Shown: one piece after another, positions 1 through 64,000 of the stretch
Layout: each line of letters begins with the position of its first letter
Numbering within the stretch: position 1 is the stretch's first letter
Assembly (NCBI GenBank): GCA_041660025.1
Contig: JBAZXD010000002.1
Span: 4,635-68,634, forward strand
Direction: 5' to 3'
Length of the DNA stretch: 64,000 bases
Origin: Minisyncoccota bacterium
Lineage (GTDB): Bacteria; Patescibacteriota; Minisyncoccia; Phycocordibacterales; Phycocordibacteraceae
Position numbers and translations under genes: made by a program
Notes under the pieces: generated by a model
The model's database searches: none
Seen by the model: only the letters and a program-made list of their open reading frames with translations
What the model was told of the DNA's origin: nothing

Positions 1-776
1 TCGAACTCTCGCCCGAGATACTTGTGCTGACAAATGTGGAATGGGACCACACGGATTATTTCCCGTCGCTTTCTGCATTGCAAGAGACGTTTCGAAAGGC
101 GATTGCGCGAGTATCGAATGATGGCGCGATTGTGACCGATCCCAATAACCCGAATATCGCGCCGCTCCTCGCGCATGCCAAAGCGAAAGTCATCGATTAT
201 ACGAAAGAACCGGCATACGAGCTTCGTCTGCCGGGTGAGTTTAATCAGAGTAATGCGCGCGCGGCCGCAGCGGCCGCGCGCCTCGCGTACCCGTCGATTA
301 CGGACGATACGATTCGTACTACGCTCGCATCGTTTCAGGGCACCTGGCGCCGATTTGAATACAAAGGGAAAACGGAGAAAGGTGCGGAAGTGTATGACGA
401 CTATGCGCACCACCCGACGGCGGTAAAGAAAACGCTCGAAGCGCTTCGCGCGAAAGTGAAGCGCAAGATTATCGTCGCCTTCCATCCACATCTGTACAGC
501 CGCACGCGCGACTTGCTCGACGAATTTGCGACGGCCTTTGCCGACGCGGATGAAGTGCTCATTGCGCCCATTTATGCTGCGCGCGAAACAGACGACGGAA
601 CAATATCGAGCGAGATACTCGCCGAGCGCATCCGCGCGACCGGCGTCGAAGCGACGGCACTCGATTTCGACGCAATTCTAAAAACGCTTCGAGAGGTCGA
701 GTCGGGCAATACCATTATGACTATGGGCGCGGGCGACATCTACAAAGTCGCCGATGCGCTCGTGAATCATAAATAA
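1..776 (+). CDS. murC: UDP-N-acetylmuramate--L-alanine ligase, C-terminal part (5' end outside window)
   Basis: The ORF 24..776 translation has a Mur-ligase C-terminal domain (DDYAHHPTAVKKTLEALRA, IIVAFHPHLYSRTRDLLDEFATAF, ADEVLIAPIYAARE). The frame stays open to the window start. Confidence 0.7.
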   Translation, partial: ELSPEILVLTNVEWDHTDYFPSLSALQETFRKAIARVSNDGAIVTDPNNPNIAPLLAHAKAKVIDYTKEPAYELRLPGEFNQSNARAAAAAARLAYPSITDDTIRTTLASFQGTWRRFEYKGKTEKGAEVYDDYAHHPTAVKKTLEALRAKVKRKIIVAFHPHLYSRTRDLLDEFATAFADADEVLIAPIYAARETDDGTISSEILAERIRATGVEATALDFDAILKTLREVESGNTIMTMGAGDIYKVADALVNHK

Positions 777-870
777 GCAAAGCTTGCTCCTTGCACTTGC
801 CTCGAACAAATGAACGAAGGCGTTCATTTGTTGCTCAGCTCGCTTGGTAATAAAAAAACGCCCCGGCATG
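777..870 (+). repeat. Conserved post-stop-codon intergenic element, copy A (CAAAGCTTGCTCC ... hairpin ... GCTCGCTTGGTAATA AAAAAAA)
   Basis: Shares the 5' box CAAAGyTTGCTCC and the 3' box GCTCGCTTGGTArTA plus an A-run with copies at 32907 and 36519. A different central hairpin sits in the same position in each copy. Confidence 0.55.
807..830 (+). terminator. Perfect 10-bp stem hairpin (caaatgaacg-aagg-cgttcatttg) 30 nt after the murC stop. It lies inside repeat element copy A.
   Basis: Inverted repeat read directly from the sequence. No strong T-run follows. Confidence 0.4.
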
Positions 871-1180
871 CAGGGCATTTGTCAAAAGTTGCCGAAAAAA
901 TGTGAGTTCCTTGCCGACATCGATTTTTCTGGCTTCGGTTGTGCCGGTCTCGGCGTGCCCATATGAAGTGCAGCATCCACAGGGTCTCGGAACGCAGCTG
1001 GCCACCTCGGCTTTCCTTTCAATCTCCGCGTCGATGCTTTTGGCGTACCGACACAAAGCGCGTGCTCCATTGCACTTGTAAGGCTCATAAATCCTCCGGG
1101 AAATGGGCGGTTGCGAAAGGTTTCTCCAGTGGCGATTATAGCGCATTGTCATAATAAGTCAATTGGGGTAGAGTGCGTGT

Positions 1181-1861
1181 ATGGGAACACTCTCAGTCGT
1201 CGCGACGCCGATAGGGAACTTGGAGGACATCACGCTCCGCGCTCTGCGGACGCTGAAAGAATGCGACGTCATTTATGCCGAGGATACGCGCGTCGTTTCA
1301 AAACTGCTTGCACGGTATGAGATTAAGAAGCCACTGCAACGACTCGATGCCGCGACAGAACTAAAAAAGGCGGACGAGATAATTACACGGCTTGAAGCCG
1401 GGGAGCGCGTCGTGTTTGTGAGCGACGCCGGTACACCGGGCGTCAGCGATCCCGGCGCGCGGCTCGTGGCGGCGGTGCGCAAGCTTTTGCCAAGCGCGAC
1501 GATCGAGGCGATACCAGGCGCCTCCGCGCTCACCGCGGCACTCTCTATTGCGGGAATCGACTCGACCGGATTCACCTTTCTCGGATTTCTGCCCCACAAG
1601 AAGGGCCGTCAAACGGCGCTCAAAAAAATTGCGGCGAGCGAAATCCCAGTCGTACTCTACGAATCGCCGCATCGGATTTTGAAATTGCTTGAGGAACTGG
1701 GAACTCTCGAAGTTTCGCAGGTTACGCTCGCCCGCGAGCTTACGAAGATCCATGAGGAAGTGGTCTCGGGCACGCCGCAGGAAGTACAGGGGCATTTCGC
1801 CGCGCACCCCGATGCCGTAAGAGGAGAATTTGTGGTTATTATTGAAGCGAAGCGAAAATAG
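1181..1861 (+). CDS. rsmI: 16S rRNA (cytidine1402-2'-O)-methyltransferase, tetrapyrrole-methylase fold
   Basis: N-terminus MGTLSVVATPIGNLEDITLRALRTLKECDVIYAEDTRV and the motifs SDAGTPGVSDPG and YESPHRI are typical of RsmI. Confidence 0.8.
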   Translation: MGTLSVVATPIGNLEDITLRALRTLKECDVIYAEDTRVVSKLLARYEIKKPLQRLDAATELKKADEIITRLEAGERVVFVSDAGTPGVSDPGARLVAAVRKLLPSATIEAIPGASALTAALSIAGIDSTGFTFLGFLPHKKGRQTALKKIAASEIPVVLYESPHRILKLLEELGTLEVSQVTLARELTKIHEEVVSGTPQEVQGHFAAHPDAVRGEFVVIIEAKRK

Positions 1862-1896
1862 TAACCACCCTGTTAAATCCCTTCAAATCTCCTCCC

Positions 1897-2157
1897 ATGT
1901 TTTATACTTATGTACTTTTATCCGGAAAAGATAAAAAATTTTACACAGGATATAGCGCCGATTTGAAGGGACGATTTGAGGAGCATTCGAAGGGGAAAGT
2001 AAAATCAACAAAAGATCGCCTGCCGTTAAGTCTTGTTTATTACGAGGCTTGCCTGAACGAGCGGGATGCTCGGCATCGTGAACGATATCTAAAAACTCAC
2101 CACGGCAAGCTGTTCCTTCGGAATCGCCTCAAATCGTATTTAACAGGGTTCGCATAG
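1897..2157 (+). CDS. Stand-alone GIY-YIG nuclease-domain protein (UPF0213-like)
   Basis: 86 aa containing YTYVLLSGKDKKFYTGYSADLKGRFEEH, i.e. a GIY-YIG core with the conserved R and E. Confidence 0.6.
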   Translation: MFYTYVLLSGKDKKFYTGYSADLKGRFEEHSKGKVKSTKDRLPLSLVYYEACLNERDARHRERYLKTHHGKLFLRNRLKSYLTGFA

Positions 2158-2171
2158 TCTGGTAGACTATG
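2153..2171 (+). promoter_or_regulatory. 8-bp stem hairpin (catagtct-ggt-agactatg) spanning the GIY-YIG stop codon and the ATG of the next ORF
   Basis: Inverted repeat read directly. It could act as a terminator or occlude the downstream start codon. Confidence 0.3.
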
Positions 2172-2405
2172 CTCATGTCCCGCACGAGCATCCTCATCCT
2201 TCTCGGTATTCTGGTCATCATCACTCCTTTTTCCGGACTCCCCATATTCCTGCGCTCATCGCTCGCAGTCATCTTCGGCGCCTGTGTGCTCGGCATAGGC
2301 ATCAGAGACCGCTCCCGAGAGGCGCGCGCGGCGCGCGGCGCTCAACCATCGGTCGAGTCTCCGATCGAACCGCCTCAGCCTCCGTCGGATATCTCTCCGA
2401 TCTAA
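2169..2405 (+). CDS. Small hypothetical membrane protein with two predicted TM helices and a Pro-rich tail
   Basis: Hydrophobic N-terminal 50 aa (ILILLGILVIITPFSGLPIFL...VIFGACVLGIGI). No homology recognised. Confidence 0.35.
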   Translation: MLMSRTSILILLGILVIITPFSGLPIFLRSSLAVIFGACVLGIGIRDRSREARAARGAQPSVESPIEPPQPPSDISPI

Positions 2406-2452
2406 TCTTGCACAAACACAAATCCCGCCGTGGCGCGGATTTGTTATACTTT

Positions 2453-4273
2453 ATGGCAATGGAGAATCCCGAGCGTGTTACCTACTTCGCAGCGACCGAC
2501 GCGCGAGGGAAGTATATTCCTTTCGGCATTAAAGCGAAGGACCGCGACCGCCATATGTACGTCATCGGCAAGACCGGTATGGGCAAGTCGACCTTGCTCG
2601 AGAATATGGCGATTCAGGATTTGCGGAATGGCGAGGGACTTACCTTCATCGACCCGCACGGGGGGACGGCTGAGCGCCTGCTCGACTACATCCCCGAGAA
2701 CCGCATCAAGGACGTCGTATACTTCGCCCCGTTCGACCTGGAGCACCCCATCGCCTTCAACGTGATGGAGGACGTCGGCTACGACAAACGCCACCTCGTG
2801 GTGAGCGGTCTTATGGCGACCTTCAAGAAGATATGGGAGGACGCCTGGAGCGCTCGTATGGAATACATCCTCACCAATACGCTCCTTGCGCTCCTCGAAT
2901 ACCCCGGCGCCACCCTCCTCGGCGTCAACCGGATGTACACCGACAAAGAATACCGGCAGAAGGTGGTCGAGAACGTGAAAGACCCGGTCGTGAAGGATTT
3001 CTGGATGAAAGAGTTCGCTAATTATGGCGACCGCTATACCCAGGAAGCGACGCCCGCCATCCAGAACAAGGTCGGACAGTTCACCGGCAACCCGCTCATC
3101 CGGAACATCATCGGCCAGCCGAAATCTTCGTTCGACATCCGCACGATGATGGACGAAAAGAAGATCCTCATCATCAACCTCTCCAAAGGTCTCGTGGGAG
3201 AGACGAATATGCGCCTCCTAGGCTCGATGCTCACGACGCGCATCTTCCTCGCCGCGATGAGTCGCGCGAACCTTCCCGCCCCGGAGCTCGCGAAGCTTCC
3301 GCACTTTTATTTCTACGTGGACGAGTTCCAGAACTTCGCGAACGAGACCTTCGCGGAGGTTCTCTCCGAGGCGCGCAAATATAAGCTGGACCTCGTCATC
3401 GCGCACCAGTACATCGAGCAGATGGAAGAGGAGGTGCGCGACGCCGTGTTCGGTAACGTCGGCACGACCGTCGTCTTCCGCGTCGGCCCCTTCGACGCCG
3501 AGGTGCTCGAGACGATCTTTATGCCGAAGTTCACGAAGGAAGATGTCGTCACGCTCGATAAGCGACAGATCTATCTCACGCTGATGATAGACGGGGTCGG
3601 GTCGGCGCCGTTCTCTGCGGTGACCATCCCGCCGATCGAAGCGCCTCCCGTCTCCTGCCGGGAGCAGGTTATCGCGGCGTCGCGGGCGCAGTTCTCCGCG
3701 CCGCGCGCCGGCATCGAGAGCGCCATTATGGAGGAGTTCGCGATGAGCGCGGCCTCCGAAGCTCCGTTCGATGCGCGAATGAAGAAGAAACCGGTCCAAC
3801 CTGCGCCGCGCGTCTCGGTCCCGACCCCTCTCCCTCCTCGTGCGGACTCGAGACCACCCTTTCCTCCGCGACCACCCTTCCTCCGCCCTTCGCCAAGAGC
3901 TCCGGAGGTTACGGCGCGTCCGTCCCAAGAACAGCCGCGGCGGGAATTCACTCCCCGTCCTTTGCGTGCTCCAGAGAGCACCGCCCGCCCGCCGCTTGAG
4001 CGCCCGGCCCCGCCGACAAAGAGCGCTGAGGACCTTAAGGCAATTCTGCGCACTATGACCGCGAAGAGCGGCGCGGAGAAGGAGAAGAAACAGGAACAGA
4101 ACCAACAGTCACTCAAAGGGGCGCTCGCCGAAGTGCTCGAAAAGAGCAAGCCCGCGGCGGCGGAGCCGCTGCGGGCGATCCCGCCACCAGCAGTTCCGGT
4201 ACAAGAAGAAAAAAAGCCGTTTGAAGTTTCTGAGGATTCGTTGCGGAAGGTGCTGAAAGGCGAGATAGAATAG
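2453..4273 (+). CDS. DUF87/AAA-like ATPase of the TraD/TraG/VirD4/HerA coupling-protein type, with a long Pro/Arg-rich low-complexity C-terminal tail
   Basis: FGIKAKDRDRHMYVIGKTGMGKSTLLENMAIQDLRNGEGLTFIDPHGG (Walker A in a TraD-like context) and a Walker B-like FYFYVDEFQNF. The first ATG is at 2453. The track's 2408 start is a TTG. Confidence 0.6.
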   Translation: MAMENPERVTYFAATDARGKYIPFGIKAKDRDRHMYVIGKTGMGKSTLLENMAIQDLRNGEGLTFIDPHGGTAERLLDYIPENRIKDVVYFAPFDLEHPIAFNVMEDVGYDKRHLVVSGLMATFKKIWEDAWSARMEYILTNTLLALLEYPGATLLGVNRMYTDKEYRQKVVENVKDPVVKDFWMKEFANYGDRYTQEATPAIQNKVGQFTGNPLIRNIIGQPKSSFDIRTMMDEKKILIINLSKGLVGETNMRLLGSMLTTRIFLAAMSRANLPAPELAKLPHFYFYVDEFQNFANETFAEVLSEARKYKLDLVIAHQYIEQMEEEVRDAVFGNVGTTVVFRVGPFDAEVLETIFMPKFTKEDVVTLDKRQIYLTLMIDGVGSAPFSAVTIPPIEAPPVSCREQVIAASRAQFSAPRAGIESAIMEEFAMSAASEAPFDARMKKKPVQPAPRVSVPTPLPPRADSRPPFPPRPPFLRPSPRAPEVTARPSQEQPRREFTPRPLRAPESTARPPLERPAPPTKSAEDLKAILRTMTAKSGAEKEKKQEQNQQSLKGALAEVLEKSKPAAAEPLRAIPPPAVPVQEEKKPFEVSEDSLRKVLKGEIE

Positions 4274-4278
4274 TCCCT

Positions 4279-5535
4279 ATGCGCGTCGCCGGGTTGCTCG
4301 CACTGGCCATCCTCACTCCCTCGCTTGTGTATGCGGCCGAGCCGCCTATACTTGCGACCTATACCATTTCGCAGAGTGTCATCTATCCGACCGCGACGGC
4401 CGAGTCCGGGCTTGCGACCACCACCGTTATTGATATCGCTTTTTCCGAACCGGTAAAAGCCTCCATCAAGATACTGTCCGCGGACGGTACCCTGATGAAG
4501 TCGCTGTATACGAGTTCGAGCGTCACCAACCCTGCGCCGAAGACGTGGGATGGGACGAATAATGCGGACACGTTCGTTGTCGACGGAACGTACACAGTAC
4601 TCATTTCAGCCACGTCCACCGCGACGAGTCTGTCGATGATTGACTCGTCCGGAACGATCACCGTTGCATCATCAGGCGGTCCCGATCCGTCAGAACCGGA
4701 TCCCTCCGCCCCTTCCGATGCAACCGCCGCGACGGGCGCATCGAGCAGTGGTCCGGCAGAATATCTTCCGATACCGGTCTTGCGTATCCTCACAAGCAGC
4801 TCGCGCACAGTATCTTCCGGTGCGGACACCGCCTTTACCTCCGCCGTGTATGACAGCAGGGGAAACAGGCGCGATGATGCCGTGGTGACCTGGTCGTTCG
4901 GCGACGGGATGCGCAGGACCGGCGCGAATGTCCTCCACCCGTATCACGACCCGGGCGAATACATCGTCATCGTCCGCGCGACGACTCCCGACGGCGGCGA
5001 CGCGGTCGTCGAGACCATCGTGACCGTGAAGGACGCGAGCATCAAGATCGCCGCCGTGTCTTCCCGGGGCATCACGCTTGCCAATGATAGTTCGCGGACG
5101 CTCGATCTCTCGTGGTGGCGCCTGTCGGCGGGCGGCCAGGAATTCAAGATCCCCGCGGATACGCAGATGCTTCCCGGGCGTACGGTCCTTTTCCCCTCGC
5201 AGGTGATAGAGCTCCCGGTGACGGGGTCGGCATCGCTCCTCTATCCGAGCGGGGAAGTGGCGGCTGCGTATCCAGCGGTAGCTGCTGTACCACAGAGTGC
5301 GCTCAAGCAACCTTCTTTCAATGGAGCGAGTTATGAAAAGGTACAGGCGGTCGAGCCGATTATCAGCACGCAAACGAACATTCGAGCATATGAAGAAGCA
5401 GTAGATGCCCCCACCGCGGCGACCGAACTCGCCGCGGTGGGGGCGGTCCCCGCACCGAGCATTTTCCGTTCTCCGTGGTTCCTCAGCTTCCTCGGTGTTG
5501 TGGCGCTCGCCGGCAGCGCATTCATATTCCTCTGA
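4279..5535 (+). CDS. Secreted, membrane-anchored surface protein with a PKD-like domain
   Basis: Signal peptide MRVAGLLALAILTPSLVYAA. PKD signature WSFGDGMRRTGANVLHPYHDPGEYIVIVRATTPDGG. C-terminal hydrophobic anchor WFLSFLGVVALAGSAFIFL. Confidence 0.55.
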   Translation: MRVAGLLALAILTPSLVYAAEPPILATYTISQSVIYPTATAESGLATTTVIDIAFSEPVKASIKILSADGTLMKSLYTSSSVTNPAPKTWDGTNNADTFVVDGTYTVLISATSTATSLSMIDSSGTITVASSGGPDPSEPDPSAPSDATAATGASSSGPAEYLPIPVLRILTSSSRTVSSGADTAFTSAVYDSRGNRRDDAVVTWSFGDGMRRTGANVLHPYHDPGEYIVIVRATTPDGGDAVVETIVTVKDASIKIAAVSSRGITLANDSSRTLDLSWWRLSAGGQEFKIPADTQMLPGRTVLFPSQVIELPVTGSASLLYPSGEVAAAYPAVAAVPQSALKQPSFNGASYEKVQAVEPIISTQTNIRAYEEAVDAPTAATELAAVGAVPAPSIFRSPWFLSFLGVVALAGSAFIFL

Positions 5536-5573
5536 TTCGCACTCAATCGATTTTTACGCTACGCTTTCTCGAA

Positions 5574-6425
5574 ATGACAGCCAAAAAACTCATTCTTGTT
5601 ACCGGCGGTGCGGGCTTCATCGGCTCGCATCTCTGCGCGCGCCTGGTGAAAGATGGGCATACAGTCATCTCCCTCGACAACTACTTCATCGGCAGTCGCG
5701 ATAATCACGTACCCGGCGTCGAGTACCGCGAGGGCCATACGAAGGATATCGAGAAGCATATTCCCGAGACGCCCGATATCATCTATCACCTCGGCGAGTA
5801 TTCACGCGTCGAGAAGAGTCTCGAAGAGCCGGCGCTCGTCTGGGACCTGAACAAGGATGGCACATTCGGCGTTGTTGAATTTTGGCGCAAGCGGGGCGGC
5901 AAGCTTATGTATGCCGGCTCTTCGACGAAGTTCGGCGACGGCGGTCTCGGTCGCGACCAGAGCCCCTATTCGTGGACGAAAGCTACCAATACCGAACTCG
6001 TCAGGAACTACAGCATCTGGTACGGTCTGCCGCACGCGATTACGTATTTCTATAACGTATACGGTCCCGGAGAGCGCGCGGGAACCTACGGCACGGTCAT
6101 TGAGATTTTCAGAAAAAAGCATCTGGCTGGAGAGCCGCTTACCATAAACGCGCCGGGAACCCAGAAGAGAAATTTCACTCACGTAGACGATATCATCGAG
6201 GGATTGATGCTGGTCGGGGCGGACGGAACGGGGGACGATTTCGGCATCGGCGATGAGAAGGCGTATTCGATACTCGAAGTGGCGCAGATGTTTGGAGGGG
6301 AAATCGTCATGAAGACTGCTCCGCAAGGTAACCGCATGGGTTCTGACATCGACACCGCGAAGACGCGCTCGCTCGGCTGGTCGCCGAAGAAGAATCTCGC
6401 CGACTACATCGCGGGAATAAAATGA
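5574..6425 (+). CDS. NAD-dependent sugar epimerase/dehydratase (UDP-glucuronate decarboxylase/UXS-like short SDR)
   Basis: MTAKKLILVTGGAGFIGSHLCARLVKDGHTVISLDNYFIGS Rossmann motif, plus YSWTK (YxxxK). The ATG at 5574 is chosen as start rather than the track's upstream 5475. Confidence 0.7.
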   Translation: MTAKKLILVTGGAGFIGSHLCARLVKDGHTVISLDNYFIGSRDNHVPGVEYREGHTKDIEKHIPETPDIIYHLGEYSRVEKSLEEPALVWDLNKDGTFGVVEFWRKRGGKLMYAGSSTKFGDGGLGRDQSPYSWTKATNTELVRNYSIWYGLPHAITYFYNVYGPGERAGTYGTVIEIFRKKHLAGEPLTINAPGTQKRNFTHVDDIIEGLMLVGADGTGDDFGIGDEKAYSILEVAQMFGGEIVMKTAPQGNRMGSDIDTAKTRSLGWSPKKNLADYIAGIK

Positions 6426-7585
6426 AACGCGTGCTCATCTTCTCGCTCGCGTATTATCCGCATGTGGGCGGGGCGGAGGTTGCGCTGAAGGAGATCACCG
6501 ACCGTCTCACGGACATTGAATTCCATATGGTGACCATGCGATTTTCCGGAACAGAGGCGCGTGAAGAGAAGGTCGGCAACATATTCGTCCATCGGATCGG
6601 GAACGGAGAAGGGAGATTGAATAAATATCTCTATCAATTTTTTGCGGCGTGGAAAGGAGCACAGCTCCACAGGCAATATCATTTTGGAGCTCTCTGGGCG
6701 ATGATGGCGCATTCCTCCGGCGTGCCGGCGGCTCTTTTCAAACTGTTCCATCCCCGCGTGCCGTACGTGCTGACCCTCCAGGAAGGGGACCCTCCTGAAT
6801 ACATCGAACGGCTCGCTTGGCCGGTCTGGCCTCTCTTTTCCCGAGCATTTACTTCCGCCGATGCTATTGCGGCCGAATCAACCTTCCTCGGCCGCTGGGC
6901 TCTTCGGAGAGGGTTTAAGGGACCCCTGGAGGTAATCCCCAACGGCATGGATGCAGAGCGGTTCGCGCGGGTGCCGGCGCAGGGAGAGACGGAGGCCGTC
7001 CGGGCGAAGATTGGGAAAAAAGAGGGCGAGATATGGCTCGTCCATACCGGTCGGCTGGTGCACAAAAATGCGCTTGATATATGCATTCGCGCGTTGCCGC
7101 TTTTGCCGGAGACCGTTCGTTTCTTCATGCTCGGAGATGGTCCCGACAAGAATATGCTCGTCAAACTCGGCCGTGAGCTTGGTGTTTCCGCGCGCACGCA
7201 TTTCCATCCGTACGTGCCGCTTGTTGAAATACCGAATTATTTGAAAGCGTGCGACCTCTTCATACGCCCGTCGCGCTCCGAGGGTATGGGCAACTCTTTT
7301 ATCGAAGCGATGGCGGCAGGCTTGCCGGTCATCGCGACACAAGAGGGCGGCATCGCGGACTTTCTCTTTGACGCGAAGCGCAATCCCGACAAACCGACGA
7401 CCGGCTGGGCAGTCGATAAAGATTCGCCAGAACAGATTGCGGAAGCGGTAAAAGATATCCTCGCGCATCCCGAAGAGGTTGCGCGCGTGGTGGCGACGGC
7501 AAAGAAGCTCGCCCTCGAGAACTACGACTGGGACACTATAGCGAAGGATATGCGCGAAAAAGTTTTTATGCGCGTGTTGGGGTAA
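6422..7585 (+). CDS. Glycosyltransferase family 4
   Basis: C-terminal GT4 signature SRSEGMGNSFIEAMAAGLPVIATQEGGIADFL (E-x7-E motif). Confidence 0.7.
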   Translation: MKRVLIFSLAYYPHVGGAEVALKEITDRLTDIEFHMVTMRFSGTEAREEKVGNIFVHRIGNGEGRLNKYLYQFFAAWKGAQLHRQYHFGALWAMMAHSSGVPAALFKLFHPRVPYVLTLQEGDPPEYIERLAWPVWPLFSRAFTSADAIAAESTFLGRWALRRGFKGPLEVIPNGMDAERFARVPAQGETEAVRAKIGKKEGEIWLVHTGRLVHKNALDICIRALPLLPETVRFFMLGDGPDKNMLVKLGRELGVSARTHFHPYVPLVEIPNYLKACDLFIRPSRSEGMGNSFIEAMAAGLPVIATQEGGIADFLFDAKRNPDKPTTGWAVDKDSPEQIAEAVKDILAHPEEVARVVATAKKLALENYDWDTIAKDMREKVFMRVLG

Positions 7586-7594
7586 TATTGCGTT

Positions 7595-8368
7595 ATGGAA
7601 ACCTACGATTTTATTGTAAGCACCGTCCGCGAGGCGGGGGAGGTACTGCGCCGTTCGCGCGATGAAGGATTTAATACTATGAGCAAGGGAGGAGATCCGC
7701 GCGACGTGGTTACCTCGGTGGACACTGCGGTAAACGAGTTCATTATCGGGAAAATCAAAGAATCCTATCCGGAAGACACCATTTACTCTGAGGAAGGGGG
7801 CGGTTCGAAAGGGGGCGGCCGGACGTGGGCAATTGACCCCATTGACGGGTCATCCAATTTTTCGCGCGGCATCCCGCATTATGCGATTTGTCTCGCGTTT
7901 CTTGAGGGCGGCGCGCCGGTCGCCGGCGCCGTCTACAATCCGGTCACCGACGAACTTTTCAGTTTCAAAAAGGGCGGCGGCGCATTTCTGAACGGCGCTC
8001 CCATCAAGGTTTCGGCGATAACGAACCTGAAAGATGCGTCGGTATTTCTCCATGCAGGACGCAAGTCGGAGCTCTGGGACTGGGGAGGCGCTTCATATAC
8101 AAAATTGCTCGGCGCCGCCAAGAAGACTTCCAATTACAGCGGTTCCGTGCTCGACGCGTGCTTTGTCGCGGCGGGGCGTATTGAGGCGAACATTTACGGG
8201 CGTTTAACCACGATGGACATCGCGTCCGCCATCGGCATCCTGCTTGAAGCCGGCGGACGAATTGTGAATGACAAAGGCGAAGCGATAGCTTTTTCTGCCG
8301 AGCCGCAGAAAGTAGTGATGACGAACAGTCCGGAAATCGAATCAGCAGTCCTCAAACTCCTTTTTTAG
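7595..8368 (+). CDS. Inositol monophosphatase family protein (SuhB/CysQ-like)
   Basis: EEGG metal site and WAIDPIDGSSNFSRGIPHYAICLAF IMPase signature. Confidence 0.7.
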   Translation: METYDFIVSTVREAGEVLRRSRDEGFNTMSKGGDPRDVVTSVDTAVNEFIIGKIKESYPEDTIYSEEGGGSKGGGRTWAIDPIDGSSNFSRGIPHYAICLAFLEGGAPVAGAVYNPVTDELFSFKKGGGAFLNGAPIKVSAITNLKDASVFLHAGRKSELWDWGGASYTKLLGAAKKTSNYSGSVLDACFVAAGRIEANIYGRLTTMDIASAIGILLEAGGRIVNDKGEAIAFSAEPQKVVMTNSPEIESAVLKLLF

Positions 8369-9429
8369 ACGACATTAAACTCTCGCTGCCGCTCTTTTTC
8401 CTCCGGGGAACGGAGCGCGTCGCGCGTCGCGACATATTGGTCCGTCACCTCCTTCGCAAGCGGGCGGTCTTCGAGGACTGCTATAAGCGCTTCGCGCCAA
8501 TACGCGATGCGCGCAAGCGTGAGGGTGTGGAGGTCGCCGGCCGTCTTTGCGAGCGAACGAGCATAGAAATCAAGGAGGAAGGTGATCTTATACGCCCGCA
8601 TAAGCCGGAGCGAGAGGTACTCGTCTTCGCCGCGATTGCGGCGCACATACTTGGCGAGGAGCCGTTCCAATTCCGGGCTGTGTATCAGCATATAGTTGAG
8701 GAATCGCGCCCAGCCCTCATATTTGTTGCCGAAATGGATGGTCGCGTAGTTGGGCACGCAGTCGAGCATGTAGAGCGTATGTTCCGTGATGCGGAAATTA
8801 TGCGGAACGAAGTCAGTATGGGTGAGATAATTCGCATACCGGTCGATTGTTACGACGCCCTCTCTGAGGAATTTTTCAGTGCGCTCCAGAACCGTGCGAA
8901 GCGGCTCATCCGGATACTGCCGGAGAATAGAATCTTTCAATCTTGCGAAGTCGCGGAAATATTCGGCGGAAGAGAGGACAGGAAAAACATCTTTAACTGC
9001 ACGTAAATGTTCAAAGGTCGTCGCGTGGAACGCTTCCTGCGCCTCGAATGCGGAGAGCGCGATGAAGAACTGCTCTTCAATTGTATGTGCGACAAACACT
9101 TTTTCCTGCGGGATGAAGCGCATAATGAGAAAGAGGTAGCCGCCTTCGGTGCCGTAATATAGCTCATCGGGGAGCAGTATCTTCTTATCCGCGAACGAGA
9201 GCGAGAGCATCAGGTCGCGCGAACTTTTTTCAGATTCGATTTCTTTCTTGCCGTCCTTGCGGCTGCTCGTCTTGATGATGACTTTCGTTCCGTCGCTGTC
9301 CTGCGTGCCGGCGAGGACGAGTTTGCCGCCGGCCATAAGATACCGCTCACCGCTCATATACGGCTGTCGTTCATCGAGCGAAAAGCCGAGGGGTTTGAGC
9401 AAACGGGAAATAGTTGAGAGTTCGTTCAT
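8365..9429 (-). CDS. Aminoglycoside/choline-kinase-like phosphotransferase (APH/protein-kinase-like fold)
   Basis: Brenner motif HTDFVPHNF (HxDxxxxN) and a downstream D-x-G-like LDCVPN. Start set at the internal Met MNELST (9429), not the track's 9849, which would run into the upstream gene region. Confidence 0.5.
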   Translation of the reverse strand: MNELSTISRLLKPLGFSLDERQPYMSGERYLMAGGKLVLAGTQDSDGTKVIIKTSSRKDGKKEIESEKSSRDLMLSLSFADKKILLPDELYYGTEGGYLFLIMRFIPQEKVFVAHTIEEQFFIALSAFEAQEAFHATTFEHLRAVKDVFPVLSSAEYFRDFARLKDSILRQYPDEPLRTVLERTEKFLREGVVTIDRYANYLTHTDFVPHNFRITEHTLYMLDCVPNYATIHFGNKYEGWARFLNYMLIHSPELERLLAKYVRRNRGEDEYLSLRLMRAYKITFLLDFYARSLAKTAGDLHTLTLARIAYWREALIAVLEDRPLAKEVTDQYVATRDALRSPEEKERQREFNVV

Positions 9430-9495
9430 AGTAACGCGGCGCCTCGCCGCGCGGTTGTTATAGAGATAGGTCCATTCTATACTGCTTATAACGCT

Positions 9496-10461
9496 ATGAA
9501 AACCATACTCGTTACCGGGGCCGCCGGCTTTATCGGCTCTAATCTCGCCAAGGCTCTTCTGGAGGAGGGGTACCGGGTCGTCGGCATAGACAATTTCGAC
9601 GACACCTATGACCCTCTTTTTAAGGAGGCCAATATAGCCCCGTTTCGGAGCAACGCGAACTTTAAGCTTGAGCGCATTGATATCCGCGATACGGACGCGC
9701 TCATGGCCGTATTTGAGGCGGAGAAGCCGTCCTACGCCATCCATCTCGCAGCAAAGGCCGATACCCGCAAGGCGGTGGATACGCCGCGTCTCTATACGTC
9801 CGTGAATATAGACGGCACGCTCAATATCCTTGAAGCCTGCCGCGAGCATCCGGTTGAGAATCTCGTCATAGCGTCGTCCTCATCGGTCTACGGCAATTCG
9901 TCGCGCGTCCCGTTTACCGAAGAGGAACCGGCGGACCGTCCGCTCTCGCCCTACGGCGCGACGAAGCGCGCCGTGGAACTTCTCGCCCACTCTTACCACC
10001 ACAATTTCAATATGAACATCACGTGTCTGCGCTATTTCAACGCTCATGGCGAGAACAATCGTCCGAATATGGTGCCCTACATTTGGGCGGGGAAGCTCTT
10101 GCGTGGGGAAGAGATAGAGATCTCGGGCGACGGCAGCCGCAAGCGCGACTACACCTACGTCGGCGATATCGTGCGCGGGACCATCCTCGCAATGGAGAAG
10201 CCGCTCGGCTTCGAGGTCATCAACATCGGCAACAACACGCCGGTGTCGCTCAATGAGCTCCTCGCGACATTTGAGAAGAGCATAGGCACGAAAGCAAAGG
10301 TAAAGAGCCGTCCGAGCCATCCTGCAAGCGTGGAAGTGACGTATGCGAATGTGGATAAAGCAAAAAAGCTCCTCAACTGGGAGCCGCAGACGTCGCTTGA
10401 AGAGGGTCTGAAAAAACTAGTGGTGTGGTTTCGCGCGAACCGACTCGAAGAATCCAAGTAG
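9496..10461 (+). CDS. NAD-dependent nucleotide-sugar epimerase (UDP-glucose/UDP-glucuronate 4-epimerase-like)
   Basis: MKTILVTGAAGFIGSNLAKALLEEGYRVVGIDNFDDTYDP and YGATK (YxxxK). Confidence 0.7.
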   Translation: MKTILVTGAAGFIGSNLAKALLEEGYRVVGIDNFDDTYDPLFKEANIAPFRSNANFKLERIDIRDTDALMAVFEAEKPSYAIHLAAKADTRKAVDTPRLYTSVNIDGTLNILEACREHPVENLVIASSSSVYGNSSRVPFTEEEPADRPLSPYGATKRAVELLAHSYHHNFNMNITCLRYFNAHGENNRPNMVPYIWAGKLLRGEEIEISGDGSRKRDYTYVGDIVRGTILAMEKPLGFEVINIGNNTPVSLNELLATFEKSIGTKAKVKSRPSHPASVEVTYANVDKAKKLLNWEPQTSLEEGLKKLVVWFRANRLEESK

Positions 10462-11592
10462 GGTCGCGAGGTGCGTGTCCCAGGAGAATTTTTCGTTTAG
10501 GATACGCTCCGCTCCCTCGACGAGCCGTGTCCGCAGTGCGGGGTCATCAAAGAGGCGGGCGATGGCGTCTGCGAGCGCCTGGTCGTCTCCTGCGGGCACG
10601 AGGAGGCCGCTTTCTTCATTGTAGACCGCCTCGTTCGTGCCAGGGATGTCGGTGGCGACCATCGGGATGCGTGCGGCGAAGCTCGTGAGCGCGGTATGAG
10701 GGAGACCCTCATAGGTCGAATTGAGCACATACACCTCGGAACTCTTCCGTAGGTGCCAGGTCTCCGCGCGTGATACGCGGCCGGTAAAGGTGATGTGATC
10801 GGCGACAGAAAGCTCGCGTGCAAGCGTCTTGAGCTTCTCCTCTTCCGGCCCGTCGCCGGCGATAACGGCACGCACATCTGGGTATTTTTTCTTAAGGAGT
10901 GCGACTGCGCGGATGATGCCGTCGAGCCCTTTCCATTCCACCAGTCGCGCGGTAGCGACGATCTGGTGCGATATCGGCGTCGCGTTGAAAGGAGCCTCAA
11001 TATCTTTTTCTGCGGCGTTGTAGTTCACGACCGCCCGTCCATTTTTAATGCCGTACGTCCGTACAATGGCGTCGCGCAGATAGGCGGATGGTGTCGTGAC
11101 GATGTCGGTATGACGCAGAACGAATCCCTGTATCGCCATGCGAAGCGTAGTCCGCCATCCACCCTCGGGTGCGGCAAGAAATTCCTCAAGGCGTTTTTTG
11201 GTGCGCCGTTCTTGGCTTGCGCGCTCCCATGCCTCATCGCCGACGAATTTCAGCACGAGCGGTATGCCACGCATCCGGCTCACGATGGCGGCCGGGAGTC
11301 CGGCCGCCATCGCGTTCTGCACGTAGATGACGTCCGCGCCGCGCGCCGCGCGGAAAAGGTCAAAGGTGAATTTGAAAAGCCGCAAAGGGAGCGGGCGACG
11401 CTTGCTCGCAACGAAAAGCGTCGTACCGGGGATGATCTCCGAGGTGCTCGCATAGGCGACGATAACGATCTCGTGCTTGCTTTTGAGGCGCGTGGCAAGC
11501 TCTTTTGTATAGGTTGCGGGACCGCCGATCTCGGGCGGATACACCGGGGTTGCGAGTATGATTTTCACGTGCGGTAGTGTACCATAATTCAC
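10417..11592 (-). CDS. Glycosyltransferase family 4
   Basis: STYEGLPHTALTSFAARIPMVATDIPGTNE GT4 signature. Its 3' end overlaps the 3' end of the epimerase gene convergently by 45 nt. Confidence 0.7.
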   Translation of the reverse strand: MNYGTLPHVKIILATPVYPPEIGGPATYTKELATRLKSKHEIVIVAYASTSEIIPGTTLFVASKRRPLPLRLFKFTFDLFRAARGADVIYVQNAMAAGLPAAIVSRMRGIPLVLKFVGDEAWERASQERRTKKRLEEFLAAPEGGWRTTLRMAIQGFVLRHTDIVTTPSAYLRDAIVRTYGIKNGRAVVNYNAAEKDIEAPFNATPISHQIVATARLVEWKGLDGIIRAVALLKKKYPDVRAVIAGDGPEEEKLKTLARELSVADHITFTGRVSRAETWHLRKSSEVYVLNSTYEGLPHTALTSFAARIPMVATDIPGTNEAVYNEESGLLVPAGDDQALADAIARLFDDPALRTRLVEGAERILNEKFSWDTHLATLLGFFESVRAKPHH

Positions 11593-11627
11593 GATACACG
11601 CGCCTTGCGGCAGCCAACATTTTACCT

Positions 11628-12662
11628 ATGAAGCTTCTCATTCTGACGCAGACGGTTGACCGCAAAGATTCGGCCCTTGGCTACTACCATGCGTGGATTA
11701 CGGAGCTCGCGGGACATATCGGGCACATCACTATTTTCGCACTCCGCACCGGCGCGTATGAATTGCCATCTAATGTGACGGTCGTCCCGCTCCGGCCGTG
11801 GGGGCATCGGGCGCGTCTGCGGACGGCAGTGCGAGTCCTGCGCCTTGCGTGGCAACAGAGGGGTGAATATGACGCGGTGCTCGTGCATATGAATCAGGAG
11901 TATCTGCTTATCGCCGGATGGCTCTGGCGCCTGCTCGGGAAACGTGTGTATATGTGGCGGAATCACTATGCGGGGAATATTCTGACCGATATCGCCGCGC
12001 TTTTCTGCGACAAGATATTTTATACCTCCAAATCTTCCTACACGGCGAAATATAAAAAGGCAGTGCAAATGCCGGTCGGTGTGGACGTCGGTTCCTGTCA
12101 TCTTGATGAGTCGATAGAACGCCGCTCTCGCTCCGTTCTTTTCCTCGGGCGGTTCGACATATCAAAACGCCCCGACCTCGTCGTTGAGGCACTCGGGAAG
12201 GTGGCGAAGAGCGCTGAATTCAGCGCGACGTTCGTCGGCGGACCGAGCGACCCGGCTTCGTCGCTTCCGGAAAAAGTCGCGGCGCAGGCAAAGGAGCTCG
12301 GAATCGCCGACCGGATTGTTTTTGCCGGTCCGGTGCCGAATACGGATACGTACCGGTACTATCGCTCACACGCTATCTACGTGAATTGCGGCAGGAGCGG
12401 TATGCTTGATAAGTCGCTTTTCAAGTCGATTGCCTGCGGATGCCTGCCGCTCTTCGCGAGCGCCGATATGGCGGAGATAGCCGGCCCCGAATTCGCGTAC
12501 CGAGACGGCGATGCGGACGATCTTGCAAAGCATCTTTCCGCGGCGCTCGCGCTTGGGGATGAGGAGCGGAGCGCTCGCGTGAAGGAATTGCAGGCGAAGG
12601 CGATCGATGCGCATACGCTTCCGGTGCTCGCGCGGCGCCTCACCGAAGAGATGAATATATGA
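11628..12662 (+). CDS. Glycosyltransferase, GT-B fold (GT1/GT4-like)
   Basis: Rossmann-like N-half MKLLILTQTVDRKDSALGYYHAWITELAGH and C-half FLGRFDISKRPD...IYVNCGRSGMLDKSLFKSIACGCLP. The ATG at 11628 is preferred over the GTG at 11577. Confidence 0.5.
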   Translation: MKLLILTQTVDRKDSALGYYHAWITELAGHIGHITIFALRTGAYELPSNVTVVPLRPWGHRARLRTAVRVLRLAWQQRGEYDAVLVHMNQEYLLIAGWLWRLLGKRVYMWRNHYAGNILTDIAALFCDKIFYTSKSSYTAKYKKAVQMPVGVDVGSCHLDESIERRSRSVLFLGRFDISKRPDLVVEALGKVAKSAEFSATFVGGPSDPASSLPEKVAAQAKELGIADRIVFAGPVPNTDTYRYYRSHAIYVNCGRSGMLDKSLFKSIACGCLPLFASADMAEIAGPEFAYRDGDADDLAKHLSAALALGDEERSARVKELQAKAIDAHTLPVLARRLTEEMNI

Positions 12663-13798
12663 AAGTACTATTTGTATCCAACGACCCGAGTATTTTCGAT
12701 GCGGCGAGCGCCGCGCGAGTACGGATGCGCTCCTATGCCGCGCTTGTGGGGGAGTTGCACATCCTTTCATCCGCAGGCTCCGATGCGCGCGAGGAACAGG
12801 ATGGGAATCTATTTCTCCACCCGGTGCATTCATGGAAGATTTTTCGCGTGCGTGCGCTCGCGAGTCGGGCACATGAGCTCATTCTTGAAAAGGGAATCGA
12901 GGTCGTTTCTGCTCAGGACCCCTTCGAGCACGGGCTCGCCGCGCTTCGCGCGGCGCAGGGCACAAACGCAAAGCTACATATTCAAGTGCATACCGACTTC
13001 CTCTCGCCATGGTTTACGAGAAGCGGCAATTGGCGCAGTCCGCGCGTGCGGATGCCGCTCTTGAATCGCTGGCGCTGCCGGATTGCCGACCGCGTGCTCC
13101 CCGAGGCTACCGGCATCCGCGTTGTTTCCGAACGGGTAAAGGTATCGCTCGTCGCGCGCTACGGCAGCCGCATCAGCGAACCTTCGGTCATCCCCGCGGC
13201 GGTTGACGCCACAGTGCCCGAGCCCGTGCGATTGCCCCCGCACCCTTCATTCACTTTCGTGCTTATCGCCGTTGGGCGGCTTGAGCCCGAGAAGCGCATC
13301 GAGGATATCCTCGCGGCGCTCAAGCTGGTGGTGGTGCACTATCCGATGGCCGGACTTTTTATCGTTGGGGAAGGTCGGGAGCGCGGTCGGCTCGAACGGA
13401 TGACACGCAACCTCGGTCTCGAGAATAACGTTCTATTTCTCGGGAATCGGCCGGACGCTCGAGGGCTTATGCGGAGCGCGCACGCCTTCATCCAGGCGAG
13501 CGCCTACGAGGGCTACGGCTTCACACTCGTCGAGGCGGCGCTCGCCAAAGTACCCATCGTCACGACCGATGTCGGCATCGTGGGCGAGGTGTTCAAGGGC
13601 TACGAAGACGTTCTTTCTGTGCCCGTCGCCGACCCGACGGCGCTCTCGCTCGGCATCGTCGGCATCCTCGAGGACACCCGCGTGCGCCTCGAACTCCCGA
13701 CCCATGCCGAGGCGACGGTGCGCGCGCACCTCGCGGCGGTCGGCGACATCCCGAACCGCATCGTCGCTGATCTAATGAGTACAATAAAATATCACTAA
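12659..13798 (+). CDS. Glycosyltransferase family 4
   Basis: SAYEGYGFTLVEAALAKVPIVTTDVGIVGEVF. ATGA start/stop overlap with the upstream gene. Confidence 0.7.
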   Translation: MKVLFVSNDPSIFDAASAARVRMRSYAALVGELHILSSAGSDAREEQDGNLFLHPVHSWKIFRVRALASRAHELILEKGIEVVSAQDPFEHGLAALRAAQGTNAKLHIQVHTDFLSPWFTRSGNWRSPRVRMPLLNRWRCRIADRVLPEATGIRVVSERVKVSLVARYGSRISEPSVIPAAVDATVPEPVRLPPHPSFTFVLIAVGRLEPEKRIEDILAALKLVVVHYPMAGLFIVGEGRERGRLERMTRNLGLENNVLFLGNRPDARGLMRSAHAFIQASAYEGYGFTLVEAALAKVPIVTTDVGIVGEVFKGYEDVLSVPVADPTALSLGIVGILEDTRVRLELPTHAEATVRAHLAAVGDIPNRIVADLMSTIKYH

Positions 13799-13801
13799 CC
13801 T

Positions 13802-14545
13802 ATGAAAGGCATCATTTTAGCTGGAGGTTTAGGTTCCAGACTCTATCCGCTTACTTACGCGACGAACAAACACCTGCTCCCCGTATTTGATCAGCCGATG
13901 ATTTTTTATCCAATCCAGACTCTCCTAAGGGCGGGCATACGGGACATTATGATTGTGGTTGGCGGACCGCACTCAGGGAGTTTTATTTCGGTTTTGAAAA
14001 ACGGCAAAGAACTAGGTATCCGCCATTTGGAGTTTGCGTACCAAGAGAGCATACTCCGTGACGGCCTAAAGATTGAGGGAGGAATCTCTCATGCATTATC
14101 GTTGTGCGAGGACTTTGCGCAGCGCTCTCCAATAGCGGTTATCTTAGGAGACAATACTACCGATGCGGATATCTCTGTCCCTGTGAGAAATTTTCAGAAT
14201 GGGGCGACGGTATTTCTTAAGAAAGTATCGGATCCAAATCGATATGGTGTGCCGATATTTGATAAAAAAGAAAAAAGAAAAATCATTACTATTGAGGAAA
14301 AACCAAAACGGCCCAAATCAAATTACGCCATTACGGGACTCTATTTATACGACAATACTGTGTTTGACAGAATACGGACACTTATACCATCGGCGAGAGG
14401 GGAACTTGAAATAACAGACTTAAATAATTCTTATATTGCAGATGATGAACTCTCCTGGCTAAAGTTGAATGGTTTCTGGACCGACGCAGGAACGTTCAGA
14501 AGCTTGTTTGAAGCCAATCAATTTTGGGCGCATAAGAAACACTGA
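13802..14545 (+). CDS. Sugar-1-phosphate nucleotidyltransferase (RfbA/glucose-1-phosphate thymidylyltransferase-like). First gene of the low-GC island.
   Basis: MKGIILAGGLGSRLYPLTYATNKHLLPVFDQPMIFYPIQTLLRAGI. GC content drops abruptly from here. Confidence 0.65.
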   Translation: MKGIILAGGLGSRLYPLTYATNKHLLPVFDQPMIFYPIQTLLRAGIRDIMIVVGGPHSGSFISVLKNGKELGIRHLEFAYQESILRDGLKIEGGISHALSLCEDFAQRSPIAVILGDNTTDADISVPVRNFQNGATVFLKKVSDPNRYGVPIFDKKEKRKIITIEEKPKRPKSNYAITGLYLYDNTVFDRIRTLIPSARGELEITDLNNSYIADDELSWLKLNGFWTDAGTFRSLFEANQFWAHKKH

Positions 14546-14627
14546 ATGTAGGAAACCACTCCGTTTATTTTGTCGTTATAGAGTCCATATGATGGTATCA
14601 GCATATCGCTTGTGTTAGAGTCTCACA

Positions 14628-15488
14628 ATGGCGGTAAAGAAAGGAAATAAGCCGTTAATCGGCTTCATAGGTCAGGGATACATCGGCAAAAATTATGCTG
14701 ATGACTTCGAGAAGCGTGGCTTCTCGACCGTGCGGTATGCGCTTGAAGAGCCTTATAGAGACAACAAGGAGAAGATAAAAGAGTGCGCTATTGTTTTCAT
14801 TGCAGTACCTACTCCGACGACACCGCGAGGCTTTGATGATTCGATCGTACGCGGCGCGATTGAGTTCGTGGAGAAGGGAAGCGTTATTATCGTTAAGTCA
14901 ACCATCGTACCGGGTACGGCAAAATCGCTTCAAGCGCAATATCCAGACCGTATACTTTTCTATTCTCCCGAGTTCCTCTCCGAAGCGACTGCTACGTACG
15001 ACGCCGCTCATCCATTCGCGAATATCCTCGGTTTCGCGGTGGATGATGAGATGCATCAAGTCGCAGCAGAACAGGTGCACAAACTCCTCCCCTCCGCACC
15101 TTTTTCGCTCACCTGTGACAGTACCGAAGCGGAGCTCATAAAATACGCGCACAATGTAAATGGCTTCGTACAGGTCGTGCTCTGGAACACGTTTTATGAT
15201 CTGGCGACAAAAAGTGGAAGCAACTGGGGGGTGGTGCAGAAGGCGCTTGCTGCCGACCCGTACGTTTCGAGCAAATATCTTTCACCGGTGCATAAAACCG
15301 GTCGCGGTGCGGGCGGGCATTGCTTCATTAAAGACTTTGCCGCATTGCGCGGATTGTATGAAGACCAGGTCGGAGATGTTGAGGGCGTGGCGGTGCTTTC
15401 TGCGCTTGAGAACAAGAACATTGCGCTCTTGAAAGAGAGCGGAAAGGATCTCGACCTTCTGAAGGGTGTCTACGGAGAAACGATATGA
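14628..15488 (+). CDS. UDP-glucose/GDP-mannose dehydrogenase family protein. It is short (286 aa): the N-terminal NAD-binding and central domains are present, but the C-terminal UDP-binding domain is absent.
   Basis: GFIGQGYIGKNYA Rossmann, FIAVPTP, VKSTIVPGT, SPEFLSEA and GGHCFIKD (the catalytic Cys region) align with UDPGDH motifs. A stop follows only about 30 aa after the Cys motif. Confidence 0.5.
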   Translation: MAVKKGNKPLIGFIGQGYIGKNYADDFEKRGFSTVRYALEEPYRDNKEKIKECAIVFIAVPTPTTPRGFDDSIVRGAIEFVEKGSVIIVKSTIVPGTAKSLQAQYPDRILFYSPEFLSEATATYDAAHPFANILGFAVDDEMHQVAAEQVHKLLPSAPFSLTCDSTEAELIKYAHNVNGFVQVVLWNTFYDLATKSGSNWGVVQKALAADPYVSSKYLSPVHKTGRGAGGHCFIKDFAALRGLYEDQVGDVEGVAVLSALENKNIALLKESGKDLDLLKGVYGETI

Positions 15489-15591
15489 AAAGAATCTCTG
15501 TTACTGGCGATATTATTCCGGCGGTAGAATACATATCGCACGGGGAATCACGGCCTTATCACGAGAGTCTATAGTCTAGAGAGATCAACAG

Positions 15592-16215
15592 ATGACTTTC
15601 TTGGAAATACACAATATGGAAAGAGGAGAATACAAAAAATTCATAGATGAAAAAATGGCCGCAATCGCCAAAGAGAAGATTATTTTAGACGTAGGCGGAG
15701 GAGAACGGTTCACGAAATGGCTTTCGGAATATCGCGACCTGTTCGATGATTGCGATTATAAGACGATGGATTTCGATCACTCGACGGGTGCCGATGTGGT
15801 AGGTGATATCCATAAAATTCCGCTCATAGATGGTAGTGTTGATGCGGTCATTTGCAGTTCCGTGCTCGAGCATGTCGAAAATCCGATTCTTGCAGTACAT
15901 GAAATTCATAGGATACTGAAAGACGGAGGAAAGCTGTTTGTCTCCATACCTTCTATTTATCCCTATCATGCGCGGAAAGGGCACTATCCCGACTACTGGA
16001 GGTTTTTCGACGATACGATAGACATATTGTTCCGAGATTTCGGTAAGGTCGAGTTCGTGAAGAGAGGCGGGTATTTTAAGGCACTGTTTTTCTTTCTACC
16101 ACTGCAGCATCGCCTACGATTCATCATAGATCCCCTAGCCGGATGTATGGATTCCTTGCTTCGAACAGAAAAAAGAAGCACCACCTCTGGCTATTATATT
16201 TATGCAGTTAAATAA
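15592..16215 (+). CDS. Class I SAM-dependent methyltransferase
   Basis: ILDVGGGERF (motif I), VICSSVLEHV and GKLFVSIP (Methyltransf_11-like). Confidence 0.6.
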   Translation: MTFLEIHNMERGEYKKFIDEKMAAIAKEKIILDVGGGERFTKWLSEYRDLFDDCDYKTMDFDHSTGADVVGDIHKIPLIDGSVDAVICSSVLEHVENPILAVHEIHRILKDGGKLFVSIPSIYPYHARKGHYPDYWRFFDDTIDILFRDFGKVEFVKRGGYFKALFFFLPLQHRLRFIIDPLAGCMDSLLRTEKRSTTSGYYIYAVK

Positions 16216-17383
16216 CACACCGCGACACGGCACACTGGTGTATGTGACCAGTACGAGGTTCCCCACGGAAAAAGCTCACGGCCTCGCTACTGTGAAGTTG
16301 TGCGAAGCTTTTGCAAGGCGCGGATACGCCGTGGATGTCCTTGCGCCGCGTCTGTGGAGAAGGGACGGAGGCGATGTCTTCGACTACTATGACGTAAAAA
16401 ATACTTTCCGCATCGTGAAGATCCCCTGCATAGACCTTATCCCGCTTCGGGTCATTGATACACTCGCGTTTCTCCTACAGTCAATCTCTTTTTCTCTCCT
16501 CGCGCTCCTGTATGTAGCCAGCGTCTACAGAGCCAAGATGAAAAAGTGTATATTCTTTTCTCACGACTACATACCGTTATATTTCATGACGTTCTTGCCG
16601 GTCAGTATCTTCTATGACGTGCATCATTTCCCAGGGAATAATTTCATGTATCGGAGGGTGGTAAAGAGAGCGTTCGGTTTTGCCGTTCAGACAAAATGGA
16701 AAGTCAACGAGCTTTCGGATAAATTCGGGATCGCTCCAGAAAGAATCGTTTATTGGCCGAATGGGACCGATATACGAGCGTTCGACGATTTACCAACGAA
16801 GAACACGACACGGAAAGAGCTTTCGTTGCCTACCGACAAGAAGATCATCATGTATACCGGACAGCTTTTTGAATGGAAAGGTGTGGATTCACTACTGCGG
16901 TCGATCACGATGCTCCCTTCGGATGCCGTACTCTATATAGTGGGCGGTGCGGACAGTGATGTCGTCCGGTGTAAGAAAGAGATACCAGAAGCCAATGATG
17001 CACGAATCGTCTTCATCCCGTTCCAGTCGCATGAAAAGATTCCCGTATGGCTCAATTCTGCAGATGTTTTAGTGCTCCCGAATACTGGAAAGCAGAAAGT
17101 TTCTTTGTATTACACCTCGCCAATGAAATTGTTTGAATATATGGCTTCGGGCAGGCCGATTGTAGCGAGCGCCATCCCGTCTCTGCAGGAGATATTGAAC
17201 GATAGGAATGCGGTGCTGGTCGAGCCTGATAACCCAGAAGCTCTGGCGGCGGGTATCCGATCGGTCCTGGATGATGCGGCGACGGCGGAAAAGATCTCTA
17301 GGAATGCCAAGATCGATTCCCGGGAATATACCTGGGATGGCCGTACGCAAAGGATCGGAGCGTATTTTGAAAAGTATGCATAA
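16202..17383 (+). CDS. Glycosyltransferase family 4
   Basis: YTGQLFEWKGVDSLL and NTGKQKVSLYYTSPMKLFEYMASGRPIVASAIPSLQE. Confidence 0.65.
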   Translation: MQLNNTPRHGTLVYVTSTRFPTEKAHGLATVKLCEAFARRGYAVDVLAPRLWRRDGGDVFDYYDVKNTFRIVKIPCIDLIPLRVIDTLAFLLQSISFSLLALLYVASVYRAKMKKCIFFSHDYIPLYFMTFLPVSIFYDVHHFPGNNFMYRRVVKRAFGFAVQTKWKVNELSDKFGIAPERIVYWPNGTDIRAFDDLPTKNTTRKELSLPTDKKIIMYTGQLFEWKGVDSLLRSITMLPSDAVLYIVGGADSDVVRCKKEIPEANDARIVFIPFQSHEKIPVWLNSADVLVLPNTGKQKVSLYYTSPMKLFEYMASGRPIVASAIPSLQEILNDRNAVLVEPDNPEALAAGIRSVLDDAATAEKISRNAKIDSREYTWDGRTQRIGAYFEKYA

Positions 17384-18563
17384 GATAACGGTCTTCTATA
17401 CGAGAGTGCTCATCCTGTTTTCCTTCGTGCTCTTTCCTTTCATCCTTCTCTTAATCTGGGTCAGGAAGAGTCGGAATAGGAGAGTGAATCTAGAGAAGAT
17501 GCGTATCTTGATACTGCCCCAATTGACGAGGATAGGGGACGTCGTTTGCTCCACGCCGGTCTTCAGGGCTCTGAAAGAAGCATACCCAGACGGCCATCTC
17601 GCAGTCCTATCTTCCCTGAATGCGTGCGGGATACTGAAGAACAATCCGAGAATAGATGAGATCATAGTCATCGAAGATTGGCAGGATAACTTCCTCGGAT
17701 TGCTTCGGAAGATACGGGATGATCGCTTCGACTGGGGGATATCTCTTTCCGGTTCGGCATTGAGCTCGGTTCTATTCTTTTACGGGCTGATTCCGAACAG
17801 ACTGAAGATAACGAGGAGCGCACGACCTTTCGCGGAGATCTATTCTGATTGGATGTGCACCCTTAGGGAGGAATATGGCGCGCTTTCCTACTTACCGATT
17901 TTCTATCTGAAGATGCTTCGACATCTCGGGATACACTCTTCAGATGACAGGAAAGAAGTCTTCTGTCGGCTAGAATCGGGAGAGCGGGTCGAAGCTTTCT
18001 TCAGAAGCAAGCGGGTAGCTCCAGAGGACACGATTGTGGGCGTCAGTCTGAGCGCTGGCAATAAAATAAAGGAATGGGGCGACGATAAGTTTGAGGCGTT
18101 GTGCCGGGAGATACGTAAAGATTATGGGATGAAGATTGTCATCATAGGGTCTCTGTATGAGAAACAGCGTATCGATGCACTCCTCGGGAAGCTTGGCGAT
18201 CCGACTGCGTTCATAAGTGCTGTCGGATTCTCCATCGAGGAGTTGCCGGACCTGATGAAGAGATTTTCATACTTCATCGCCGTGGACACGGGGCCCGTGC
18301 ATATTGCGCACGCTCTCGATATCCCGATCATCGATATACTCGGGCCGGTGAATGATATAGAGCTGACGCCCAGAGGAAACGCGGCCATTATCGTCAAGTC
18401 GCCTTCGGATATCCCGCCAACGATATTTGCTTTTCAGGAAGCATTAGATCGTGAGTTGACCAAGAAATCCATGGATTCAATAACGGTCGCCAAGGTTCTG
18501 GATGCTTTTGATTGTCTTGTAAAACAGACCCAGATACCACGAACCCCGCGGGCCGTTGTATAA
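17376..18563 (+). CDS. Glycosyltransferase family 9 (heptosyltransferase-like)
   Basis: MRILILPQLTRIGDVVCSTPVFRALKEAYPDGHLAVLS and VDTGPVHIAHALDIPII are GT9 hallmarks. Start is at the internal MHKITVF, which overlaps the upstream stop. Confidence 0.65.
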   Translation: MHKITVFYTRVLILFSFVLFPFILLLIWVRKSRNRRVNLEKMRILILPQLTRIGDVVCSTPVFRALKEAYPDGHLAVLSSLNACGILKNNPRIDEIIVIEDWQDNFLGLLRKIRDDRFDWGISLSGSALSSVLFFYGLIPNRLKITRSARPFAEIYSDWMCTLREEYGALSYLPIFYLKMLRHLGIHSSDDRKEVFCRLESGERVEAFFRSKRVAPEDTIVGVSLSAGNKIKEWGDDKFEALCREIRKDYGMKIVIIGSLYEKQRIDALLGKLGDPTAFISAVGFSIEELPDLMKRFSYFIAVDTGPVHIAHALDIPIIDILGPVNDIELTPRGNAAIIVKSPSDIPPTIFAFQEALDRELTKKSMDSITVAKVLDAFDCLVKQTQIPRTPRAVV

Positions 18564-18593
18564 AGGCTAAAAATAAGTAATATATAATAAAGT

Positions 18594-19550
18594 ATGTCCA
18601 CCATTTTAGTAACAGGAAGTAAGGGCGTTGTAGGAAGTTACCTGACGTCCATGTTGGCCGCTAAAGGTCATCGAGTCTTCGGCATTGACCTAAGTCATTC
18701 TGTTGGAGAGATAGGCTGGGCGCAGGAAATGGCAAAGACTGACTTCACGTACGCGCGCTGTGATGTTGCTGATTTCCGGCAGCTGGAACGTGTTTTCGAT
18801 GACGCTGGCCCTTTTGATTTCGTATATCACACAGCCGCAGAATTCGGCCGCTGGAATGGAGAAGATTACTATGAACAGGTCTGGCGCACCAATGCCATCG
18901 GGACAAAGAATATAATCCGCCTTCAGGAAAAGCTTGGTTTCAAGCTCATCCATTTTTCTTCGTCCGAAGTATATGGAGATTTTGAAGACGTGATGAAAGA
19001 GGATGTGATGGATCTTGTCGAGATAAAACAACTGAACGACTATGCTCTTTCTAAATGGGTAAACGAGCAACAGATAAGGAATTCAATTATCCAACATGGG
19101 ACACAAACGGTTGTCGTACGTCTTTTCAATACATTCGGTCCGGGAGAGTGGTACCACCCCTACAGAAGCGTTAATGCCAAGTTCTGCTACAGCGCTTTGC
19201 ACAGCACACCGATTACCGTGTATAAGGGCCACTATCGCACCTCCACGTATCTTGAGGATACCTGCCGAACGCTTTCGAATATCATAGCTAATTTCAAAGC
19301 TGGCGAGATATATAACATAGGCGGACTGGAATATCACGACATCGAGACCCTTGCAGATATCATTTGGGATTATACAGGAGCCGATCGGAAGCTTATACAG
19401 TACGCGGGGTCTGAGAAACTGACCACAAAATATAAGAAGGTAGATATAAGTAAGGCGGTAAATGATCTTGACCATAAGCTTACAGTAGGTCTCGAAGACG
19501 GCGTGAAGAAGACCGTCGACTGGATGAGAGCCTATTATGGAATCAAATAA
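18594..19550 (+). CDS. NAD-dependent epimerase/dehydratase family protein
   Basis: MSTILVTGSKGVVGSYLTSMLAAKGHRVFGIDL and YALSK (YxxxK). Confidence 0.65.
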   Translation: MSTILVTGSKGVVGSYLTSMLAAKGHRVFGIDLSHSVGEIGWAQEMAKTDFTYARCDVADFRQLERVFDDAGPFDFVYHTAAEFGRWNGEDYYEQVWRTNAIGTKNIIRLQEKLGFKLIHFSSSEVYGDFEDVMKEDVMDLVEIKQLNDYALSKWVNEQQIRNSIIQHGTQTVVVRLFNTFGPGEWYHPYRSVNAKFCYSALHSTPITVYKGHYRTSTYLEDTCRTLSNIIANFKAGEIYNIGGLEYHDIETLADIIWDYTGADRKLIQYAGSEKLTTKYKKVDISKAVNDLDHKLTVGLEDGVKKTVDWMRAYYGIK

Positions 19551-20634
19551 TAAGGAAATCAGGCACCTTGCGATGATAATGGGAGCGCGGCCGAATTTCA
19601 TCAAGGCCGCGTCTCTTTGTGCAGAAGTCAAGAATCATCCAGAATTCAAGCTCACTCTCATACATACCGGACAGCATTTCGATAAAAATATGTCCGATAT
19701 TTTCTTTGAAGAAATGCGGATTCCGCGCCCCCAGGTGACATTGAATATTATGGCAGACAGGCATTCGGAAAAGATCGGTAGGATGTTTAATTCTTTGCAG
19801 GCCACGCTTTCAGAACTTTCTCCTGATGGTGTTCTAGTATTTGGCGACGTTAACTCAACTCTTGCCGGAGCTTTGGCTTCCGCAAAGAATCGTATTCCGC
19901 TCATACACGTCGAAGCCGGTTTACGAAGCCACGATAGGCGTATGCCGGAAGAGATAAATAGAGTTATTGTTGATCATCTTTCAGATGTGCTTTTTACCAC
20001 CGAACCTTCTGCGGATGAAAATCTGAAAAGAGAAGGGATTGATCCAAGTAGAATTCATCACGTGGGAAACTTAATGATAGAAAGCCTTGAACGCTATAGA
20101 GACGATATAGATTCTTCTCGAGTTCTTGACACCGTAAATCATAAAGATTATTTCATAGCGACGATTCACCGCCAGGAAAATACCGATGATCGGACTTCGC
20201 TTGAAAGGGTACTCTTCCTTCTCGATCGGATTTCAAGAAAGAAACCTGTAATTTTTCCATTACATCCAGGTACCAGAAAGAAAATAGAGGGGTACGGACT
20301 AAGCGAACTTCTCTCCAATTTAAGCGTTATAGAACCTTTGGGTTATTTTGATTTCATAAAACTCGTTCAGGAGAGCTCTGGAGTAATAACCGACTCGGGC
20401 GGGATACAGGAGGAGACGACCCATCTAGGAGTCCCTTGTGCAACGCTACGCGATAATACGGAACGCCCCATAACTGTCGAGGCTGGATCAAATAGACTTT
20501 TTGACATACGGTCAATCAGTCCAAAAGAAATACTTTTACATTTCAGCAGATCGTATCCTGCGCGGCCGATACCTCTCTGGGATGACAAAGTCAGTAAGCG
20601 CATATTTAAGTCTCTTCATACTTTCTTCAAGTAA
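19537..20634 (+). CDS. wecB: UDP-N-acetylglucosamine 2-epimerase, non-hydrolysing
   Basis: MGARPNFIKAASL, TGQHFDKNMSDIFFEEMRIP, HVEAGLRSHDRRMPEEINR and HPGTRKKIE are Epimerase_2 motifs. Confidence 0.75.
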   Translation: MESNNKEIRHLAMIMGARPNFIKAASLCAEVKNHPEFKLTLIHTGQHFDKNMSDIFFEEMRIPRPQVTLNIMADRHSEKIGRMFNSLQATLSELSPDGVLVFGDVNSTLAGALASAKNRIPLIHVEAGLRSHDRRMPEEINRVIVDHLSDVLFTTEPSADENLKREGIDPSRIHHVGNLMIESLERYRDDIDSSRVLDTVNHKDYFIATIHRQENTDDRTSLERVLFLLDRISRKKPVIFPLHPGTRKKIEGYGLSELLSNLSVIEPLGYFDFIKLVQESSGVITDSGGIQEETTHLGVPCATLRDNTERPITVEAGSNRLFDIRSISPKEILLHFSRSYPARPIPLWDDKVSKRIFKSLHTFFK

Positions 20635-20670
20635 GGGAAGAAATCGTAGGGTAGAGAAATGAAATGTTTT

Positions 20671-21540
20671 CTATTTAGGAGTATATTTGGCAAGATCAAT
20701 CAAAGAATAGAAAAAATCTTTCATTGCAGCGTACATCTTAGGTGATTTTCTTTGTAATACGTTTATACCTGGAATCCTGTCGCGCAGTCGATATATCTTC
20801 TTATTAGAAATCATGTTCCCGCCGTATATCTTGGCGATGCGACGACGTTCTTCATTGAAAAGTTTCTGTTTCGTCATGGTGTTCGAGCCGCTCCAAAGGC
20901 GGAATGCTCCGAGCGTGACAGGGATATATACGGACTTGCCAACAGCAAGTATCCTGAACCAGAGCTCGAGGTCCATGCAGTAGCTATAGGATTCGTCAGG
21001 CAACCCCACTTTATCAATGATGCGTTTCGTAAAGAAATTGAGCAGGAGAGAGCTTCCGCGCGTCCTGAGGCTCTCGAACGTCTCATTCGGGCGCGGGCGC
21101 GGTTCTATCGTGTTAGGTCGGCTGCCGTCCTCATATACCTTGAGGGTGTCGCCATAGAGCAAATCTACACTCGGATCTTTCTCATAGGCGTCGACGACGG
21201 CCTGGAATGCGCCCGGTAAGTAGTAATCATCTGAATTCATCCAAGCGAGGATCTCTCCTTTCGCCATATGAAAACCTTCATTTATGGTTTTTGTCTGACC
21301 CTTATTCTCGCGGCTGATGCATGTGTACGAGAGCCCCAGACATTTAATTGGCCAGCGGCCTTCTTTCAGCAGGGTGTCGTATTCTTCGATTATCTCTTTC
21401 GTATTGTCCGGTGAGCCGTCATTGATGACTATATATTCTACATAGAAATTTCCTTCCTGCTTGAGAACGCTTTCGATGGCTTGCGCGACAAATTGTGGTT
21501 GTTTGTATGTGGGCGTGACTATACTTATTGTTATTGCCAT
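20671..21540 (-). CDS. Glycosyltransferase family 2
   Basis: ISIVTPTYKQPQFVAQAIESVLKQEGNFYVEYIVINDGSPDNT and a DxD region NSDDYY. Confidence 0.7.
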   Translation of the reverse strand: MAITISIVTPTYKQPQFVAQAIESVLKQEGNFYVEYIVINDGSPDNTKEIIEEYDTLLKEGRWPIKCLGLSYTCISRENKGQTKTINEGFHMAKGEILAWMNSDDYYLPGAFQAVVDAYEKDPSVDLLYGDTLKVYEDGSRPNTIEPRPRPNETFESLRTRGSSLLLNFFTKRIIDKVGLPDESYSYCMDLELWFRILAVGKSVYIPVTLGAFRLWSGSNTMTKQKLFNEERRRIAKIYGGNMISNKKIYRLRDRIPGINVLQRKSPKMYAAMKDFFYSLIDLAKYTPK

Positions 21541-21548
21541 AGGTGAGA

Positions 21549-22208
21549 TTATTTGACGCCTTCGAGGTTCAGACTTATTGGATACATCCCATGAATCTTA
21601 CGAGGGCCAGCCCAATCGCTGAACGAATAATAAGGTGCAGTTTCCGGGCTCCATTCTCTCGTTTCCCGGAAGCCAGCTTCCTTAAGAAGTGTGCTGAGAT
21701 ATTCTTTATTAAAGATGGCTCGATGGAAATCGAATTCGCCATTTTCGTGCGTACCCATGAGCGGAGGAAGGGTGCGTGGTACGCTCCTGCCTTCTGTTTC
21801 GTACATAGCTATCACCTTGTCAAAATCGGGAACAGAGAGTCGTAGCACACCTCCTTTTTTCAGTACGCGCTGCCATTCGCGTAGGACCTCGGGAATCTTC
21901 TGGTGGGAGATGTGTTCAAGCACGTGACAAGCATAGACAAGGTCGGCGTACTCGTCCGGAAACATGGGAAGTTTCTCGACCCTGCTCACGAAGTTGACGT
22001 GGGGGAAAGCAACACCATCGACATTTATGTATCGCGGGTCGTCTTGTTCTCCGCACCCAAGGTGGATGAGTACCTTGCCGTCAGCATTTTCTGGAATGTG
22101 CGGCGGTTTGAAAAAACGTATTGCCCTATAGGTAAGATTGGCACACACATCGTATAGCCAAATTCTCGCCGGCCGGAGTGTTTTCCTCATCTTCCGATAT
22201 ACGTTCAT
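21549..22208 (-). CDS. Class I SAM-dependent methyltransferase
   Basis: IHLGCGEQDDPRYINVD, VYACHVLEHI and GGVLRLSVPDF. Confidence 0.55.
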   Translation of the reverse strand: MNVYRKMRKTLRPARIWLYDVCANLTYRAIRFFKPPHIPENADGKVLIHLGCGEQDDPRYINVDGVAFPHVNFVSRVEKLPMFPDEYADLVYACHVLEHISHQKIPEVLREWQRVLKKGGVLRLSVPDFDKVIAMYETEGRSVPRTLPPLMGTHENGEFDFHRAIFNKEYLSTLLKEAGFRETREWSPETAPYYSFSDWAGPRKIHGMYPISLNLEGVK

Positions 22209-22325
22209 AGCTGCTTGTCTGGAAATAATACTCGATTAGCGATATTTAGCCACTTTTCTCAGATGATGATGGTTATCTTTATTATTGTGAATACAGCAGG
22301 CCGCTGATATATTTACGTTACTTCA

Positions 22326-23696
22326 ATGAGTAGTACTTCTTTCTCCTGGGACTATTTAAGAGGCGAATTTTCATATGGTTTCTGGAACGTCGCGACGAAA
22401 CTGGTCGCTGCCCTGAACACGTTTTTAGTGATCTTCTCTCTGACCATCTATGAATATGGCTCTTTCCAGCTCCTCTTGGCCTCGTATGCCGGGGCCGCAG
22501 TACTCTTGTCGGTAGGGGGTGGCGTCGTGAGAAACGATATTTTGCGGTTCGAAGCGAAGGGAAGGAGCTCCGAGGCGAAGAAGCTCTTCTATGAACTTCT
22601 CTCTGTCAGAATCGCTACCGGCGTTGTCTTATGGGCACTCGTATTTTGGGGCGCTCCACTCCTCTCTTTCAAATACGGACCCGATTATATCTCGCTGGTG
22701 AGGATACTGTCGTTCCTGTTCCTGCATGATGCTTTGATTGCCGGTGTCATGACCATCATAGAGATGCGGAAGAAATTCAACGCTATCGCAAGTCGGATGT
22801 TTATCGCTAAAGCGGTACAGCTCTCTCTCCTCTCCTATTTCTTTTTCTTTCAACACGTGAATCTTCGTGTGGTCGTGATATCGCTCGTGGTTTCAATGTT
22901 CGCGACGCTGGTCTTCCTTCTTCCATCCTTTTTTGAGTTGTCGGCTCCATGGAGGAGGATTAAGGGATCTTCTGATTTTTTTCTGTTGAAGATTCTGAGA
23001 TCATACGGCAAGTGGGAGATCTTGCAGCCGATTGCCGGGAAGTTCACGTCATTGTTCGAGGTATGGGCTATCAAGGTTTTCATAAGCACAGAGGCGGTAG
23101 CTATATTCTCGATAGCTCAGATACTACTGAACACCGTGGCTGGATTCTTCCCAGTAAATACGCTTACGACTCTTGTGCCACTAGAGGCTGGAAATGAAGA
23201 AAAGCTGAGAAAGATCTATACTTACGGGACGAAGTATCTGTCGCTCCTCTCTGTCTTTATGGGCATAGCCGCCTTCGTAGCTGTGCCGATTATCATCGAC
23301 ATGTTTTTCAATAAGTACATAGTATCTCTGCCATATTTCAATACACTGTTGCTTACTCTTCCTATCCTCTCGGTGACTGCCGTTTCCACCGTCTTCCTCA
23401 TCACGCTTCGGCGCCAAAAATTCCTCTTCTTCCAGAAACTCCTGAAGAGTATCGTGGCAGTTCCGCTCTATCTTCTGCTCCTGCCGGCATTCGGTCTGTG
23501 GGGCCTCGTTATACAAAATTTCATCACGCTCAGCGTAATGACCATCTCACTCTATCTGTATCTGGAAAGGACGAAACCGAAACTGTTCGTCAAATGGTAT
23601 GACCTGATTCGCTTTGGGGAAGGAGACCGGATATTTTTACTGAATGCCTTCAGTGAAGCTCGAATGCGCCTATTCCGCAAGTTCTTGCGTTTGTAG
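22326..23696 (+). CDS. Polysaccharide biosynthesis protein / oligosaccharide flippase (Wzx/MOP superfamily)
   Basis: 456 aa with about 12 predicted TM helices. Located inside a glycan gene cluster. Confidence 0.55.
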   Translation: MSSTSFSWDYLRGEFSYGFWNVATKLVAALNTFLVIFSLTIYEYGSFQLLLASYAGAAVLLSVGGGVVRNDILRFEAKGRSSEAKKLFYELLSVRIATGVVLWALVFWGAPLLSFKYGPDYISLVRILSFLFLHDALIAGVMTIIEMRKKFNAIASRMFIAKAVQLSLLSYFFFFQHVNLRVVVISLVVSMFATLVFLLPSFFELSAPWRRIKGSSDFFLLKILRSYGKWEILQPIAGKFTSLFEVWAIKVFISTEAVAIFSIAQILLNTVAGFFPVNTLTTLVPLEAGNEEKLRKIYTYGTKYLSLLSVFMGIAAFVAVPIIIDMFFNKYIVSLPYFNTLLLTLPILSVTAVSTVFLITLRRQKFLFFQKLLKSIVAVPLYLLLLPAFGLWGLVIQNFITLSVMTISLYLYLERTKPKLFVKWYDLIRFGEGDRIFLLNAFSEARMRLFRKFLRL

Positions 23697-23729
23697 CATC
23701 TGTGCAGTATTCGCGCCGTTTCCTACGTA

Positions 23730-24374
23730 TTATAGGGACGGCTTTTCCATGACATAGACGATGAAATGGGAAGTCCATATATTTTCCGGGAGATATTTCC
23801 AGAAGCGTTTCATCTTGTTGAATATTCCGTATGCGAATTCAGGTAAGAAGTACCTCGTCTCCTTCAGGGTGAGGTCTTTCAGGAAAACTTTGTTGAATAT
23901 GCTCTTGGAATAGACAGTGATGTGATTATTTTTCCAATTCCATCTGGGGAAATCACCGGTCTTTAAGAAGATCAGCCTGCTTATGATATGGAATACGTTG
24001 GGCATGGAAATGACAACTGTTCCGCCCGGCTTCAGCACCCGCACGATCTCGCGTATCACGAAATGAGGATTTTCTAAGTGCTCAAAGACTTCCCACGACG
24101 TTATGAGGTCGAAAGTGCTGTCTTCCCAAGGGAGTTTTTCATAACAGAAATCTACGCTCTGAAAATCGATATTATTTTTCGACAAATCGGTATAGCGTTC
24201 GATGTCAGCCCCAGATAAGTCCGAGAAACCGGCTTCTTTCAATTGCATGAGGAATTCGCCCCCTCCGCACCCTATGTCCAGGACTCTGGTCTCTGTCGAG
24301 AAACGGCTCTGTACGAGAGTCGCCGCGTAATGGGTGCTGATCATCAAGCTCGGGATACTTTTGGTTTGTTCCAT
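23730..24374 (-). CDS. Class I SAM-dependent methyltransferase
   Basis: VLDIGCGGGEFLMQL (motif I), DLITSWEVFEHL and LKPGGTVVISMPN. Confidence 0.65.
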   Translation of the reverse strand: MEQTKSIPSLMISTHYAATLVQSRFSTETRVLDIGCGGGEFLMQLKEAGFSDLSGADIERYTDLSKNNIDFQSVDFCYEKLPWEDSTFDLITSWEVFEHLENPHFVIREIVRVLKPGGTVVISMPNVFHIISRLIFLKTGDFPRWNWKNNHITVYSKSIFNKVFLKDLTLKETRYFLPEFAYGIFNKMKRFWKYLPENIWTSHFIVYVMEKPSL

Positions 24375-24385
24375 TTTCGGTTATT

Positions 24386-25120
24386 TTATTTTGAAAACCA
24401 AATCCAAAAATATCTCTGCTTCTCGCCCTCAGTTTTTATAAGTTTCAGCCCTAGGGAACCGAGGATGTTCTCTATTTCATCCTTGCTAAATGACGGCCCA
24501 TAAAACCAGTTGTATTTGCTGGTGGGCAGACCCCGTAATTGTATTTTCGCGACGCCGTGCGGCGCAAGGACCCTCCGTATCTCTTTGAGGTTTTCTAGGA
24601 TGATCTTTTTATCTGGCATGTGCTGAAAGACGATATACGAGAAGACAAAATCAACTGTCGAATCCTCTATGGAAGGATATCGTTCTCCATCATTCGCTAT
24701 GAATGTGATGTTGGCGAGGTTCTGGAGCCTCTCACTCCCGGCTTTTATCATCTCCGCCGATATATCTACAGCAAAGACTTTTTTGAAACGCAGAGAAAGG
24801 AATTTGGTTATCCTCCCGATTCCGCAGCCGATTTCCAGCACTGTCTTGTCTTTAAAATCGACCAGTCTGTGTGCGAGTATCTCGTCGCCAGCTATCAATT
24901 CGGTGAAATCTTTTTCACCCGATTCCTCGAATTCTTCTTCGGTTATCTTTTCACCGAAATCGGTCAAAACAAAATACCGTGCATTCTGCAATGCCAGTCT
25001 GTCCCATTTATTTTTGCTCGCTCGAAGCGTCTCGCTCGGTATCAGAAAATTTGCCATGCTTCTGAGCATAACTTTGATACTCGGCGGTATGAGATCCTTA
25101 ATTTTTTGTATCAAAATCAT
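24386..25120 (-). CDS. Class I SAM-dependent methyltransferase
   Basis: VLEIGCGIGRITKFL, DFVFSYIVFQHM and LAPHGVAKIQ. Confidence 0.65.
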   Translation of the reverse strand: MILIQKIKDLIPPSIKVMLRSMANFLIPSETLRASKNKWDRLALQNARYFVLTDFGEKITEEEFEESGEKDFTELIAGDEILAHRLVDFKDKTVLEIGCGIGRITKFLSLRFKKVFAVDISAEMIKAGSERLQNLANITFIANDGERYPSIEDSTVDFVFSYIVFQHMPDKKIILENLKEIRRVLAPHGVAKIQLRGLPTSKYNWFYGPSFSKDEIENILGSLGLKLIKTEGEKQRYFWIWFSK

Positions 25121-25235
25121 AAAATTGGTCGTTCTTACTTCCTTTTGTGCGTCCCGTAGCCAGTTGTCGTTTAATGTAGCATACCAGAGTCTTTATTTGT
25201 AGATCGCCATACTTCTCGCGTCGTTTGTCATTGAA

Positions 25236-27683
25236 GTGAAAAGCGGATACTATACAGCGGTAAAATACCGTCTCTCTAGACTGCATAATCCACCAATGAC
25301 TGAGTCCCTGAAAAACGAAGAATTAACGATTTGCACCGTTTCCTTTGGGCACAAGGATCTTATAGAGGCCAATATCGAATTGACCGGTAAAATGAATCCG
25401 GGACGGGACATACGATGGATTATCGTTGAAAACACCCCGGATGATAAAAGCGGTACGTTTACTTTGGGGGAAAGAGGGAACATCAAGGTCATAAAAGGGA
25501 TACAGAACGATTTCAAAGGAGTAGGTTCCGCCAGCTATCATCACGCCTCCGGCTTAAATAGAGTCATGGGAGAAGTGACGACTAGATATGCGTTAGTGCT
25601 GGACCCTGATTTCTTCATACTCAGGAAAAATTGGGCGAAAGATATCATGAGTCATATGGAACGATATAAGCTGGCTTTCTTTGGAGTCCCCTACAACCCG
25701 AAGAGGTACATGAAATACAGAGGGTTTCCTTGCATACATTGCATGTTTATTGACTTGGATAAAGTTAATAAGGAAGAAATTGACTTTAATCCTAGTTACA
25801 AACAATCATCGCCTGACGTTAGCAATAGAGCTGTTATGCCGAAAGATGGGGGAGTGGCCAGGAATTTTTTTAATACTCTGAAGCGTCATGTGAGAATTGC
25901 GCTGAAAAGAAGCTCAATAATAGGATCATCGAGAGATACGGGATACGGACTTTTCGAAAGGTTCCACACTGCAGAGAATATAAGAAGCGAGTGCGCCACG
26001 CCTGTATTTAAGCCCCATAGTTCCAGCATAAAGCCATCCTGGATAGGTTCGGTAGCAAATGCTGCGATAGAGAGATTCTTGCCGGAAAATTTGTGCTACC
26101 TGCCGAAAGACCATGGCTACTATTCGGAGAGAGGTTTTAAGGAATCCGGTTTTGAAGACGTTTTTGGCGAAGGCTGGGACGAATTTATATGGAAAGGTGA
26201 GCCGTTCGGTTTTCATCTGCAGGGAGCGAATAAAGACGGTACGACGAAAGACCATTCCGGGGAGACGAGACGTCTTTCAGAAATCCTTGATAATTTCTAT
26301 CAACGCGGAAGAGTGAAGAATGTCTTTTTCGCGATGTTTGAAGGAGTAGAGTCGAAGAACATTCTGAGAACGGGCATCGTGAAAAAAGTATTGGCATCTG
26401 ATTCGAGCACTCGCGCTGTCCTTTTCATGAAGAATAAAGAGCGTGCCGAATACTATGCGAAGGAATTCTCGGATCCGAGAATCATCTATGAGGTGATAGA
26501 TGCGGGCAATCTCGGATTCGCTGACAGGATCTTCAGTTTTCTTAAGTTCAAATTCTTGCAGACTGAGACGACAGATTTGCGTGCGAAGATGATAAGAGAA
26601 GAACGAGGAGTCGTGTATTATTACTACTCCCTCGTGCTCCACCGGATTCTCGCCAGGTCGTTTTTCGTATCGTTATTTAGATGGCTCGATCTTATATTGG
26701 TCCGGAATATTTCTTTTGATAGCTATTTCGAAAGATATAATCCAACCTTGATACTGCTCGCCAATCTTTTTGAAGACCATGAGACTAACTTTCTGCGTGC
26801 CGCAAAGAAATATAGTGTGTTTAGCGTGGGACTTATCAATAGCTGGGATAGAGTAACCGCACGGTGCGTACTGAGAGTCCTGCCGGACAAGTTAATCGTT
26901 TTCAATAGTACGGTAAAGAAAGAAGTCATCGAAACGAATTACGTGGAACCGGCGGATATTTTCATTTCCGGATTGCCCCAGTACGATTACTACTTCTCTC
27001 CGATTCGTGTTGCACGGAAAGATTTCTTAAGGAAATTGGGTCTCGAGGATGACGAAAGGATAGTCTTTTATTCTCCCATCGGCGGCATGTTCAGCAATTC
27101 TGATTGGGAGATGATAGACCTTCTGTATAGCATGAATAGCGAAGGAAAATTCGGCGAAAAGGTAAAAATATTCGTCAGTTTTCCGCCGAACGATTTCATA
27201 AAAGAAGAGGAGTTGAGAAAGAGACCTTGGCTTCCTTATCAGTATATTGGAACGAGATTTTCCAGCGTCAGGTCGACAGACTGGGATATAAAAGGAGAAG
27301 AACTCGAAGATCTTAAGAATCTTCTCTTCCATGCATCCATCGTACTGTGCTATGCATCAAGTCTTTCCATCGACGCAGCAATCTTCGATAAGCCGATTAT
27401 AAACATAAATTTCGAGATAAAAGACAATGAAAGTTTATCAAAATCACCGACTGCCTTTTATAAGATGACTCACTATGAGAAAGCGCTACATGCAGGCGGC
27501 ATACGGTTAGTGAACAACGAAAGCGAACTCATAGAATGGATTAGAAGATACCTGGAAGACCCTTCCGTGGATAGGGACGGAAGGAAGAGGCTTGTAGAAA
27601 GACAGTGCGAATACACCGATGGTAAATCTGCAGACAGGATTGCCGGGTATCTCTGCAGCTTTTTAGGTCGCGCAGCTACTTGA
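25236..27683 (+). CDS. Large (about 800 aa) putative bifunctional glycan-assembly enzyme. The N-terminal part is GT-A-like (DxD LVLDPD). The C-terminal part resembles CDP-glycerol/ribitol-phosphate transferases (TagB/TagF-like).
   Basis: YALVLDPDFFIL, then a C-terminal region with IVFYSPIGGMF (compare the TagF motif LYAPTWR) and HASIVLCYASSLSIDAAIFDKPIINI. Weak homology recognition. Alternative start at 25296. Confidence 0.35.
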   Translation: MKSGYYTAVKYRLSRLHNPPMTESLKNEELTICTVSFGHKDLIEANIELTGKMNPGRDIRWIIVENTPDDKSGTFTLGERGNIKVIKGIQNDFKGVGSASYHHASGLNRVMGEVTTRYALVLDPDFFILRKNWAKDIMSHMERYKLAFFGVPYNPKRYMKYRGFPCIHCMFIDLDKVNKEEIDFNPSYKQSSPDVSNRAVMPKDGGVARNFFNTLKRHVRIALKRSSIIGSSRDTGYGLFERFHTAENIRSECATPVFKPHSSSIKPSWIGSVANAAIERFLPENLCYLPKDHGYYSERGFKESGFEDVFGEGWDEFIWKGEPFGFHLQGANKDGTTKDHSGETRRLSEILDNFYQRGRVKNVFFAMFEGVESKNILRTGIVKKVLASDSSTRAVLFMKNKERAEYYAKEFSDPRIIYEVIDAGNLGFADRIFSFLKFKFLQTETTDLRAKMIREERGVVYYYYSLVLHRILARSFFVSLFRWLDLILVRNISFDSYFERYNPTLILLANLFEDHETNFLRAAKKYSVFSVGLINSWDRVTARCVLRVLPDKLIVFNSTVKKEVIETNYVEPADIFISGLPQYDYYFSPIRVARKDFLRKLGLEDDERIVFYSPIGGMFSNSDWEMIDLLYSMNSEGKFGEKVKIFVSFPPNDFIKEEELRKRPWLPYQYIGTRFSSVRSTDWDIKGEELEDLKNLLFHASIVLCYASSLSIDAAIFDKPIININFEIKDNESLSKSPTAFYKMTHYEKALHAGGIRLVNNESELIEWIRRYLEDPSVDRDGRKRLVERQCEYTDGKSADRIAGYLCSFLGRAAT

Positions 27684-28239
27684 TGGCGCGGAGCTCTATG
27701 GTAAAGGTTTTTATTATGTCCCAAAAAAATCTGATGAAAAATCGATTATTGAAGAGTAGGGCCCGTGCCCCAGAAGGATTATAATATTTGTAGGAGATCT
27801 TCTCTATTTTCAGATTGCATTTCAGATCATAATCCGGCAAGAGGCCATGATCCGCGAAGCTTTTATCGAAGTATTCGAATGTTCTCTCGGAGAAAAATCT
27901 TTTATGAGTGGGATCTTTGAATGCCGCTGTTGATTTAAGATAGGGGACAATAATCGTCACTTTGGCATCTTTTCTGCAGACCCGGTAGATTTCTTCCATG
28001 ATAAAAACCGTATCATCCACGTGCTCCAAGATGCTGAATGCGGTCAATTCATCTACGGAATCATCCGCGAGCGGGATACCCTTGTTCAAGTCTGCAACGA
28101 TATCGACCTCAGGATATGGGAGCCGGTCTATGTTGATGAAACCTTCTTTCCGGTTCGGCCCGCCACCGAGATTCACTTTTTTCTTTTCAACAGGAGTTTC
28201 CATGCCTCTTAGACTTATAAGTATATGATTACACGTCAT
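27676..28239 (-). CDS. Class I SAM-dependent methyltransferase (short, Methyltransf_11/23-like)
   Basis: VNLGGGPNRKEGFINID, LTAFSILEHV and DAKVTIIVP. Alternative start at METPV (28203). Confidence 0.55.
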   Translation of the reverse strand: MTCNHILISLRGMETPVEKKKVNLGGGPNRKEGFINIDRLPYPEVDIVADLNKGIPLADDSVDELTAFSILEHVDDTVFIMEEIYRVCRKDAKVTIIVPYLKSTAAFKDPTHKRFFSERTFEYFDKSFADHGLLPDYDLKCNLKIEKISYKYYNPSGARALLFNNRFFIRFFWDIIKTFTIELRAIK

Positions 28240-28361
28240 TTCTTACAAGGTTGTGATATCGGCTGTGCTAGAATTACCCAATCGGTAACGTATTGTCCAA
28301 ATCATAGGTTTATGTAATATAACGCTATATCCTGCCCACTAAGATTATTTTTGCGGATTTT

Positions 28362-29186
28362 ATGAACATAAAACAAGTCTTTTTTCTAGATCGTCGGGGG
28401 GAGATTGTCGGGACGCCAGAAAAGCAGACCAAGAAAGTAATAAATTCTTCCGTGGCATTCCCCATTGTCGTTGAGTATTATGATTGGGATTTGGATAAGC
28501 AGGCAAAAAGCGCTGAACAGTATAAGGATCAGATAAAACGCGTGTTTTATCAGGAGGGAGTGGATGATGCGGTGAAAGTAATGCTACAGGACGATGTGGC
28601 ACGTTTGAACTTGGTTCAGAAACTTGACTACGGCTCCAGAATCTTGGAAGTCGGGTCAAGTGACGGCTCAGTGAGCGTTAAGATTGCGGCGCAAAAAAAA
28701 GTAAGAGAAATCCTAGCAATCGATATACGCCAATCAGCCATCAGTGACGGGAAGAAGCTCGTTCGGGATTTAGTCAAGGACGGGGAGATTTCCGCTTCAG
28801 TTGCCCAGAAAATAAGTCTTAAGAAATATGCGATTCAAGATCTACCGGGACGGTACGGCACGTTCGACAGCGTCTGCGCCTATGAAGTCTTTGAGCACCT
28901 TGCCCCATGGGACATGATGCCGGTCTTCGAACATATATATAAGTTCATAAAACCGAAAGGGAAATTTTTCATAAGTGTACCCAATCGTTTTCCGGACTCC
29001 AAGTATGAAAAACAAGGAAGAAGCCGCTGGCGCTGGTTTGATCATAGGAATTTCTTTAGTCAGGTCAGTCTCAATCTTTTTTTGATGTCCTTCTTTAAAA
29101 AAGTTACTTTTTATCCGCTCTATCCTCACGAAAAGGCTGGAGACAGCCTCTACCTCATTTGCGAATGCTATGGCAAAAGATTCTAA
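28362..29186 (+). CDS. Class I SAM-dependent methyltransferase
   Basis: ILEVGSSDGSVSVKIA, VCAYEVFEHL and GKFFISVPN. Confidence 0.55.
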   Translation: MNIKQVFFLDRRGEIVGTPEKQTKKVINSSVAFPIVVEYYDWDLDKQAKSAEQYKDQIKRVFYQEGVDDAVKVMLQDDVARLNLVQKLDYGSRILEVGSSDGSVSVKIAAQKKVREILAIDIRQSAISDGKKLVRDLVKDGEISASVAQKISLKKYAIQDLPGRYGTFDSVCAYEVFEHLAPWDMMPVFEHIYKFIKPKGKFFISVPNRFPDSKYEKQGRSRWRWFDHRNFFSQVSLNLFLMSFFKKVTFYPLYPHEKAGDSLYLICECYGKRF

Positions 29187-30015
29187 ATTGAAAATAATAG
29201 CTGAAATCGCATCTTCGCATAATGGCGACGTTGGTCTCGGCAAAAGAATGATACAGATTGCTGCATCTGCCGGCGTTGATATCGTTAAGTTCCAGTCCTG
29301 GCAGAGCAGAAATGTCGATGAGAGCGATCCGGATAAGGCGCGCTACGCTTCCCTTGAGTTATCTGACGATGCTCACTATGAGCTGAAAGAGGAATGTGAG
29401 AAAAACGGCGTTGAGTTCCTGACTACCTGCTATAACAGCGATCGGATACCGTTCCTGAAAGAACTCGGTCTGGAAAAAATCAAAGTAGCAAGCACCGATC
29501 TGAAGGCGTCACACTTTCTGAAGAAACTCCGCGATAACTTCAAAGAGGTAATCGTTTCTACAGGAATGTCGACCAAAGAAGAGATAGAACAAGCGGTAGA
29601 AATATTAAAGAGCGGAGAATTCACGATGATGCACTGCGTTTCGGTCTACCCCTGCCCGCTTGAAAAAGCCAATATGGGAAAGTTACTCTGGCTGCAGAGA
29701 TTGACGCCGCATGTCGGTTATTCCGACCATACTGAAGGGATCGAAGCACCAATTTTTGCCATGGGCATGGGGGTAAAATACATAGAAAAACATTTCACTC
29801 TTGATAAACACACTCTGCAAACACCACATGCGGTCGGTAAGGGGATACCTCCAATCACTACGCATTCGATTGCCAGCGAACCGGAAACATTCAGACAGAT
29901 TTGTGAGTGGCGCGATAAATATGAAATAGCCTTGGGTAATGGTAGCCTGGAGCTTCTACCTGAGGAGAGATTGACAAGAGAAAAATATACTGGCCGGTTG
30001 GGCCGGAATGACTAA
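29170..30015 (+). CDS. neuB: N-acetylneuraminate (nonulosonic acid) synthase, NeuB family. TIM-barrel core only, no C-terminal SAF/antifreeze-like domain.
   Basis: KIIAEIASSHNGDVGLGKRMIQIAASAGVDIVKFQSW matches the NeuB N-terminal signature. Confidence 0.7.
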   Translation: MAKDSKLKIIAEIASSHNGDVGLGKRMIQIAASAGVDIVKFQSWQSRNVDESDPDKARYASLELSDDAHYELKEECEKNGVEFLTTCYNSDRIPFLKELGLEKIKVASTDLKASHFLKKLRDNFKEVIVSTGMSTKEEIEQAVEILKSGEFTMMHCVSVYPCPLEKANMGKLLWLQRLTPHVGYSDHTEGIEAPIFAMGMGVKYIEKHFTLDKHTLQTPHAVGKGIPPITTHSIASEPETFRQICEWRDKYEIALGNGSLELLPEERLTREKYTGRLGRND

Positions 30016-30018
30016 TGT

Positions 30019-31191
30019 ATGACTGATACCATGAAAAAGAGGAAGATCTGTTTTGTCATAACCAGTTTCATCCACTACAGCAGGAATATGCTTGTCCTGG
30101 AGGAACTGAAGAAAAGGCCTGATGTCGAACTCCATGTCGTGATTGGCGGTGCGGCATTGATCTCTCGATATGCCTCGAGGTCTGCGACGATCAGCCAGAT
30201 TCTTATTAATGATCATTTCGAGCATATTCATGAAATTCACTTCAATCTTGAAGGAGATCTTCCTATCATCAAAGGCAAGACAACGGGCTTGGGGATAATA
30301 GAGTTCTCGACACTGTTCAACAACCTCAAGCCGGACCTGGTGGTAATCAGGGGTGATAGATTCGAAGTTTTAGCAGCCGTAATCGCTGCTGCGTACTCAA
30401 ATATTCCGATTGCCCATATAGAAGGCGGGGATGTCTCCGGCACGATAGATGAAAGCGTCCGACACGCAATTACGAAATTCTCGCACATTCATTTTCCTAC
30501 TAATACCGAATCGAAGGACCGTATCATCCGAATGGGCGAGGATCCAAAATACATTTTCAATCTAGGCTCCCCAGAGGTGGAGGTTGTTTCGAAGATGAAA
30601 AAAAAGAATTATAAAATTGATATCGCCAAGACAGGTAGCGGAGCGGACATTTCTCTCAGCAAGGATTACATCATCGTGATGTATCATCCGGTGACGACTG
30701 AATTGAAGGACAGCGTTTCGAACATACAAAAGCTCATCAAGGTCGTTCATGAACTCAATGTACAGACACTATGGTTCTGGCCTAATGCCGATGTCGGTTC
30801 CGAAGAGATCGCCCATCAGTTGCGCATATTCAACGATAGAACCAGGAATCATAAGATACGCTTCCTGCGAGATATCCCTTCCAGAGAATTCTTAACACTT
30901 CTTAAAAACAGCCGTTGCTTGGTGGGAAATTCTTCGGCAGGTATGAAAGAATGTTCATATTTTGGCGTACCTGCCGTGAATATCGGCACTAGGCAGAACG
31001 GCCGATTGCACGCGAAGAACGTCATAAACGTCACTCACAGTGAAGCTTCGATACGAGAGGGAATCCGAACACAGATGAGGAAGAAACGATACCCCTCTTC
31101 GGATCTATACAAAGCCGATAACACCGCAAAGAAAATGGCGGAAGTTATGGCGACAATCAATCTATATGTGCAGAAACGATTTATTGATTAA
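30019..31191 (+). CDS. neuC: UDP-N-acetylglucosamine 2-epimerase, hydrolysing (NeuC-like)
   Basis: KICFVITSFIHYSRNMLVLEEL, IAHIEGGDVSGTIDESVRHAITKFSHIHFPTN and HPVTTE are Epimerase_2 motifs. It sits directly between the neuB-like and neuA-like genes. Confidence 0.7.
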   Translation: MTDTMKKRKICFVITSFIHYSRNMLVLEELKKRPDVELHVVIGGAALISRYASRSATISQILINDHFEHIHEIHFNLEGDLPIIKGKTTGLGIIEFSTLFNNLKPDLVVIRGDRFEVLAAVIAAAYSNIPIAHIEGGDVSGTIDESVRHAITKFSHIHFPTNTESKDRIIRMGEDPKYIFNLGSPEVEVVSKMKKKNYKIDIAKTGSGADISLSKDYIIVMYHPVTTELKDSVSNIQKLIKVVHELNVQTLWFWPNADVGSEEIAHQLRIFNDRTRNHKIRFLRDIPSREFLTLLKNSRCLVGNSSAGMKECSYFGVPAVNIGTRQNGRLHAKNVINVTHSEASIREGIRTQMRKKRYPSSDLYKADNTAKKMAEVMATINLYVQKRFID

Positions 31192-31193
31192 AT

Positions 31194-31928
31194 ATGATTT
31201 TTGAGAAAAAAATCCTAGGAGTCATCACCGCGCGTGGCGGGTCGAAAGGGCTGCCAGGGAAGAACATAAAACTGCTCAACGGGAAACCGCTCATCGTGTA
31301 TACGATAGAAGCCGCTCGAGAAAGCAGACTGATTACCGATCTCATCGTCTCGACGGACAGCGAGGAGATAGCCGGAATCTGTCGCGAGCACGGGGCAGAG
31401 GTTCCCTTCATCCAGCCGGCGGAATTGGCGACCGACACCTCAGGACATCTTGAGGTTATGCAATACGCGACGAAGTTCATGGAAGAGCAGAAAAGCACTG
31501 CCTATGATTATGTCGTGATATTCCAACCCACCTCTCCGTTCCGTACGGTGGATGACATAGACAAGACAATTGAAAAAATAATCGAGCACAATGCGGACAG
31601 CGCCTTTTCCATGTGTGCAGTAGAGCCCAGCCAGCATCCAATCAAGGTGAAAAAAATGGAAGGAGATACAGTACTGCCGTATTGTATGGAAGAAATGATC
31701 GGCACCCATCGGCAGGATTTCCCGAAAGCGTATAAGCGTTCAGGTGCGGTATATGTCACGGGGCGCGATATTTTGATGAAAGAAAATAAACTATTCGGTG
31801 ACTTCATAGTGGGTCACATCGTGCCTGCCGAACGTTCGATTGATATCGATACCGAATACGATTGGGTCTTGGCGGAATATAAATACAAAAAACTTAAAGA
31901 GCAGGGGTTCTTTGGAAAGACGGCTTGA
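31194..31928 (+). CDS. neuA: Acylneuraminate cytidylyltransferase (CMP-nonulosonic acid synthetase)
   Basis: ILGVITARGGSKGLPGKNIKLLNGKPLIVYTIEAA is the CTP_transf_3 signature. Last gene of the low-GC island. Confidence 0.75.
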   Translation: MIFEKKILGVITARGGSKGLPGKNIKLLNGKPLIVYTIEAARESRLITDLIVSTDSEEIAGICREHGAEVPFIQPAELATDTSGHLEVMQYATKFMEEQKSTAYDYVVIFQPTSPFRTVDDIDKTIEKIIEHNADSAFSMCAVEPSQHPIKVKKMEGDTVLPYCMEEMIGTHRQDFPKAYKRSGAVYVTGRDILMKENKLFGDFIVGHIVPAERSIDIDTEYDWVLAEYKYKKLKEQGFFGKTA

Positions 31929-32036
31929 TACTAGACCACCACTCCTCTTATTCCAAGATGCAGAGGGCGTGATATCATTACCGTATCCTCCCTGGAGGAG
32001 AAGGATCATTATCCCGTAACTAACTATTAAGCCAGT

Positions 32037-32906
32037 ATGAAAAAATTTATAGCGACAGCAGGGGCTCTGGCACTCGCGCTTGGCGGGTTCCCAGTGGCTC
32101 TCGTGCATGCGGAGCGGGGAAGCGATGACGCGAACGTACAGGTAACTGCGGTCACAGCAGTGCGTGTCTCTGATGACGCGACGGACGATGATACGGACGA
32201 TGGGGACAAGACAGTGTCCGTAACCGCGCAAATTGATAATGACAGCGACGACTCGGATGCGACGAGCACCGACGTCTCGGCAATATCGGGCAAGCAGAGA
32301 AGCGAAGAAGAGAAGAAGTTGCGCGAAGCGCGCAGGGAAGAAGTGAAGCTCGCACTCGAAACGCTGAAGGAGAGTATTCGCTTCGAGCTCGAGGATGACG
32401 AGGACCGAGCGTCCTCGATTGCAGAGCTGAAGCAGAAGATAGAGGAACGCAGGCAAGAACTCGACGATGAAGAGGCGAGCACGACACCTCGGTTCAAGGA
32501 TGTGATGAAGAACGCGAACGAAGTGCGTCTCGCGGTACACACGCTCCTCGCCTCGAAGGATCTCTTGGGCGGCATCGGACAGCAAGTGTCGGAGATCGCG
32601 AAGCAGATGAACGACTCGGTCGCGACGACGACGAACGCCGAAGCGCAGATCGAGTCGCGCGGCTTCCTCTCGAAGATCTTCTTCGGCGGCGACAAGCGGG
32701 CCGCTGAAGCCATCAGCAAGGAGGCGAAGCGCAATCAGGAGAGCATCGCGAAGCTCACCGAGCTCCTGAACGAGGCGAATCTCTCGGTGGATATCCAGGC
32801 GGCGCTTGAAGCGCAGGTAACTGCGCTCAAGGAGGCGCAGGCCCGTTTCCAGGCGCTCGCAGAGAAGGAGCAAAGGACGTGGGGCATCTTCAGTTGGAGG
32901 TTCTAA
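32037..32906 (+). CDS. Secreted acidic, Asp-rich, coiled-coil-rich hypothetical protein
   Basis: Signal peptide MKKFIATAGALALALGGFPVALVHA. D-rich tract DDATDDDTDDGDK...DNDSDDSDATSTD. Heptad-like E/K/L-rich C-half. The overlapping 360-aa minus-strand ORF is Leu/Arg-rich GC shadow. Confidence 0.5.
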   Translation: MKKFIATAGALALALGGFPVALVHAERGSDDANVQVTAVTAVRVSDDATDDDTDDGDKTVSVTAQIDNDSDDSDATSTDVSAISGKQRSEEEKKLREARREEVKLALETLKESIRFELEDDEDRASSIAELKQKIEERRQELDDEEASTTPRFKDVMKNANEVRLAVHTLLASKDLLGGIGQQVSEIAKQMNDSVATTTNAEAQIESRGFLSKIFFGGDKRAAEAISKEAKRNQESIAKLTELLNEANLSVDIQAALEAQVTALKEAQARFQALAEKEQRTWGIFSWRF

Positions 32907-33035
32907 GCTCGCAAAGCCGAGCTTCCTCCCGGCGCTCGCTCGGAAGAATGAAATGAGAATTTCTTCTTCGCTTGCTCGCTTGGTAGTAGAAGATTAGGGA
33001 AAAGAGCGGCCGCCCCAGAGGGGGCGGCCGCGCTT
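32907..33035 (+). repeat. Conserved post-stop-codon intergenic element, copy B, ending in an 11-bp-stem GC hairpin
   Basis: CAAAGCCGAGCTTCCTCCC GGCGCTCGCTCG, then hairpin GAAGAA-tgaaatgagaat-TTCTTC, then GCTTGCTCGCTTGGTAGTA GAAGA. Starts at the first base after the TAA stop at 32904-32906. Confidence 0.55.
33006..33031 (+). terminator. GC-rich hairpin gcggccgcccc-agag-ggggcggccgc (11-bp stem)
   Basis: Perfect inverted repeat. No T-run, so it may be a Rho-independent-like or stability element. Confidence 0.4.
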
Positions 33036-33055
33036 CGTGGTATAGTTGCCCCATT

Positions 33056-35230
33056 ATGGAGGGGGACGGTATCGCAAAGAACATCGCACGATGGGTAGCG
33101 CTCGGCGCGCTCTTCCTTATCCCGTTTACGCCGCTCATCGTCGCGGGGGGATACTTCTTCCCCTTTATCACCGGCAAGGCGTTCTTCTTCCGTATCCTGA
33201 TCGAGATCGCCGTCTCCGCGTGGGTGGTGCTCGCACTTCTCGATAAGGAATACCGTCCGCGCTTCTCGCTCGTTGGCGCGGCGGTTGTCGCCTTCACCCT
33301 GTGGATGTTCATCGCCGACGCCTTCGCGCCGAACGCGGCAAAAGCGTTCTGGAGCAACTTCGAGCGTATGGAGGGCTGGGTGCTCCTCGTACACCTCCTC
33401 GGATTCTTCTTCGCCGCGAGTGCGGTGCTGAGGGTGCAGGAGAAGTGGCGCGCATGGTTTCTTACCTCGCTCGGGGTCTCCGCCGCCGTCGTCGGGTACG
33501 CTCTGCTTCAATTGAACGGAACATTCGCGATTCATCAGGGCTCTACCCGCATCGACGCCTCGATGGGCAACTCCGCCTACCTCGCGATCTATCTCCTCTT
33601 CAACGTGTTCATCGCGCTTTGGCTCGCACTGACCGAGAGGCTCGCGTGGCTCAAATGGTCCCTTATCGCGCTTGCGGCGGTGGAGGCCGTTCTTATTTTC
33701 TTTACCGAAACACGCGGCGCTATCTTAGGGCTTGTCGGCGCGCTCGCGCTCGCGGCGTTCCTGACCGCGCTCTCCGCCGGGAAGCACGCCCGCCGCGGAG
33801 CGGCGGGCGTGCTCATCCTCATCCTGTTTCTCGCGGGCGGCTTCTATCTCGCGCGCGATTCAGCGTTCGTGCAGGGGAATCACGTACTTCAGCGTGTCGC
33901 CTCTATCTCGCTTACCGACGGTGCGACGCGCTTTACCATCTGGCAAATGGCGTTTCGAGGCGCGCTCGAGCGCCCGCTCACCGGCTGGGGGCAGGAAGGA
34001 TTCAATTACGTTTTCAACAAGCAGTATGACCCCTCGCTCTATGCGCAGGAGCCGTGGTTCGACCGGGCGCACAACGCATTCATCGATTGGCTCTCAGCGG
34101 GAGGCATGCCCGCATTCCTGCTCTATCTCTCGCTCTTCGGTACGACCATCGTACTGCTGTGGCGAAGTTCCGAGCTCTCGCGTCCGGAGCGTACTCTGCT
34201 TACCGCCGCACTCGCCGGCTACGCCGTCCACAATCTCTTCGTCTTCGACAACCTCTATTCCTATATATATTTCTTCGCGATACTCGCGCTCGTCGACTCA
34301 CAGGTGGGCCGCCCTGTCGCTCGATGCGAGAACGCGCCGGAGCTTCCTGCTGAAGCGGGGATGGCGTATGCGCTCCCGATCGCTACCGTCGTGGCGCTCG
34401 CGCTCATCTGGTCGGTAAACGTCTCCGGTATGCAGGTTGCGACGAAACTCATCACGGCGCTGTCAGGCTCTTCTGGTGGTATCGGCGCGAGCATCACCGT
34501 CTTTGAAGACCTTGCCGCTCATCCGGCGTTCGCCGCGCAGGAGATCCGCGAACAGCTCGTCTCGTTCTCAGCGGCGGTCGCACGGAGCCAGCAGGCGACG
34601 AATGAAGAGAAACAGCGGGCGGTCTCGCTCGCGGCGAGCGAGATGCAGAAACAGGTCGCCGCGTATCCGCGCGACGCGCGCGCGCGGCTCCAGCTCTCCT
34701 ACGTATATCGCACCGCCGGCGATAGCGCGAGCGCGCTGAAGGAGATCAAGGCCGCCATCGCGCTCTCACCGCAGAAGGAGGGCTTCTGGATCGAGGCGGG
34801 CGCAGTTGAATGGGACCTCGGCGATGTTGCTGCGGCGCGGAAAAGTTTTTATACCGCGTATGAGCTCGGGAAGCAGTTCTCCGGACTCGCCGCGTATGCC
34901 GCCGCTGGCGACATCCTTGTCGGCGACCTTGCGGCCGCCGACAAGGTCCTGCGCGAGGCCTACGGCACGACGGCTGTCGACAGCGATATTCTCGCGGTCG
35001 CCTATTACCGCACCAAGAATTGGCCGCGACTCATCAGCCTCTGGAGGATGCGGGCGGAACAGCCGGGCGCGACCGCCGAGACCTGGTTCTCGCTCGCCGC
35101 CGCTTATTACACCTCGGGCGACCGGGCGAATGCCGTCAAGACGATCAACAAGGCGGTCGCGCTTTATCCGGCCTCCGCGGCGGCGGGCGCCTCTGCCATC
35201 AAGCAGATAGAGGCCGCCGCCGCGCAATGA
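33056..35230 (+). CDS. O-antigen ligase/polymerase-family (Wzy_C-like) polytopic membrane protein fused to a C-terminal TPR-repeat domain
   Basis: N-terminal 430 aa with about 10-12 TM helices and the loop AHNAFIDWLSAGGMPAFLLYL typical of the O-antigen-ligase family. The C-terminal 300 aa are Ala-rich TPR-like repeats (LQLSYVYRTAGDSASALKEIKAAIALSP ...). Confidence 0.6.
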   Translation: MEGDGIAKNIARWVALGALFLIPFTPLIVAGGYFFPFITGKAFFFRILIEIAVSAWVVLALLDKEYRPRFSLVGAAVVAFTLWMFIADAFAPNAAKAFWSNFERMEGWVLLVHLLGFFFAASAVLRVQEKWRAWFLTSLGVSAAVVGYALLQLNGTFAIHQGSTRIDASMGNSAYLAIYLLFNVFIALWLALTERLAWLKWSLIALAAVEAVLIFFTETRGAILGLVGALALAAFLTALSAGKHARRGAAGVLILILFLAGGFYLARDSAFVQGNHVLQRVASISLTDGATRFTIWQMAFRGALERPLTGWGQEGFNYVFNKQYDPSLYAQEPWFDRAHNAFIDWLSAGGMPAFLLYLSLFGTTIVLLWRSSELSRPERTLLTAALAGYAVHNLFVFDNLYSYIYFFAILALVDSQVGRPVARCENAPELPAEAGMAYALPIATVVALALIWSVNVSGMQVATKLITALSGSSGGIGASITVFEDLAAHPAFAAQEIREQLVSFSAAVARSQQATNEEKQRAVSLAASEMQKQVAAYPRDARARLQLSYVYRTAGDSASALKEIKAAIALSPQKEGFWIEAGAVEWDLGDVAAARKSFYTAYELGKQFSGLAAYAAAGDILVGDLAAADKVLREAYGTTAVDSDILAVAYYRTKNWPRLISLWRMRAEQPGATAETWFSLAAAYYTSGDRANAVKTINKAVALYPASAAAGASAIKQIEAAAAQ

Positions 35231-36297
35231 ACCTCCAGGAACACGTCCCGCTCGCGCCCCTTACCACACTCGGCGTGGGCGGGGAGGCGCGATTTTTCGT
35301 TTCTGCACAGTCAGTCGAGGAGGTACAGGAGGCGCTCGAGTTCGCGCGAAGCCGCGCGCTCCCGCTCTTTGTGCTCGGCGGCGGCTCGAACATCGTCATC
35401 GGTGACGACGGCTGGGACGGGCTCGTGCTCGCGCTCCAGATACCGGACATTGCCGAGAGCGAACAGAACGGCCGCGCGATACTGACGGTCGGTGCCGGCG
35501 TCGTGTGGGACGACTTCGTCGCATATGCAATCGAGCGGGGATTCATCGGCATCGAATGCCTCTCCGGCATTCCAGGGTTGGTCGGCGGCGCGGTGGTCGC
35601 GAATGTCGGCGCGTACGGAGCGCAATGTAGCGACACGCTCATACGCGCGGACGTGCTCGTACGCGGCGATGGACAGGACTCAGTCCAGGTTTTCAAGAAT
35701 GAAGAATGTAATTTTTCATATCACGACAGCAGATTCAGTCACGAGCCCGGGCGATATATCGTACTGCGCGCGACCTTCTCGCTCGCGACCACCGGCACCT
35801 CACATCTCTCCTATCGGGACAACCGTTTCGATCTGAACGCACTCGCCGCAAAGAACGGCCGCGAGCCGACGCCGGCGGATGTCCGCGCCGCAGTGCTCGG
35901 TATGCGCGAGGAAAAGGGCGTCCTCGGCAGTTCCTATAAGAGCGCCGGGTCGTTCTTCCATATGCCGTTCGTCTCGCCGGAGCAGTATGCGCGAATCAGG
36001 GCCCAGGCGTGCGCGCTCGACGCGGTGAAGGAGGAGCGGCTGCGCCCCTGGGCGTGGAAACAGCCGGACGGAACCTACAAGATCGCCCCCGGCTTCTTGC
36101 TCGAGTACACGGAGTTCCAGCGGGGGTATGTACGCGGGAATGTCGGCATATCACCGCGGCACACACTGTCGATCATCAATGTCGGCGGCGCGCAGTCGCG
36201 CGATATCGCGGAGCTCGCGCGCGATATGCAAAACGCGGTTGAGAAAATTTTTGGCATTCAACTTGAGCGCGAAGTGGAGTATGTCGGTTTCGCATAA
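35227..36297 (+). CDS. murB: UDP-N-acetylenolpyruvoylglucosamine reductase
   Basis: MNLQEHVPLAPLTTLGVGGEARFF, LFVLGGGSNIV and GGAVVANVGAYG are MurB FAD-binding motifs. ATGA overlap with the upstream stop. Start at the internal Met, not the track's 35020. Confidence 0.8.
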   Translation: MNLQEHVPLAPLTTLGVGGEARFFVSAQSVEEVQEALEFARSRALPLFVLGGGSNIVIGDDGWDGLVLALQIPDIAESEQNGRAILTVGAGVVWDDFVAYAIERGFIGIECLSGIPGLVGGAVVANVGAYGAQCSDTLIRADVLVRGDGQDSVQVFKNEECNFSYHDSRFSHEPGRYIVLRATFSLATTGTSHLSYRDNRFDLNALAAKNGREPTPADVRAAVLGMREEKGVLGSSYKSAGSFFHMPFVSPEQYARIRAQACALDAVKEERLRPWAWKQPDGTYKIAPGFLLEYTEFQRGYVRGNVGISPRHTLSIINVGGAQSRDIAELARDMQNAVEKIFGIQLEREVEYVGFA

Positions 36298-36437
36298 GTT
36301 ATCCACACTCCGCTTTTTTTTCTCACACAAAAAGTTTTTTACGCGCGATAATAACGTATAGAAACGTTTGCGAGTGAAATATTTTCTCGCGCAGACGGGT
36401 CGACATACCAGCCCTCACCCATAATTCGCAAACCACC

Positions 36438-36518
36438 ATGGCAAAAAAGCGTAAGGCCGCGAAGAAGACAGCAAAGCGCAAGACAACGAAGCGCAAGGCT
36501 GCAAAGAAGCGCAAATAG
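36438..36518 (+). CDS. Candidate 26-aa Lys/Ala-rich micro-ORF (MAKKRKAAKKTAKRKTTKRKAAKKRK)
   Basis: ATG..TAG open frame found by reading the sequence; absent from the ORF track. Composition resembles histone H1/Hc1-like basic tails. Conserved element copy C starts at the first base after its stop codon. Confidence 0.25.
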   Translation: MAKKRKAAKKTAKRKTTKRKAAKKRK

Positions 36519-36640
36519 TTTCGTAAACAAAGTTTGCTCCCAGCGCTCGCTCGAAAAAGAAAAATCAGAATCTTTCTTTTCTCTCGCTCGCTTGGTAGTA
36601 AAAAGAAAAATCCCTCCGTTCGCGGAGGGATTTTTCTTTG
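36519..36640 (+). repeat. Conserved post-stop-codon intergenic element, copy C, ending in a canonical intrinsic terminator
   Basis: CAAAGTTTGCTCCC AGCGCTCGCTCG, then an A/T hairpin, then TCTCGCTCGCTTGGTAGTA AAAAGAAAAA, then the terminator. Confidence 0.55.
36603..36637 (+). terminator. Rho-independent terminator aaaaATCCCTCC-gttcgc-GGAGGGATttttctttg
   Basis: 8-bp GC-rich stem followed by a T-run. Confidence 0.7.
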
Positions 36641-36688
36641 TGCACCGCACAAGTATCAGACGCGCAGACGTAGTATAAAATACTATCG

Positions 36689-39646
36689 ATGCGCATCCGG
36701 TATTTCGCGTTCTTTTTCATCTTCGGCACACTCGCGTGGGGCGTGTCGCCCGTTGTTGTTAGAGCGGCGGCGCCGCTCATATATAGGACTTCATTTGTCG
36801 GCTTGCCGCTGATTCCCCACACACTCAATATTCCACAGTCCGCAATCAGGACTGGCAATACCTCCACATTTCAAATAGGCGTACATAGCCCATCTGGCTA
36901 TTCGCCGACCGTGTCGGCTGACCTATCACAGCTCGGCGTTTCAAGTCCGACCACGACACCCGCCTTGCCGGGCAGTCCTAATTCCGATTCGAATTCCTCT
37001 TACAATTTTGGGCCGCTCACCATCGGTGCAGATATTTCCGACGGACTCAAGACCGTTTTCGTGACGGCCGTTGATGTGAACGGTAACACCGCCACTACCA
37101 CTGCACAGATCGTAGTCGATAACGTCCTACCAACGGCCTTACTATCAAACATCACTTTTTCCACTACTTCGCCGCGACAAGGTGATTTTATGTATCTCTC
37201 CGGTTCGATGGACGGAACGGGGAGCACGGCGAAGGTGGCACAAATTACGATGCGTCTTTCTGACACCGTGGGCAATCCGGTGGTGAGCACTATCATCGGA
37301 GGATCGACGCTCATTTACAATCCAGTGACCCTCAATGCCGCTCTTGCAATCTCGACCGATGGTTCTTTCTCGGACGTGCCGGTCCAGCTCATCGAATTCG
37401 GCGATATAGGATGGATCGCGCGGGCCGATAACTTTAGCATTGAGCTTCTTGTCTACGATGAGGCAGGGAATTTCAGCATAACCACATTAACAGTACCCGT
37501 TCCGAAGCCGCCAAAAGTCTCCAACGTGCTGTTCCTACCCGGCATCGAGGGAAGTCGCTTGTATGAAGGAGTTGGATGCGGGAAGGCGGCTGAAGAGAAG
37601 CTCTGGGAGCCTATCGCCGATTCGCTTCTGCAAATCCTGCGCGGCGCGGGCAATGATAAAGCAAGAGATCTTTTCCTTACTCAATCCGGTGCGAGCGTCT
37701 GTAGCGACATCTATGCGAAGGTAGGCGATATTGTCGATGCAGTTCGCGGGAACAATATCTACCGATCGTTCATCGACGAGATGAACGGACTCGAGGCCGA
37801 CGGCACTATTAACGATTGGAAGCCGGTCGCCTACGACTGGCGGCTCTCGCTTCTGGACCTCTTACACAAGGGGGCGGAGCGGGACGGTAAGATATTTTAT
37901 GCAGGAGGAAATGAAAGCGCGACGAGCACGCCGTATATCGAACAGACGCTCCGGGCGCTCGCGGGTAGCTCGAAGAGCGGAAAGGTAACCATCGTCGCGC
38001 ACAGCAACGGCGGTCTCGTCGCTAAAGCGCTCCTTAACGAGCTCGGTAATGCCGAGGCCGCTGCGCTGATTGATAAAGTGCTTCTGGTCGGCGCGCCACA
38101 GAGCGGCGCGCCTGAGGCGCTTGGCGCGGCGCTCGTCGGCCACAACGCCGGCATCTATAAATACGGTTTCCCGATACTCTCGAATGCGGTGGCACGCGAG
38201 CTCGCCCAGAACTCGCCGATGGCGTATCATCTGCTCCCGTCAGGGAATTATCTGGAGAGTATTGCGAGTGACCTGGCACATCCCGTCGCCCGCTTCGCGG
38301 GCGACGCCTATGCGAAAGAGATCAGTGCCTATGGCTCCACTATCGACAACCGAACCGAGCTAGACGGCTTCCTCCTCGCCACGGAGGGCGGGCGCGAGAA
38401 GCCCGTGGCGAGTAATGTGGATTCCGCAGAAATTCTCAATTCGAGTCTCCTGGATTATGCGAACGGCCAGCACGACATACTCGATTCTTGGACGCCACCG
38501 GCGGGTATCGAGGTGAGCCAGATAGCCGGCTGGGGTATCGACACTGTCGCCGGGATAGATTTCTATACGCCACAACCCATAAACGCGCTCACTGCTCTCG
38601 AGCCGATGCGTAAATATAACCCCCTCTTTACCGAGGACGGCGACGGCACCGTCCCCGTCCCGAGTGCGCTCCTGATGGCCTCAAACACGAATGTGAAAAG
38701 GTATTGGCTGAATCTTTTTGCTTACAATAACGAAACAGAATTAGATAGGGAACACAAAGATTTATTTGAAATCCCATCGCTTCGAGACTTTATAAAAAAC
38801 ATCATTAAGAACAGCACCAGTACATTGCCGGCATATATCTCCACGAGCCAGCCAGCGCCACTAACTGGGAATAAGAAACTCACCTTCTTCCTCCACTCGC
38901 CGCTCACGCTCCAGCTCACAGACTCCTCCGGCAACGTCACTGGACTCGCCGAGGATGATTCGATGACGCAAGATATTCCCGACTCTACCTACGGCGAGTT
39001 CGGCGAGGTTAAGTACATCACCGTTCCGGAAGGGGATTACACGCTCAGTATGAACGGGCAGGCGAGCGGTACCTTCTCGCTCGATATGCAGGAATCCTCG
39101 GGTGGCGTCATTACCACCTCAAGCATTATCGCGAATGTCCCGACAACGGCGAGCACGCTCGCGAGCCTGACCATCTCGGGCGGGCTCGACACCGTCTCGG
39201 CGCTCACGGTAGATCAGAACGGCGATGGTACGGACATACTCACCATCACTCCTCACATCGGAGAAACGGTTATTTATGAGCCACCTGCGCCGGAACCGAC
39301 AGTAAGTTCATCGGGCAGTGGAGGTGGAGAAGCGATCTTCTCCCTTCCTATACCGGTGGTGGTCGCAACCACAACGGAGACGCCCGCGACAGCAACCCCG
39401 CTCATAGAGCTGGCCGCTACAAATACTCCCGCGATAGCAGTTTCTACGAAATCTCCTCAGACAAGACGGAGGCCGCCGGTACCCACTTTCGAGTCACCTC
39501 AAAAAGCGAATATAAATGTCTCTCAGACTGCCTCGGTGCACAATGCTTCTCAACAGCCGGCCCTGAAGAAGTTGGGCGAGACGGTCTATAATAGTCTGCA
39601 CAGGCTCTGGAGGGGATTGAAAGTAATTTTCTTAATCCAAAAATGA
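36689..39646 (+). CDS. Large secreted alpha/beta-hydrolase (LCAT/PGAP1-like lipase/esterase) with N- and C-terminal beta-rich, Ig-like regions
   Basis: Signal peptide MRIRYFAFFFIFGTLAWGVSPVVVRAAA. NVLFLPGIEGSRLYEG (LCAT-like lid). Nucleophile elbow VTIVAHSNGGLVAKALL (GHSxG-like AHSNG). Confidence 0.55.
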   Translation: MRIRYFAFFFIFGTLAWGVSPVVVRAAAPLIYRTSFVGLPLIPHTLNIPQSAIRTGNTSTFQIGVHSPSGYSPTVSADLSQLGVSSPTTTPALPGSPNSDSNSSYNFGPLTIGADISDGLKTVFVTAVDVNGNTATTTAQIVVDNVLPTALLSNITFSTTSPRQGDFMYLSGSMDGTGSTAKVAQITMRLSDTVGNPVVSTIIGGSTLIYNPVTLNAALAISTDGSFSDVPVQLIEFGDIGWIARADNFSIELLVYDEAGNFSITTLTVPVPKPPKVSNVLFLPGIEGSRLYEGVGCGKAAEEKLWEPIADSLLQILRGAGNDKARDLFLTQSGASVCSDIYAKVGDIVDAVRGNNIYRSFIDEMNGLEADGTINDWKPVAYDWRLSLLDLLHKGAERDGKIFYAGGNESATSTPYIEQTLRALAGSSKSGKVTIVAHSNGGLVAKALLNELGNAEAAALIDKVLLVGAPQSGAPEALGAALVGHNAGIYKYGFPILSNAVARELAQNSPMAYHLLPSGNYLESIASDLAHPVARFAGDAYAKEISAYGSTIDNRTELDGFLLATEGGREKPVASNVDSAEILNSSLLDYANGQHDILDSWTPPAGIEVSQIAGWGIDTVAGIDFYTPQPINALTALEPMRKYNPLFTEDGDGTVPVPSALLMASNTNVKRYWLNLFAYNNETELDREHKDLFEIPSLRDFIKNIIKNSTSTLPAYISTSQPAPLTGNKKLTFFLHSPLTLQLTDSSGNVTGLAEDDSMTQDIPDSTYGEFGEVKYITVPEGDYTLSMNGQASGTFSLDMQESSGGVITTSSIIANVPTTASTLASLTISGGLDTVSALTVDQNGDGTDILTITPHIGETVIYEPPAPEPTVSSSGSGGGEAIFSLPIPVVVATTTETPATATPLIELAATNTPAIAVSTKSPQTRRRPPVPTFESPQKANINVSQTASVHNASQQPALKKLGETVYNSLHRLWRGLKVIFLIQK

Positions 39647-40047
39647 AAACAAAAATCGTCCAATTTATTCCGGCTCTTCTGACCCTATTGGTCATTGGGC
39701 TTCGCTATTTTAGCAATTGGTGTATTTTTACGAATAGTGCCTGTTATGGCACAATCGTCAGTGATATTTCTCTCGCAATTACTAAACCACTTTATCTCTT
39801 CTCGCTCTTCTTTCTACCAATATCTCTCATTCTCATCTTTGTTTCGCGTAACATATTCAATTCATGGTGTAAGTTCGCTGTCTGGGCACTACCGCTCATG
39901 TTCATACTTATTGCGACACAACCAGTAGTTAGTTCCTTTCTTTCAACCAATCGAGACGACGCCGCCCGCCTCGCGGGCAGTGTGTTCGCCGTCGCGAGCC
40001 TTATTCTCATCATTTGGAAATATTTCTCCACTCGCCGCGTACATTAG
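39643..40047 (+). CDS. Small hypothetical integral membrane protein (4 TM)
   Basis: Hydrophobic segments LLTLLVIGL, LYLFSLFFLPISLILIFV, FAVWALPLMFILIA and VFAVASLILIIW. ATGA overlap with the upstream stop. Confidence 0.4.
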   Translation: MKTKIVQFIPALLTLLVIGLRYFSNWCIFTNSACYGTIVSDISLAITKPLYLFSLFFLPISLILIFVSRNIFNSWCKFAVWALPLMFILIATQPVVSSFLSTNRDDAARLAGSVFAVASLILIIWKYFSTRRVH

Positions 40048-40112
40048 GACATCCGATGCCCTGATTCGGCGCTCCGTGCTTAGAAGTACGAATTTTGCTA
40101 TAGTGTTTCGTA

Positions 40113-42647
40113 ATGCTCGGGCTCTCCCGTTTCTTCTCGAAGAACCAATCCGCGTCCTTTCTCAAGGCCGCGGCGCCTGTCGTGGCGGCCATAAACAAGG
40201 CCTCTGATGAGCTCAAGGGGCTCTCCGACGAGGCGGTGCGCGCCAAGCTTCAAGAGGTACGCGCCCGCGCGGTAACGTTCGGCGCGACGCCGGAGGCCGA
40301 CCTCCCGCAGGTGTTCGCGCTCGTGCGCGAGGCGTCGCGCCGGACGCTCCGCCAGCCCCACTTCGACGTACAGCTCATCGGTGGGCTCGCGCTCCTACGC
40401 GGCAAGATAGCCGAGATGCGCACCGGCGAGGGTAAGACGCTCGTCGCCACATTGCCCGCGACCTTTCATTCGCTCTCCGGGAAGGGCGTGCAGGTCGTCA
40501 CGGTGAACGACTATCTCGCCCGTCGCGACGCCGCGTGGATGGGACAGGTCTATCAGTACCTCGGCCTCTCGGTGGGCGTCGTCTCGTCGACCGGCTCCTA
40601 TCGCTACGACCCGTCGCATATCGAGAAGAAGGAGGCAAAGGAGCTCGACAGCGAGCGCGATGCCGTCGGCTCGTTCAAGGTCGTCTACGAGTACCTGCGC
40701 CCTGTGGAGAAGCGCGAGGCGTATGCGGCGGACATCACCTACGTGACCAATAACGAACTTGGCTTCGACTATCTGCGCGACAACACTGCGTACGATGCGT
40801 CGCAGATCGTCCAGCGCGGCCATCACTACGCGGTCATCGACGAAGTGGACTCCATCCTTATCGACGAGGCGCGCACGCCGCTCATCATCAGCGGGCCCGC
40901 CGGCGACTCGCAGATGCTCTATGAGCGCTTCGCCGGCATCGCGAGCGCCTTCAACGAGGGCGAAGACTATACTATTGATGAGAAGCAAAAGGCGATCCAG
41001 ATCACCGAGGCAGGAATGCATAAGGCTGAAGTGGCGCTCGGCCTCGAGAACCTCTACACCGAGGGCGGGATGAAGTATGCGCATCATCTCGAGACGGCGG
41101 TGCGCGCGAAAGCGCTGTTCCATATTGATAAGGAGTACGTCGTGCGCGACAACGAGATTATCATCGTGGACGAATTCACGGGGAGGATGCAGCCTGGCCG
41201 ACGCTGGTCGGAGGGGCTCCATCAGGCTATCGAGGCGAAGGAGGGAGTGAAAATCCAGGAGGAGACGCGCACGTATGCCAGCGTGACGTTCCAGAACTTG
41301 TTCCGTATGTACGAACGTCTCGCCGGAATGACGGGCACGGCGCTCTCTTCGGAGGAGGAATTTTATACCGTGTACGGGCTCGAGGTTGTCGTTGTGCCGA
41401 CTAATAAGCCGACCGCGCGCAAGGATTATGACGACCTCATCTTCCAGACGGCGGCGGGGAAGTATCGCGCGGTCGCGCGCGCAGTGAAGGAGCGCCACGA
41501 GAAGGGTCAACCGGTCCTCGTCGGTACGGTCTCTATCGAAGACAACGAGACGGTCAGCACCTATCTCGCCGATGCCGGCGTTCCGCACGAGGTCCTGAAT
41601 GCAAAGAATCACGAACGCGAAGGCGAGATAATCGCCGAGGCTGGTTCGGTAGGGCGTGTGACCGTCGCGACGAACCTCGCCGGCCGCGGCGTTGACATCA
41701 AGCTCGGCGGCGCGCTCGCCACCGCCGAGGAACGCGCATCGGTGCTCGAGAAGGGCGGCCTGATGGTCGTCGGCACCGAACGGCACGACGCGCGCCGCAT
41801 CGACAACCAGCTCCGCGGCCGTTCCGGCCGCCAGGGCGACCCCGGCGAGACGCGCTTCTATGTCTCGCTCGAGGATAAGCTGATGCGCGTGTTCGCCTCT
41901 GATACCCTGAAGAAGGTGATGGGCCGCTTCGGCATCCCCGAGGACGAGCCCATCGAGAGCGCGATGATAACCAAATCGCTCGAGACCGCACAGGGCCGCA
42001 TCGAGGGATTCAACTTCGACTCACGCAAACAGGTGCTCGCCTACGACGACGTGATGAACACTCAGCGCCTCGCTATCTACGCGCGCCGTCGCGCTGCGCT
42101 CCTCGGGACCGACGCGGAGATGGAGGCGCTCATCCGCGCACTCCTCGGGGACGACACGATAGCGCTCTCCGCATTTGAAGCAAAGAAGACCGAGCTCGGC
42201 GATTCGTTCGTGCCGAATCTGCGCCGGCTCCTCCTGCAGGTCATCGATATGTTCTGGCTCGAACATCTCGAGACGATGGATTATCTACGCCGCTCGGTAT
42301 CGCTCCGCGCATACGGACAGCGCGACCCGCTCATCGAGTACCGGCGCGAAGGGCTCCAGCGCTTCCGCCAGCTCGAAGAGAATATCAGGGCCGCGGTCGT
42401 CGGCGCCGTACCGCGCCTCCTGTCCTCCGACGAGGCGCGCGTGCGGGCAGAAGAGGAGAAGACGCACGCGGCGCTCGTCGCCGCGGGGCGAGAAGAAGGC
42501 GCCGCGCCGATGCCGATCAAAAAGGCGGTCGGATATGGCCGCAACGATATCGTTACTATCAAGAAAGGAGATGAGACGAAGCAGTTGAAATATAAAAAAG
42601 CCGAACCGTTCCTCGCCGATGGTTGGGAACTCGTAAACCCGAAATAA
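40113..42647 (+). CDS. secA: Preprotein translocase ATPase SecA
   Basis: AEMRTGEGKTLVATLPATFHSLSGKGVQVVTVNDYLARRDAAWMGQVYQYLGLSVGVV, DEVDSILIDEARTPLIISGP and TNLAGRGVDIKLGG. Confidence 0.9.
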   Translation: MLGLSRFFSKNQSASFLKAAAPVVAAINKASDELKGLSDEAVRAKLQEVRARAVTFGATPEADLPQVFALVREASRRTLRQPHFDVQLIGGLALLRGKIAEMRTGEGKTLVATLPATFHSLSGKGVQVVTVNDYLARRDAAWMGQVYQYLGLSVGVVSSTGSYRYDPSHIEKKEAKELDSERDAVGSFKVVYEYLRPVEKREAYAADITYVTNNELGFDYLRDNTAYDASQIVQRGHHYAVIDEVDSILIDEARTPLIISGPAGDSQMLYERFAGIASAFNEGEDYTIDEKQKAIQITEAGMHKAEVALGLENLYTEGGMKYAHHLETAVRAKALFHIDKEYVVRDNEIIIVDEFTGRMQPGRRWSEGLHQAIEAKEGVKIQEETRTYASVTFQNLFRMYERLAGMTGTALSSEEEFYTVYGLEVVVVPTNKPTARKDYDDLIFQTAAGKYRAVARAVKERHEKGQPVLVGTVSIEDNETVSTYLADAGVPHEVLNAKNHEREGEIIAEAGSVGRVTVATNLAGRGVDIKLGGALATAEERASVLEKGGLMVVGTERHDARRIDNQLRGRSGRQGDPGETRFYVSLEDKLMRVFASDTLKKVMGRFGIPEDEPIESAMITKSLETAQGRIEGFNFDSRKQVLAYDDVMNTQRLAIYARRRAALLGTDAEMEALIRALLGDDTIALSAFEAKKTELGDSFVPNLRRLLLQVIDMFWLEHLETMDYLRRSVSLRAYGQRDPLIEYRREGLQRFRQLEENIRAAVVGAVPRLLSSDEARVRAEEEKTHAALVAAGREEGAAPMPIKKAVGYGRNDIVTIKKGDETKQLKYKKAEPFLADGWELVNPK

Positions 42648-42648
42648 T

Positions 42649-43623
42649 ATGGCATTTGTTGATGAAGCGAGAATATACGTAGAATCGGGCAAGGGCGGCG
42701 ACGGTGTCATCCGCTGGTTGCGCACCAAGGAGTCCGCCCGGGGCGGGCCCTCGGGCGGCGACGGCGGGCGCGGCGGCGACGTTATCTTGGTAGGCGTGCG
42801 CGATCTCGCCGCACTCGCGCACTACCGCTACGAGAAGAAATTTCACGGCGAGAACGGCGAAGCGGGCAAGGGCGAGTTGAAACACGGTAAGAACGGCGAA
42901 CCGGTCCTTATCAAGGTGCCCGTCGGTACGCTCGTGCGCGTCGTAGAGACCGGCGACGAGTATGAGATAACCAAAGAGGGCGAGCAGGTCGTCCTGTTCC
43001 GCGGCGGGAAAGGAGGGTTGGGTAATGCGCGCTTCAAGAGCTCCACGAACCAGAACCCTTTCCAACAGACGCTCGGCAAGGCGGGAAAGGGTGGGGATAT
43101 CGAGCTGACGCTTAAGATCATCGCGGATGCGGGGTTTGTCGGCCTGCCGAATGCGGGGAAGTCTTCGCTTTTGAACGCCCTCACTCGCTCGAAGTCGAAG
43201 GTCGGTGCGTACCCGTTCACGACGCTCTCTCCCAGCCTCGGAGAATTCTACGGCTACATACTCGCGGACATTCCCGGGCTCATCGAGGGAGCCTCGTCCG
43301 GACGAGGTCTCGGTATAAAATTTTTAAAGCATGTGGAGAGGACCGGTATCCTCCTGCATCTTGTCTCGGCAGACCAAGACGACCCTCTCGCGGCGTATGG
43401 GGAAGTGCATACCGAGCTGGAGGCGTTCGGGCACGAGCTCTCGAAGAAGCGCGAGATCATCGTCCTTTCGAAAACAGACCTCATTTCGGCGTCGGAGTGC
43501 GAAACAAGGGCGCAGCTTCTCGCTCGAGAGACGGGCAGGGAAGTGCTCACCGTCTCGGTCGAGGACCCCAAGGCGCTTAAGGCGTTCGCCGATACGCTCA
43601 CGAAAATACTCAGAAAGCAGTAA
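42649..43623 (+). CDS. obg: GTPase Obg/CgtA
   Basis: MAFVDEARIYVESGKGGDGVIRWLRTKE, the glycine-rich Obg fold, and the G-domain motifs GLPNAGKSSLLNAL and DIPGLIEGAS. Confidence 0.85.
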   Translation: MAFVDEARIYVESGKGGDGVIRWLRTKESARGGPSGGDGGRGGDVILVGVRDLAALAHYRYEKKFHGENGEAGKGELKHGKNGEPVLIKVPVGTLVRVVETGDEYEITKEGEQVVLFRGGKGGLGNARFKSSTNQNPFQQTLGKAGKGGDIELTLKIIADAGFVGLPNAGKSSLLNALTRSKSKVGAYPFTTLSPSLGEFYGYILADIPGLIEGASSGRGLGIKFLKHVERTGILLHLVSADQDDPLAAYGEVHTELEAFGHELSKKREIIVLSKTDLISASECETRAQLLARETGREVLTVSVEDPKALKAFADTLTKILRKQ

Positions 43624-43668
43624 GAGGGCATTTGCCTACTACCTACTGTTTACTGCATACTGGATACT

Positions 43669-45081
43669 ATGTATCGCCCCACTATCGGTCTCGAGGTCCA
43701 CGCCGAGCTCAAGACGCGGACCAAGATGTTCTGCGACTCTGCGAACGATCCCGACGAGACACGACCAAACGTGAACGTCTGTCCGGTCTGTCTCGCGCAC
43801 CCTGGCACCCTGCCGGTCATCAATCGCGAAGCGGTGCGGCATATGTTGCGTATCGGTACCGCGGTCGGCGGCACGATTGCCGATTTTAGTGAGTTCGATC
43901 GTAAGAGCTATTTCTATCCCGATATCCCGAAGGGGTATCAGATCAGTCAATACGAACATCCACTCATCACCGGCGGCACGCTCGCGGACATCGCGATCAC
44001 GCGCGTGCACCTTGAAGAGGATACTGCGCGTTCGACTCATTCGAGCGGGAAGAGTCTTGTCGACTTTAATCGTGCGGGCATCCCGCTTATGGAGCTCGTT
44101 ACCGAGCCGGTCATTCCCGACGCAGAGACTGCGGGGCGCTTCGCGCGTGAGCTCCAGCTCCTCCTGCGCACACTCGGTGCCGGGGAGGCGAATCTCGAGA
44201 AGGGCGAGATGCGCATCGAAGCGAACGTATCGGTGTCGAAAACAAATGTACCCTCGACAGACTATGTCGAGGTGAAGAATATAAACTCTTTTCGTTCTGT
44301 CGAACGGGCAATCGCATACGAAATTATGCGCCAGACAGCTCTGCTTGAAAAAGGGGAACGGGTGGTGAAGGCGACACGCGGCTGGGACGAAGCGAAGCAG
44401 GAGACCTTCCACCAGCGCTTTAAGGAGGGGAGCGCCGATTACCGCTACTTCCCGGAACCAGATCTGCCGAAGCTCTTCATCGGGGATATGCCCGAATTTT
44501 CTCCGGAGGCGATACGCGCGTCTTTACCGGAGCTTCCGTGGGAACGTCGCGAGCGCTATGCGAAGACGTATGCGCTCAAAGATACCGACGCCGCATACCT
44601 CTGCGCGACCACCGAACGCGCGGCGTTTTTTGATACGGTTGCTTCGACATTTGAGAACGATGCGAACCTCGTGAAGCTCGCCGCGAATTACATCGTGTCC
44701 GATCTCGCGGGTATCTATGCAAAAAACGGGAATGAAAATTTTGCATCACTCGACCCGGTAGTATTTGCAAAGCTCATCCGCCTCGTCGCTGCAAACGAGC
44801 TCTCCTCGCGCGGCGCCAAGGACACCCTGGCAATCCTGGTAGAGAAGGGTGGCGACCCGGAGACCATCGCGAAGGAATACGGTCTTATCCAGATACATGA
44901 TGCAACAGCGCTCGGCGTGGTCGCAGATGCGGTGCTCGCCCGGGAAGGGAAAGCGGTGGAGGAGTACAAGAGCGGTAAGCTCTCGACGCTCCAGTATCTC
45001 GTCGGTAAGGCGATGCAGGAAAGTAAGGGGGCAGGGAACCCGTCAGAGCTACAGAAGATCATCATCGAGAGGCTCGGATAG
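43669..45081 (+). CDS. gatB: Asp-tRNA(Asn)/Glu-tRNA(Gln) amidotransferase subunit B
   Basis: MYRPTIGLEVHAELKTRTKMFCDSANDPD, NRAGIPLMELVTEP and the C-terminal GatB/YqeY domain. Confidence 0.85.
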   Translation: MYRPTIGLEVHAELKTRTKMFCDSANDPDETRPNVNVCPVCLAHPGTLPVINREAVRHMLRIGTAVGGTIADFSEFDRKSYFYPDIPKGYQISQYEHPLITGGTLADIAITRVHLEEDTARSTHSSGKSLVDFNRAGIPLMELVTEPVIPDAETAGRFARELQLLLRTLGAGEANLEKGEMRIEANVSVSKTNVPSTDYVEVKNINSFRSVERAIAYEIMRQTALLEKGERVVKATRGWDEAKQETFHQRFKEGSADYRYFPEPDLPKLFIGDMPEFSPEAIRASLPELPWERRERYAKTYALKDTDAAYLCATTERAAFFDTVASTFENDANLVKLAANYIVSDLAGIYAKNGNENFASLDPVVFAKLIRLVAANELSSRGAKDTLAILVEKGGDPETIAKEYGLIQIHDATALGVVADAVLAREGKAVEEYKSGKLSTLQYLVGKAMQESKGAGNPSELQKIIIERLG

Positions 45082-45133
45082 CTTTTGTGCACAAACCCTT
45101 CCATCCCAGCCGAGATACGGCTATACTGGGGGT

Positions 45134-45910
45134 ATGGACGAGATTCTCATAGGCGAGAAGAAATACGTATCGTCGAAACAAGCCGCCAAGGTAACCGGCT
45201 ACGCGAAGGATTATATAGGCCAGCTTTGTCGCGAGGGGCGGGTGCCGGCGAGGCTCGTCGGACGCAGTTGGTATGTGCTTGAATCGGCCATTCACGACCA
45301 TCGCTTCGGCAACCCTGAACCAGCCAAAGAAGGAAAGTCGACGTCCTCGCTCCACTCGACGTGGGAAGCTCCGCGGTATGAAGCATCAAAAACAGAAGTG
45401 CTCCCCTCCGTGAGCCGTTCTCAGGACAAAGAACATCAAGCTCTTGTCGAAGAAAAAACTGGGAACCCCGACACCGCACAACATCTGCAAGACGCCTGGC
45501 AGTCATGGTTCAATCGTTTTGATCAGGTGGCGGACACTCCCGCTCACGAGCCAGTAGCAACCGAGGAACCGACACAAGAGCCGAAAGAGATTGAAGTTGA
45601 GCAGGAACCAGAACCAGAACAAGAACAGAGCGTGCAGATACCTATTCGCACGGTCTACCAGCCACACTACCAATCCTCCCCAGAAGAACCGTTGCCGCGC
45701 GAGGTGGATGTCCAGCCGATGAGCATCGTGCGAGAATCGCGAAGGGTGGGAACGGGAAGAGGACTGCTAAGAACAATGCAGTTAGCCGGAGCCATTGTTG
45801 CGGTACTTTCAGCATCTGCGGCGGTGCTCGGTAGCGGATATTTGGACTCATACGCAATCTCGAATAGCCAAGTCAGGGCAATTGCAGGAGTCGCACTCTA
45901 CAACAGATAG
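45134..45910 (+). CDS. HTH_17 (excisionase-type helix-turn-helix)-like N-terminal domain, acidic disordered linker and C-terminal TM anchor. This is the small paralogue of the N-terminal module of the two giant genes downstream.
   Basis: KKYVSSKQAAKVTGYAKDYIGQLCREGRVPARLVGRSWYVLESAI fits the HTH_17 pattern (EAAxxLGxSxxTIYRLxxxGxLPxxKIGxxWxIxxxDLxxFL). E/P/Q-rich linker. TM helix LLRTMQLAGAIVAVLSASAAVLGSGYL. Start at the internal MDEIL, not the track's 44849, which overlaps gatB. Confidence 0.5.
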   Translation: MDEILIGEKKYVSSKQAAKVTGYAKDYIGQLCREGRVPARLVGRSWYVLESAIHDHRFGNPEPAKEGKSTSSLHSTWEAPRYEASKTEVLPSVSRSQDKEHQALVEEKTGNPDTAQHLQDAWQSWFNRFDQVADTPAHEPVATEEPTQEPKEIEVEQEPEPEQEQSVQIPIRTVYQPHYQSSPEEPLPREVDVQPMSIVRESRRVGTGRGLLRTMQLAGAIVAVLSASAAVLGSGYLDSYAISNSQVRAIAGVALYNR

Positions 45911-46013
45911 CTTATTTACAGGATTTCTCGTCTCGGCAAGAAGTGTTTGTTTATAATCCCGAATAAAATTAAAATATACTGACTATTTATTTAACTATTT
46001 AAGTTGTACAAAA

Positions 46014-46045
46014 ATAGAGGCGCCCTTTGGCGCCTCTATTTTATT
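46014..46045 (+). terminator. Rho-independent terminator atagaggcgcc-cttt-ggcgcctctat followed by TTTTATT
   Basis: Perfect 11-bp stem and T-run, about 100 nt downstream of the 45134..45910 gene. Confidence 0.75.
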
Positions 46046-46328
46046 GAAATGATCCTAAGCCCTCTAATCGACGTGTAGGGCGCATTCCTTTGTGTTCAGC
46101 ACAAAAACTGATCTAAGCCACCACTCTTTCCTTAAGGGCAAATATACCGGTCCGGCGTCGACGGCCTTACGCGACGCTATAGAAGCGTCTTTTACCATAT
46201 CCTGTGGCAATTCATTTCGACGTACTTACTGGTAGTTCATAGCTTCCGTTCGTGCGGAATTTATCCACATATGAATATAATGGTGCGTCAAAATACGAGG
46301 TACTATTTAGTTAATCCGGTTATCCGAC

Positions 46329-49300
46329 ATGAATGCTCCTCACTCAGAAAAGTTTATAGGAACAAAGGAAGCATCTGAACTGTCTGGGTACAATCCCGAT
46401 CATCTCTCTCGTCTCTCTCGGTCTGGAGAAATTGACGCGATACGTGTCGGACGTACGTGGTACATTGAACGCGAATCGCTGATAACCTTTTTAAAAAAGC
46501 AGGGTCGACGGGCGAAAGAATTTCCAGGACTGATCTCGGCGAAAGAAGCCTCGAAGAAATATGGCTACAGCGCCGACTACCTCGCCCGCCTCGCCCGCTC
46601 CGGCGAAGTCAGGGGTTCTCAGGTGGGCCGGACCTGGCTCGTAGACCAATCGTCACTCGATTCATTTCTCAAGCTCCAAGAGGAACGTAGAGAAGCGCGC
46701 GCGCGCGAGCTTGCGCGAGCGCGAGAGCGCGAGTACCGCGCTCGCCGCCAGACGCCGATGCATCGCGCGGTTCATCTTGTTCCGCAGGAGCAGGAACCTG
46801 TCGTGCCGGGCACAAACTCGTTCGTCTTTTTTTATAAGACGTCAGCACGGGCGCTCGCTACCGCATTCCTCGTCGTCGTGTTCGGGTCGCTCGTGGCACA
46901 GGCCGGACCGGTCGCCAAGCTCGCGGCGGGGACCACATCGGTCATACACGGCATCGCGGTCGGTTTCGATGCTGCCTTTGGCGATATCCCATCGCGTTTT
47001 GTAGCGCGCCTGGATAATTCTCGCGCAGATATGCACGCACGTTCTGTACAGGGGGCGGCGCGTCTCGCGCACCTCTCGGCGTCGCTTACAGCGCCGGAGC
47101 TTACTCACTTGGATCTTCGAGCCGCGCCGCTTGCACTTACCGTCGAGCCGCGTTCGCTACGGAGTGCGCCGCCCGCGCTCGTTGCTGATGGGAAAGCAAA
47201 TATGCGCCGATGGCGCTCTGATGCTTCCGATGCTCTCGCATTTATCTCATCGCCACCAGAGATTATGGATGCGTTGGCCGGAATTTCTGGCGCCATAATT
47301 CGTGCGGATGTATCGCTCGCATACACCCTCGCCACCGCCGCTCCCGCAAGCGCCCGCGCCACCGTCGCGCTCGTCGGCGGCGCGGGCGCAGTACTCGCAG
47401 ACGCCACAGCCGAGCTCCCGCGACTCGCCTCCGCACTCTTCCTGCGCACAACGTCAGCTCCGGCCCATCTCGCACCCGCCCTCGCCCAGGCGGTCTTCGA
47501 CGCTGAATACACTGCCGCAACACGCTTCGTCGCGTTCACCCGCACAATCTCCGACGCCTCTCTCGCCTCGATCACCAGCGCCGGCGAGCTCGCATATACC
47601 ATCACAAAAGGAACCCAGGACACTCTCCGCACCACAGGAACTCTCCTCGCTACCGCACCCGCAGCGGTCCACAACGCGTATCTCGGCGCACTCGGCACAG
47701 GCGCGCTCGCGCTCGCTGCGGTACAACCCACCCTCACCACCACCGAACAGATCGCCCTCTCCACGTACGAAACCATCCACGACTTCTTCACCTCGGCCGG
47801 CCGCGCGCTCGCCGACCTCCTCACCCCCGCCCCGATCATTGTCCTGGTGAACAACACACCGATCGCTCCGGTCCCCGTCGCCACCTCCACCCCATTGGAT
47901 AGCTCCGCATCCAACGGGGCAAGCCCCGCCGCTCCTCCTGCCTCCTCCCCTAATTCACAATTCGTAATTCCTAATTCAGTTTCGTATCCCACGTACACCA
48001 CCATCGTCCGTGGTGTCTCCGAAGACTTCGTCAACCAGTCCCTCACCTCGCTCCGCACCGAGCTCCTCGCGCGGGTCTCGAGCCTCATCCAGCCCGTCGC
48101 GAGTCAGGTGGCCACCAACGTCACCACCATCCAGCAGGTCAATATGATCCAGGACCTCTCCGACCTCATCGTCCGAAACGGCGACTTCCGGGGCGGTACC
48201 TTCGACAGCGGCGCGCTCACTAACGGCATCAGCGTTGCCGCCACGACCGGCGCCTTCGATACCCTCACTGCCGACGACTTCACCTCCGGCTCTCTCATCG
48301 CCACCGGCGCCCTCACCTCATACCAGAGCGCCACCGCACCACACTTCGTTGCCACCTCCACCACCGCCACCAGCACCTTCGCCGGCGGGCTCACAGTCGG
48401 CACCGACAAGCTCGTCGTCGACTCCACAACCGGGTACATCGGCATCGGCACCACAAGTCCGTACTCGCTCCTCTCCATTGCCGGACAGGTCGTGGGGCAG
48501 AACTTCATGGCGACCGACTCCTCAGCCACCTCCTCCTTCTCCGGGAACTTCTCGGTAGGAGGAAGCACCGGAGCGTACCTCACCGGAAACGGCTCCGGCA
48601 TCACCTTCTCCGGCACAGGCAACCACGACATCACCGCCTCCGCCGGCACGCTGCGCATCGGTTCAAACACCATCATCGGCAACATCCAGGCTCTCGACGA
48701 CACGGTGGACATCGGCACCCCGGCTGTCCGCTTCGACAATATCTATGCGAACGAAGTGAACGCCTCCACCATCGTCGGTACCCTCACCGGCGGCAACCTC
48801 ACCGCCGAGACTTTCAACATCAATTCCGACAACGCCACTGCCGACACCGAGAATGGTTATCTCTCATTCGAACGGGGCAGCATCATCCCAAACGCCCTCC
48901 TCACCTGGAACGCGGCCGAGAGTGCCAAGCGCTTTGAGTTCAACCAGCCCCTCTACATCGAGAGCGCCGACGCCTCCACCACCCTCACCACCCTTGATGT
49001 GAAGGGAGTGACGAGCCAGACCGCCGACCTTATTCGTGTGACTTCCTCAACCGGCGCGAGCCTCTTCAATGTCGGAGCAAATGGGAATGTGGGGGTGGGG
49101 ACGAATAACCCATCCGGCACATTGGATATTTCTTCGTCTGCAAGCACTGTTGTTAATGCGTACCTCGGTACCGTGTCGGCCGGGTATGGCAATGGCGGCG
49201 CTTTGAATTTTAAAGGAGCTGGGACAACAATCGGGACTATTAAAGAAACCTATACAAATAACCCGAGCGGAGACAGAGGACTAATGGAATTCATTGTTCA

Positions 49301-52300
49301 TGATGGTACTTCGGTTAGTACGAAGATGGTTATTTTCGGTAATAACGTCGGCATCGGGACGACGACGCCGTGGGGACAGCTCTCGGTCAACCCGAACGGC
49401 ATCACGGGCCCCGCCTTCGTCGTCGGCTCCTCCACCGCCACGAACTTCATCGTGACGAACGGGGGGAATGTGGGGATCGGGACGGCGAGTCCCGCTGATA
49501 AGTTTTCAAACACATCTTCTAATATTATTGATGAGAACTCGGTAGGAACTACACTAGGAAGCGGAATATCTTGGACAGCTTCTGCAAGCGGGTATCTACA
49601 GGCACTTTCCCAAATATCTTCTGGGGCAAACGCAAACGGTTTGCTTGTAAAAATTTCCGGCGCAGCAAGCACTAATAAAGCATTATCGTTAAATATTAAC
49701 GGTAGCGATTTATTTGTAGTTAATGGTCAAGGCAATGTCGGTATAGGGACAAATGAGCCTAGTTCACCCCTGCAGATACAAAGTCCCAATAGCAAAACAT
49801 TTTTGGATATACGAGGAACCGGATTCAATGCGGCGAATCAATATTCAGATTTAGATTTCACGTCTGATTCCAGTAGTCATGTGTATTCAAAAATAAGGAT
49901 GAATACGGTAACGGCTGCTTATGGAGGTAGTCTGCAGTTTTTTACTAACCCTGGACCGCTAGCCGCAACGGCTTCTTTAGTAAGAATGACAATCGATGAG
50001 ACCGGCAACGTCGGCATCGGGACGACGAGTCCGGCAACAAGTCTCGTCGTGCAGGCGGGTGGAACTGCTAGTGTTGTTAATATTGGGCAACTTTCCGGTT
50101 TTACGAATTTCAGTGGTATTGCATTCACTCAAAACGTCTCGTCCGCCGTCTCAACTTCCAACTACTCCATTTTAGGAGATGGAACGAACACCTATATAAG
50201 TCGTCCGACAGGCGGTTTCTTGTCTTTCCGTGAGAACAACGTGGACCAAATGTTCATCGCAACCGGTGGCAACGTCGGCATCGGGACGGCGAGTCCGGGA
50301 CAAAAGTTGGATGTAAGAGACGGAAAGTTTGCATTAACTGACGCAGACGTTGCCCACGGAATGACATCTTGGGCTACTACCGAAACCTATGGACTTATGG
50401 AAATAGATAGCGCAACAGCCGGAGGGCTAAGGGTCTGGGGATTCGGTGATACGGTGGGTCAGAGAGCATTAGTGAATCTTGGTATTTTAGGCGATGTTGA
50501 CCCAACCGATACTGTAGCAGCTATAACATTGGCGGCAGGTAAAAAGAGCGGGCCAACTGCCCAAGCTCTTAGTGCTCTTGAGACGGTTCTAAAAATTGAG
50601 AATTGGGGCACGGATTTGGTCACGATTTTAGGAAGCGGCAACGTCGGCATCGGAACGACGAGTCCGGCAAGCAAACTTGCAGTATCAGGAGGCGCGTCAA
50701 TCGGCGCCAACTACAACGTCGCCGCGCCAACGAACGGACTCATTGTGGAGGGGAAGGTAGGAATTGGGATGAATGGCGCATCGAGAACCTTGGACATTAC
50801 GGGGAATGTGGGAGCAACGAGAAGCAATACGCTTGTATACGACCCAACCAATTCTGCTACGTTCAACAGCATCATTAGTCTTTCAAGAACTGGCGGTAGT
50901 CTCACTGGGCGCAACGTACTTATTGATTTTGACGATGTTGGTTCAGCGGTTGGTAATTTTGGAATCGTTCAACACAGCACCGGACTGCCATATGCTGATT
51001 TTGTTTGGAATCAATACAATGGGTCTGCGTATGCGGAAACAATGCGGATTGATTACCTCGGCAACGTCGGCATCGGGACGACGACGCCGTACTCAACGCT
51101 TTCTGTTGCGGGTCAAGTTGTCGGTACTGCGTTTGTCCCTTCAGCCGCTACCGTTCCTTCGAATGGAGAATATCTGCCAGCGGCGAATACGCTGGGTTGG
51201 GCGACGAATGGCACTGCACGGATGACGCTCACTGCAGGGGACAACCAAACTGCGGCACTTACCATTACAAATCTCACTTCTGTCGCGTGGCCGGTGGCCA
51301 ATGGCGGCAATGTTAATATCTTCTCCACCAACTCGAGCGCGGATAATTCAGGAGGAACAATCGGACTCGGCGGATGGGATGGTAGCAATAACCGCTCCCA
51401 CGCAGTTATTTTTGGCGGAAAAGAGAATAACATCAGCGGGAATTTTGCCGGATATTTTGCTGTAAGTACTCAACCGAACGGAGAGAATCATACAGAAAGA
51501 TTACGCATTACATCCGCGGGCTCTGTCGGCATCGGGACGACGACGCCATGGGGACAGCTCTCGGTGAACCCGAACGGCATCACCGGCCCCGCCTTTGTCG
51601 TCGGCTCCTCAACCGCCACCAACTTCATCGTGACGAACGGGGGGAATGTCGGCATCGGGACGGGGGTGCCGTTGGCTCAACTTTCTGTCGGTAGCGGAAG
51701 CCTCGTAGACGCTACCGTTCCAGTACAAATAAATTCTGCTTCCGGGGGGCAGGCCTGGTACGGAGTAAACAAAGCCGGTGGTTATGGATTGCTGATGGGC
51801 TTCTATGACGTGCCGGCAGGGAACTTCCAGCGTGGCGGAGTGATTCGCATGGTGACGACCGATCCGCTGACTTTTGCGGTCAACAACACAACGAACGCAA
51901 TGACGATTTTGAGTTCCGGCAACGTCGGCATCGGGACGACGAGTCCGTATACGAAATTCGCGGTAGTGGATGGGACGGGTGAAATGCGCTTCCAGAATGT
52001 CAGCCAGAATAACCTGACTGTTTCCGGAACGAATGCAACAATCATCGCTGATAGCACAGGCGGAAGCTATCCGGGGTTTATGGCAAAAGTAAGTGGAACA
52101 TTAAAGGCGCAATGGTATTCGGACGCAACTAACGCCGTTACCTACACAACCGGCGCACAAATTTTCCAATCAGGGGGCAATACTGAAAAAATGAGAATTG
52201 ATACGAGCGGCAACGTCGGCATCGGGACGACCTCTCCCTACGCCCAGCTCTCCGTCGCCACGCCGAACGGCGCGACAGGAAGCCTCTCCACTCTCTTTGC

Positions 52301-54527
52301 CGTCGCTTCCTCTACCGCCTCGGCGACCACCACGCTCTTCTCTATCTCCAACACAGGCACGGCATCAGCCAACGCCATCATCCCGAACGGCCCGTACACC
52401 ACCAACCTCGCGAGCTACGACCTCGGCGCGACCGGCTCCCGGTGGAATGCTGTCTGGGCAGGCGCACTCAACATCGGCACCTCCACCTTCTCCATCAAGA
52501 GCGACTCCGCAAGCAACCTCGGCTTCTACACCGCCGCCTCCGGCGGCGGCACCCAAGCTCTCACCGTCACCTCCGCCGGCAACATCGGCATCGGGATTAC
52601 AAATCCTTCAGTTTCCCTGGATGTGAACGGCAGTTCTCGTTTTTACGGAATTGCTAATTTTGACGGCGCAACATACGCCGCTCAAGATTTTAAAGCCGCC
52701 GGCGTGCATAAGGCTTATATTGCTACGGCCAATGCAGTTTTCGGCGGAGGTTCTGCAAGCGATCTTGCCGTTGATGCCAGCGCGGGCAACCTTGTCTTGG
52801 GAGTGGGAGACGCTGAGAAGATGCGCATTCAAGTCACCACTGGCAACGTCGGCATCGGGGACGCAAATCCGCCTTCTAAATTAACCGTGAATGGTTCATT
52901 GCGATTTTATAATGTCCCCGGAGGATCGACAGGAGGAACATTCTGTTATGACACCAGCACTGGTGAAGTCGCCGCAAGTAGCGCCGGCACCTGTTCGGGC
53001 TCAGACGAGCGTCTTAAAACCAACATTGCCGACCTCCAAAACTCGGAGGGGCTCGCCGCCATCGCTGCTCTGCGTCCTGTCAGCTTTGTGTGGAAGGATG
53101 CAGCGATGGCCGCAAGCCAAGGGACCCAACTGGGCTTCATCGCCCAAGAGATGCAATCGATTCTTCCCGAGCTAGTGCTTAACGATAGCGGGACGACCAC
53201 CATTACTCTCGTCGATGGTTCTAAGCAACAAATTCCTAATACACTCTCCATTAACTACCAGAAGCTCGTTGTACCACTAGTGAAGGCGGTACAAGAACTT
53301 GATATCCGCACGGGCTTCATCGCGAGCGCCGCAACATCCACCGTTCTGACGGTGGATGTTGCGGGCAACATCGGCATCGGTACGAGTACGCCGAATCATA
53401 CGTTGACGGTCGCAGGCGACATCGGCGCCACCGGCTTCATCAACACCTCCACCCGCTCGGCCAAGACCGACATCAGCTATATCACCGCCTCCTCCTCTGA
53501 CGATATGCTGAACCAGCTCACCAATCTCAAAGTCGCCACCTATCGCTATACGATAGAAGACCAGTCAGATCCGCTCCGCCTCGGCTTCATCGCAGAGGAC
53601 GCCCAGACTATCGCCCCCGAAATCCTCTCTCCCGACGGAAAGGGCGTGGACCTCTACAAGCTCGCCACCTTCAACCTCGCCGCTACCCAGGCGCTCGCCG
53701 CGAAGTTCGACCAGATGGACACCCGTGTCACCTCGCTCGAAGACCGCATCTCTGCTCTCGAGAGCGGGGCAGTGTCCTCGGTAGGTGGTACAACGTCGCT
53801 TGCGAGCGCGATACAGAGCATCAGCAGCGCGCTCAACATTGGGAAGCTCATCTCCGATACCTTCTATGCGGCCCAAGGGTTCATCGACCATCTCACGGCC
53901 GCGAATGCGACTATCGGTTCGGCAACAGTGCCTTCGGGCGTGACATTCTATGACTCCGTGACCAAACAGCCGTACTGCTTCAGTATTGCGAACGGCGCAC
54001 CGACAACGACGCCCGGCATCTGCGCGGAGTCAACCGAGAGTACGAATCCGTTCGCTACCTCGACGCAGATAATAGATAATGGAATATCGATAGGGGATAC
54101 AGGAACGACATCCGCTCCGCTCACGATTACACTTAATGGAGCGACGCCGACGTACGTGCCGGTCGGCGGGACGTATGTCGAGCCTGGAATTGTCGTAGCT
54201 GGCGGTAGCGGGGGGAATATCCCATATCAGGTATATGTGAATGGCTACGTGTCTGATACCACGTCGCCCGCACTCGATACTTCATTGCCGACAACCTACA
54301 TCCTTACCTATCACGCGGCGGATGGGGCGGGGGAGACGGCGACCGCTTACCGATCGGTCATTGTTAAAGATCTCGACAGCACGACACCGCCCTCGACTGA
54401 ACAGACTGCGACCACAAGTTCCATAAGTATAGAGTCGACAACTCCAGTCTCGTCGACCGCCACGACGACCACGGATGCAACGATTCAATCAACCGATACC
54501 GCAACGACCACACAGTCGACCATATAA
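46329..54527 (+). CDS. Giant (2732 aa) membrane-anchored cell-surface fibre protein. Order of modules: two N-terminal HTH_17-like domains, an Arg/Glu-rich helix, a TM anchor, an Ala/Thr-rich stalk, more than 25 GNVGIGTTSP-type beta-helix repeats, two Peptidase_S74-like (tail-fibre intramolecular chaperone) modules, a DUF5011-like Ig domain and a Thr-rich tail.
   Basis: HTH copies KEASELSGYNPDHLSRLSRSGEIDAIRVGRTWYIERESLITFL and KEASKKYGYSADYLARLARSGEVRGSQVGRTWLVDQSSLDSFL. EARARELAREREYRARR helix. TM FVFFYKTSARALATAFLVVVFGSLVA. Many repeats of GNVGIGTTTP / GNIGIGTSTP. S74 signature CSGSDERLKTNIADLQNSEGLAAIAALRPVSFVWKD...GFIAQEMQSILPELV, then a second S74-like module SAKTDISYITASSSDDMLNQLTNLKVATYRYTIED...RLGFIAEDAQTIAPEI. 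Ig-like domain TPTYVPVGGTYVEPGIVVAGG...TYILTYHAADGAGETATAYRSVIVKD. Confidence 0.7.
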   Translation: MNAPHSEKFIGTKEASELSGYNPDHLSRLSRSGEIDAIRVGRTWYIERESLITFLKKQGRRAKEFPGLISAKEASKKYGYSADYLARLARSGEVRGSQVGRTWLVDQSSLDSFLKLQEERREARARELARAREREYRARRQTPMHRAVHLVPQEQEPVVPGTNSFVFFYKTSARALATAFLVVVFGSLVAQAGPVAKLAAGTTSVIHGIAVGFDAAFGDIPSRFVARLDNSRADMHARSVQGAARLAHLSASLTAPELTHLDLRAAPLALTVEPRSLRSAPPALVADGKANMRRWRSDASDALAFISSPPEIMDALAGISGAIIRADVSLAYTLATAAPASARATVALVGGAGAVLADATAELPRLASALFLRTTSAPAHLAPALAQAVFDAEYTAATRFVAFTRTISDASLASITSAGELAYTITKGTQDTLRTTGTLLATAPAAVHNAYLGALGTGALALAAVQPTLTTTEQIALSTYETIHDFFTSAGRALADLLTPAPIIVLVNNTPIAPVPVATSTPLDSSASNGASPAAPPASSPNSQFVIPNSVSYPTYTTIVRGVSEDFVNQSLTSLRTELLARVSSLIQPVASQVATNVTTIQQVNMIQDLSDLIVRNGDFRGGTFDSGALTNGISVAATTGAFDTLTADDFTSGSLIATGALTSYQSATAPHFVATSTTATSTFAGGLTVGTDKLVVDSTTGYIGIGTTSPYSLLSIAGQVVGQNFMATDSSATSSFSGNFSVGGSTGAYLTGNGSGITFSGTGNHDITASAGTLRIGSNTIIGNIQALDDTVDIGTPAVRFDNIYANEVNASTIVGTLTGGNLTAETFNINSDNATADTENGYLSFERGSIIPNALLTWNAAESAKRFEFNQPLYIESADASTTLTTLDVKGVTSQTADLIRVTSSTGASLFNVGANGNVGVGTNNPSGTLDISSSASTVVNAYLGTVSAGYGNGGALNFKGAGTTIGTIKETYTNNPSGDRGLMEFIVHDGTSVSTKMVIFGNNVGIGTTTPWGQLSVNPNGITGPAFVVGSSTATNFIVTNGGNVGIGTASPADKFSNTSSNIIDENSVGTTLGSGISWTASASGYLQALSQISSGANANGLLVKISGAASTNKALSLNINGSDLFVVNGQGNVGIGTNEPSSPLQIQSPNSKTFLDIRGTGFNAANQYSDLDFTSDSSSHVYSKIRMNTVTAAYGGSLQFFTNPGPLAATASLVRMTIDETGNVGIGTTSPATSLVVQAGGTASVVNIGQLSGFTNFSGIAFTQNVSSAVSTSNYSILGDGTNTYISRPTGGFLSFRENNVDQMFIATGGNVGIGTASPGQKLDVRDGKFALTDADVAHGMTSWATTETYGLMEIDSATAGGLRVWGFGDTVGQRALVNLGILGDVDPTDTVAAITLAAGKKSGPTAQALSALETVLKIENWGTDLVTILGSGNVGIGTTSPASKLAVSGGASIGANYNVAAPTNGLIVEGKVGIGMNGASRTLDITGNVGATRSNTLVYDPTNSATFNSIISLSRTGGSLTGRNVLIDFDDVGSAVGNFGIVQHSTGLPYADFVWNQYNGSAYAETMRIDYLGNVGIGTTTPYSTLSVAGQVVGTAFVPSAATVPSNGEYLPAANTLGWATNGTARMTLTAGDNQTAALTITNLTSVAWPVANGGNVNIFSTNSSADNSGGTIGLGGWDGSNNRSHAVIFGGKENNISGNFAGYFAVSTQPNGENHTERLRITSAGSVGIGTTTPWGQLSVNPNGITGPAFVVGSSTATNFIVTNGGNVGIGTGVPLAQLSVGSGSLVDATVPVQINSASGGQAWYGVNKAGGYGLLMGFYDVPAGNFQRGGVIRMVTTDPLTFAVNNTTNAMTILSSGNVGIGTTSPYTKFAVVDGTGEMRFQNVSQNNLTVSGTNATIIADSTGGSYPGFMAKVSGTLKAQWYSDATNAVTYTTGAQIFQSGGNTEKMRIDTSGNVGIGTTSPYAQLSVATPNGATGSLSTLFAVASSTASATTTLFSISNTGTASANAIIPNGPYTTNLASYDLGATGSRWNAVWAGALNIGTSTFSIKSDSASNLGFYTAASGGGTQALTVTSAGNIGIGITNPSVSLDVNGSSRFYGIANFDGATYAAQDFKAAGVHKAYIATANAVFGGGSASDLAVDASAGNLVLGVGDAEKMRIQVTTGNVGIGDANPPSKLTVNGSLRFYNVPGGSTGGTFCYDTSTGEVAASSAGTCSGSDERLKTNIADLQNSEGLAAIAALRPVSFVWKDAAMAASQGTQLGFIAQEMQSILPELVLNDSGTTTITLVDGSKQQIPNTLSINYQKLVVPLVKAVQELDIRTGFIASAATSTVLTVDVAGNIGIGTSTPNHTLTVAGDIGATGFINTSTRSAKTDISYITASSSDDMLNQLTNLKVATYRYTIEDQSDPLRLGFIAEDAQTIAPEILSPDGKGVDLYKLATFNLAATQALAAKFDQMDTRVTSLEDRISALESGAVSSVGGTTSLASAIQSISSALNIGKLISDTFYAAQGFIDHLTAANATIGSATVPSGVTFYDSVTKQPYCFSIANGAPTTTPGICAESTESTNPFATSTQIIDNGISIGDTGTTSAPLTITLNGATPTYVPVGGTYVEPGIVVAGGSGGNIPYQVYVNGYVSDTTSPALDTSLPTTYILTYHAADGAGETATAYRSVIVKDLDSTTPPSTEQTATTSSISIESTTPVSSTATTTTDATIQSTDTATTTQSTI
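47319..47860 (+). repeat. About 540-bp block roughly 95% identical to 55828..56370. It is the stalk-region block shared by the two giant genes.
   Basis: Both copies encode AYTLATAAPASARATVALVGGAGA...LADATAELPRLASALFLR...APALAQAVFDAEYTAATRFVAFTR... Further shared blocks: 47983-48220 vs 56458-56695, 48596-48830 vs 57086-57320, and 53290-53770 vs 62690-63140. Confidence 0.7.
49339..49490 (+). repeat. About 140-bp module encoding GNVGIGTTTPWGQLSVNPNGITGPAFVVGSSTATNFIVTNGGNVGIGT. Five near-identical copies across the two giant genes.
   Basis: Copies at about 49339-49490 and 51521-51670 (gene 1), and 59220-59365, 60149-60290 and 61536-61680 (gene 2). Confidence 0.7.
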
Positions 54528-54783
54528 AATAAACCGCAGTAAATAAGCCAAATCTCGTCTCGCCAAGACGAGCTTATGTAGGGGTCATTTCGACACAAAA
54601 GTGCATAAGCTGTTGATTTCGAGTCGACAATAATCGGCCCATAATCGTGTCGATATTTACCTTGGCTCCACTTAGGATAATCGTGGGTGGGGATAATAAT
54701 TTAGCTCTTATCCACAGGGGTCCAAAAATCCATCTGATTTCGCTGATATATCAAGTAATATATTAGATATTACAGCGATTTTC

Positions 54784-57700
54784 ATGGATCCTTCTTTTAA
54801 CGAAAATAAGCAAAAAAATATCTCGATCCGTGAGGCTACGAATCGTTCTGGATATAGCACAGGATATCTTTCCAATCTTTGTCGAACGGGAAAAATAGTT
54901 GGGAAGTATTCTCATAACGAATGGTCTGTCGATATCGCATCACTTGAGAGCTTTATCAAGGGGCAGGCGGAACGTAAAGAAGCGCGCGCGCGCGAGCTCG
55001 CGCGCGCGCGCGAGATGGAGTATCGAGCGCACCGCGTCCCGAAGACACCGAGCGGCGCGAACCTTCAACCTTCAACCTTCAATTTTCAAAAAAAGCCACC
55101 CGCGATGCCGCTGTCAGAGATCATTCGCGGTTCATTGCGTTCGCAGGCCATCGCCATCGCCACGGCACTTCTGGTCGTCGGAGGGAGCGCTCTCGCGGCA
55201 CAAGCCTCGGCGATCCCGCAGTTCGCGGGAAAGACCGCAATGCTCGTGCGCGAGGCCGCGCTCGGATTCGATGATTTGTTCGGCGACATTCCTGCGCGCA
55301 TCGTGTCGAGGATCGATGCCGCAGAAAATGATGTGAGGAGAATTTCTTCGCGCATCGTGGCGGCGAACGCGATCACGACCGCGCGTATCGCGTCGCCGTT
55401 TCTTGCGGAGCCGGATCTTTCTTCACTGCAGATGGCCCCATTAGAGACAAGGACCAAAAATGTCCTGGCCGACTTGCAGTCGACGTCTCTAACGGGACAA
55501 GCGCTCGATGTACCGATGATTACTGCTGATGATGTACAAATGTTTGTGCTCGACGTGTACGGGGTGGTCGCTTCGCCGTCGCGTGCCGCCCGCGCGCTCG
55601 TGAACGCATATGTCGCGCTCGGCGAAGACGCGTATGACGCGATCGCGGCGGCATTCTCTGCCTACGATTCGCTCATCGAGAAGTCGGGAACGAGAGCGCT
55701 CGCGCTCGCCGCCACGACGCGCGACACGCTGGCGGCGGCACCACAGCTCGTCGCGCAGATGAATCTCGCGCTCGGCGGGGCGGTTATCAAAGCCGCGCAT
55801 ACGGCGGTAGAAGCCGACGTGGCGGCCGCATACACCCTCGCCACCGCCGCTCCCGCAAGCGCCCGCGCCACCGTCGCGCTCGTCGGCGGCGCGGGCGCCA
55901 CACTCGCAGACGCCACAGCCGAGCTCCCGCGACTCGCCTCCGCACTCTTCCTGCGCGCAACGTCAGCCCCGGCCCAGCTCGCACCCGCCCTCGCCCAGGC
56001 GGTCTTCGACGCTGAATACACTGCCGCAACACGCTTCGTCGCGTTCACCCGCGCCGTCTCCGACGCCTCTCTCGCCTCGATCACCAACGCCGGCGAGCTC
56101 ACATATACCATCACAAAAGGAACCCAGGACACTCTTCGCACCACGGGAACTCTCCTCGCTACCGCACCCGCAACGGTCCACAACGCGTATCTCGGCACCC
56201 TCGGCACAGGTGCGCTCGCGCTCGCTGCGGTACAACCCACCCTCACCACCACCGAACAGATTGCCCTCACCACGTACGAAACCATCCACGACTTCTTCAG
56301 CTCGGCCGGCCGTGCGCTCGCCGATCTCCTCACCCCCGCCCCGATCATTGTTCTGGTGAACAACACACCGAAAACGCCAGCCCCCGTCGCCACCTCCACC
56401 CCAGTCATTCCGCCATCTCCCTCCCGCAGTTCGCAACCTTCAATCGTTAATTCAACTTCATACCCCACGTACACCACCATCGTCCGTGGCGTCTCCGAAG
56501 ACTTCGTCAACCAATCCCTCACCTCGCTCCGCACCGAGCTCCTCGCGCGGGTCTCGAGCCTCATCCAGCCCGTCGCGAGCCAGGTGGCCACCAACGTCAC
56601 CACCATCCAGCAGGTCAATATGATCCAGGACCTCTCTGACCTCATCGTCAGGAACGGCGACTTCCGGGGCGGCACCTTCGACAGCGGCACACTCTCAAAC
56701 GGCCTCAGCGTCACCGCAACGAACGGCACCTTCACCACTCTCACTGCCGGAGCGACAACCCTCGGCGCAACCTCTCTCGCCACCACCACCGTCACGGGCG
56801 ACCTCACGCTCTCCGGCATCCTCACGGCAAACACGAAAGCCGTCGCCCCGTATTTCGTCGCGACCGACACAGCCGCAACCTCCACCTTCGCCGGTATGCT
56901 CGCCATCGGCACCACCACCCCCTATGGCGCCGGCCTCCTCACGGTCGGCACCTCCTCCCCCTTGCTCTATATCGACAGCACCACCGGGAACCTCGGCATC
57001 GGCACCTCCTCGCCCGCATCCGCTCTCTCCGTTGCCGGCAACTTCCTCCTTACCGGCACCACCACGGTGACCGGCACCGACTCCGGCATCACCTTCACCG
57101 GCACCGGGAACCACGACATCACCGCCTCCGCCGGTACGCTGCGCATTGGTTCAAACACCATCATCGGCAACATCCAGGCCTTGGACAGCACGGTGGACAT
57201 CGGCACCCCGGCTGTCCGCTTCGACAAGATCTATGCGAACGAAGTGAACGCCTCCACCATCGTCGGCACCCTCACGGGAGGCAACCTCACCGCCGAGACA
57301 TTCTCCATCAACTCCGACAATGTCTCTTCCGACCAGGAGAACTCCTACCTGTCCTTCCACCGCGGCACCGTCTCCCCGAATGCGCTCCTCACCTGGAACG
57401 CCGCCACCTCCTCAAAGCGCTTCGAGTTCAACCAGCCGCTCTTCGTCCTCGACGCCTCCGCCTCCACCACCAACACTACTCTTTCCATTCAGAGCGTCGC
57501 CGGTCAGACCGGCGACGTCTTCCGTATCTCCTCATCTTCTTCGGCAACCAACTTCTTCACCGTGACCGGCGCGGGGAATGTGGGGATTGGGACGAATAGT
57601 CCAACGGCTAATTTCCAGGTTACCTCTAATAATTCTAATACGAACAGCACAACGGGTGTCGGCGTTCTTCTTAAAGATGCTATGAGCACTACTAACAAAA

Positions 57701-60700
57701 TAATTCGTTTCCAGGGCAATTCCGGTTCCTATGATCATATTATCTACACTCCAGGCTCCTCTTCAAATTTAAGAATCGGCATAACTAATGGAACGAATAC
57801 ATACGACACGGTCACCCTTACAAATGGAAATCTCGTTGGCATCGGGAATTCAGCTCCGTTGTCTAGACTAGGTGTTACTGGGAATCTCTCTGTCGGAGCA
57901 ACCTATGGGATTATCGCAGCTCCTACTTCGGGAATGATAGTTGAAGGCAACGTCGGCATCGGGACGACGAGTCCATCGCAAGCGCTCTCGGTCCAGGGCA
58001 ACGGACTGTTCTCGGGGAACCTTGCAGCTGCCAACATTACGGCGACAGGTACCATTACCAGCACATACATTGGAGGCAACGCTTTTATTGCTCCCGGTTC
58101 AACAGGATCTTCCCCCCAATATTCATTCGCCGGGTCGAGTGGGAACGGACTCGGGATGGATTCGAGCGGCAATACAATACTTCAACATTCATTTGGTAGT
58201 GCTGGTACTGGCGTCATCATTAAAACAGGTACCGGTTCGGCGGCAGAAGTGGCGCGTTTCGTTGCGGGAGGCAACGTCGGCATCGGGACGACGACGCCGG
58301 GTGCGACGCTACAAGTATATGGTTCCGGATTGTTTGGCGCTGGAGCGACCCTTTTGAGCGGGGACGTCGTCACCATTAAAGGGCAGACACGGGTTCAAGG
58401 CTCGATGATTTTCGACACTTCTCCGAGCTCCGTAAGCGCGTCGATTACCCCGAATCTTGCCGGTTACACCACCTTCAACAGCAGTTCATGGCCCATAGTA
58501 TTGCAATCGACGGGCGGCAACGTCGGCATCGGGACGACGAGTCCAGGATGGCAACTGGAAGTCGCAGGCGTCGGTTCCAAGGCGGGGAATCCCTGGGATG
58601 CAACGGGCGGAGTGGCCGCAATCACTGATACCAGCGCCTACGGGCTTGGCGAAGGAGGGCAACTTTTGTTCCAGGGTAAATATACTTCCGCCGGGGCATT
58701 AGCGATGTTTGGCGGTATCCGTGCGTTCAAGGCAAATGCTACCGATGGAAGCGCAGTTGGCAATCTTGACCTATGGTCGCGAGCGGGAGCGATTCGTTTT
58801 TATTCTACGAGTGTCCCTCAAAACGGACAGGATGGGACACCAGACGTCACGATAAGCTCAACCGGCAACGTCGGCATCGGGACGACGAGTCCGGGCCAGT
58901 TGTTGACGGTTGGGAACAATAATCAGTTTACGGTCGATAGTTCCGGCAATGTCGTGGCTACAGGGTCCATCAGCGGCACCACAATTTATGCATCATCCGC
59001 AGTTATTGGAACCAATAGCGGCGTTTTATATCTCGGTGGAAGTTCTGCAACCGTTTTGGTTGCCGCGGGAGTATTTGGTCCTATTACCGACGTTTCCCAA
59101 GATTTGGGATTTTACAATAGACAATGGAGAAATACTTACATTGGCGGCAATGTCAGGGTCGGAGCGACATATGCAGCATTAAACATCGCAGGTCCAACAA
59201 GCGGAATGATAATAGAAGGCAACGTCGGCATCGGGACGACGACGCCGTGGGGCCAGCTCTCCGTGAACCCGAATGGGATAACCGGTCCTGCATTCGTCGT
59301 GGGCTCCTCCACCGCCACCAACTTCATCGTGACGAACGGGGGAAATGTGGGGATTGGAACCGCGAGCCCATTGGCGCAATTATCTGTTGGCAGTGGCAGT
59401 CTGGCGGATGCGGTAGTTCCCGTGCAGATTAACGCCGCTTCGGGGGGCCAAGCATGGTACGGGGTCAATAAGGCCGGCGGTTACGGGATGCTCACTGGAT
59501 TTTATGATGTCGCTTCTGGCAACTTCTCTCGTGGTGGTGTTATCCGTATGGTAACGAGTGACCCGCTGACGATTGCAGTCAACAATACCGTGTCGGCAAT
59601 GACATTCTTAAGCGACGGCAACGTCGGCATCGGCACGACGACGCCCGGGTCGCGTCTGCATGTGTACAACGGTCAGGGTGGCGGATCTGTCTCCGTGAGC
59701 TCATACGACACCCTATCGGTAGAAAACAACAACATCAACTACATCAACATGATCTCTCCGACCGCCAACCGGAGCGGCATTATATTCAGCAATAGCTTGC
59801 GAGGGATTGGGGGCATTACGTATACCGGCGGTGATACAACCGCAGGGTATGGTGGTACGAATAGTTTGAATTTTTCGACCAACGGCTCAACTCAGTCTAT
59901 GGTGATCAACAGCACCGGCAACGTCGGCATCGGGACGACGACGCCGTCCTATAAACTGGAGGTGAACAATGACTCAGCCGCGACTATCGCGCGCTTATTC
60001 AGAAATCAGACTGGAGCAAACGCAGACGTAGAGTTCGGAAATAAGAGCAACACTTGGATCCACCGCGTTACTGGCGACGGAACATATGATTACACCCTCG
60101 TTAATTCTGGCAACGGAGTACGAGTATTGACAGCTCTTTACAACGGCAACGTCGGCATCGGGACGACGACGCCGTGGGGTCAGCTTTCAGTAAATCCAAA
60201 CGGTATCACGGGCCCGGCATTTGTCGTCGGCTCCAGCACGGCCACCAACTTCATCGTCACGAACGGGGGCAATGTGGGGATCGGAACGGTGAGCCCGCAG
60301 GCGAAATTTGATGTAGCCGGAAATGTCTTGCTTGGGAGCGGACAAACTAATCCTTGGGTATACTTCGGAGGTCTCACTTCCGCCTTTCCCGCATTCAAGC
60401 GAGAAGGAGCCAACATTGAGGTAAAGCTGGCTAACGACGGCAACTACGCAAACCTGTACGCGAATGCCTTCTATCCCGGTGGAAGTGGCGTTATCGACTC
60501 AGGGAGTACGGGAGTGGTGAATATAAAGAATACCACCGCCACGAACGCGGCAACATTCCGCGTATACAACACGTTCACCGACACCTCCAACTATGAGCGC
60601 GGCGTATTCGATTGGAGCACTACGGCGAACGTCCTCTCTATCGGAACGCAGGCGGCAGGGACGGGGACATTGAGGAATATTAATCTCATCGGCGGCAACG

Positions 60701-63700
60701 TCGGCATCGGGACGACCTCGCCCTCCGCCAAGCTCTCCATTCAAAACTCAGCTACCAGCTCCCCTATAATTTCTTTGAGCGATCCGCTCGGAGGAATATC
60801 ACTGGAATTGCGTGCCGGGACCTCCACTCTTAACAATACTTTCGTTGGCGTTGGAGTCGGGCAGGCCGACACAACTGGTTATTACAATACAGCGAGCGGC
60901 TACCAGGCCCTCTATTCAAATGCTACTGGTTTCTACAATACCGCTAATGGCATGCAAGCCCTTTACTCAAACACTGGCAACAGCAATACCGCCAATGGCA
61001 TGAAGGCTCTTTATTCAAACACCGGCAGCAACAATACCGCTAGTGGTGTGAACGCTCTATACTCCAACACTACTGGAGGGGGCAATACCGCTAATGGAGT
61101 GAGTGCTCTCTACTCCAACACCACCGGAGCTAACAATACTGCCATCGGTCAGTTTGCCCTTTCCTCCAATATTTCTGCTACCACCACCACAGCAATTGGC
61201 GTCAGCGCCGCTCAAGGTCCGAGCAATTACTACAATCAAGGTGGGGTGTATGTCGGCTACAGGTCAGGCTTTAGTGCGGCCACTGACTCCGACTACAACA
61301 CCCTCGTCGGCTACCAATCAGGCTACGGCATCACTACCGGCTCTAACAATATCTGGATTGGTACCGCCACCTCCTCCACCGCCATCGCCAACCTCACCAC
61401 CGGCAGTCAGAACATCCTCATCGGCAATAATATCTCGCTCCCTTCAGCCACTGCCTCGGGTCAGCTCAACATCGGCAACATCATCTTCGGTACCGGCATT
61501 ACCGGCACCGGTTCAACCGTATCAACTGGCAACATCGGCATCGGGACGACGAGTCCGTGGGGGCAGTTGAGCGTGAACCCGAACGGCATCACGGGCCCGG
61601 CGTTTGTCGTCGGATCCAGCACTGCCACGAATTTCATCGTGACGAACGGCGGGAACGTCGGCATCGGGACGACGAGTCCAACCAATTTACTTTCTTTGAG
61701 CGGCACGGGTAGTGTTTTGAGCCTCGATCGCTCAACGGGTACGAATCAACTCATTGTGAGCTATAAATTGGGAAGTACAGAATATTCGCGCATCGGTCTC
61801 GCCGGTACGACAAATAGTCTCATCACTGGGAGCGTTGCGGGAGATTTGGGACTCATGACCCTATCGCGAAAAATCATGTTTAGCACCGACTCCGGCTCTA
61901 CCGCGCACATGATTATTGACACCTCTGGCAACGTCGGCATCGGTGAGACCTCTCCCGCTTCATACGCGAAACTCACAGTAAGTCTTACGTCTGGGGCTGG
62001 CTTCACCTTACGTGGAACAACGAACTCATCGCAATTTGATATAGCCGCAGTCGGTAGTGCTGGGACATTTCTGGGACCAACTGGTGTCGGCGACACTGTA
62101 ATCCGCGAATTAACGAACAACCTGGTAATCGGCACCTACGCTGCAAAAGCTCTTATATTTGCTACGGGGAATGCAGATCGCGGGCGGATACTTAGTAATG
62201 GTGACTGGATAATGGGAGGGACTACCGTCGGCGACGGGACAAACGATGTGTGGACGTATGATAATTCAAACGACTATATAAAGAGCAGCCGCTCGCCGAC
62301 CACGCTCGCCAATCATGCGGTTTTCTACAACGGGAACGGAGCTATTGGGAGCATACAAACGAACGGTTCCGCCACAGCCTTCAACACCTCTTCAGACCGC
62401 CGCATCAAGGAGAACATTGCGACGACGACGCTCGGACTCTCGACACTGATGCAGATTTCCGTTGACGACTTCAACTTCGTCAAGGATCCGAATACGCGCG
62501 TGCAGGGTTTCATCGCGCAGGATCTGTACAACATCTATCCGGAAGCGGTCTCAATCAACGGCGACGACGGTACTGTCCCACTCGACCCATCATCCATCCC
62601 CTGGCAAGTGGACTATGGCCGCATTACCCCGCTCATCGTCAAATCCGTGCAGGACTTGAATGCGAATTTCGAGTCCCGCACCTCCTTCATCCAAAGCGCC
62701 GCAACATCCACCGTTCTGACGGTGGATGTTGCGGGGAATGTCGGCATCGGTACAAGTACGTCGAATCATACGTTGACGGTCGCCGGCGACATCGGCGCCA
62801 CCGGCTTCATCAACACCTCCACCCGAAGTGCCAAGACCGACATCTCATACGTCTCCGCCAGCACCACCGACGATATGCTGAACCAGCTCACCAACCTCAA
62901 AGTCGCCACCTATCGCTATACCATCGAGAATCAGGACGACCCGCTCCGCCTCGGCTTCATCGCAGAGGACGCACAAACCATCGCCCCCGAAATCCTCTCG
63001 CCCGACGGGAAGGGAGTTGACCTCTACAAGCTCGCCACCTTCAACCTCGCCGCTACCCAGGCGCTCGCCGCCAAGTTCGACCAGATGGACACCCGTGTTA
63101 CCTCGCTCGAAGATCGCATCTCTGCTCTCGAGAGCGGGGCAGTCAGTAGCGCGAGCGGCTCGCCGCTCGCGCTCTCCTCCTCGACGCTCGCGAGTGCGTT
63201 CGAGGGTCTCGGCGTTCTCATCAAGAACGGCATCGCCCAATTCAATACTTTGGTATTCCGCCAGCTCGTCGCGAGCAAGGACGCCGACGGCACGAGTAGT
63301 GCCGGTAGCGTGACGATACTTGTTGGCAACACCGTCGCTCAGGTCAATAATTCTCTCGTTCTCCCTTCGACCAAGGTCTTCGTCACCTTCAATTCGCAAA
63401 TCACCGGTAGCTGGTGGGTCTCGGACAAGCTCGCAGGCTCCTTCCGCGTCGTGCTCTCCGAGGCGCAGACAAGCGACGTCTCCTTCGACTACTTCCTCGT
63501 CCAGACTGAGGGCCAAATCGCGACGAGCACGCCGAGCGTATCAGGCACCATCTCTCAATCGGGCGGCACCGACGTCACACCGCCCGTCATCACCCTGCTT
63601 GGCGATAACCCGATGCACCTCTCCGTCGGCGGCACCTTCGTCGAGCCGGGCATCACCATCACCGATGACGTCGATGGCGCCATTAGCGTATACGTCGCTT

Positions 63701-64000
63701 ACGTCAACGGCGTCGAACAGCCGGACGTCGCTTCCGTTATCGACACCTCGAGCCAGACGACCTACATCATCACCTACAAGGCGACCGACCAGCGAGGCAA
63801 TTTCTCCACCGTGACTCGCTCGGTCATCGTTGGTTCGACTTCGTCCACCGCTTCCTCTGATACCACCGCGCCCGTCGTGACACTCGTCGGGGAAGCGGCG
63901 ACACAACTCACGGTCGGCGACACTTTCACCGACCTGGGCGCGACCGCCCTTGACGACGTCGATGGTGACCTGACCGCAAGCATCGTTGTTTCCGGTGCGG
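54784..64000 (+). CDS. Second giant surface-fibre protein, paralogue of 46329..54527. It is longer than 3070 aa, 3'-partial, runs off the window end and is absent from the ORF track because no stop codon is reached. Same module order as the first: one HTH_17-like N-terminal domain, an Arg/Glu helix, a TM anchor, a stalk, GNVGIGTTSP repeats, two S74-like modules and at least two DUF5011-like Ig domains.
   Basis: Frame 1 was translated by hand from the ATG at 54784 (MDPSFNENKQKNISIREATNRSGYSTGYLSNLCRTGKIVGKYSHNEWSVDIASLESFIKGQAERKEARARELARAREMEYRAH ...) with no stop codon to base 63990. TM AIAIATALLVVGGSALAA. S74-like modules at about 62390-62690 (SSDRRIKENIATTTLGLSTLMQISVDDFNFV...GFIAQDLYNIYPEAV) and 62830-63140. 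Ig-like PPVITLLGDNPMHLSVGGTFVEPGITITDDVDGAISVYVAYVNG...TYIITYKATDQRGNFSTVTRSVIV. The only ORFs the track reports here are minus-strand GC shadows. Confidence 0.65.
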   Translation, partial: MDPSFNENKQKNISIREATNRSGYSTGYLSNLCRTGKIVGKYSHNEWSVDIASLESFIKGQAERKEARARELARAREMEYRAHRVPKTPSGANLQPSTFNFQKKPPAMPLSEIIRGSLRSQAIAIATALLVVGGSALAAQASAIPQFAGKTAMLVREAALGFDDLFGDIPARIVSRIDAAENDVRRISSRIVAANAITTARIASPFLAEPDLSSLQMAPLETRTKNVLADLQSTSLTGQALDVPMITADDVQMFVLDVYGVVASPSRAARALVNAYVALGEDAYDAIAAAFSAYDSLIEKSGTRALALAATTRDTLAAAPQLVAQMNLALGGAVIKAAHTAVEADVAAAYTLATAAPASARATVALVGGAGATLADATAELPRLASALFLRATSAPAQLAPALAQAVFDAEYTAATRFVAFTRAVSDASLASITNAGELTYTITKGTQDTLRTTGTLLATAPATVHNAYLGTLGTGALALAAVQPTLTTTEQIALTTYETIHDFFSSAGRALADLLTPAPIIVLVNNTPKTPAPVATSTPVIPPSPSRSSQPSIVNSTSYPTYTTIVRGVSEDFVNQSLTSLRTELLARVSSLIQPVASQVATNVTTIQQVNMIQDLSDLIVRNGDFRGGTFDSGTLSNGLSVTATNGTFTTLTAGATTLGATSLATTTVTGDLTLSGILTANTKAVAPYFVATDTAATSTFAGMLAIGTTTPYGAGLLTVGTSSPLLYIDSTTGNLGIGTSSPASALSVAGNFLLTGTTTVTGTDSGITFTGTGNHDITASAGTLRIGSNTIIGNIQALDSTVDIGTPAVRFDKIYANEVNASTIVGTLTGGNLTAETFSINSDNVSSDQENSYLSFHRGTVSPNALLTWNAATSSKRFEFNQPLFVLDASASTTNTTLSIQSVAGQTGDVFRISSSSSATNFFTVTGAGNVGIGTNSPTANFQVTSNNSNTNSTTGVGVLLKDAMSTTNKIIRFQGNSGSYDHIIYTPGSSSNLRIGITNGTNTYDTVTLTNGNLVGIGNSAPLSRLGVTGNLSVGATYGIIAAPTSGMIVEGNVGIGTTSPSQALSVQGNGLFSGNLAAANITATGTITSTYIGGNAFIAPGSTGSSPQYSFAGSSGNGLGMDSSGNTILQHSFGSAGTGVIIKTGTGSAAEVARFVAGGNVGIGTTTPGATLQVYGSGLFGAGATLLSGDVVTIKGQTRVQGSMIFDTSPSSVSASITPNLAGYTTFNSSSWPIVLQSTGGNVGIGTTSPGWQLEVAGVGSKAGNPWDATGGVAAITDTSAYGLGEGGQLLFQGKYTSAGALAMFGGIRAFKANATDGSAVGNLDLWSRAGAIRFYSTSVPQNGQDGTPDVTISSTGNVGIGTTSPGQLLTVGNNNQFTVDSSGNVVATGSISGTTIYASSAVIGTNSGVLYLGGSSATVLVAAGVFGPITDVSQDLGFYNRQWRNTYIGGNVRVGATYAALNIAGPTSGMIIEGNVGIGTTTPWGQLSVNPNGITGPAFVVGSSTATNFIVTNGGNVGIGTASPLAQLSVGSGSLADAVVPVQINAASGGQAWYGVNKAGGYGMLTGFYDVASGNFSRGGVIRMVTSDPLTIAVNNTVSAMTFLSDGNVGIGTTTPGSRLHVYNGQGGGSVSVSSYDTLSVENNNINYINMISPTANRSGIIFSNSLRGIGGITYTGGDTTAGYGGTNSLNFSTNGSTQSMVINSTGNVGIGTTTPSYKLEVNNDSAATIARLFRNQTGANADVEFGNKSNTWIHRVTGDGTYDYTLVNSGNGVRVLTALYNGNVGIGTTTPWGQLSVNPNGITGPAFVVGSSTATNFIVTNGGNVGIGTVSPQAKFDVAGNVLLGSGQTNPWVYFGGLTSAFPAFKREGANIEVKLANDGNYANLYANAFYPGGSGVIDSGSTGVVNIKNTTATNAATFRVYNTFTDTSNYERGVFDWSTTANVLSIGTQAAGTGTLRNINLIGGNVGIGTTSPSAKLSIQNSATSSPIISLSDPLGGISLELRAGTSTLNNTFVGVGVGQADTTGYYNTASGYQALYSNATGFYNTANGMQALYSNTGNSNTANGMKALYSNTGSNNTASGVNALYSNTTGGGNTANGVSALYSNTTGANNTAIGQFALSSNISATTTTAIGVSAAQGPSNYYNQGGVYVGYRSGFSAATDSDYNTLVGYQSGYGITTGSNNIWIGTATSSTAIANLTTGSQNILIGNNISLPSATASGQLNIGNIIFGTGITGTGSTVSTGNIGIGTTSPWGQLSVNPNGITGPAFVVGSSTATNFIVTNGGNVGIGTTSPTNLLSLSGTGSVLSLDRSTGTNQLIVSYKLGSTEYSRIGLAGTTNSLITGSVAGDLGLMTLSRKIMFSTDSGSTAHMIIDTSGNVGIGETSPASYAKLTVSLTSGAGFTLRGTTNSSQFDIAAVGSAGTFLGPTGVGDTVIRELTNNLVIGTYAAKALIFATGNADRGRILSNGDWIMGGTTVGDGTNDVWTYDNSNDYIKSSRSPTTLANHAVFYNGNGAIGSIQTNGSATAFNTSSDRRIKENIATTTLGLSTLMQISVDDFNFVKDPNTRVQGFIAQDLYNIYPEAVSINGDDGTVPLDPSSIPWQVDYGRITPLIVKSVQDLNANFESRTSFIQSAATSTVLTVDVAGNVGIGTSTSNHTLTVAGDIGATGFINTSTRSAKTDISYVSASTTDDMLNQLTNLKVATYRYTIENQDDPLRLGFIAEDAQTIAPEILSPDGKGVDLYKLATFNLAATQALAAKFDQMDTRVTSLEDRISALESGAVSSASGSPLALSSSTLASAFEGLGVLIKNGIAQFNTLVFRQLVASKDADGTSSAGSVTILVGNTVAQVNNSLVLPSTKVFVTFNSQITGSWWVSDKLAGSFRVVLSEAQTSDVSFDYFLVQTEGQIATSTPSVSGTISQSGGTDVTPPVITLLGDNPMHLSVGGTFVEPGITITDDVDGAISVYVAYVNGVEQPDVASVIDTSSQTTYIITYKATDQRGNFSTVTRSVIVGSTSSTASSDTTAPVVTLVGEAATQLTVGDTFTDLGATALDDVDGDLTASIVVSGA

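Follow-up and report, generated by a model that had tools for sequence, protein, structure and literature searches.

How Paceibacterota and their relatives, which are ultra-small and mostly uncultured bacteria, find and hold their hosts is largely unknown, and attachment work to date has dealt mainly with type IV pili in Saccharibacteria. We analyzed a 64,000-nucleotide stretch of DNA (hereafter the window) that ends in two tandem giant genes, asking what these genes encode and what an excisionase-type domain might do at the start of a fibre-like protein. The giant locus is a concrete and widely conserved candidate for attachment, homologous to the prey-recognition fibres of Bdellovibrio: the giant gene is found at one constant place on the chromosome in dozens of species. 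It changes far more quickly than the genes around it and is a mosaic between paralogues, features that one would expect of a host-range determinant. Its predicted cytoplasmic HTH head, its conserved partner and its operator-like leader are unusual for an adhesin.

Our reading is that genes 1 and 2 probably encode membrane-anchored surface fibres of the MAT (mosaic adhesive trimer) type used for attachment, and it is built on domain content, MAT homology, topology signals, family size, synteny and leader conservation.

Two giant genes in a chromosomal family

Both genes lie on the plus strand (Table 1), the second running past the end of the window as the initial annotation had proposed. Gene 1 is a frame of 2732 aa without any break, whose public entry (MFA5998243.1) is named 'tail fiber domain-containing protein' by NCBI. 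Gene 2 stays open for 3072 codons up to the window end and is 3115 aa long in its public entry (MFA5998244.1), from which the remaining 43 aa, and thus its C-terminal end, were recovered. Both entries derive from a 137,109-bp contig labelled Candidatus Paceibacterota, which agrees with the small-genome bacterium initially supposed. The initial list of modules, namely an Arg/Glu helix, one membrane helix, an Ala-rich stalk, GNVGIGTTSP repeats, two internal S74 modules, Ig-like domains and a Thr-rich tail, was borne out; the membrane helix, the GNVGIGTTSP-marked modules, the doubled S74 and the C-terminal Ig-like domains are common to the two proteins, gene 2 has the Arg/Glu helix and the stalk as well, and BLASTP aligns aa 69-1793 of gene 1 with aa 13-1850 of gene 2.

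Table 1. Features of the giant locus, with positions in the window.
Feature	Position	Strand	Evidence
g3 upstream region, conserved: TGTGCACA, CTCTTCC, AGCCGAGATACGGCTATACT, 5 nt, ATG	45082..45133	+	orthologue upstream sequences
g3, 258 aa, MFA5998242.1, directly upstream of gene 1	45134..45910	+	Pfam, alignment, synteny
g3 HTH_17-like domain, aa 11-55	45164..45298	+	Pfam
g3 membrane helix, aa 217-235	45782..45838	+	sequence
Motif CTCGTCTCGGCAAGA right after g3 stop	45927..45941	+	window search
GC-rich hairpin and T-run, AAAAAUAGAGGCGCC-CUUU-GGCGCCUCUAUUUU	46010..46045	+	sequence, RNA fold (region z-score -3.6)
Gene 1 leader: TTATCCACA box (46261-46269), nucleotide-conserved stretch, end TTATCCGAC before ATG	46261..46328	+	related-gene comparison, nhmmer
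Gene 1, from ATG 46329; single-pass (N-in) membrane-anchored fibre protein, MFA5998243.1	46329..54527	+	ORF, Pfam, public entry
Tandem pair of winged HTH domains of excisionase type (gene 1 aa 9-58, 68-115), cytoplasmic by prediction	46353..46673	+	Pfam, AlphaFold2, Foldseek
Arg/Glu-rich helix, gene 1 aa 107-139, continuous with second HTH	46647..46745	+	AlphaFold2 model, alignment
Single membrane helix, gene 1 aa 175-193	46851..46907	+	Kyte-Doolittle 1.95, family positive-inside statistics
Ala-rich stalk, gene 1 aa 194-720, with membrane-adjacent FGDIPSR motif	46908..48488	+	homologue alignments
Fibre body, gene 1 aa ~760-2224: coiled-coil entry and 13-14 MAT-type modules, each closed by GNVGIGTTSPxxxL	48606..53000	+	motif count, profile matches
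S74 module 1, gene 1, Ser2225/Lys2230, motif SDERLK	53001..53348	+	Pfam 2225-2284, homologue motif
S74 module 2, gene 1, Ser2374/Lys2379, motif STRSAK, then coiled coil	53448..53735	+	Pfam, homologue motif
Ig-like domain (aa 2600-2679) and Thr-rich tail, gene 1	54126..54524	+	PF16403, sequence
Hairpin CTCGTCTCGCCAAGACGAG just after gene 1 stop	54554..54572	+	fold and motif search
TTATCCACA box 76 nt 5' of gene 2 ATG; other leader sequence diverged	54708..54716	+	box search
Gene 2, from ATG 54784, first 3072 of 3115 aa, MFA5998244.1	54784..64000	+	ORF, Pfam, public entry, alignment to gene 1
Single membrane helix, gene 2 aa 123-141	55150..55206	+	sole strongly hydrophobic segment
S74 module 1, gene 2, Ser2537/Lys2542	62392..62718	+	Pfam, motif
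S74 module 2, gene 2, Ser2679/Lys2684	62818..63105	+	Pfam, motif
Beta-sandwich, gene 2 aa 2834-2909	63283..63510	+	AlphaFold2 model, structural resemblance
Two Ig-like domains, gene 2	from 63589	+	PF16403, model

There are many near-identical DNA repeats, both inside each gene and from one gene to the other (identity of up to 94% across 300 nt; shared blocks 90-92% identical), and such repeats could have misled a short-read assembly into producing the giant frames as chimeras. We consider this very improbable, as the frames are open across 8.2 kb in gene 1 and more than 9.2 kb in gene 2, and the same architecture recurs in at least 27 independent representatives, ranging from 1.4 to 7.2 thousand aa, and in many loci. 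The exact number and order of the internal modules could be wrong in genes 1 and 2.

The family sharing the anchor was collected by a full HMMER profile search at a threshold of E<=1e-30; a word-index query with the 200 N-terminal residues had found a single match. In each of its 210 cluster representatives, all labelled Patescibacteria, the protein begins with an HTH, followed by the Arg/Glu helix, the membrane helix and the Ala-rich stalk, and the proteins reach 7.2 thousand aa. The gene order Wzy-MurB-SecA-Obg-GatB-g3-giant recurs in at least 45 species; across 79 loci, the neighbours include GatB (57/79), Obg (51/79) and SecA (45/79). Between the closest loci, neighbour genes are about 65-86% identical, compared with 35-45% for the giant N-terminus.

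These data bear on a viral origin, in which the giants would be tail-fibre genes of a prophage or of phage descent, with the HTH left over from a fused excisionase. The NCBI name of gene 1 points that way, as do matches to tail-fibre and excisionase PHROG families and the presence of S74, which is typical of phage fibres; the giants indeed share S74 with its Ser-Lys motif and tail-fibre PHROG matches with phage tail fibres and tailspikes that end in an intramolecular chaperone, such as K1F endosialidase (3GW6) and T5 pb1 (4UW8). However, the giants are cellular, chromosomal, syntenic and membrane-anchored, with a non-terminal S74; no phage genes were found around the locus, where the neighbours are the housekeeping genes SecA, Obg, GatB and MurB; synteny extends over at least 45 species; the anchor module was found in none of 2.9 million viral contigs of IMG/VR; and an N-terminal membrane helix is incompatible with building into a virion tail. 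The prophage reading is thus largely refuted and retains only the slightest probability. By gene content and order, the giant locus is chromosomal, cellular, core and vertically inherited, not phage.

Fibre body, S74 modules and distal tip

The stalk that follows the membrane helix is 33-48% identical to most homologues across about 350-530 aa and has no Pfam match in gene 1. It is predicted to be helical; the AlphaFold2 monomer consists of helices, but with a pLDDT of only 30-40, which yields no usable structure.

In the fibre body, we counted 14 copies of the GNVGIG motif in gene 1 and 17 in gene 2. They are spaced at 41-278 aa (mostly 88-150 aa) and delimit modules of roughly 90-130 aa, of which gene 2 has 14-17. 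The 'dozens' of beta-helix repeats reported initially were therefore an overstatement, these being 14 and 17 motif-marked modules rather than short coils. The pectate-lyase and beta-helix Pfam models that had been expected gave no match on any fibre segment, and the beta-helix reading of the body is made because it is homologous to solved MAT fibres. Indeed, a profile built from 20 repeat modules and searched against 177,635 PDB sequences matched Bdellovibrio MAT structures only: 8OND (Bd2133, E 3.7e-19, with three matched stretches), 8OML (2.6e-13), 8OJN (2.9e-7), 8OL4 (3.1e-6) and 8ON4 (2.5e-5). A MAT match was also obtained with a single sequence, and PHROG tail-fibre families match the body at 1.7e-48. 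The fibre body, on these profile matches, is a member of the MAT / phage tail-fibre superfamily and not a new kind.

MAT fibres are beta-helix adhesins that Bdellovibrio bacteriovorus displays on its surface as intertwined trimers and that bind prey glycans (Caulton et al. 2024, PMC10769870). They measure about 1,000 aa, with a signal peptide, then about 130 aa of a conserved, beta-rich N-terminal domain, and an end made of S74 or a tip domain; their capping loop follows the motif V-G-G/N-pi-x-x-P-x-x-x-L, their S74 ends self-cleave at SDxxxK, and the table of homologues is without Patescibacteria (PMC10769870). The giants resemble them in having homologous modules with a GNVGIGTxxPxxxL capping loop, S74 with SDxxxK, a mosaic design (conserved base, variable body and tip) and an organism that lives on other cells. 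They differ in size (2.7-3.1 thousand aa, up to 7.2 thousand in the family), in their start, where a cytoplasmic HTH is followed by a membrane helix and a helical stalk (compared here with the published description of the MAT N-terminal domain), and in an internal, doubled S74 that is followed by a coiled coil, a beta-sandwich and an Ig cassette. Trimeric autotransporter adhesins have a C-terminal outer-membrane beta-barrel anchor, whereas the giants end in Ig-like domains and a Thr-rich tail; the 14-15-aa repeats of gene 2 had no match in Pfam or the PDB, and none of the YadA type. The outside part, about 2,500 aa, most likely forms an intertwined beta-helical trimer, a fibre of the MAT / tail-fibre type that would be roughly 100 nm long when scaled from Bdellovibrio Bd3182.

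Pfam found both expected distal families in both proteins. Peptidase_S74 (PF13884) is present twice per protein (E 1e-28 in gene 1, 4e-19 in gene 2; scores of 93.5 and 62.7 bits, where Pfam requires 22). All four modules have the Ser and, five residues later, the Lys, and SDxxxK and STRxxK recur across homologues. An internal and doubled S74 followed by Ig-like domains, first taken for a peculiarity of this locus, is the norm in the giant family. AlphaFold2 monomer models of the S74 modules and of the fibre parts were poor and not usable. Bact_surface_Ig-like (PF16403) matches gene 1 once (E 6.8e-11) and gene 2 twice (E 8.8e-19); the tip beta-sandwich and the Ig-like domains gave confident models resembling adhesin Ig, Rib, Big_3, SraP and SiiE domains.

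The first S74 module of gene 1 also aligns with the ICA domain of MyRF (7DC3, E 4e-4), a protein that likewise combines a DNA-binding domain, S74/ICA and a membrane helix, and this raises the idea that S74 self-cleavage detaches a DNA-binding piece from the membrane. Cleavage frees the factor in MyRF, where S74 and the DNA-binding domain share one side of the membrane, whereas in the giants the membrane helix separates the HTH from S74, with more than 2,000 aa between them. As cleavage outside the cell cannot free a cytoplasmic HTH, a MyRF-like mechanism is hardly credible here.

For the attachment fibre that we favour, homology suggests the following course. The membrane helix would act as a signal anchor, the long C-terminal chain being exported via Sec, and the Ala-rich stalk would take the chain across the wall. 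The S74 modules at the far end would align three chains and start beta-helix folding, then probably cut themselves at the Ser-Lys motifs. The far-end beta-sandwich, Ig-like domains and variable modules would bind the host-cell surface. The fibre would thereby be a candidate for the structure with which an episymbiotic Paceibacterota cell attaches to its host, and host attachment is its most likely function. Self-cleavage at the first S74 module would shed a far-end cassette of about 500 aa that includes the Ig-like domains, which fits an adhesive-tip role badly.

Cytoplasmic head and partner gene

HTH_17 domains had been announced at the N-terminus of both proteins. This holds for gene 1, with two clear domains: a Pfam search of the first 200 aa matched HTH_17 (PF12728) twice (E 1.6e-15, 57.5 bits against a cut-off of 27), and the NCBIfam model 'excise' (TIGR01764) matched as well (E 4.7e-10, 39.7 bits against 28.8). 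Gene 2 has a single degenerate copy (aa 13-60), for which Pfam gave no significant match (only AbiEi_4, E 0.05) and which was detected through the alignment with gene 1 and a family profile (1.4e-57); the near-invariant D27, R31 and G44 (family alignment numbering) are lost from it. Structure prediction, which failed on the S74 region, succeeded on the gene 1 tandem (pLDDT 80-88), giving a strand, two helices, a beta-hairpin wing and a helix. The best structural matches in Foldseek were TraN, ranked first, Pukovnik Xis (4J2N; rmsd 1.4 A over 48 columns), RdfS (8DGL), BldC and RacA, and many of the nearest solved folds are dsDNA binders. TraN, from the pIP501 type IV secretion system of Enterococcus (4P0Y), also has two excisionase-like halves per chain. 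However, all five are small soluble DNA binders, whereas the fold would form the cytoplasmic head of a membrane protein in the giants. In the family alignment, few parts of the giant protein are conserved as well as the HTH, and the motif ARxLARxRExEYRxH of the adjoining Arg/Glu helix is conserved across homologues.

The cytoplasmic location initially assigned to the N-terminus gained support at the scale of the family. Among 137 proteins, the 20-aa flanks of the membrane helix contain on average 2.48 K+R before it and 1.17 after it, with the excess before the helix in 103 proteins and after it in 11 (p 1.8e-15); the N-terminal segment has a mean net charge of +6.8, and none of 55 long family members has a second membrane helix. 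These charge statistics support an N-in topology family-wide. If Patescibacteria are monoderm, the term 'cross-envelope', as first applied to the fibre, can mean only membrane plus wall.

The initial annotation had overlooked a third gene of the same kind, g3, an orthologue of which lies immediately 5' of the giant gene in about 45 loci. In its product, an acidic linker of about 150 aa connects the HTH to the membrane helix, and a 23-aa tail follows. The HTH_17 match (E 1.7e-5, 25.5 bits) is slightly under the Pfam cut-off of 27, and the domain is 38-43% identical to each HTH of gene 1 and of the same subtype. Our literature search found no description of the anchor, the partner gene, the locus or the leader, and the combination of HTH, membrane helix and stalk with this partner, chromosomal locus and leader thus seems to be undescribed. 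The early suggestion of an undescribed fibre system may hold for these four elements; the body is already known as MAT / tail-fibre (PMC10769870).

Control regions and the role of the head

The TTATCCACA box lies 68 nt 5' of the gene 1 ATG, and at -60 to -84 in 46/57 related genes. An nhmmer profile of the leader gave 52 matches in 1.06 Mb, the significant ones being one per locus and ending at the giant-gene start codon; it did not detect the leader of gene 2. With both its HTH degenerate and its leader diverged, gene 2 indicates that the HTH is not essential for every copy. The gene 1 leader contains no Shine-Dalgarno sequence, and a sigma-70 consensus scan found no promoter in it. Upstream of g3, a GCCGAGATA-type motif is found in 38/46 orthologues and a TATACT-type hexamer 4-6 nt 5' of the ATG in 29/46; this region, which also carries the shared motifs GCCGARATA and CGGCTATMC, is promoter-like in its arrangement and possibly leaderless.

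The hairpin at 46010 is likely the g3 terminator, judging from its GC-rich stem and T-run, although it escaped a simple terminator scan; in that case, gene 1 would be transcribed from a promoter of its own. CTCGTCTCGGCAAGA has two sites in the window, one just behind the stop codon of g3 and one behind that of gene 1; the latter folds into a hairpin.

A structured RNA was also considered for the leader and rejected: RNAalifold gave no consensus structure, and covariation in the inverted repeat GCCGAA/TTCGGC is weak (82% paired; 21/500 shuffles equally good). Rfam had nothing at gathering score in the window, with sub-threshold noise only between g3 and gene 1. For want of RNA-structure support, the leader is read as a DNA-level signal.

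The likeliest role of the HTH and basic helix, together with g3, would be DNA binding at the membrane, for which the conserved operator-like sequences 5' of g3 and of the giant gene offer the best candidate targets; such binding would couple fibre production to its own locus. We advance this step tentatively, well below the fibre assignment in confidence. The TTATCCACA box is identical to the DnaA-box consensus, so its binder could be DnaA instead of the HTH.

The head could also be a protein-protein handle that docks the fibre base to g3, the export machinery or a cytoskeletal element without binding DNA. RodZ offers the precedent, as its HTH binds MreB, a protein rather than DNA, and it shares with the giants an N-terminal cytoplasmic HTH, a basic membrane-adjacent stretch, a single membrane helix and an outside domain; it differs by its XRE-type HTH and small C-terminal domain, and has no homology to them. 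The constant adjacency of g3 with its HTH of the same subtype, the position of SecA three genes 5' of the giant gene in 45 loci, and the intact gene 2 protein with its degenerate recognition helix would all suit such a handle. We nevertheless find it rather unlikely, given that the low-rmsd Foldseek neighbours are mostly dsDNA binders, that the net positive N-terminus and two conserved operator-like stretches fit DNA binding, and that the gene order with SecA may reflect plain vertical inheritance.

One-component membrane sensors such as ToxR, CadC and TcpP suggest another role, in which contact or load on the fibre alters HTH-DNA binding and host contact switches genes. Their topology is on the whole that of the giants, with the DNA-binding domain inside, a single membrane helix and, outside, a domain that is large in the giants. 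Conserved operator-like sites stand at the giant gene's own and the g3 promoter, and such a shortcut would be favoured in reduced genomes poor in regulators. Yet in these sensors the winged helix is of the OmpR type and the sensor domain is small, and they have no homology to the giants; Pfam found no OmpR-type Trans_reg_C in genes 1 and 2, the domain being HTH_17, of excisionase/MerR type. A rigid 2,500-aa fibre would be an odd sensor, and a signal-transmitting element is not evident, which makes this role distinctly unlikely.

Going further with DNA binding at the membrane, the giant fibre, g3 and the control regions might form a core host-attachment organelle typical of this bacterial group, whose DNA-binding heads tie a fibre of about 100 nm to membrane-proximal DNA, either in cis as an autoregulated anchor or as a contact sensor. 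In the cis version, the head would bind the operator of its own gene and the anchor would form during protein synthesis and insertion; in the sensor version, host binding would control genes without a separate signalling pathway. We regard this extended proposal as rather doubtful.

The two other copies of TTATCCACA in the window lie outside the leader context, at 36299, 140 nt 5' of a 26-aa Lys-rich ORF, and at 10350, on the minus strand inside a large ORF.

The two giant genes and their fibre bodies

Both giant reading frames are uninterrupted, as the initial annotation had claimed: gene 1 is an ATG-initiated ORF of 2732 aa, and gene 2 stays open from its ATG through the last base of the window (3072 codons). 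The two proteins are already public under generic names, gene 1 as MFA5998243.1 (“tail fiber domain-containing protein”) and gene 2 as MFA5998244.1 (“immunoglobulin-like domain-containing protein”), both from a 137,109-bp contig of a Candidatus Paceibacterota MAG; the latter record measures 3115 aa, so that only 43 residues lie beyond the window. The two genes are mosaic paralogues, with identities of 90-92% over residues 327-626 of gene 1, 74-89% in three further blocks and 20-40% elsewhere. A further giant gene downstream is also present in three related loci (L031, L034 and L043).

Most of the proposed domain list was recovered by Pfam: two HTH_17 domains in the first 200 residues of gene 1 (E 1.6e-15; NCBIfam “excise” also matches this N-terminus, E 4.7e-10), two Peptidase_S74 modules (about 1e-28) and one Ig-like domain (PF16403) in the same protein, and two S74 modules plus two Ig-like domains in gene 2. 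The exception is the gene 2 HTH, which gave no significant Pfam match, is seen only via the gene 1 alignment and the family profile, and has lost near-invariant family residues. Each protein contains exactly one strongly hydrophobic segment (residues 175-193 in gene 1 and 123-141 in gene 2). The anticipated Pfam match to β-helix models was found in neither protein, and GNVGIGTTSP is not a short coil repeat but closes modules of ~90-130 aa, the GNVGIG motif occurring 14 times in gene 1 and 17 times in gene 2 at spacings of 41-278 aa, mostly 88-150 aa.

Searching the PDB with the gene 1 sequence retrieved two Bdellovibrio proteins, Bd2133 (8OND) and one named “cell wall surface anchor” (8OML), together with the MyRF S74/ICA domain. 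A profile built from 20 repeat modules matched only five distinct PDB sequences, namely 8OND (E 3.7e-19), 8OML (2.6e-13), 8OJN (2.9e-7), 8OL4 (3.1e-6) and 8ON4 (2.5e-5), all of them Bdellovibrio mosaic adhesive trimer (MAT) structures from Caulton et al. 2024 (PMC10769870). MATs are intertwined trimeric β-helix fibres on the cell surface, serving in prey recognition; their capping-loop motif is V-G-G/N-pi-x-x-P-x-x-x-L, a self-cleaving S74 domain with SDxxxK terminates 13 of 21 of them, and their homologue list contains no Patescibacteria (PMC10769870). Our fibre body also matches phage tail-fibre PHROGs (1.7e-48), and thus falls within a known superfamily. Scaled from the Bd3182 model, with about 550 Å for about 760 mature residues (PMC10769870), the fibre bodies of genes 1 and 2 would be of the order of 100-130 nm.

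Each of the four S74 modules has a Ser-Lys motif (S2225/K2230 and S2374/K2379 in gene 1, S2537/K2542 and S2679/K2684 in gene 2), and these motifs are kept among homologues as SDxxxK in the first module and STRxxKTDI in the second. Using our own HMMs, we found one to three S74 modules in 27 retrieved homologues, with Ig-like domains after S74 in 23 of them; the last S74 always has 110-500 aa or more behind it, so S74 in this family is as a rule internal and often doubled. The internal duplication remarked upon initially thus stands for both genes but is not peculiar to this locus. The gene 2 tip (aa 2500-3115), modelled as a monomer with AlphaFold2, displays three confident domains, a β-sandwich (aa 2834-2909) and two Ig-like domains, and structural searches matched it to Ig-like domains from adhesins and surface enzymes (MmChi60, Rib, Big_3, SraP and SiiE); the S74 parts are modelled poorly, which is to be expected when an obligate trimer is treated as a monomer.

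The Patescibacteria proteins differ from the Bdellovibrio MATs in carrying an HTH, membrane helix and stalk where the latter have a signal peptide and an N-terminal domain. The conserved anchor would take the place of these two elements, and the S74 modules would serve as trimerisation chaperones. The reading with most support is that of a membrane-anchored trimeric fibre of the MAT type, with host-cell attachment as its candidate role. The earlier proposal of an undescribed fibre system accordingly has to be narrowed: the fibre body belongs to the described MAT superfamily, whereas full-text literature searches turned up no account of the Patescibacteria branch or of its HTH-membrane-helix-stalk anchor, nor of the leader, the partner gene or the fixed locus.

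Two observations concern the repeats themselves. The DNA of the GNVGIGTTSP core (GGCAACGTCGGCATCGGGACGACG) is preserved in ~17 copies with flanks ~60% identical, and another codon version (GGGAATGTGGGGATCGGGACG) accompanies the FIVTNGGNVGIGT sub-module; the core may be a substrate for inter-module recombination or a trace of common descent. Residues ~2000-2110 of gene 2 form 14-15-aa repeats, NTA(S/N)GxxALYSNTxG, which resemble the head repeats of trimeric adhesins and matched nothing in Pfam or the PDB.

The N-terminal anchor module

Nearly all gene 1 homologues share a common start, the HTH sequence ITTKDAxELSGYTSDYLARLARSGKIxGKRIGHSW; their Arg/Glu helix has the consensus ARxLARxRExEYRxH, and a membrane helix at about residue 110-130 is followed by an outside motif, GFxxTFGDIPSRIA. 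A 185-position profile of this anchor module, run against 1.84 billion representatives, recovered 210 proteins with E<=1e-30 and 2166 with E<=1e-10, with lengths of 104-7214 aa; for almost every one of the 150 matches listed, it begins among the first dozen residues, or at residue 59-80 when preceded by an extra HTH. Scanning a single genome from each species yielded 79 loci, all in Patescibacteria-type MAGs except for three weak matches labelled Gammaproteobacteria. Several MAGs labelled “uncultured Candidatus Saccharibacteria” (TPA; L002, L003, L009, L022, L024 and others) have the same gene order as the window, and their SecA, Obg and GatB are 75-87% identical to its own; because their SecA is about 80% identical to that of this Paceibacterota window, these labels appear unreliable and, by sequence, look wrong.

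Across the family, the K+R count is 2.48 for the 20 aa preceding the membrane helix and 1.17 for the 20 aa following it, being higher before the helix in 103 of 137 proteins and higher after it in 11 (Wilcoxon p 1.8e-15), the N-terminal segment has a mean net charge of +6.8, and no second hydrophobic segment was found in 55 long members. From this charge bias and the single hydrophobic segment, the HTH is predicted to be intracellular, in agreement with the cytoplasmic N-terminus of the initial annotation. Topology excludes a MyRF-like release.

An AlphaFold2 model of gene 1 residues 1-760, computed from an 11-sequence alignment, is confident only at residues 6-130 (pLDDT 80-88), where it shows two strand-helix-helix-hairpin-helix units, the second extending into a long helix (107-139); the stalk is helical, but at a pLDDT of 30-40. 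The best Foldseek match of this N-terminus in the PDB is TraN from the Enterococcus pIP501 type IV secretion system (E 3.9e-4, 120 columns), a dsDNA-binding protein made of two excisionase-like halves, followed by Pukovnik Xis (rmsd 1.4 Å, 48 columns), RdfS, BldC-DNA, RacA-DNA and MerR-family regulators. The cytoplasmic HTH may bind DNA: its structural neighbours bind dsDNA and it is strongly conserved, but the gene 2 copy is degenerate, and the cytoplasmic head of RodZ, which is of this kind and binds a protein, provides a precedent for a protein partner instead.

Three homologues (P0004, P0018 and P0023) have precomputed Pfam matches to intein/Hint (PF14890, PF01079) and NYN (PF01936) domains, which suggests that inteins are inserted in some fibre genes of the family.

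Partner gene, locus and control regions

The HTH of the small partner protein g3 is of the gene 1 subtype, sharing 38-43% identity with each of the two HTHs there; behind it come about 150 aa of acidic linker, a membrane helix (217-235) and a short tail. About 45 of the best 47 loci have an orthologue of the same layout upstream of the giant gene and in the same orientation, 280-650 bp away (about 600 bp in most cases). Most of these orthologues measure 220-300 aa, their helix usually lying near 200-250 and their tail being about 25-30 aa.

The neighbours are ordinary chromosomal genes (Wzy-like/TPR protein, MurB, LCAT-like hydrolase, SecA, Obg and GatB), and tRNA and Rfam searches of the window gave no matches. 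Gene order upstream is conserved as Wzy-MurB-SecA-Obg-GatB: of the 79 loci, 57 have GatB, 51 have Obg and 45 have SecA. Neighbour proteins in the closest loci are about 65-86% identical versus 35-45% for the giant N-terminus, and a search of 2.9 million IMG/VR viral contigs did not find the anchor module. The locus thus belongs to the chromosome, is inherited vertically and evolves fast, and a prophage origin is rejected on the conserved order and the IMG/VR result.

Features of the fibre locus and its surroundings (window positions)
Feature	Position	Remark
Low-GC island	~14000-32000	
Third TTATCCACA copy and small ORF	36299-36519	directly after MurB stop
LCAT-like α/β-hydrolase gene	36689-39646	985 aa, between MurB and SecA
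g3 upstream region	from 45082	
g3 (MFA5998242.1, 258 aa)	45134-45910 (+)	directly upstream of gene 1
CTCGTCTCG(G/C)CAAGA sites	45927-45941; 54554-54572	
Strong hairpin and T-run	46010-46045	between g3 and gene 1
TTATCCACA box, gene 1	from 46261	68 nt before ATG; leader 46261-46328
Gene 1	46329-54527 (+)	
GNVGIGTTSP core copies	49300-62000	e.g. 50639-50668
TTATCCACA box, gene 2	54708-54716	76 nt before ATG
Gene 2	from 54784 (+)	
14-15-aa repeats, gene 2	60780-61120	

The TTATCCACA box, identical to the DnaA-box consensus, has four exact copies in the window versus 0.23 expected, and 46 of the 57 related giant genes have it or a one-base variant at -60 to -84, mostly -69 or -78. The DNA from box to ATG (about 55 nt) is conserved as ...GCCGAAATAGTAAGTTATTATTTAGTTAATTCGGyTATCCGAC running directly into ATGGAT, with no Shine-Dalgarno sequence, and box and leader are kept across species whose proteins share only 35-45% identity. 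Searching 1.06 Mb with a leader profile (nhmmer) gave 52 matches; the significant ones, among them five loci outside its building set, occur once per locus and end at the giant start codon. A structured RNA looks unlikely, since RNAalifold found no consensus structure in the leader and its single inverted repeat has weak covariation. Upstream of g3, the conserved sequence is TGTGCACA...CTCTTCC...AGCCGAGATACGGCTATACT-N5-ATG, which has GCCGARATA and CGGCTATMC elements in common with the giant-gene leader; with a TATACT hexamer positioned as in leaderless genes, this region looks like a leaderless-type promoter. That two operator-like DNA stretches are conserved alongside the HTH adds to the case for DNA binding, but the TTATCCACA box could be a DnaA site.

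The third TTATCCACA copy lies 140 nt before a 26-aa Lys/Arg-rich ORF (MAKKRKAAKKTAKRKTTKRKAAKKRK). The motif CTCGTCTCG(G/C)CAAGA has only two sites in the window, each 16-27 nt past the stop codon of g3 or gene 1; the gene 1 site folds into the hairpin CTCGTCTCGCCAAGACGAG, and resembling sequences occur in some related loci (L052, L077). The MurB-SecA gap is much shorter in most related loci, without the LCAT-like gene, a homologue of which was found in only two, elsewhere in the locus (L021, L024). The low-GC island (GC 0.43-0.48 versus 0.53-0.63 elsewhere in the window) is rich in surface-glycan genes, encoding glycosyltransferases of families 1, 2, 4 and 9, two UDP-GlcNAc 2-epimerases, a sugar dehydrogenase, an epimerase/dehydratase, a cytidylyltransferase, methyltransferases, and flippase-like and glycerophosphotransferase-like proteins; it may be a horizontal acquisition or a variable glycan locus.

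Follow-up and report, generated by a model that had tools for sequence, protein, structure and literature searches.

That paralogous surface genes undergo gene conversion is well established for other bacteria, and the case described here is a solid and fairly ordinary one. Examples of concerted evolution include the Bartonella trw pilus genes, Brucella omp2a/omp2b, Helicobacter pylori babA/babB and tufA/tufB. As in our locus, intragenomic non-reciprocal recombination in these pairs keeps some parts near-identical as others diverge, and the paralogues are closer to one another than to orthologues. Those pairs come from cultivated Proteobacteria and Campylobacterota and have experimental or population support, whereas our genes belong to an uncultured member of the CPR and encode giant tail-fibre-like proteins with an N-terminal HTH and a membrane anchor. 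Mosaicism of another kind is found at the distal tail fibre locus of T-even phages, where conserved motifs anchor the recombination that swaps receptor-binding modules. Our genes resemble mosaic phage fibres in their PHROG and Peptidase_S74 matches, their modular build, a short conserved motif at unit boundaries and modules of differing kinship, and module swapping at this GNVGIGT-type motif is suggested; unlike phage fibre genes, they are chromosomal, lie between gatB and (in a relative) gap, and begin with an HTH and a membrane segment. Neisseria pilE/pilS, Borrelia vlsE and Mycoplasma genitalium MgPa achieve antigenic variation by means of an expression site and silent cassettes. Cassette systems share with our locus gene conversion in surface-protein genes, but there a single expressed gene receives variable segments from partial cassettes that lack promoters, whereas here conserved segments are common to two complete genes. 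A further comparison is the tandem lpl cluster of Staphylococcus aureus, in which a highly conserved nucleotide stretch present in every ORF is a site of homologous recombination (Tsuru & Kobayashi 2008, PMC2568036). There, as in our data, tandem surface-related paralogues recombine at a conserved stretch and have variable flanks with incongruent histories. The lpl genes encode small lipoproteins and share one conserved region in their middle, and they were compared across more than 10 genomes of a single species; our case comprises two genes of 8-9 kb, four blocks and one genome, and the evidence consists of dS and between-species incongruence.

The window, by which we mean the whole 64,000-nt stretch of DNA that was analysed, is chromosomal DNA from a bacterium of the Patescibacteria (CPR), of the Paceibacteria/Kaiserbacteria kind. 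The neighbours of the giant genes are murB, secA, obg and gatB, in an order also kept in L001 (L-numbers denote related loci or genomes used for comparison). In L001, the nearest sampled relative, the syntenic site is occupied by one giant gene only, followed by gap and pentose-phosphate genes. A prophage or phage tail module was rejected, the neighbours being murB, secA, obg and gatB and not phage structural, packaging or lysis genes. Protein, genome and metagenome collections yielded no other sequence of the same species, and the analysis is of one genome. The genes concerned are as follows.

45134..45910, + strand: small HTH protein (HTH_17, sequence, hydropathy), 258 aa from an internal ATG
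46329..54527, + strand: giant gene 1, 2732 aa, complete (ORF list, translation, Pfam/NCBIfam, PHROG, hydropathy)
54528..54783, + strand: spacer between the giant genes, 256 nt, with a hairpin at 54554-54572
54784..64000, + strand: giant gene 2, at least 3072 aa, open past the window end (ATG at 54784, Pfam, PHROGs)

Genes 1 and 2 are paralogues, and from their sequences their products are predicted to be giant, membrane-anchored and similar to phage tail fibres. The product of gene 1 begins with two HTH_17/excisionase-type domains and one hydrophobic segment (aa ~173-195), continues with a predicted Ala-rich helical stalk and about 15 GNVGIGT-type repeat units, and ends with a pair of Peptidase_S74 (intramolecular chaperone) domains, one Ig-like domain and a tail rich in Ser and Thr, in that order. 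Gene 2, whose frame stays open from 54700 up to the end of the window, is built in the same way, with a single, weakly HTH-like N-terminus, a hydrophobic segment spanning aa ~121-141, a pair of S74 domains and two stretches of Ig-like sequence. PF13884 (Peptidase_S74) matches two stretches in each protein above the Pfam gathering score (93.5 bits in gene 1, 62.7 bits in gene 2), and in both it is preceded by fibre repeats, as in the tail-fibre-like/ICA class; the MYRF ICA domain (7dc3) is a PDB match, and the middle and C-terminal portions are recognised by PHROG tail-fibre families. An AF2 monomer model of the stalk region reached a pLDDT of 39, too low to be relied on. The 24-nt DNA form of the GNVGIGTT motif, GGCAACGTCGGCATCGGGACGACG, occurs in about 17 copies here and in dozens of copies across other Paceibacteria genomes, in both cases near-uniform at synonymous sites. 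The small HTH protein has a hydrophobic segment at its C-terminus and is a conserved upstream partner of the giant gene: 63 of 68 related loci have a homologue on the giant gene's strand, no more than 4 kb ahead of it. In our window there is one copy to two giant genes. The spacer shows no relationship to the DNA preceding gene 1, their local alignment scoring no better than shuffles.

Four blocks are shared between the two genes, each located by blastn.

47319..47860, + strand: B1, gene 1 copy; Ala-rich stalk, predicted helical, immediately outside the membrane segment
55828..56369, + strand: B1, gene 2 copy
47985..48218, + strand: B2, gene 1 copy; YPTYTT..VSEDFVNQSL..TIQQVNMIQDL..VRNGDFRGG
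56461..56694, + strand: B2, gene 2 copy
48596..48830, + strand: B3, gene 1 copy; beta-rich module GITF.GTGNHDIT..RFDNIYANEVNA
57084..57318, + strand: B3, gene 2 copy
53306..53773, + strand: B4, gene 1 copy; one GNIGIGT unit, second Peptidase_S74/ICA domain, coiled-coil-like stretch
62676..63143, + strand: B4, gene 2 copy
51525..51942, + strand: older shared module (partner 59224-59641); 76% nt identity over 418 nt, 80-100% aa

All four blocks are collinear, ungapped and in frame, with identities far above chance: 95.8% over 542 nt for B1, 95.7% over 234 nt for B2 (offset 8476), 92.3% over 235 nt for B3 (offset 8488) and 90.0% over 468 nt for B4 (offset 9370). The sequence-only reading had put all four at roughly 95%; blastn upholds their existence and corrects the identity of two, the values being about 96%, 96%, 92% and 90%. 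It also shifts the offset of B3 from 8490 to 8488 and that of B4 from the 9400 implied by the earlier positions to 9370. Of the 23 mismatches in B1, 12 lie at codon position 3, and its longest identical run is 75 nt; over all blocks the mismatches comprise 52 transitions and 46 transversions and fall mostly at third codon positions. A blastn search of the blocks against the whole window found no further copies, leaving two of each.

Outside the blocks the two genes are 30-50% identical, and block edges are abrupt: same-offset identity drops to 0.13-0.4 within 30-60 nt at the left edge of B1 and on both sides of B4. To the right of B3, identity between genes 1 and 2 is about 70%, whereas gene 2 is still 81% identical to L006 over 620 nt. 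An earlier claim that the sequence between the blocks had diverged completely is right for most of the B3-B4 interval, which is essentially unalignable save for GNVGIGT-type motif units and the older shared module, which the sequence-only reading had overlooked, but it fails for that module and for the stretch from B1 to B3. There, 47318-49107 and 55827-57598 can be aligned throughout at 79.6% with indels, and the two intervals, B1-B2 and B2-B3, keep 61-75% identity at a dS of about 0.55-0.6. The older module has dN 0.09 and dS 1.88, a conserved protein with saturated synonymous sites, and serves as an internal control for what purifying selection alone looks like.

Against this control the blocks are young. 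By the Nei-Gojobori method, dS between genes 1 and 2 is 0.074 in B1 (dN 0.032), 0.15-0.19 in B2 (dN 0 over 76 codons), 0.21 in B3 and 0.28-0.31 in B4, and from 1.5 to saturated outside the blocks. The same blocks compared with L001 have dS from 1.0 to saturated (1.0-1.2 for B2, saturated for B3, 1.3-1.5 for B4) and dN of 0.08-0.19. SecA, Obg and GatB differ between the window genome and L001 by dS 0.95-1.53, the same level, which means that synonymous sites in the blocks are free to change. Because block dS between the paralogues is low and yet reaches 1.9 in the control and 1.0 to saturated in the L001 comparison, selection on protein or DNA is not the cause: the blocks are of recent common ancestry. 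They are also of unequal age (chi-square p = 4e-4 for heterogeneity of dS; B1 versus B4, Fisher p = 3e-5), which argues for at least two transfer events, and even in the youngest 4% of sites still differ (dS 0.07). Low dS limited to tracts, high dS outside them and constraint insufficient to explain the difference are marks of gene conversion, and the blocks show all three.

Comparison with other genomes points the same way. The blocks are 90-96% identical between genes 1 and 2 and only 70-74% identical to L001 (B1 about 70% nt), and in B2, the family's most widely conserved module (found in 78 related loci), each of the two genes is the other's closest sequence out of 55; the paralogues are thus closer within the tracts than either is to the orthologue of a related genome, as is characteristic of gene conversion. 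Gene 2 shows homology to L001 both downstream of B4 and ahead of B1 (60-86% aa; 73% nt over 1.3 kb), where gene 1 cannot be aligned to it. The topology thus switches along the gene, the blocks joining gene 1 to gene 2 and the C-terminus and pre-B1 part of gene 2 joining L001, a pattern of phylogenetic incongruence. Best matches also change by segment, with the N-terminus of gene 1 closest to L078 (78% aa), that of gene 2 to L046 (73%), and gene 1 at 52303-52596 to L081 (84-89% nt). Six other MAGs carry two copies, and in each the B2 DNA of both copies are mutual nearest neighbours (74-95%, against a between-genome median of 62%), with a B2 dS within MAGs of 0.34 for L006/L014 and 0.13 for L046/L049. 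In four of the six, short-type N-termini best match short types elsewhere (~50% aa) and not the long copy of their own genome. Such grouping of B2 by genome and of N-termini by type is concerted evolution. Both genes in our window are of the long type; other genomes pair a long with a short. It is conceivable that the two-copy MAGs mix related strains.

Recombinational exchange between the tandem paralogues, which the sequence-only reading had proposed, is borne out by low dS limited to the blocks, by the freedom of their synonymous sites to change between species and by incongruence. On the evidence of this one genome's sequence, we think it probable that four family-conserved modules have been overwritten between the paralogues by gene conversion. 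Segmental, non-reciprocal homologous recombination would have copied B1-B3, in the membrane-proximal stalk, and B4, at the second S74 chaperone domain, in two or more transfers that came well after the lineage had parted from its nearest sampled relative; the variable parts, upstream regions and termini would be anciently diverged or come from different sources. Recombination was presumably of the RecA type, for which the leftover identical runs of 50-75 nt are long enough. Conversion may be tolerated or favoured because both fibres would have to fit shared partners, candidates being the single upstream small HTH-membrane protein and a common trimerisation or chaperone step, and distal repeat modules would be free to diverge, which may give each fibre different binding properties.

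It is also possible, if rather unlikely, that the blocks date from a recent tandem duplication (of an age of about dS 0.1-0.3), after which the N-terminus, inter-block stretches, central repeats and C-terminus were replaced from other lineages by homologous recombination with imported diverged alleles, the conserved blocks serving as anchors. The single giant gene at the syntenic site in L001 makes such a lineage-specific duplication with replacement of variable parts possible, and one might expect imported DNA to look as the variable regions do, with GC3 of 0.3-0.6 against 0.68-0.80 in housekeeping genes and with segments of both genes having best matches in different genomes; that both copies are long, unlike the long-plus-short pairs elsewhere, also fits. 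But at least five independent replacements would be needed, together with unrelated upstream DNA, and the equal block dS that this history predicts is not what was found, the values running from 0.07 to 0.31, with 0.55-0.9 between blocks and 1.9 in the older module. Moreover, the B2 region has demonstrably been homogenised between anciently distinct paralogues in other genomes of the family. Constraint, whether as purifying selection on the protein or as a DNA- or RNA-level function such as an overlapping antisense gene, would account for the coincidence of the blocks with family-conserved modules, their high GC3 (0.76-0.92) and the long antisense ORFs at 47105-48088 and 55662-56918 that overlap B1/B2. 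We regard it as highly improbable: against L001 the blocks are saturated in dS though dN is just 0.08-0.19, an equally protein-conserved module has dS 1.9 between the paralogues, and the single-copy gene of L001 is GC3-high in these modules as well.

An assembly or polishing artefact (a consensus that is collapsed, chimeric or built from mis-mapped reads, or a false second copy) is likewise very unlikely. A copy switch inside a collinear, in-frame block would keep the frame, which makes an artefact possible on sequence alone, and 59 of 78 related public contigs end within the gene, so that the assembly hazard flagged earlier is real. The copies differ, however, at 4-10% of sites with a codon-position pattern like that of real evolution, share no identical run longer than 75 nt and have frames open over 2732 and at least 3072 codons; the block flanks are unique, and independent MAGs show the same pattern. 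Ordinary mismatches and two intact frames indicate that both copies are real, and collapse or artefactual duplication appears unlikely. Surface-protein context and repeated DNA might also recall programmed diversification, by a diversity-generating retroelement, of a kind reported to be frequent in CPR genomes, or by an expression site with silent cassettes as in pilE/pilS, an idea that we find barely credible here. Both genes are full-length and the parts they have in common are the conserved ones, not the variable ones. A DGR target was rejected: the mismatches lack adenine bias (A>N 21 of 98), and a Pfam scan of 35 window ORFs revealed no reverse transcriptase (about two thirds of plausible genes, several ORFs at 20.7-33.5 kb not being covered). 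Silent-cassette variation was rejected within the window, where two long, complete ORFs and no silent partial cassettes were seen and the exchanged segments are family-conserved modules. The suggestion of cassette exchange and antigenic variation was therefore not sustained, since the common blocks align to L001 and dozens of loci and form a family-conserved stalk and S74 module, not variable cassettes. What is demonstrated is homogenisation, not diversification.

Homogenisation of the conserved modules has practical consequences for the family. Paralogue homogenisation would explain the near-universal truncation of these genes in public MAGs, and paralogue-specific read mapping and annotation need long reads. 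A more speculative thought, which we consider unlikely, is that the conserved blocks and the 24-mer act as a built-in recombination scaffold by which CPR bacteria could rearrange, duplicate and trade fibre modules without loss of frame. If true, exchange could take place within a gene, between paralogues and between lineages as the stalk stays matched to its single small HTH-membrane partner, and the locus would be a cellular counterpart of phage tail-fibre mosaicism, for retargeting host-cell attachment. CPR/Patescibacteria cultivated or imaged so far live attached to other microbes, and we know of no proteins that mediate contact in Paceibacteria. With an N-terminal HTH-plus-membrane anchor and one small partner gene upstream in nearly all relatives, the giant fibre proteins seem good candidates for this role. 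Concerted evolution of the membrane-proximal stalk and the chaperone module, in paralogues whose distal modules are wholly different, would separate likely shared machinery from likely determinants of specificity.

The DNA analyzed here comes from the chromosome of a Patescibacteria (CPR) bacterium. In it, two giant genes follow a Mur ligase, glycosyltransferases, a low-GC polysaccharide cluster, a Wzy-like protein, murB, an LCAT-like hydrolase, secA, obg and gatB. The genes that matter below, together with two that are located amid cell-envelope genes (the ATPase and the PKD/FlgD-Ig protein), are as follows.

Genes referred to in the text
2408-4273, + strand: TrwB/TraG-like type IV coupling-protein ATPase
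4279-5535: PKD/FlgD-Ig domain protein, after the ATPase
45134-45910, + strand: small HTH protein gene with a C-terminal hydrophobic segment, preceding gene 1
46329-54527: gene 1, complete, 2732 aa
from 54784: gene 2, at least 3072 aa, frame open where the window ends

Both giant proteins run from an N-terminal HTH through one strongly hydrophobic segment and an Ala-rich stalk to many GNVGIGT-type motif units, and the C-terminal part of each holds Ig-like domains and two Peptidase_S74 intramolecular-chaperone (S74/ICA) domains. They are poorly known proteins from an uncultured lineage. Homologues come almost exclusively from Paceibacteria, Kaiserbacteria and Minisyncoccia MAGs, under names such as 'helix-turn-helix domain-containing protein, partial' or 'tail fiber domain-containing protein'. 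The exact protein has no database record; the top protein match is 65% identical, the top genome and metagenome loci are 53-68% identical, and our literature search found nothing specific on giant S74 proteins of the CPR. It is excisionase-type HTH DNA-binding domains that open these giant extracellular fibres (46329-46700 and 54784-55150, with two in gene 1), and the single membrane segment comes after the HTH in both. For the S74/ICA domain there is also a match to MYRF (7dc3), a membrane-bound transcription factor, in its autoprocessing domain. Since the HTH and the S74/ICA domain lie on opposite sides of the membrane segment here, we do not expect the HTH to be released as in MYRF. Elsewhere in the window, 13800-32000 is a low-GC island (43-47% GC and GC3 0.40-0.60, against about 55-63% GC in its surroundings) full of surface-polysaccharide genes: an NTP transferase, a UDP-glucose dehydrogenase-like protein, glycosyltransferases, two UDP-GlcNAc 2-epimerases, a flippase-like Polysacc_synt protein, a Glyphos_transf protein and methyltransferases. 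This glycan cluster was probably acquired laterally.

Comparison of the giant genes by blastn gives four collinear, ungapped shared blocks, B1 to B4, and one further, less similar module, which we use as a control.

Segments shared by gene 1 and gene 2
47319-47860 and 55828-56369: B1, 542 nt, 95.8% identity
47985-48218 and 56461-56694: B2, 234 nt, 95.7% identity
48596-48830 and 57084-57318: B3, 235 nt, 92.3% identity
53306-53773 and 62676-63143: B4, 468 nt, 90.0% identity
51525-51942 and 59224-59641: control module, 76% identity

The sequence-only reading had placed B1-B3 correctly to within a few bases; B4 exists too, about 15-30 nt away from where it had been put. Its figure of about 95% identity holds for B1 and B2 and is too high for B3 and B4. 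Nor is the sequence between blocks completely diverged throughout, as had been claimed. The intervals between B1, B2 and B3 retain 61-75% identity and the whole 1.8 kb around them aligns at 79.6% with indels; the description does fit most of the B3-B4 interval, which is unalignable except for motif units and the control module. Close to where B1 and B4 begin on the left, both genes carry imperfect palindromes of 36-40 nt that are 85-89% self-complementary.

Palindromes
47350-47389, copy at 55859-55898: near the left end of B1
53329-53364, copy at 62699-62734: near the left end of B4

Could conservation alone keep the blocks alike? Synonymous divergence between the two genes (dS, Nei-Gojobori) is 0.07 in B1, 0.15-0.19 in B2, 0.21 in B3 and 0.28-0.31 in B4; it is 0.55-0.9 between blocks B1-B3 and 1.5 to saturated everywhere else. 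The control module rules out purifying selection alone, since its protein is conserved like the blocks (dN 0.09) and yet its dS is 1.9. Constraint at the DNA level, including from long antisense ORFs, is excluded by a syntenic relative, L001 (ENA ERZ1286166 contig_3299, 117 kb, with broken reading frames as in an error-prone assembly), whose gene order is murB, secA, obg, gatB, small HTH gene, giant gene, gap. Its single giant gene aligns to gene 1 and gene 2 at exactly the B1-B4 positions, at only 70-74% nucleotide identity, and dS against it is 1.0 to saturated for B2, B3 and B4. This is in line with SecA, Obg and GatB (0.95-1.53), so the synonymous sites of the blocks are free to change. 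The near-identity of the window copies must reflect shared ancestry that dates from long after the L001 lineage split off. Mismatches within blocks comprise 52 transitions and 46 transversions, mostly at third positions and without adenine bias; such ordinary substitutions make sequencing artefacts unlikely, and the spectrum rules out mutagenesis by a diversity-generating retroelement. The blocks have a GC3 of 0.76-0.92 and the variable parts one of 0.3-0.6, but the contrast is no evidence for biased conversion, because the single-copy L001 gene is equally enriched.

Recent shared ancestry could come from one duplication or from repeated exchange. The blocks differ in dS (chi-square p = 4e-4; B1 against B4, p = 3e-5), with the inter-block stretches intermediate, and a single duplication does not fit such graded ages. 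Relationships also switch at block borders. On the 5' side of B1, L001 has homology to gene 2 (55390-55826) and none to gene 1. Right of B3, gene 2 keeps 81% identity to another relative, L006, over 620 nt, while its identity to gene 1 drops to about 70%. On the 3' side of B4, L001 and gene 2 match over 1.3 kb (73% nucleotide and 60-86% amino acid identity), a stretch where nothing in gene 1 matches gene 2 except one Ig-like domain. The two genes thus group together within blocks, and gene 2 with a relative outside them, which is a recombination signature. With dS low only in the blocks and the topology switching at their borders, the marks of gene conversion that can be sought in sequence are present, and gene conversion between gene 1 and gene 2, which the sequence-only reading had proposed, is supported at that level.

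Imported DNA likely contributed as well, because the best matches of different segments of the two genes fall in different genomes and because GC3 is lower in the variable regions than in housekeeping genes (0.68-0.80). One might then imagine a recent duplication of the giant gene followed by replacement of its variable parts, but we consider this unlikely. Searches of protein, genome and metagenome collections did not find the same organism or its strains. A module found only in gene 1 (52303-52596) has 84-89% DNA identity to L081, a metagenome contig of 7.2 kb, at both its ends (1-174 and 6990-7239). The fibre gene of L081 is otherwise only about 45% identical in protein; the likeness of the module could reflect either a very conserved repeat module or exchange between lineages. 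The assembly hazard that had been flagged is real in the family, as the giant gene is cut short by the contig end in 59 of 78 related contigs, mostly within 3.5 kb on the 3' side of B2. In the window itself, collapse or false duplication is unlikely, because 4-10% of sites distinguish the copies, no identical run exceeds 75 nt and the frames are intact; a copy switch within a block is a possible assembly error.

What, then, is being exchanged under gene conversion? B1, which directly follows the membrane segment, is an Ala-rich stretch predicted to be helical. The family's most widely conserved module is B2, present in 78 related loci. B3, which is beta-rich, occurs in a subset of relatives at 79-88% amino acid identity, and B4 contains the second S74/ICA domain with the adjoining coiled-coil-like stretch. 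The blocks are thus conserved modules of the fibre family, and exchange homogenises shared machinery rather than moving variable cassettes. For this reason the suggestion of antigenic cassette exchange is not supported; the signs of cassette-type antigenic variation that we tested were absent, as were those of a prophage.

The small HTH-membrane gene sits directly 5' of the giant gene in 63 of the 68 related loci (within L004-L076) that have enough upstream sequence, and in each of the five that lack it, the giant gene is the second family member in a two-copy MAG. Nor does gene 2 have one of its own, leaving one such gene for two giant genes. A single partner shared by both fibres would plausibly explain why the stalk stays alike, though this is our inference. 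The AF2 model of the stalk was of low confidence (pLDDT 39), and the stalk sequence had no match in the PDB. The upstream regions of gene 1 and gene 2 share no similarity, and promoter and terminator scans at both gene starts gave nothing informative. One 16-nt string, TCTCGTCTCG(G/C)CAAGA, lies after two stop codons, that of the small HTH gene (45925-45940) and that of gene 1 (54552-54567). The copy after gene 1 belongs to a hairpin. In alignment the string scores no higher than shuffles do.

The same pattern recurs elsewhere. Six MAGs among the 83 loci that we fetched besides L001 have two family members.

Two-copy MAG pairs
L006/L014
L038/L032
L033/L044
L046/L049
L039/L050
L052/L053

In all six, the B2 copies are mutual nearest neighbours in DNA, with within-MAG identity of 74-95% against a between-genome median of 62%; their dS is 0.34 in L006/L014 and 0.13 in L046/L049. 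The giant genes of these MAGs belong to two ancient types: a long type (about 350-565 aa ahead of B2), preceded by the small partner gene, and a short type (about 225-240 aa), which lacks it wherever upstream sequence suffices. Within each MAG, B2 has been homogenised between the types. The short N-termini of L014, L032, L044 and L049 find their best hits in each other (about 50% amino acid identity) rather than in their own genome's long copy; L050 and L053 have the short length, yet fall outside this cross-genome group. In four MAGs, then, N-termini group by type and B2 by genome, which is concerted evolution and rules out independent recent duplications there. Both window genes are of the long type, so the window pair is a separate duplication or acquisition. 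Its recombination behaviour is the same as in the two-copy MAGs.

One nearly fixed 24-nt string, GGCAACGTCGGCATCGGGACGACG, encodes the GNVGIGTT motif at 17 sites on the + strand between 50004 and 61674 (for example 50004-50027 and 58270-58293), with 10 exact copies and 7 carrying one mismatch where chance predicts 0. Its codons are not those preferred by the genes: the third Gly is GGG in 23 of 30 cases against 17% in the background, and Thr is ACG in 24 of 30 against 23%. The same DNA version dominates family genes of other MAGs (L006, L026, L054, L015 and L059) and that of L001, whose synonymous sites are saturated relative to the window. More than 120 IMG/VR contigs match it, and a synonymous version matches 14. 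An unbiased set of 222 viral instances shows codons chosen freely, which rules out that the motif's nucleotides are conserved universally, so the conservation is specific to a sub-population that includes the giant-fibre family. The string may serve as a recombination anchor. A 164-nt repeat (five copies, 78-88% identical) does not count as evidence of conversion, its likeness between genomes being equal (78-87%).

Duplicated surface genes of Bartonella, Brucella and Helicobacter evolve in concert and phage tail-fibre genes are mosaic; both are further parallels to the giant-gene pair. Among the published cases considered here, the closest parallel is the lpl tandem cluster of S. aureus, where recombination takes place at a conserved stretch within each ORF and the histories of the variable halves are incongruent (PMC2568036). 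Gene conversion between paralogues is already known as a process, and the giant fibre pair adds a well-documented example.
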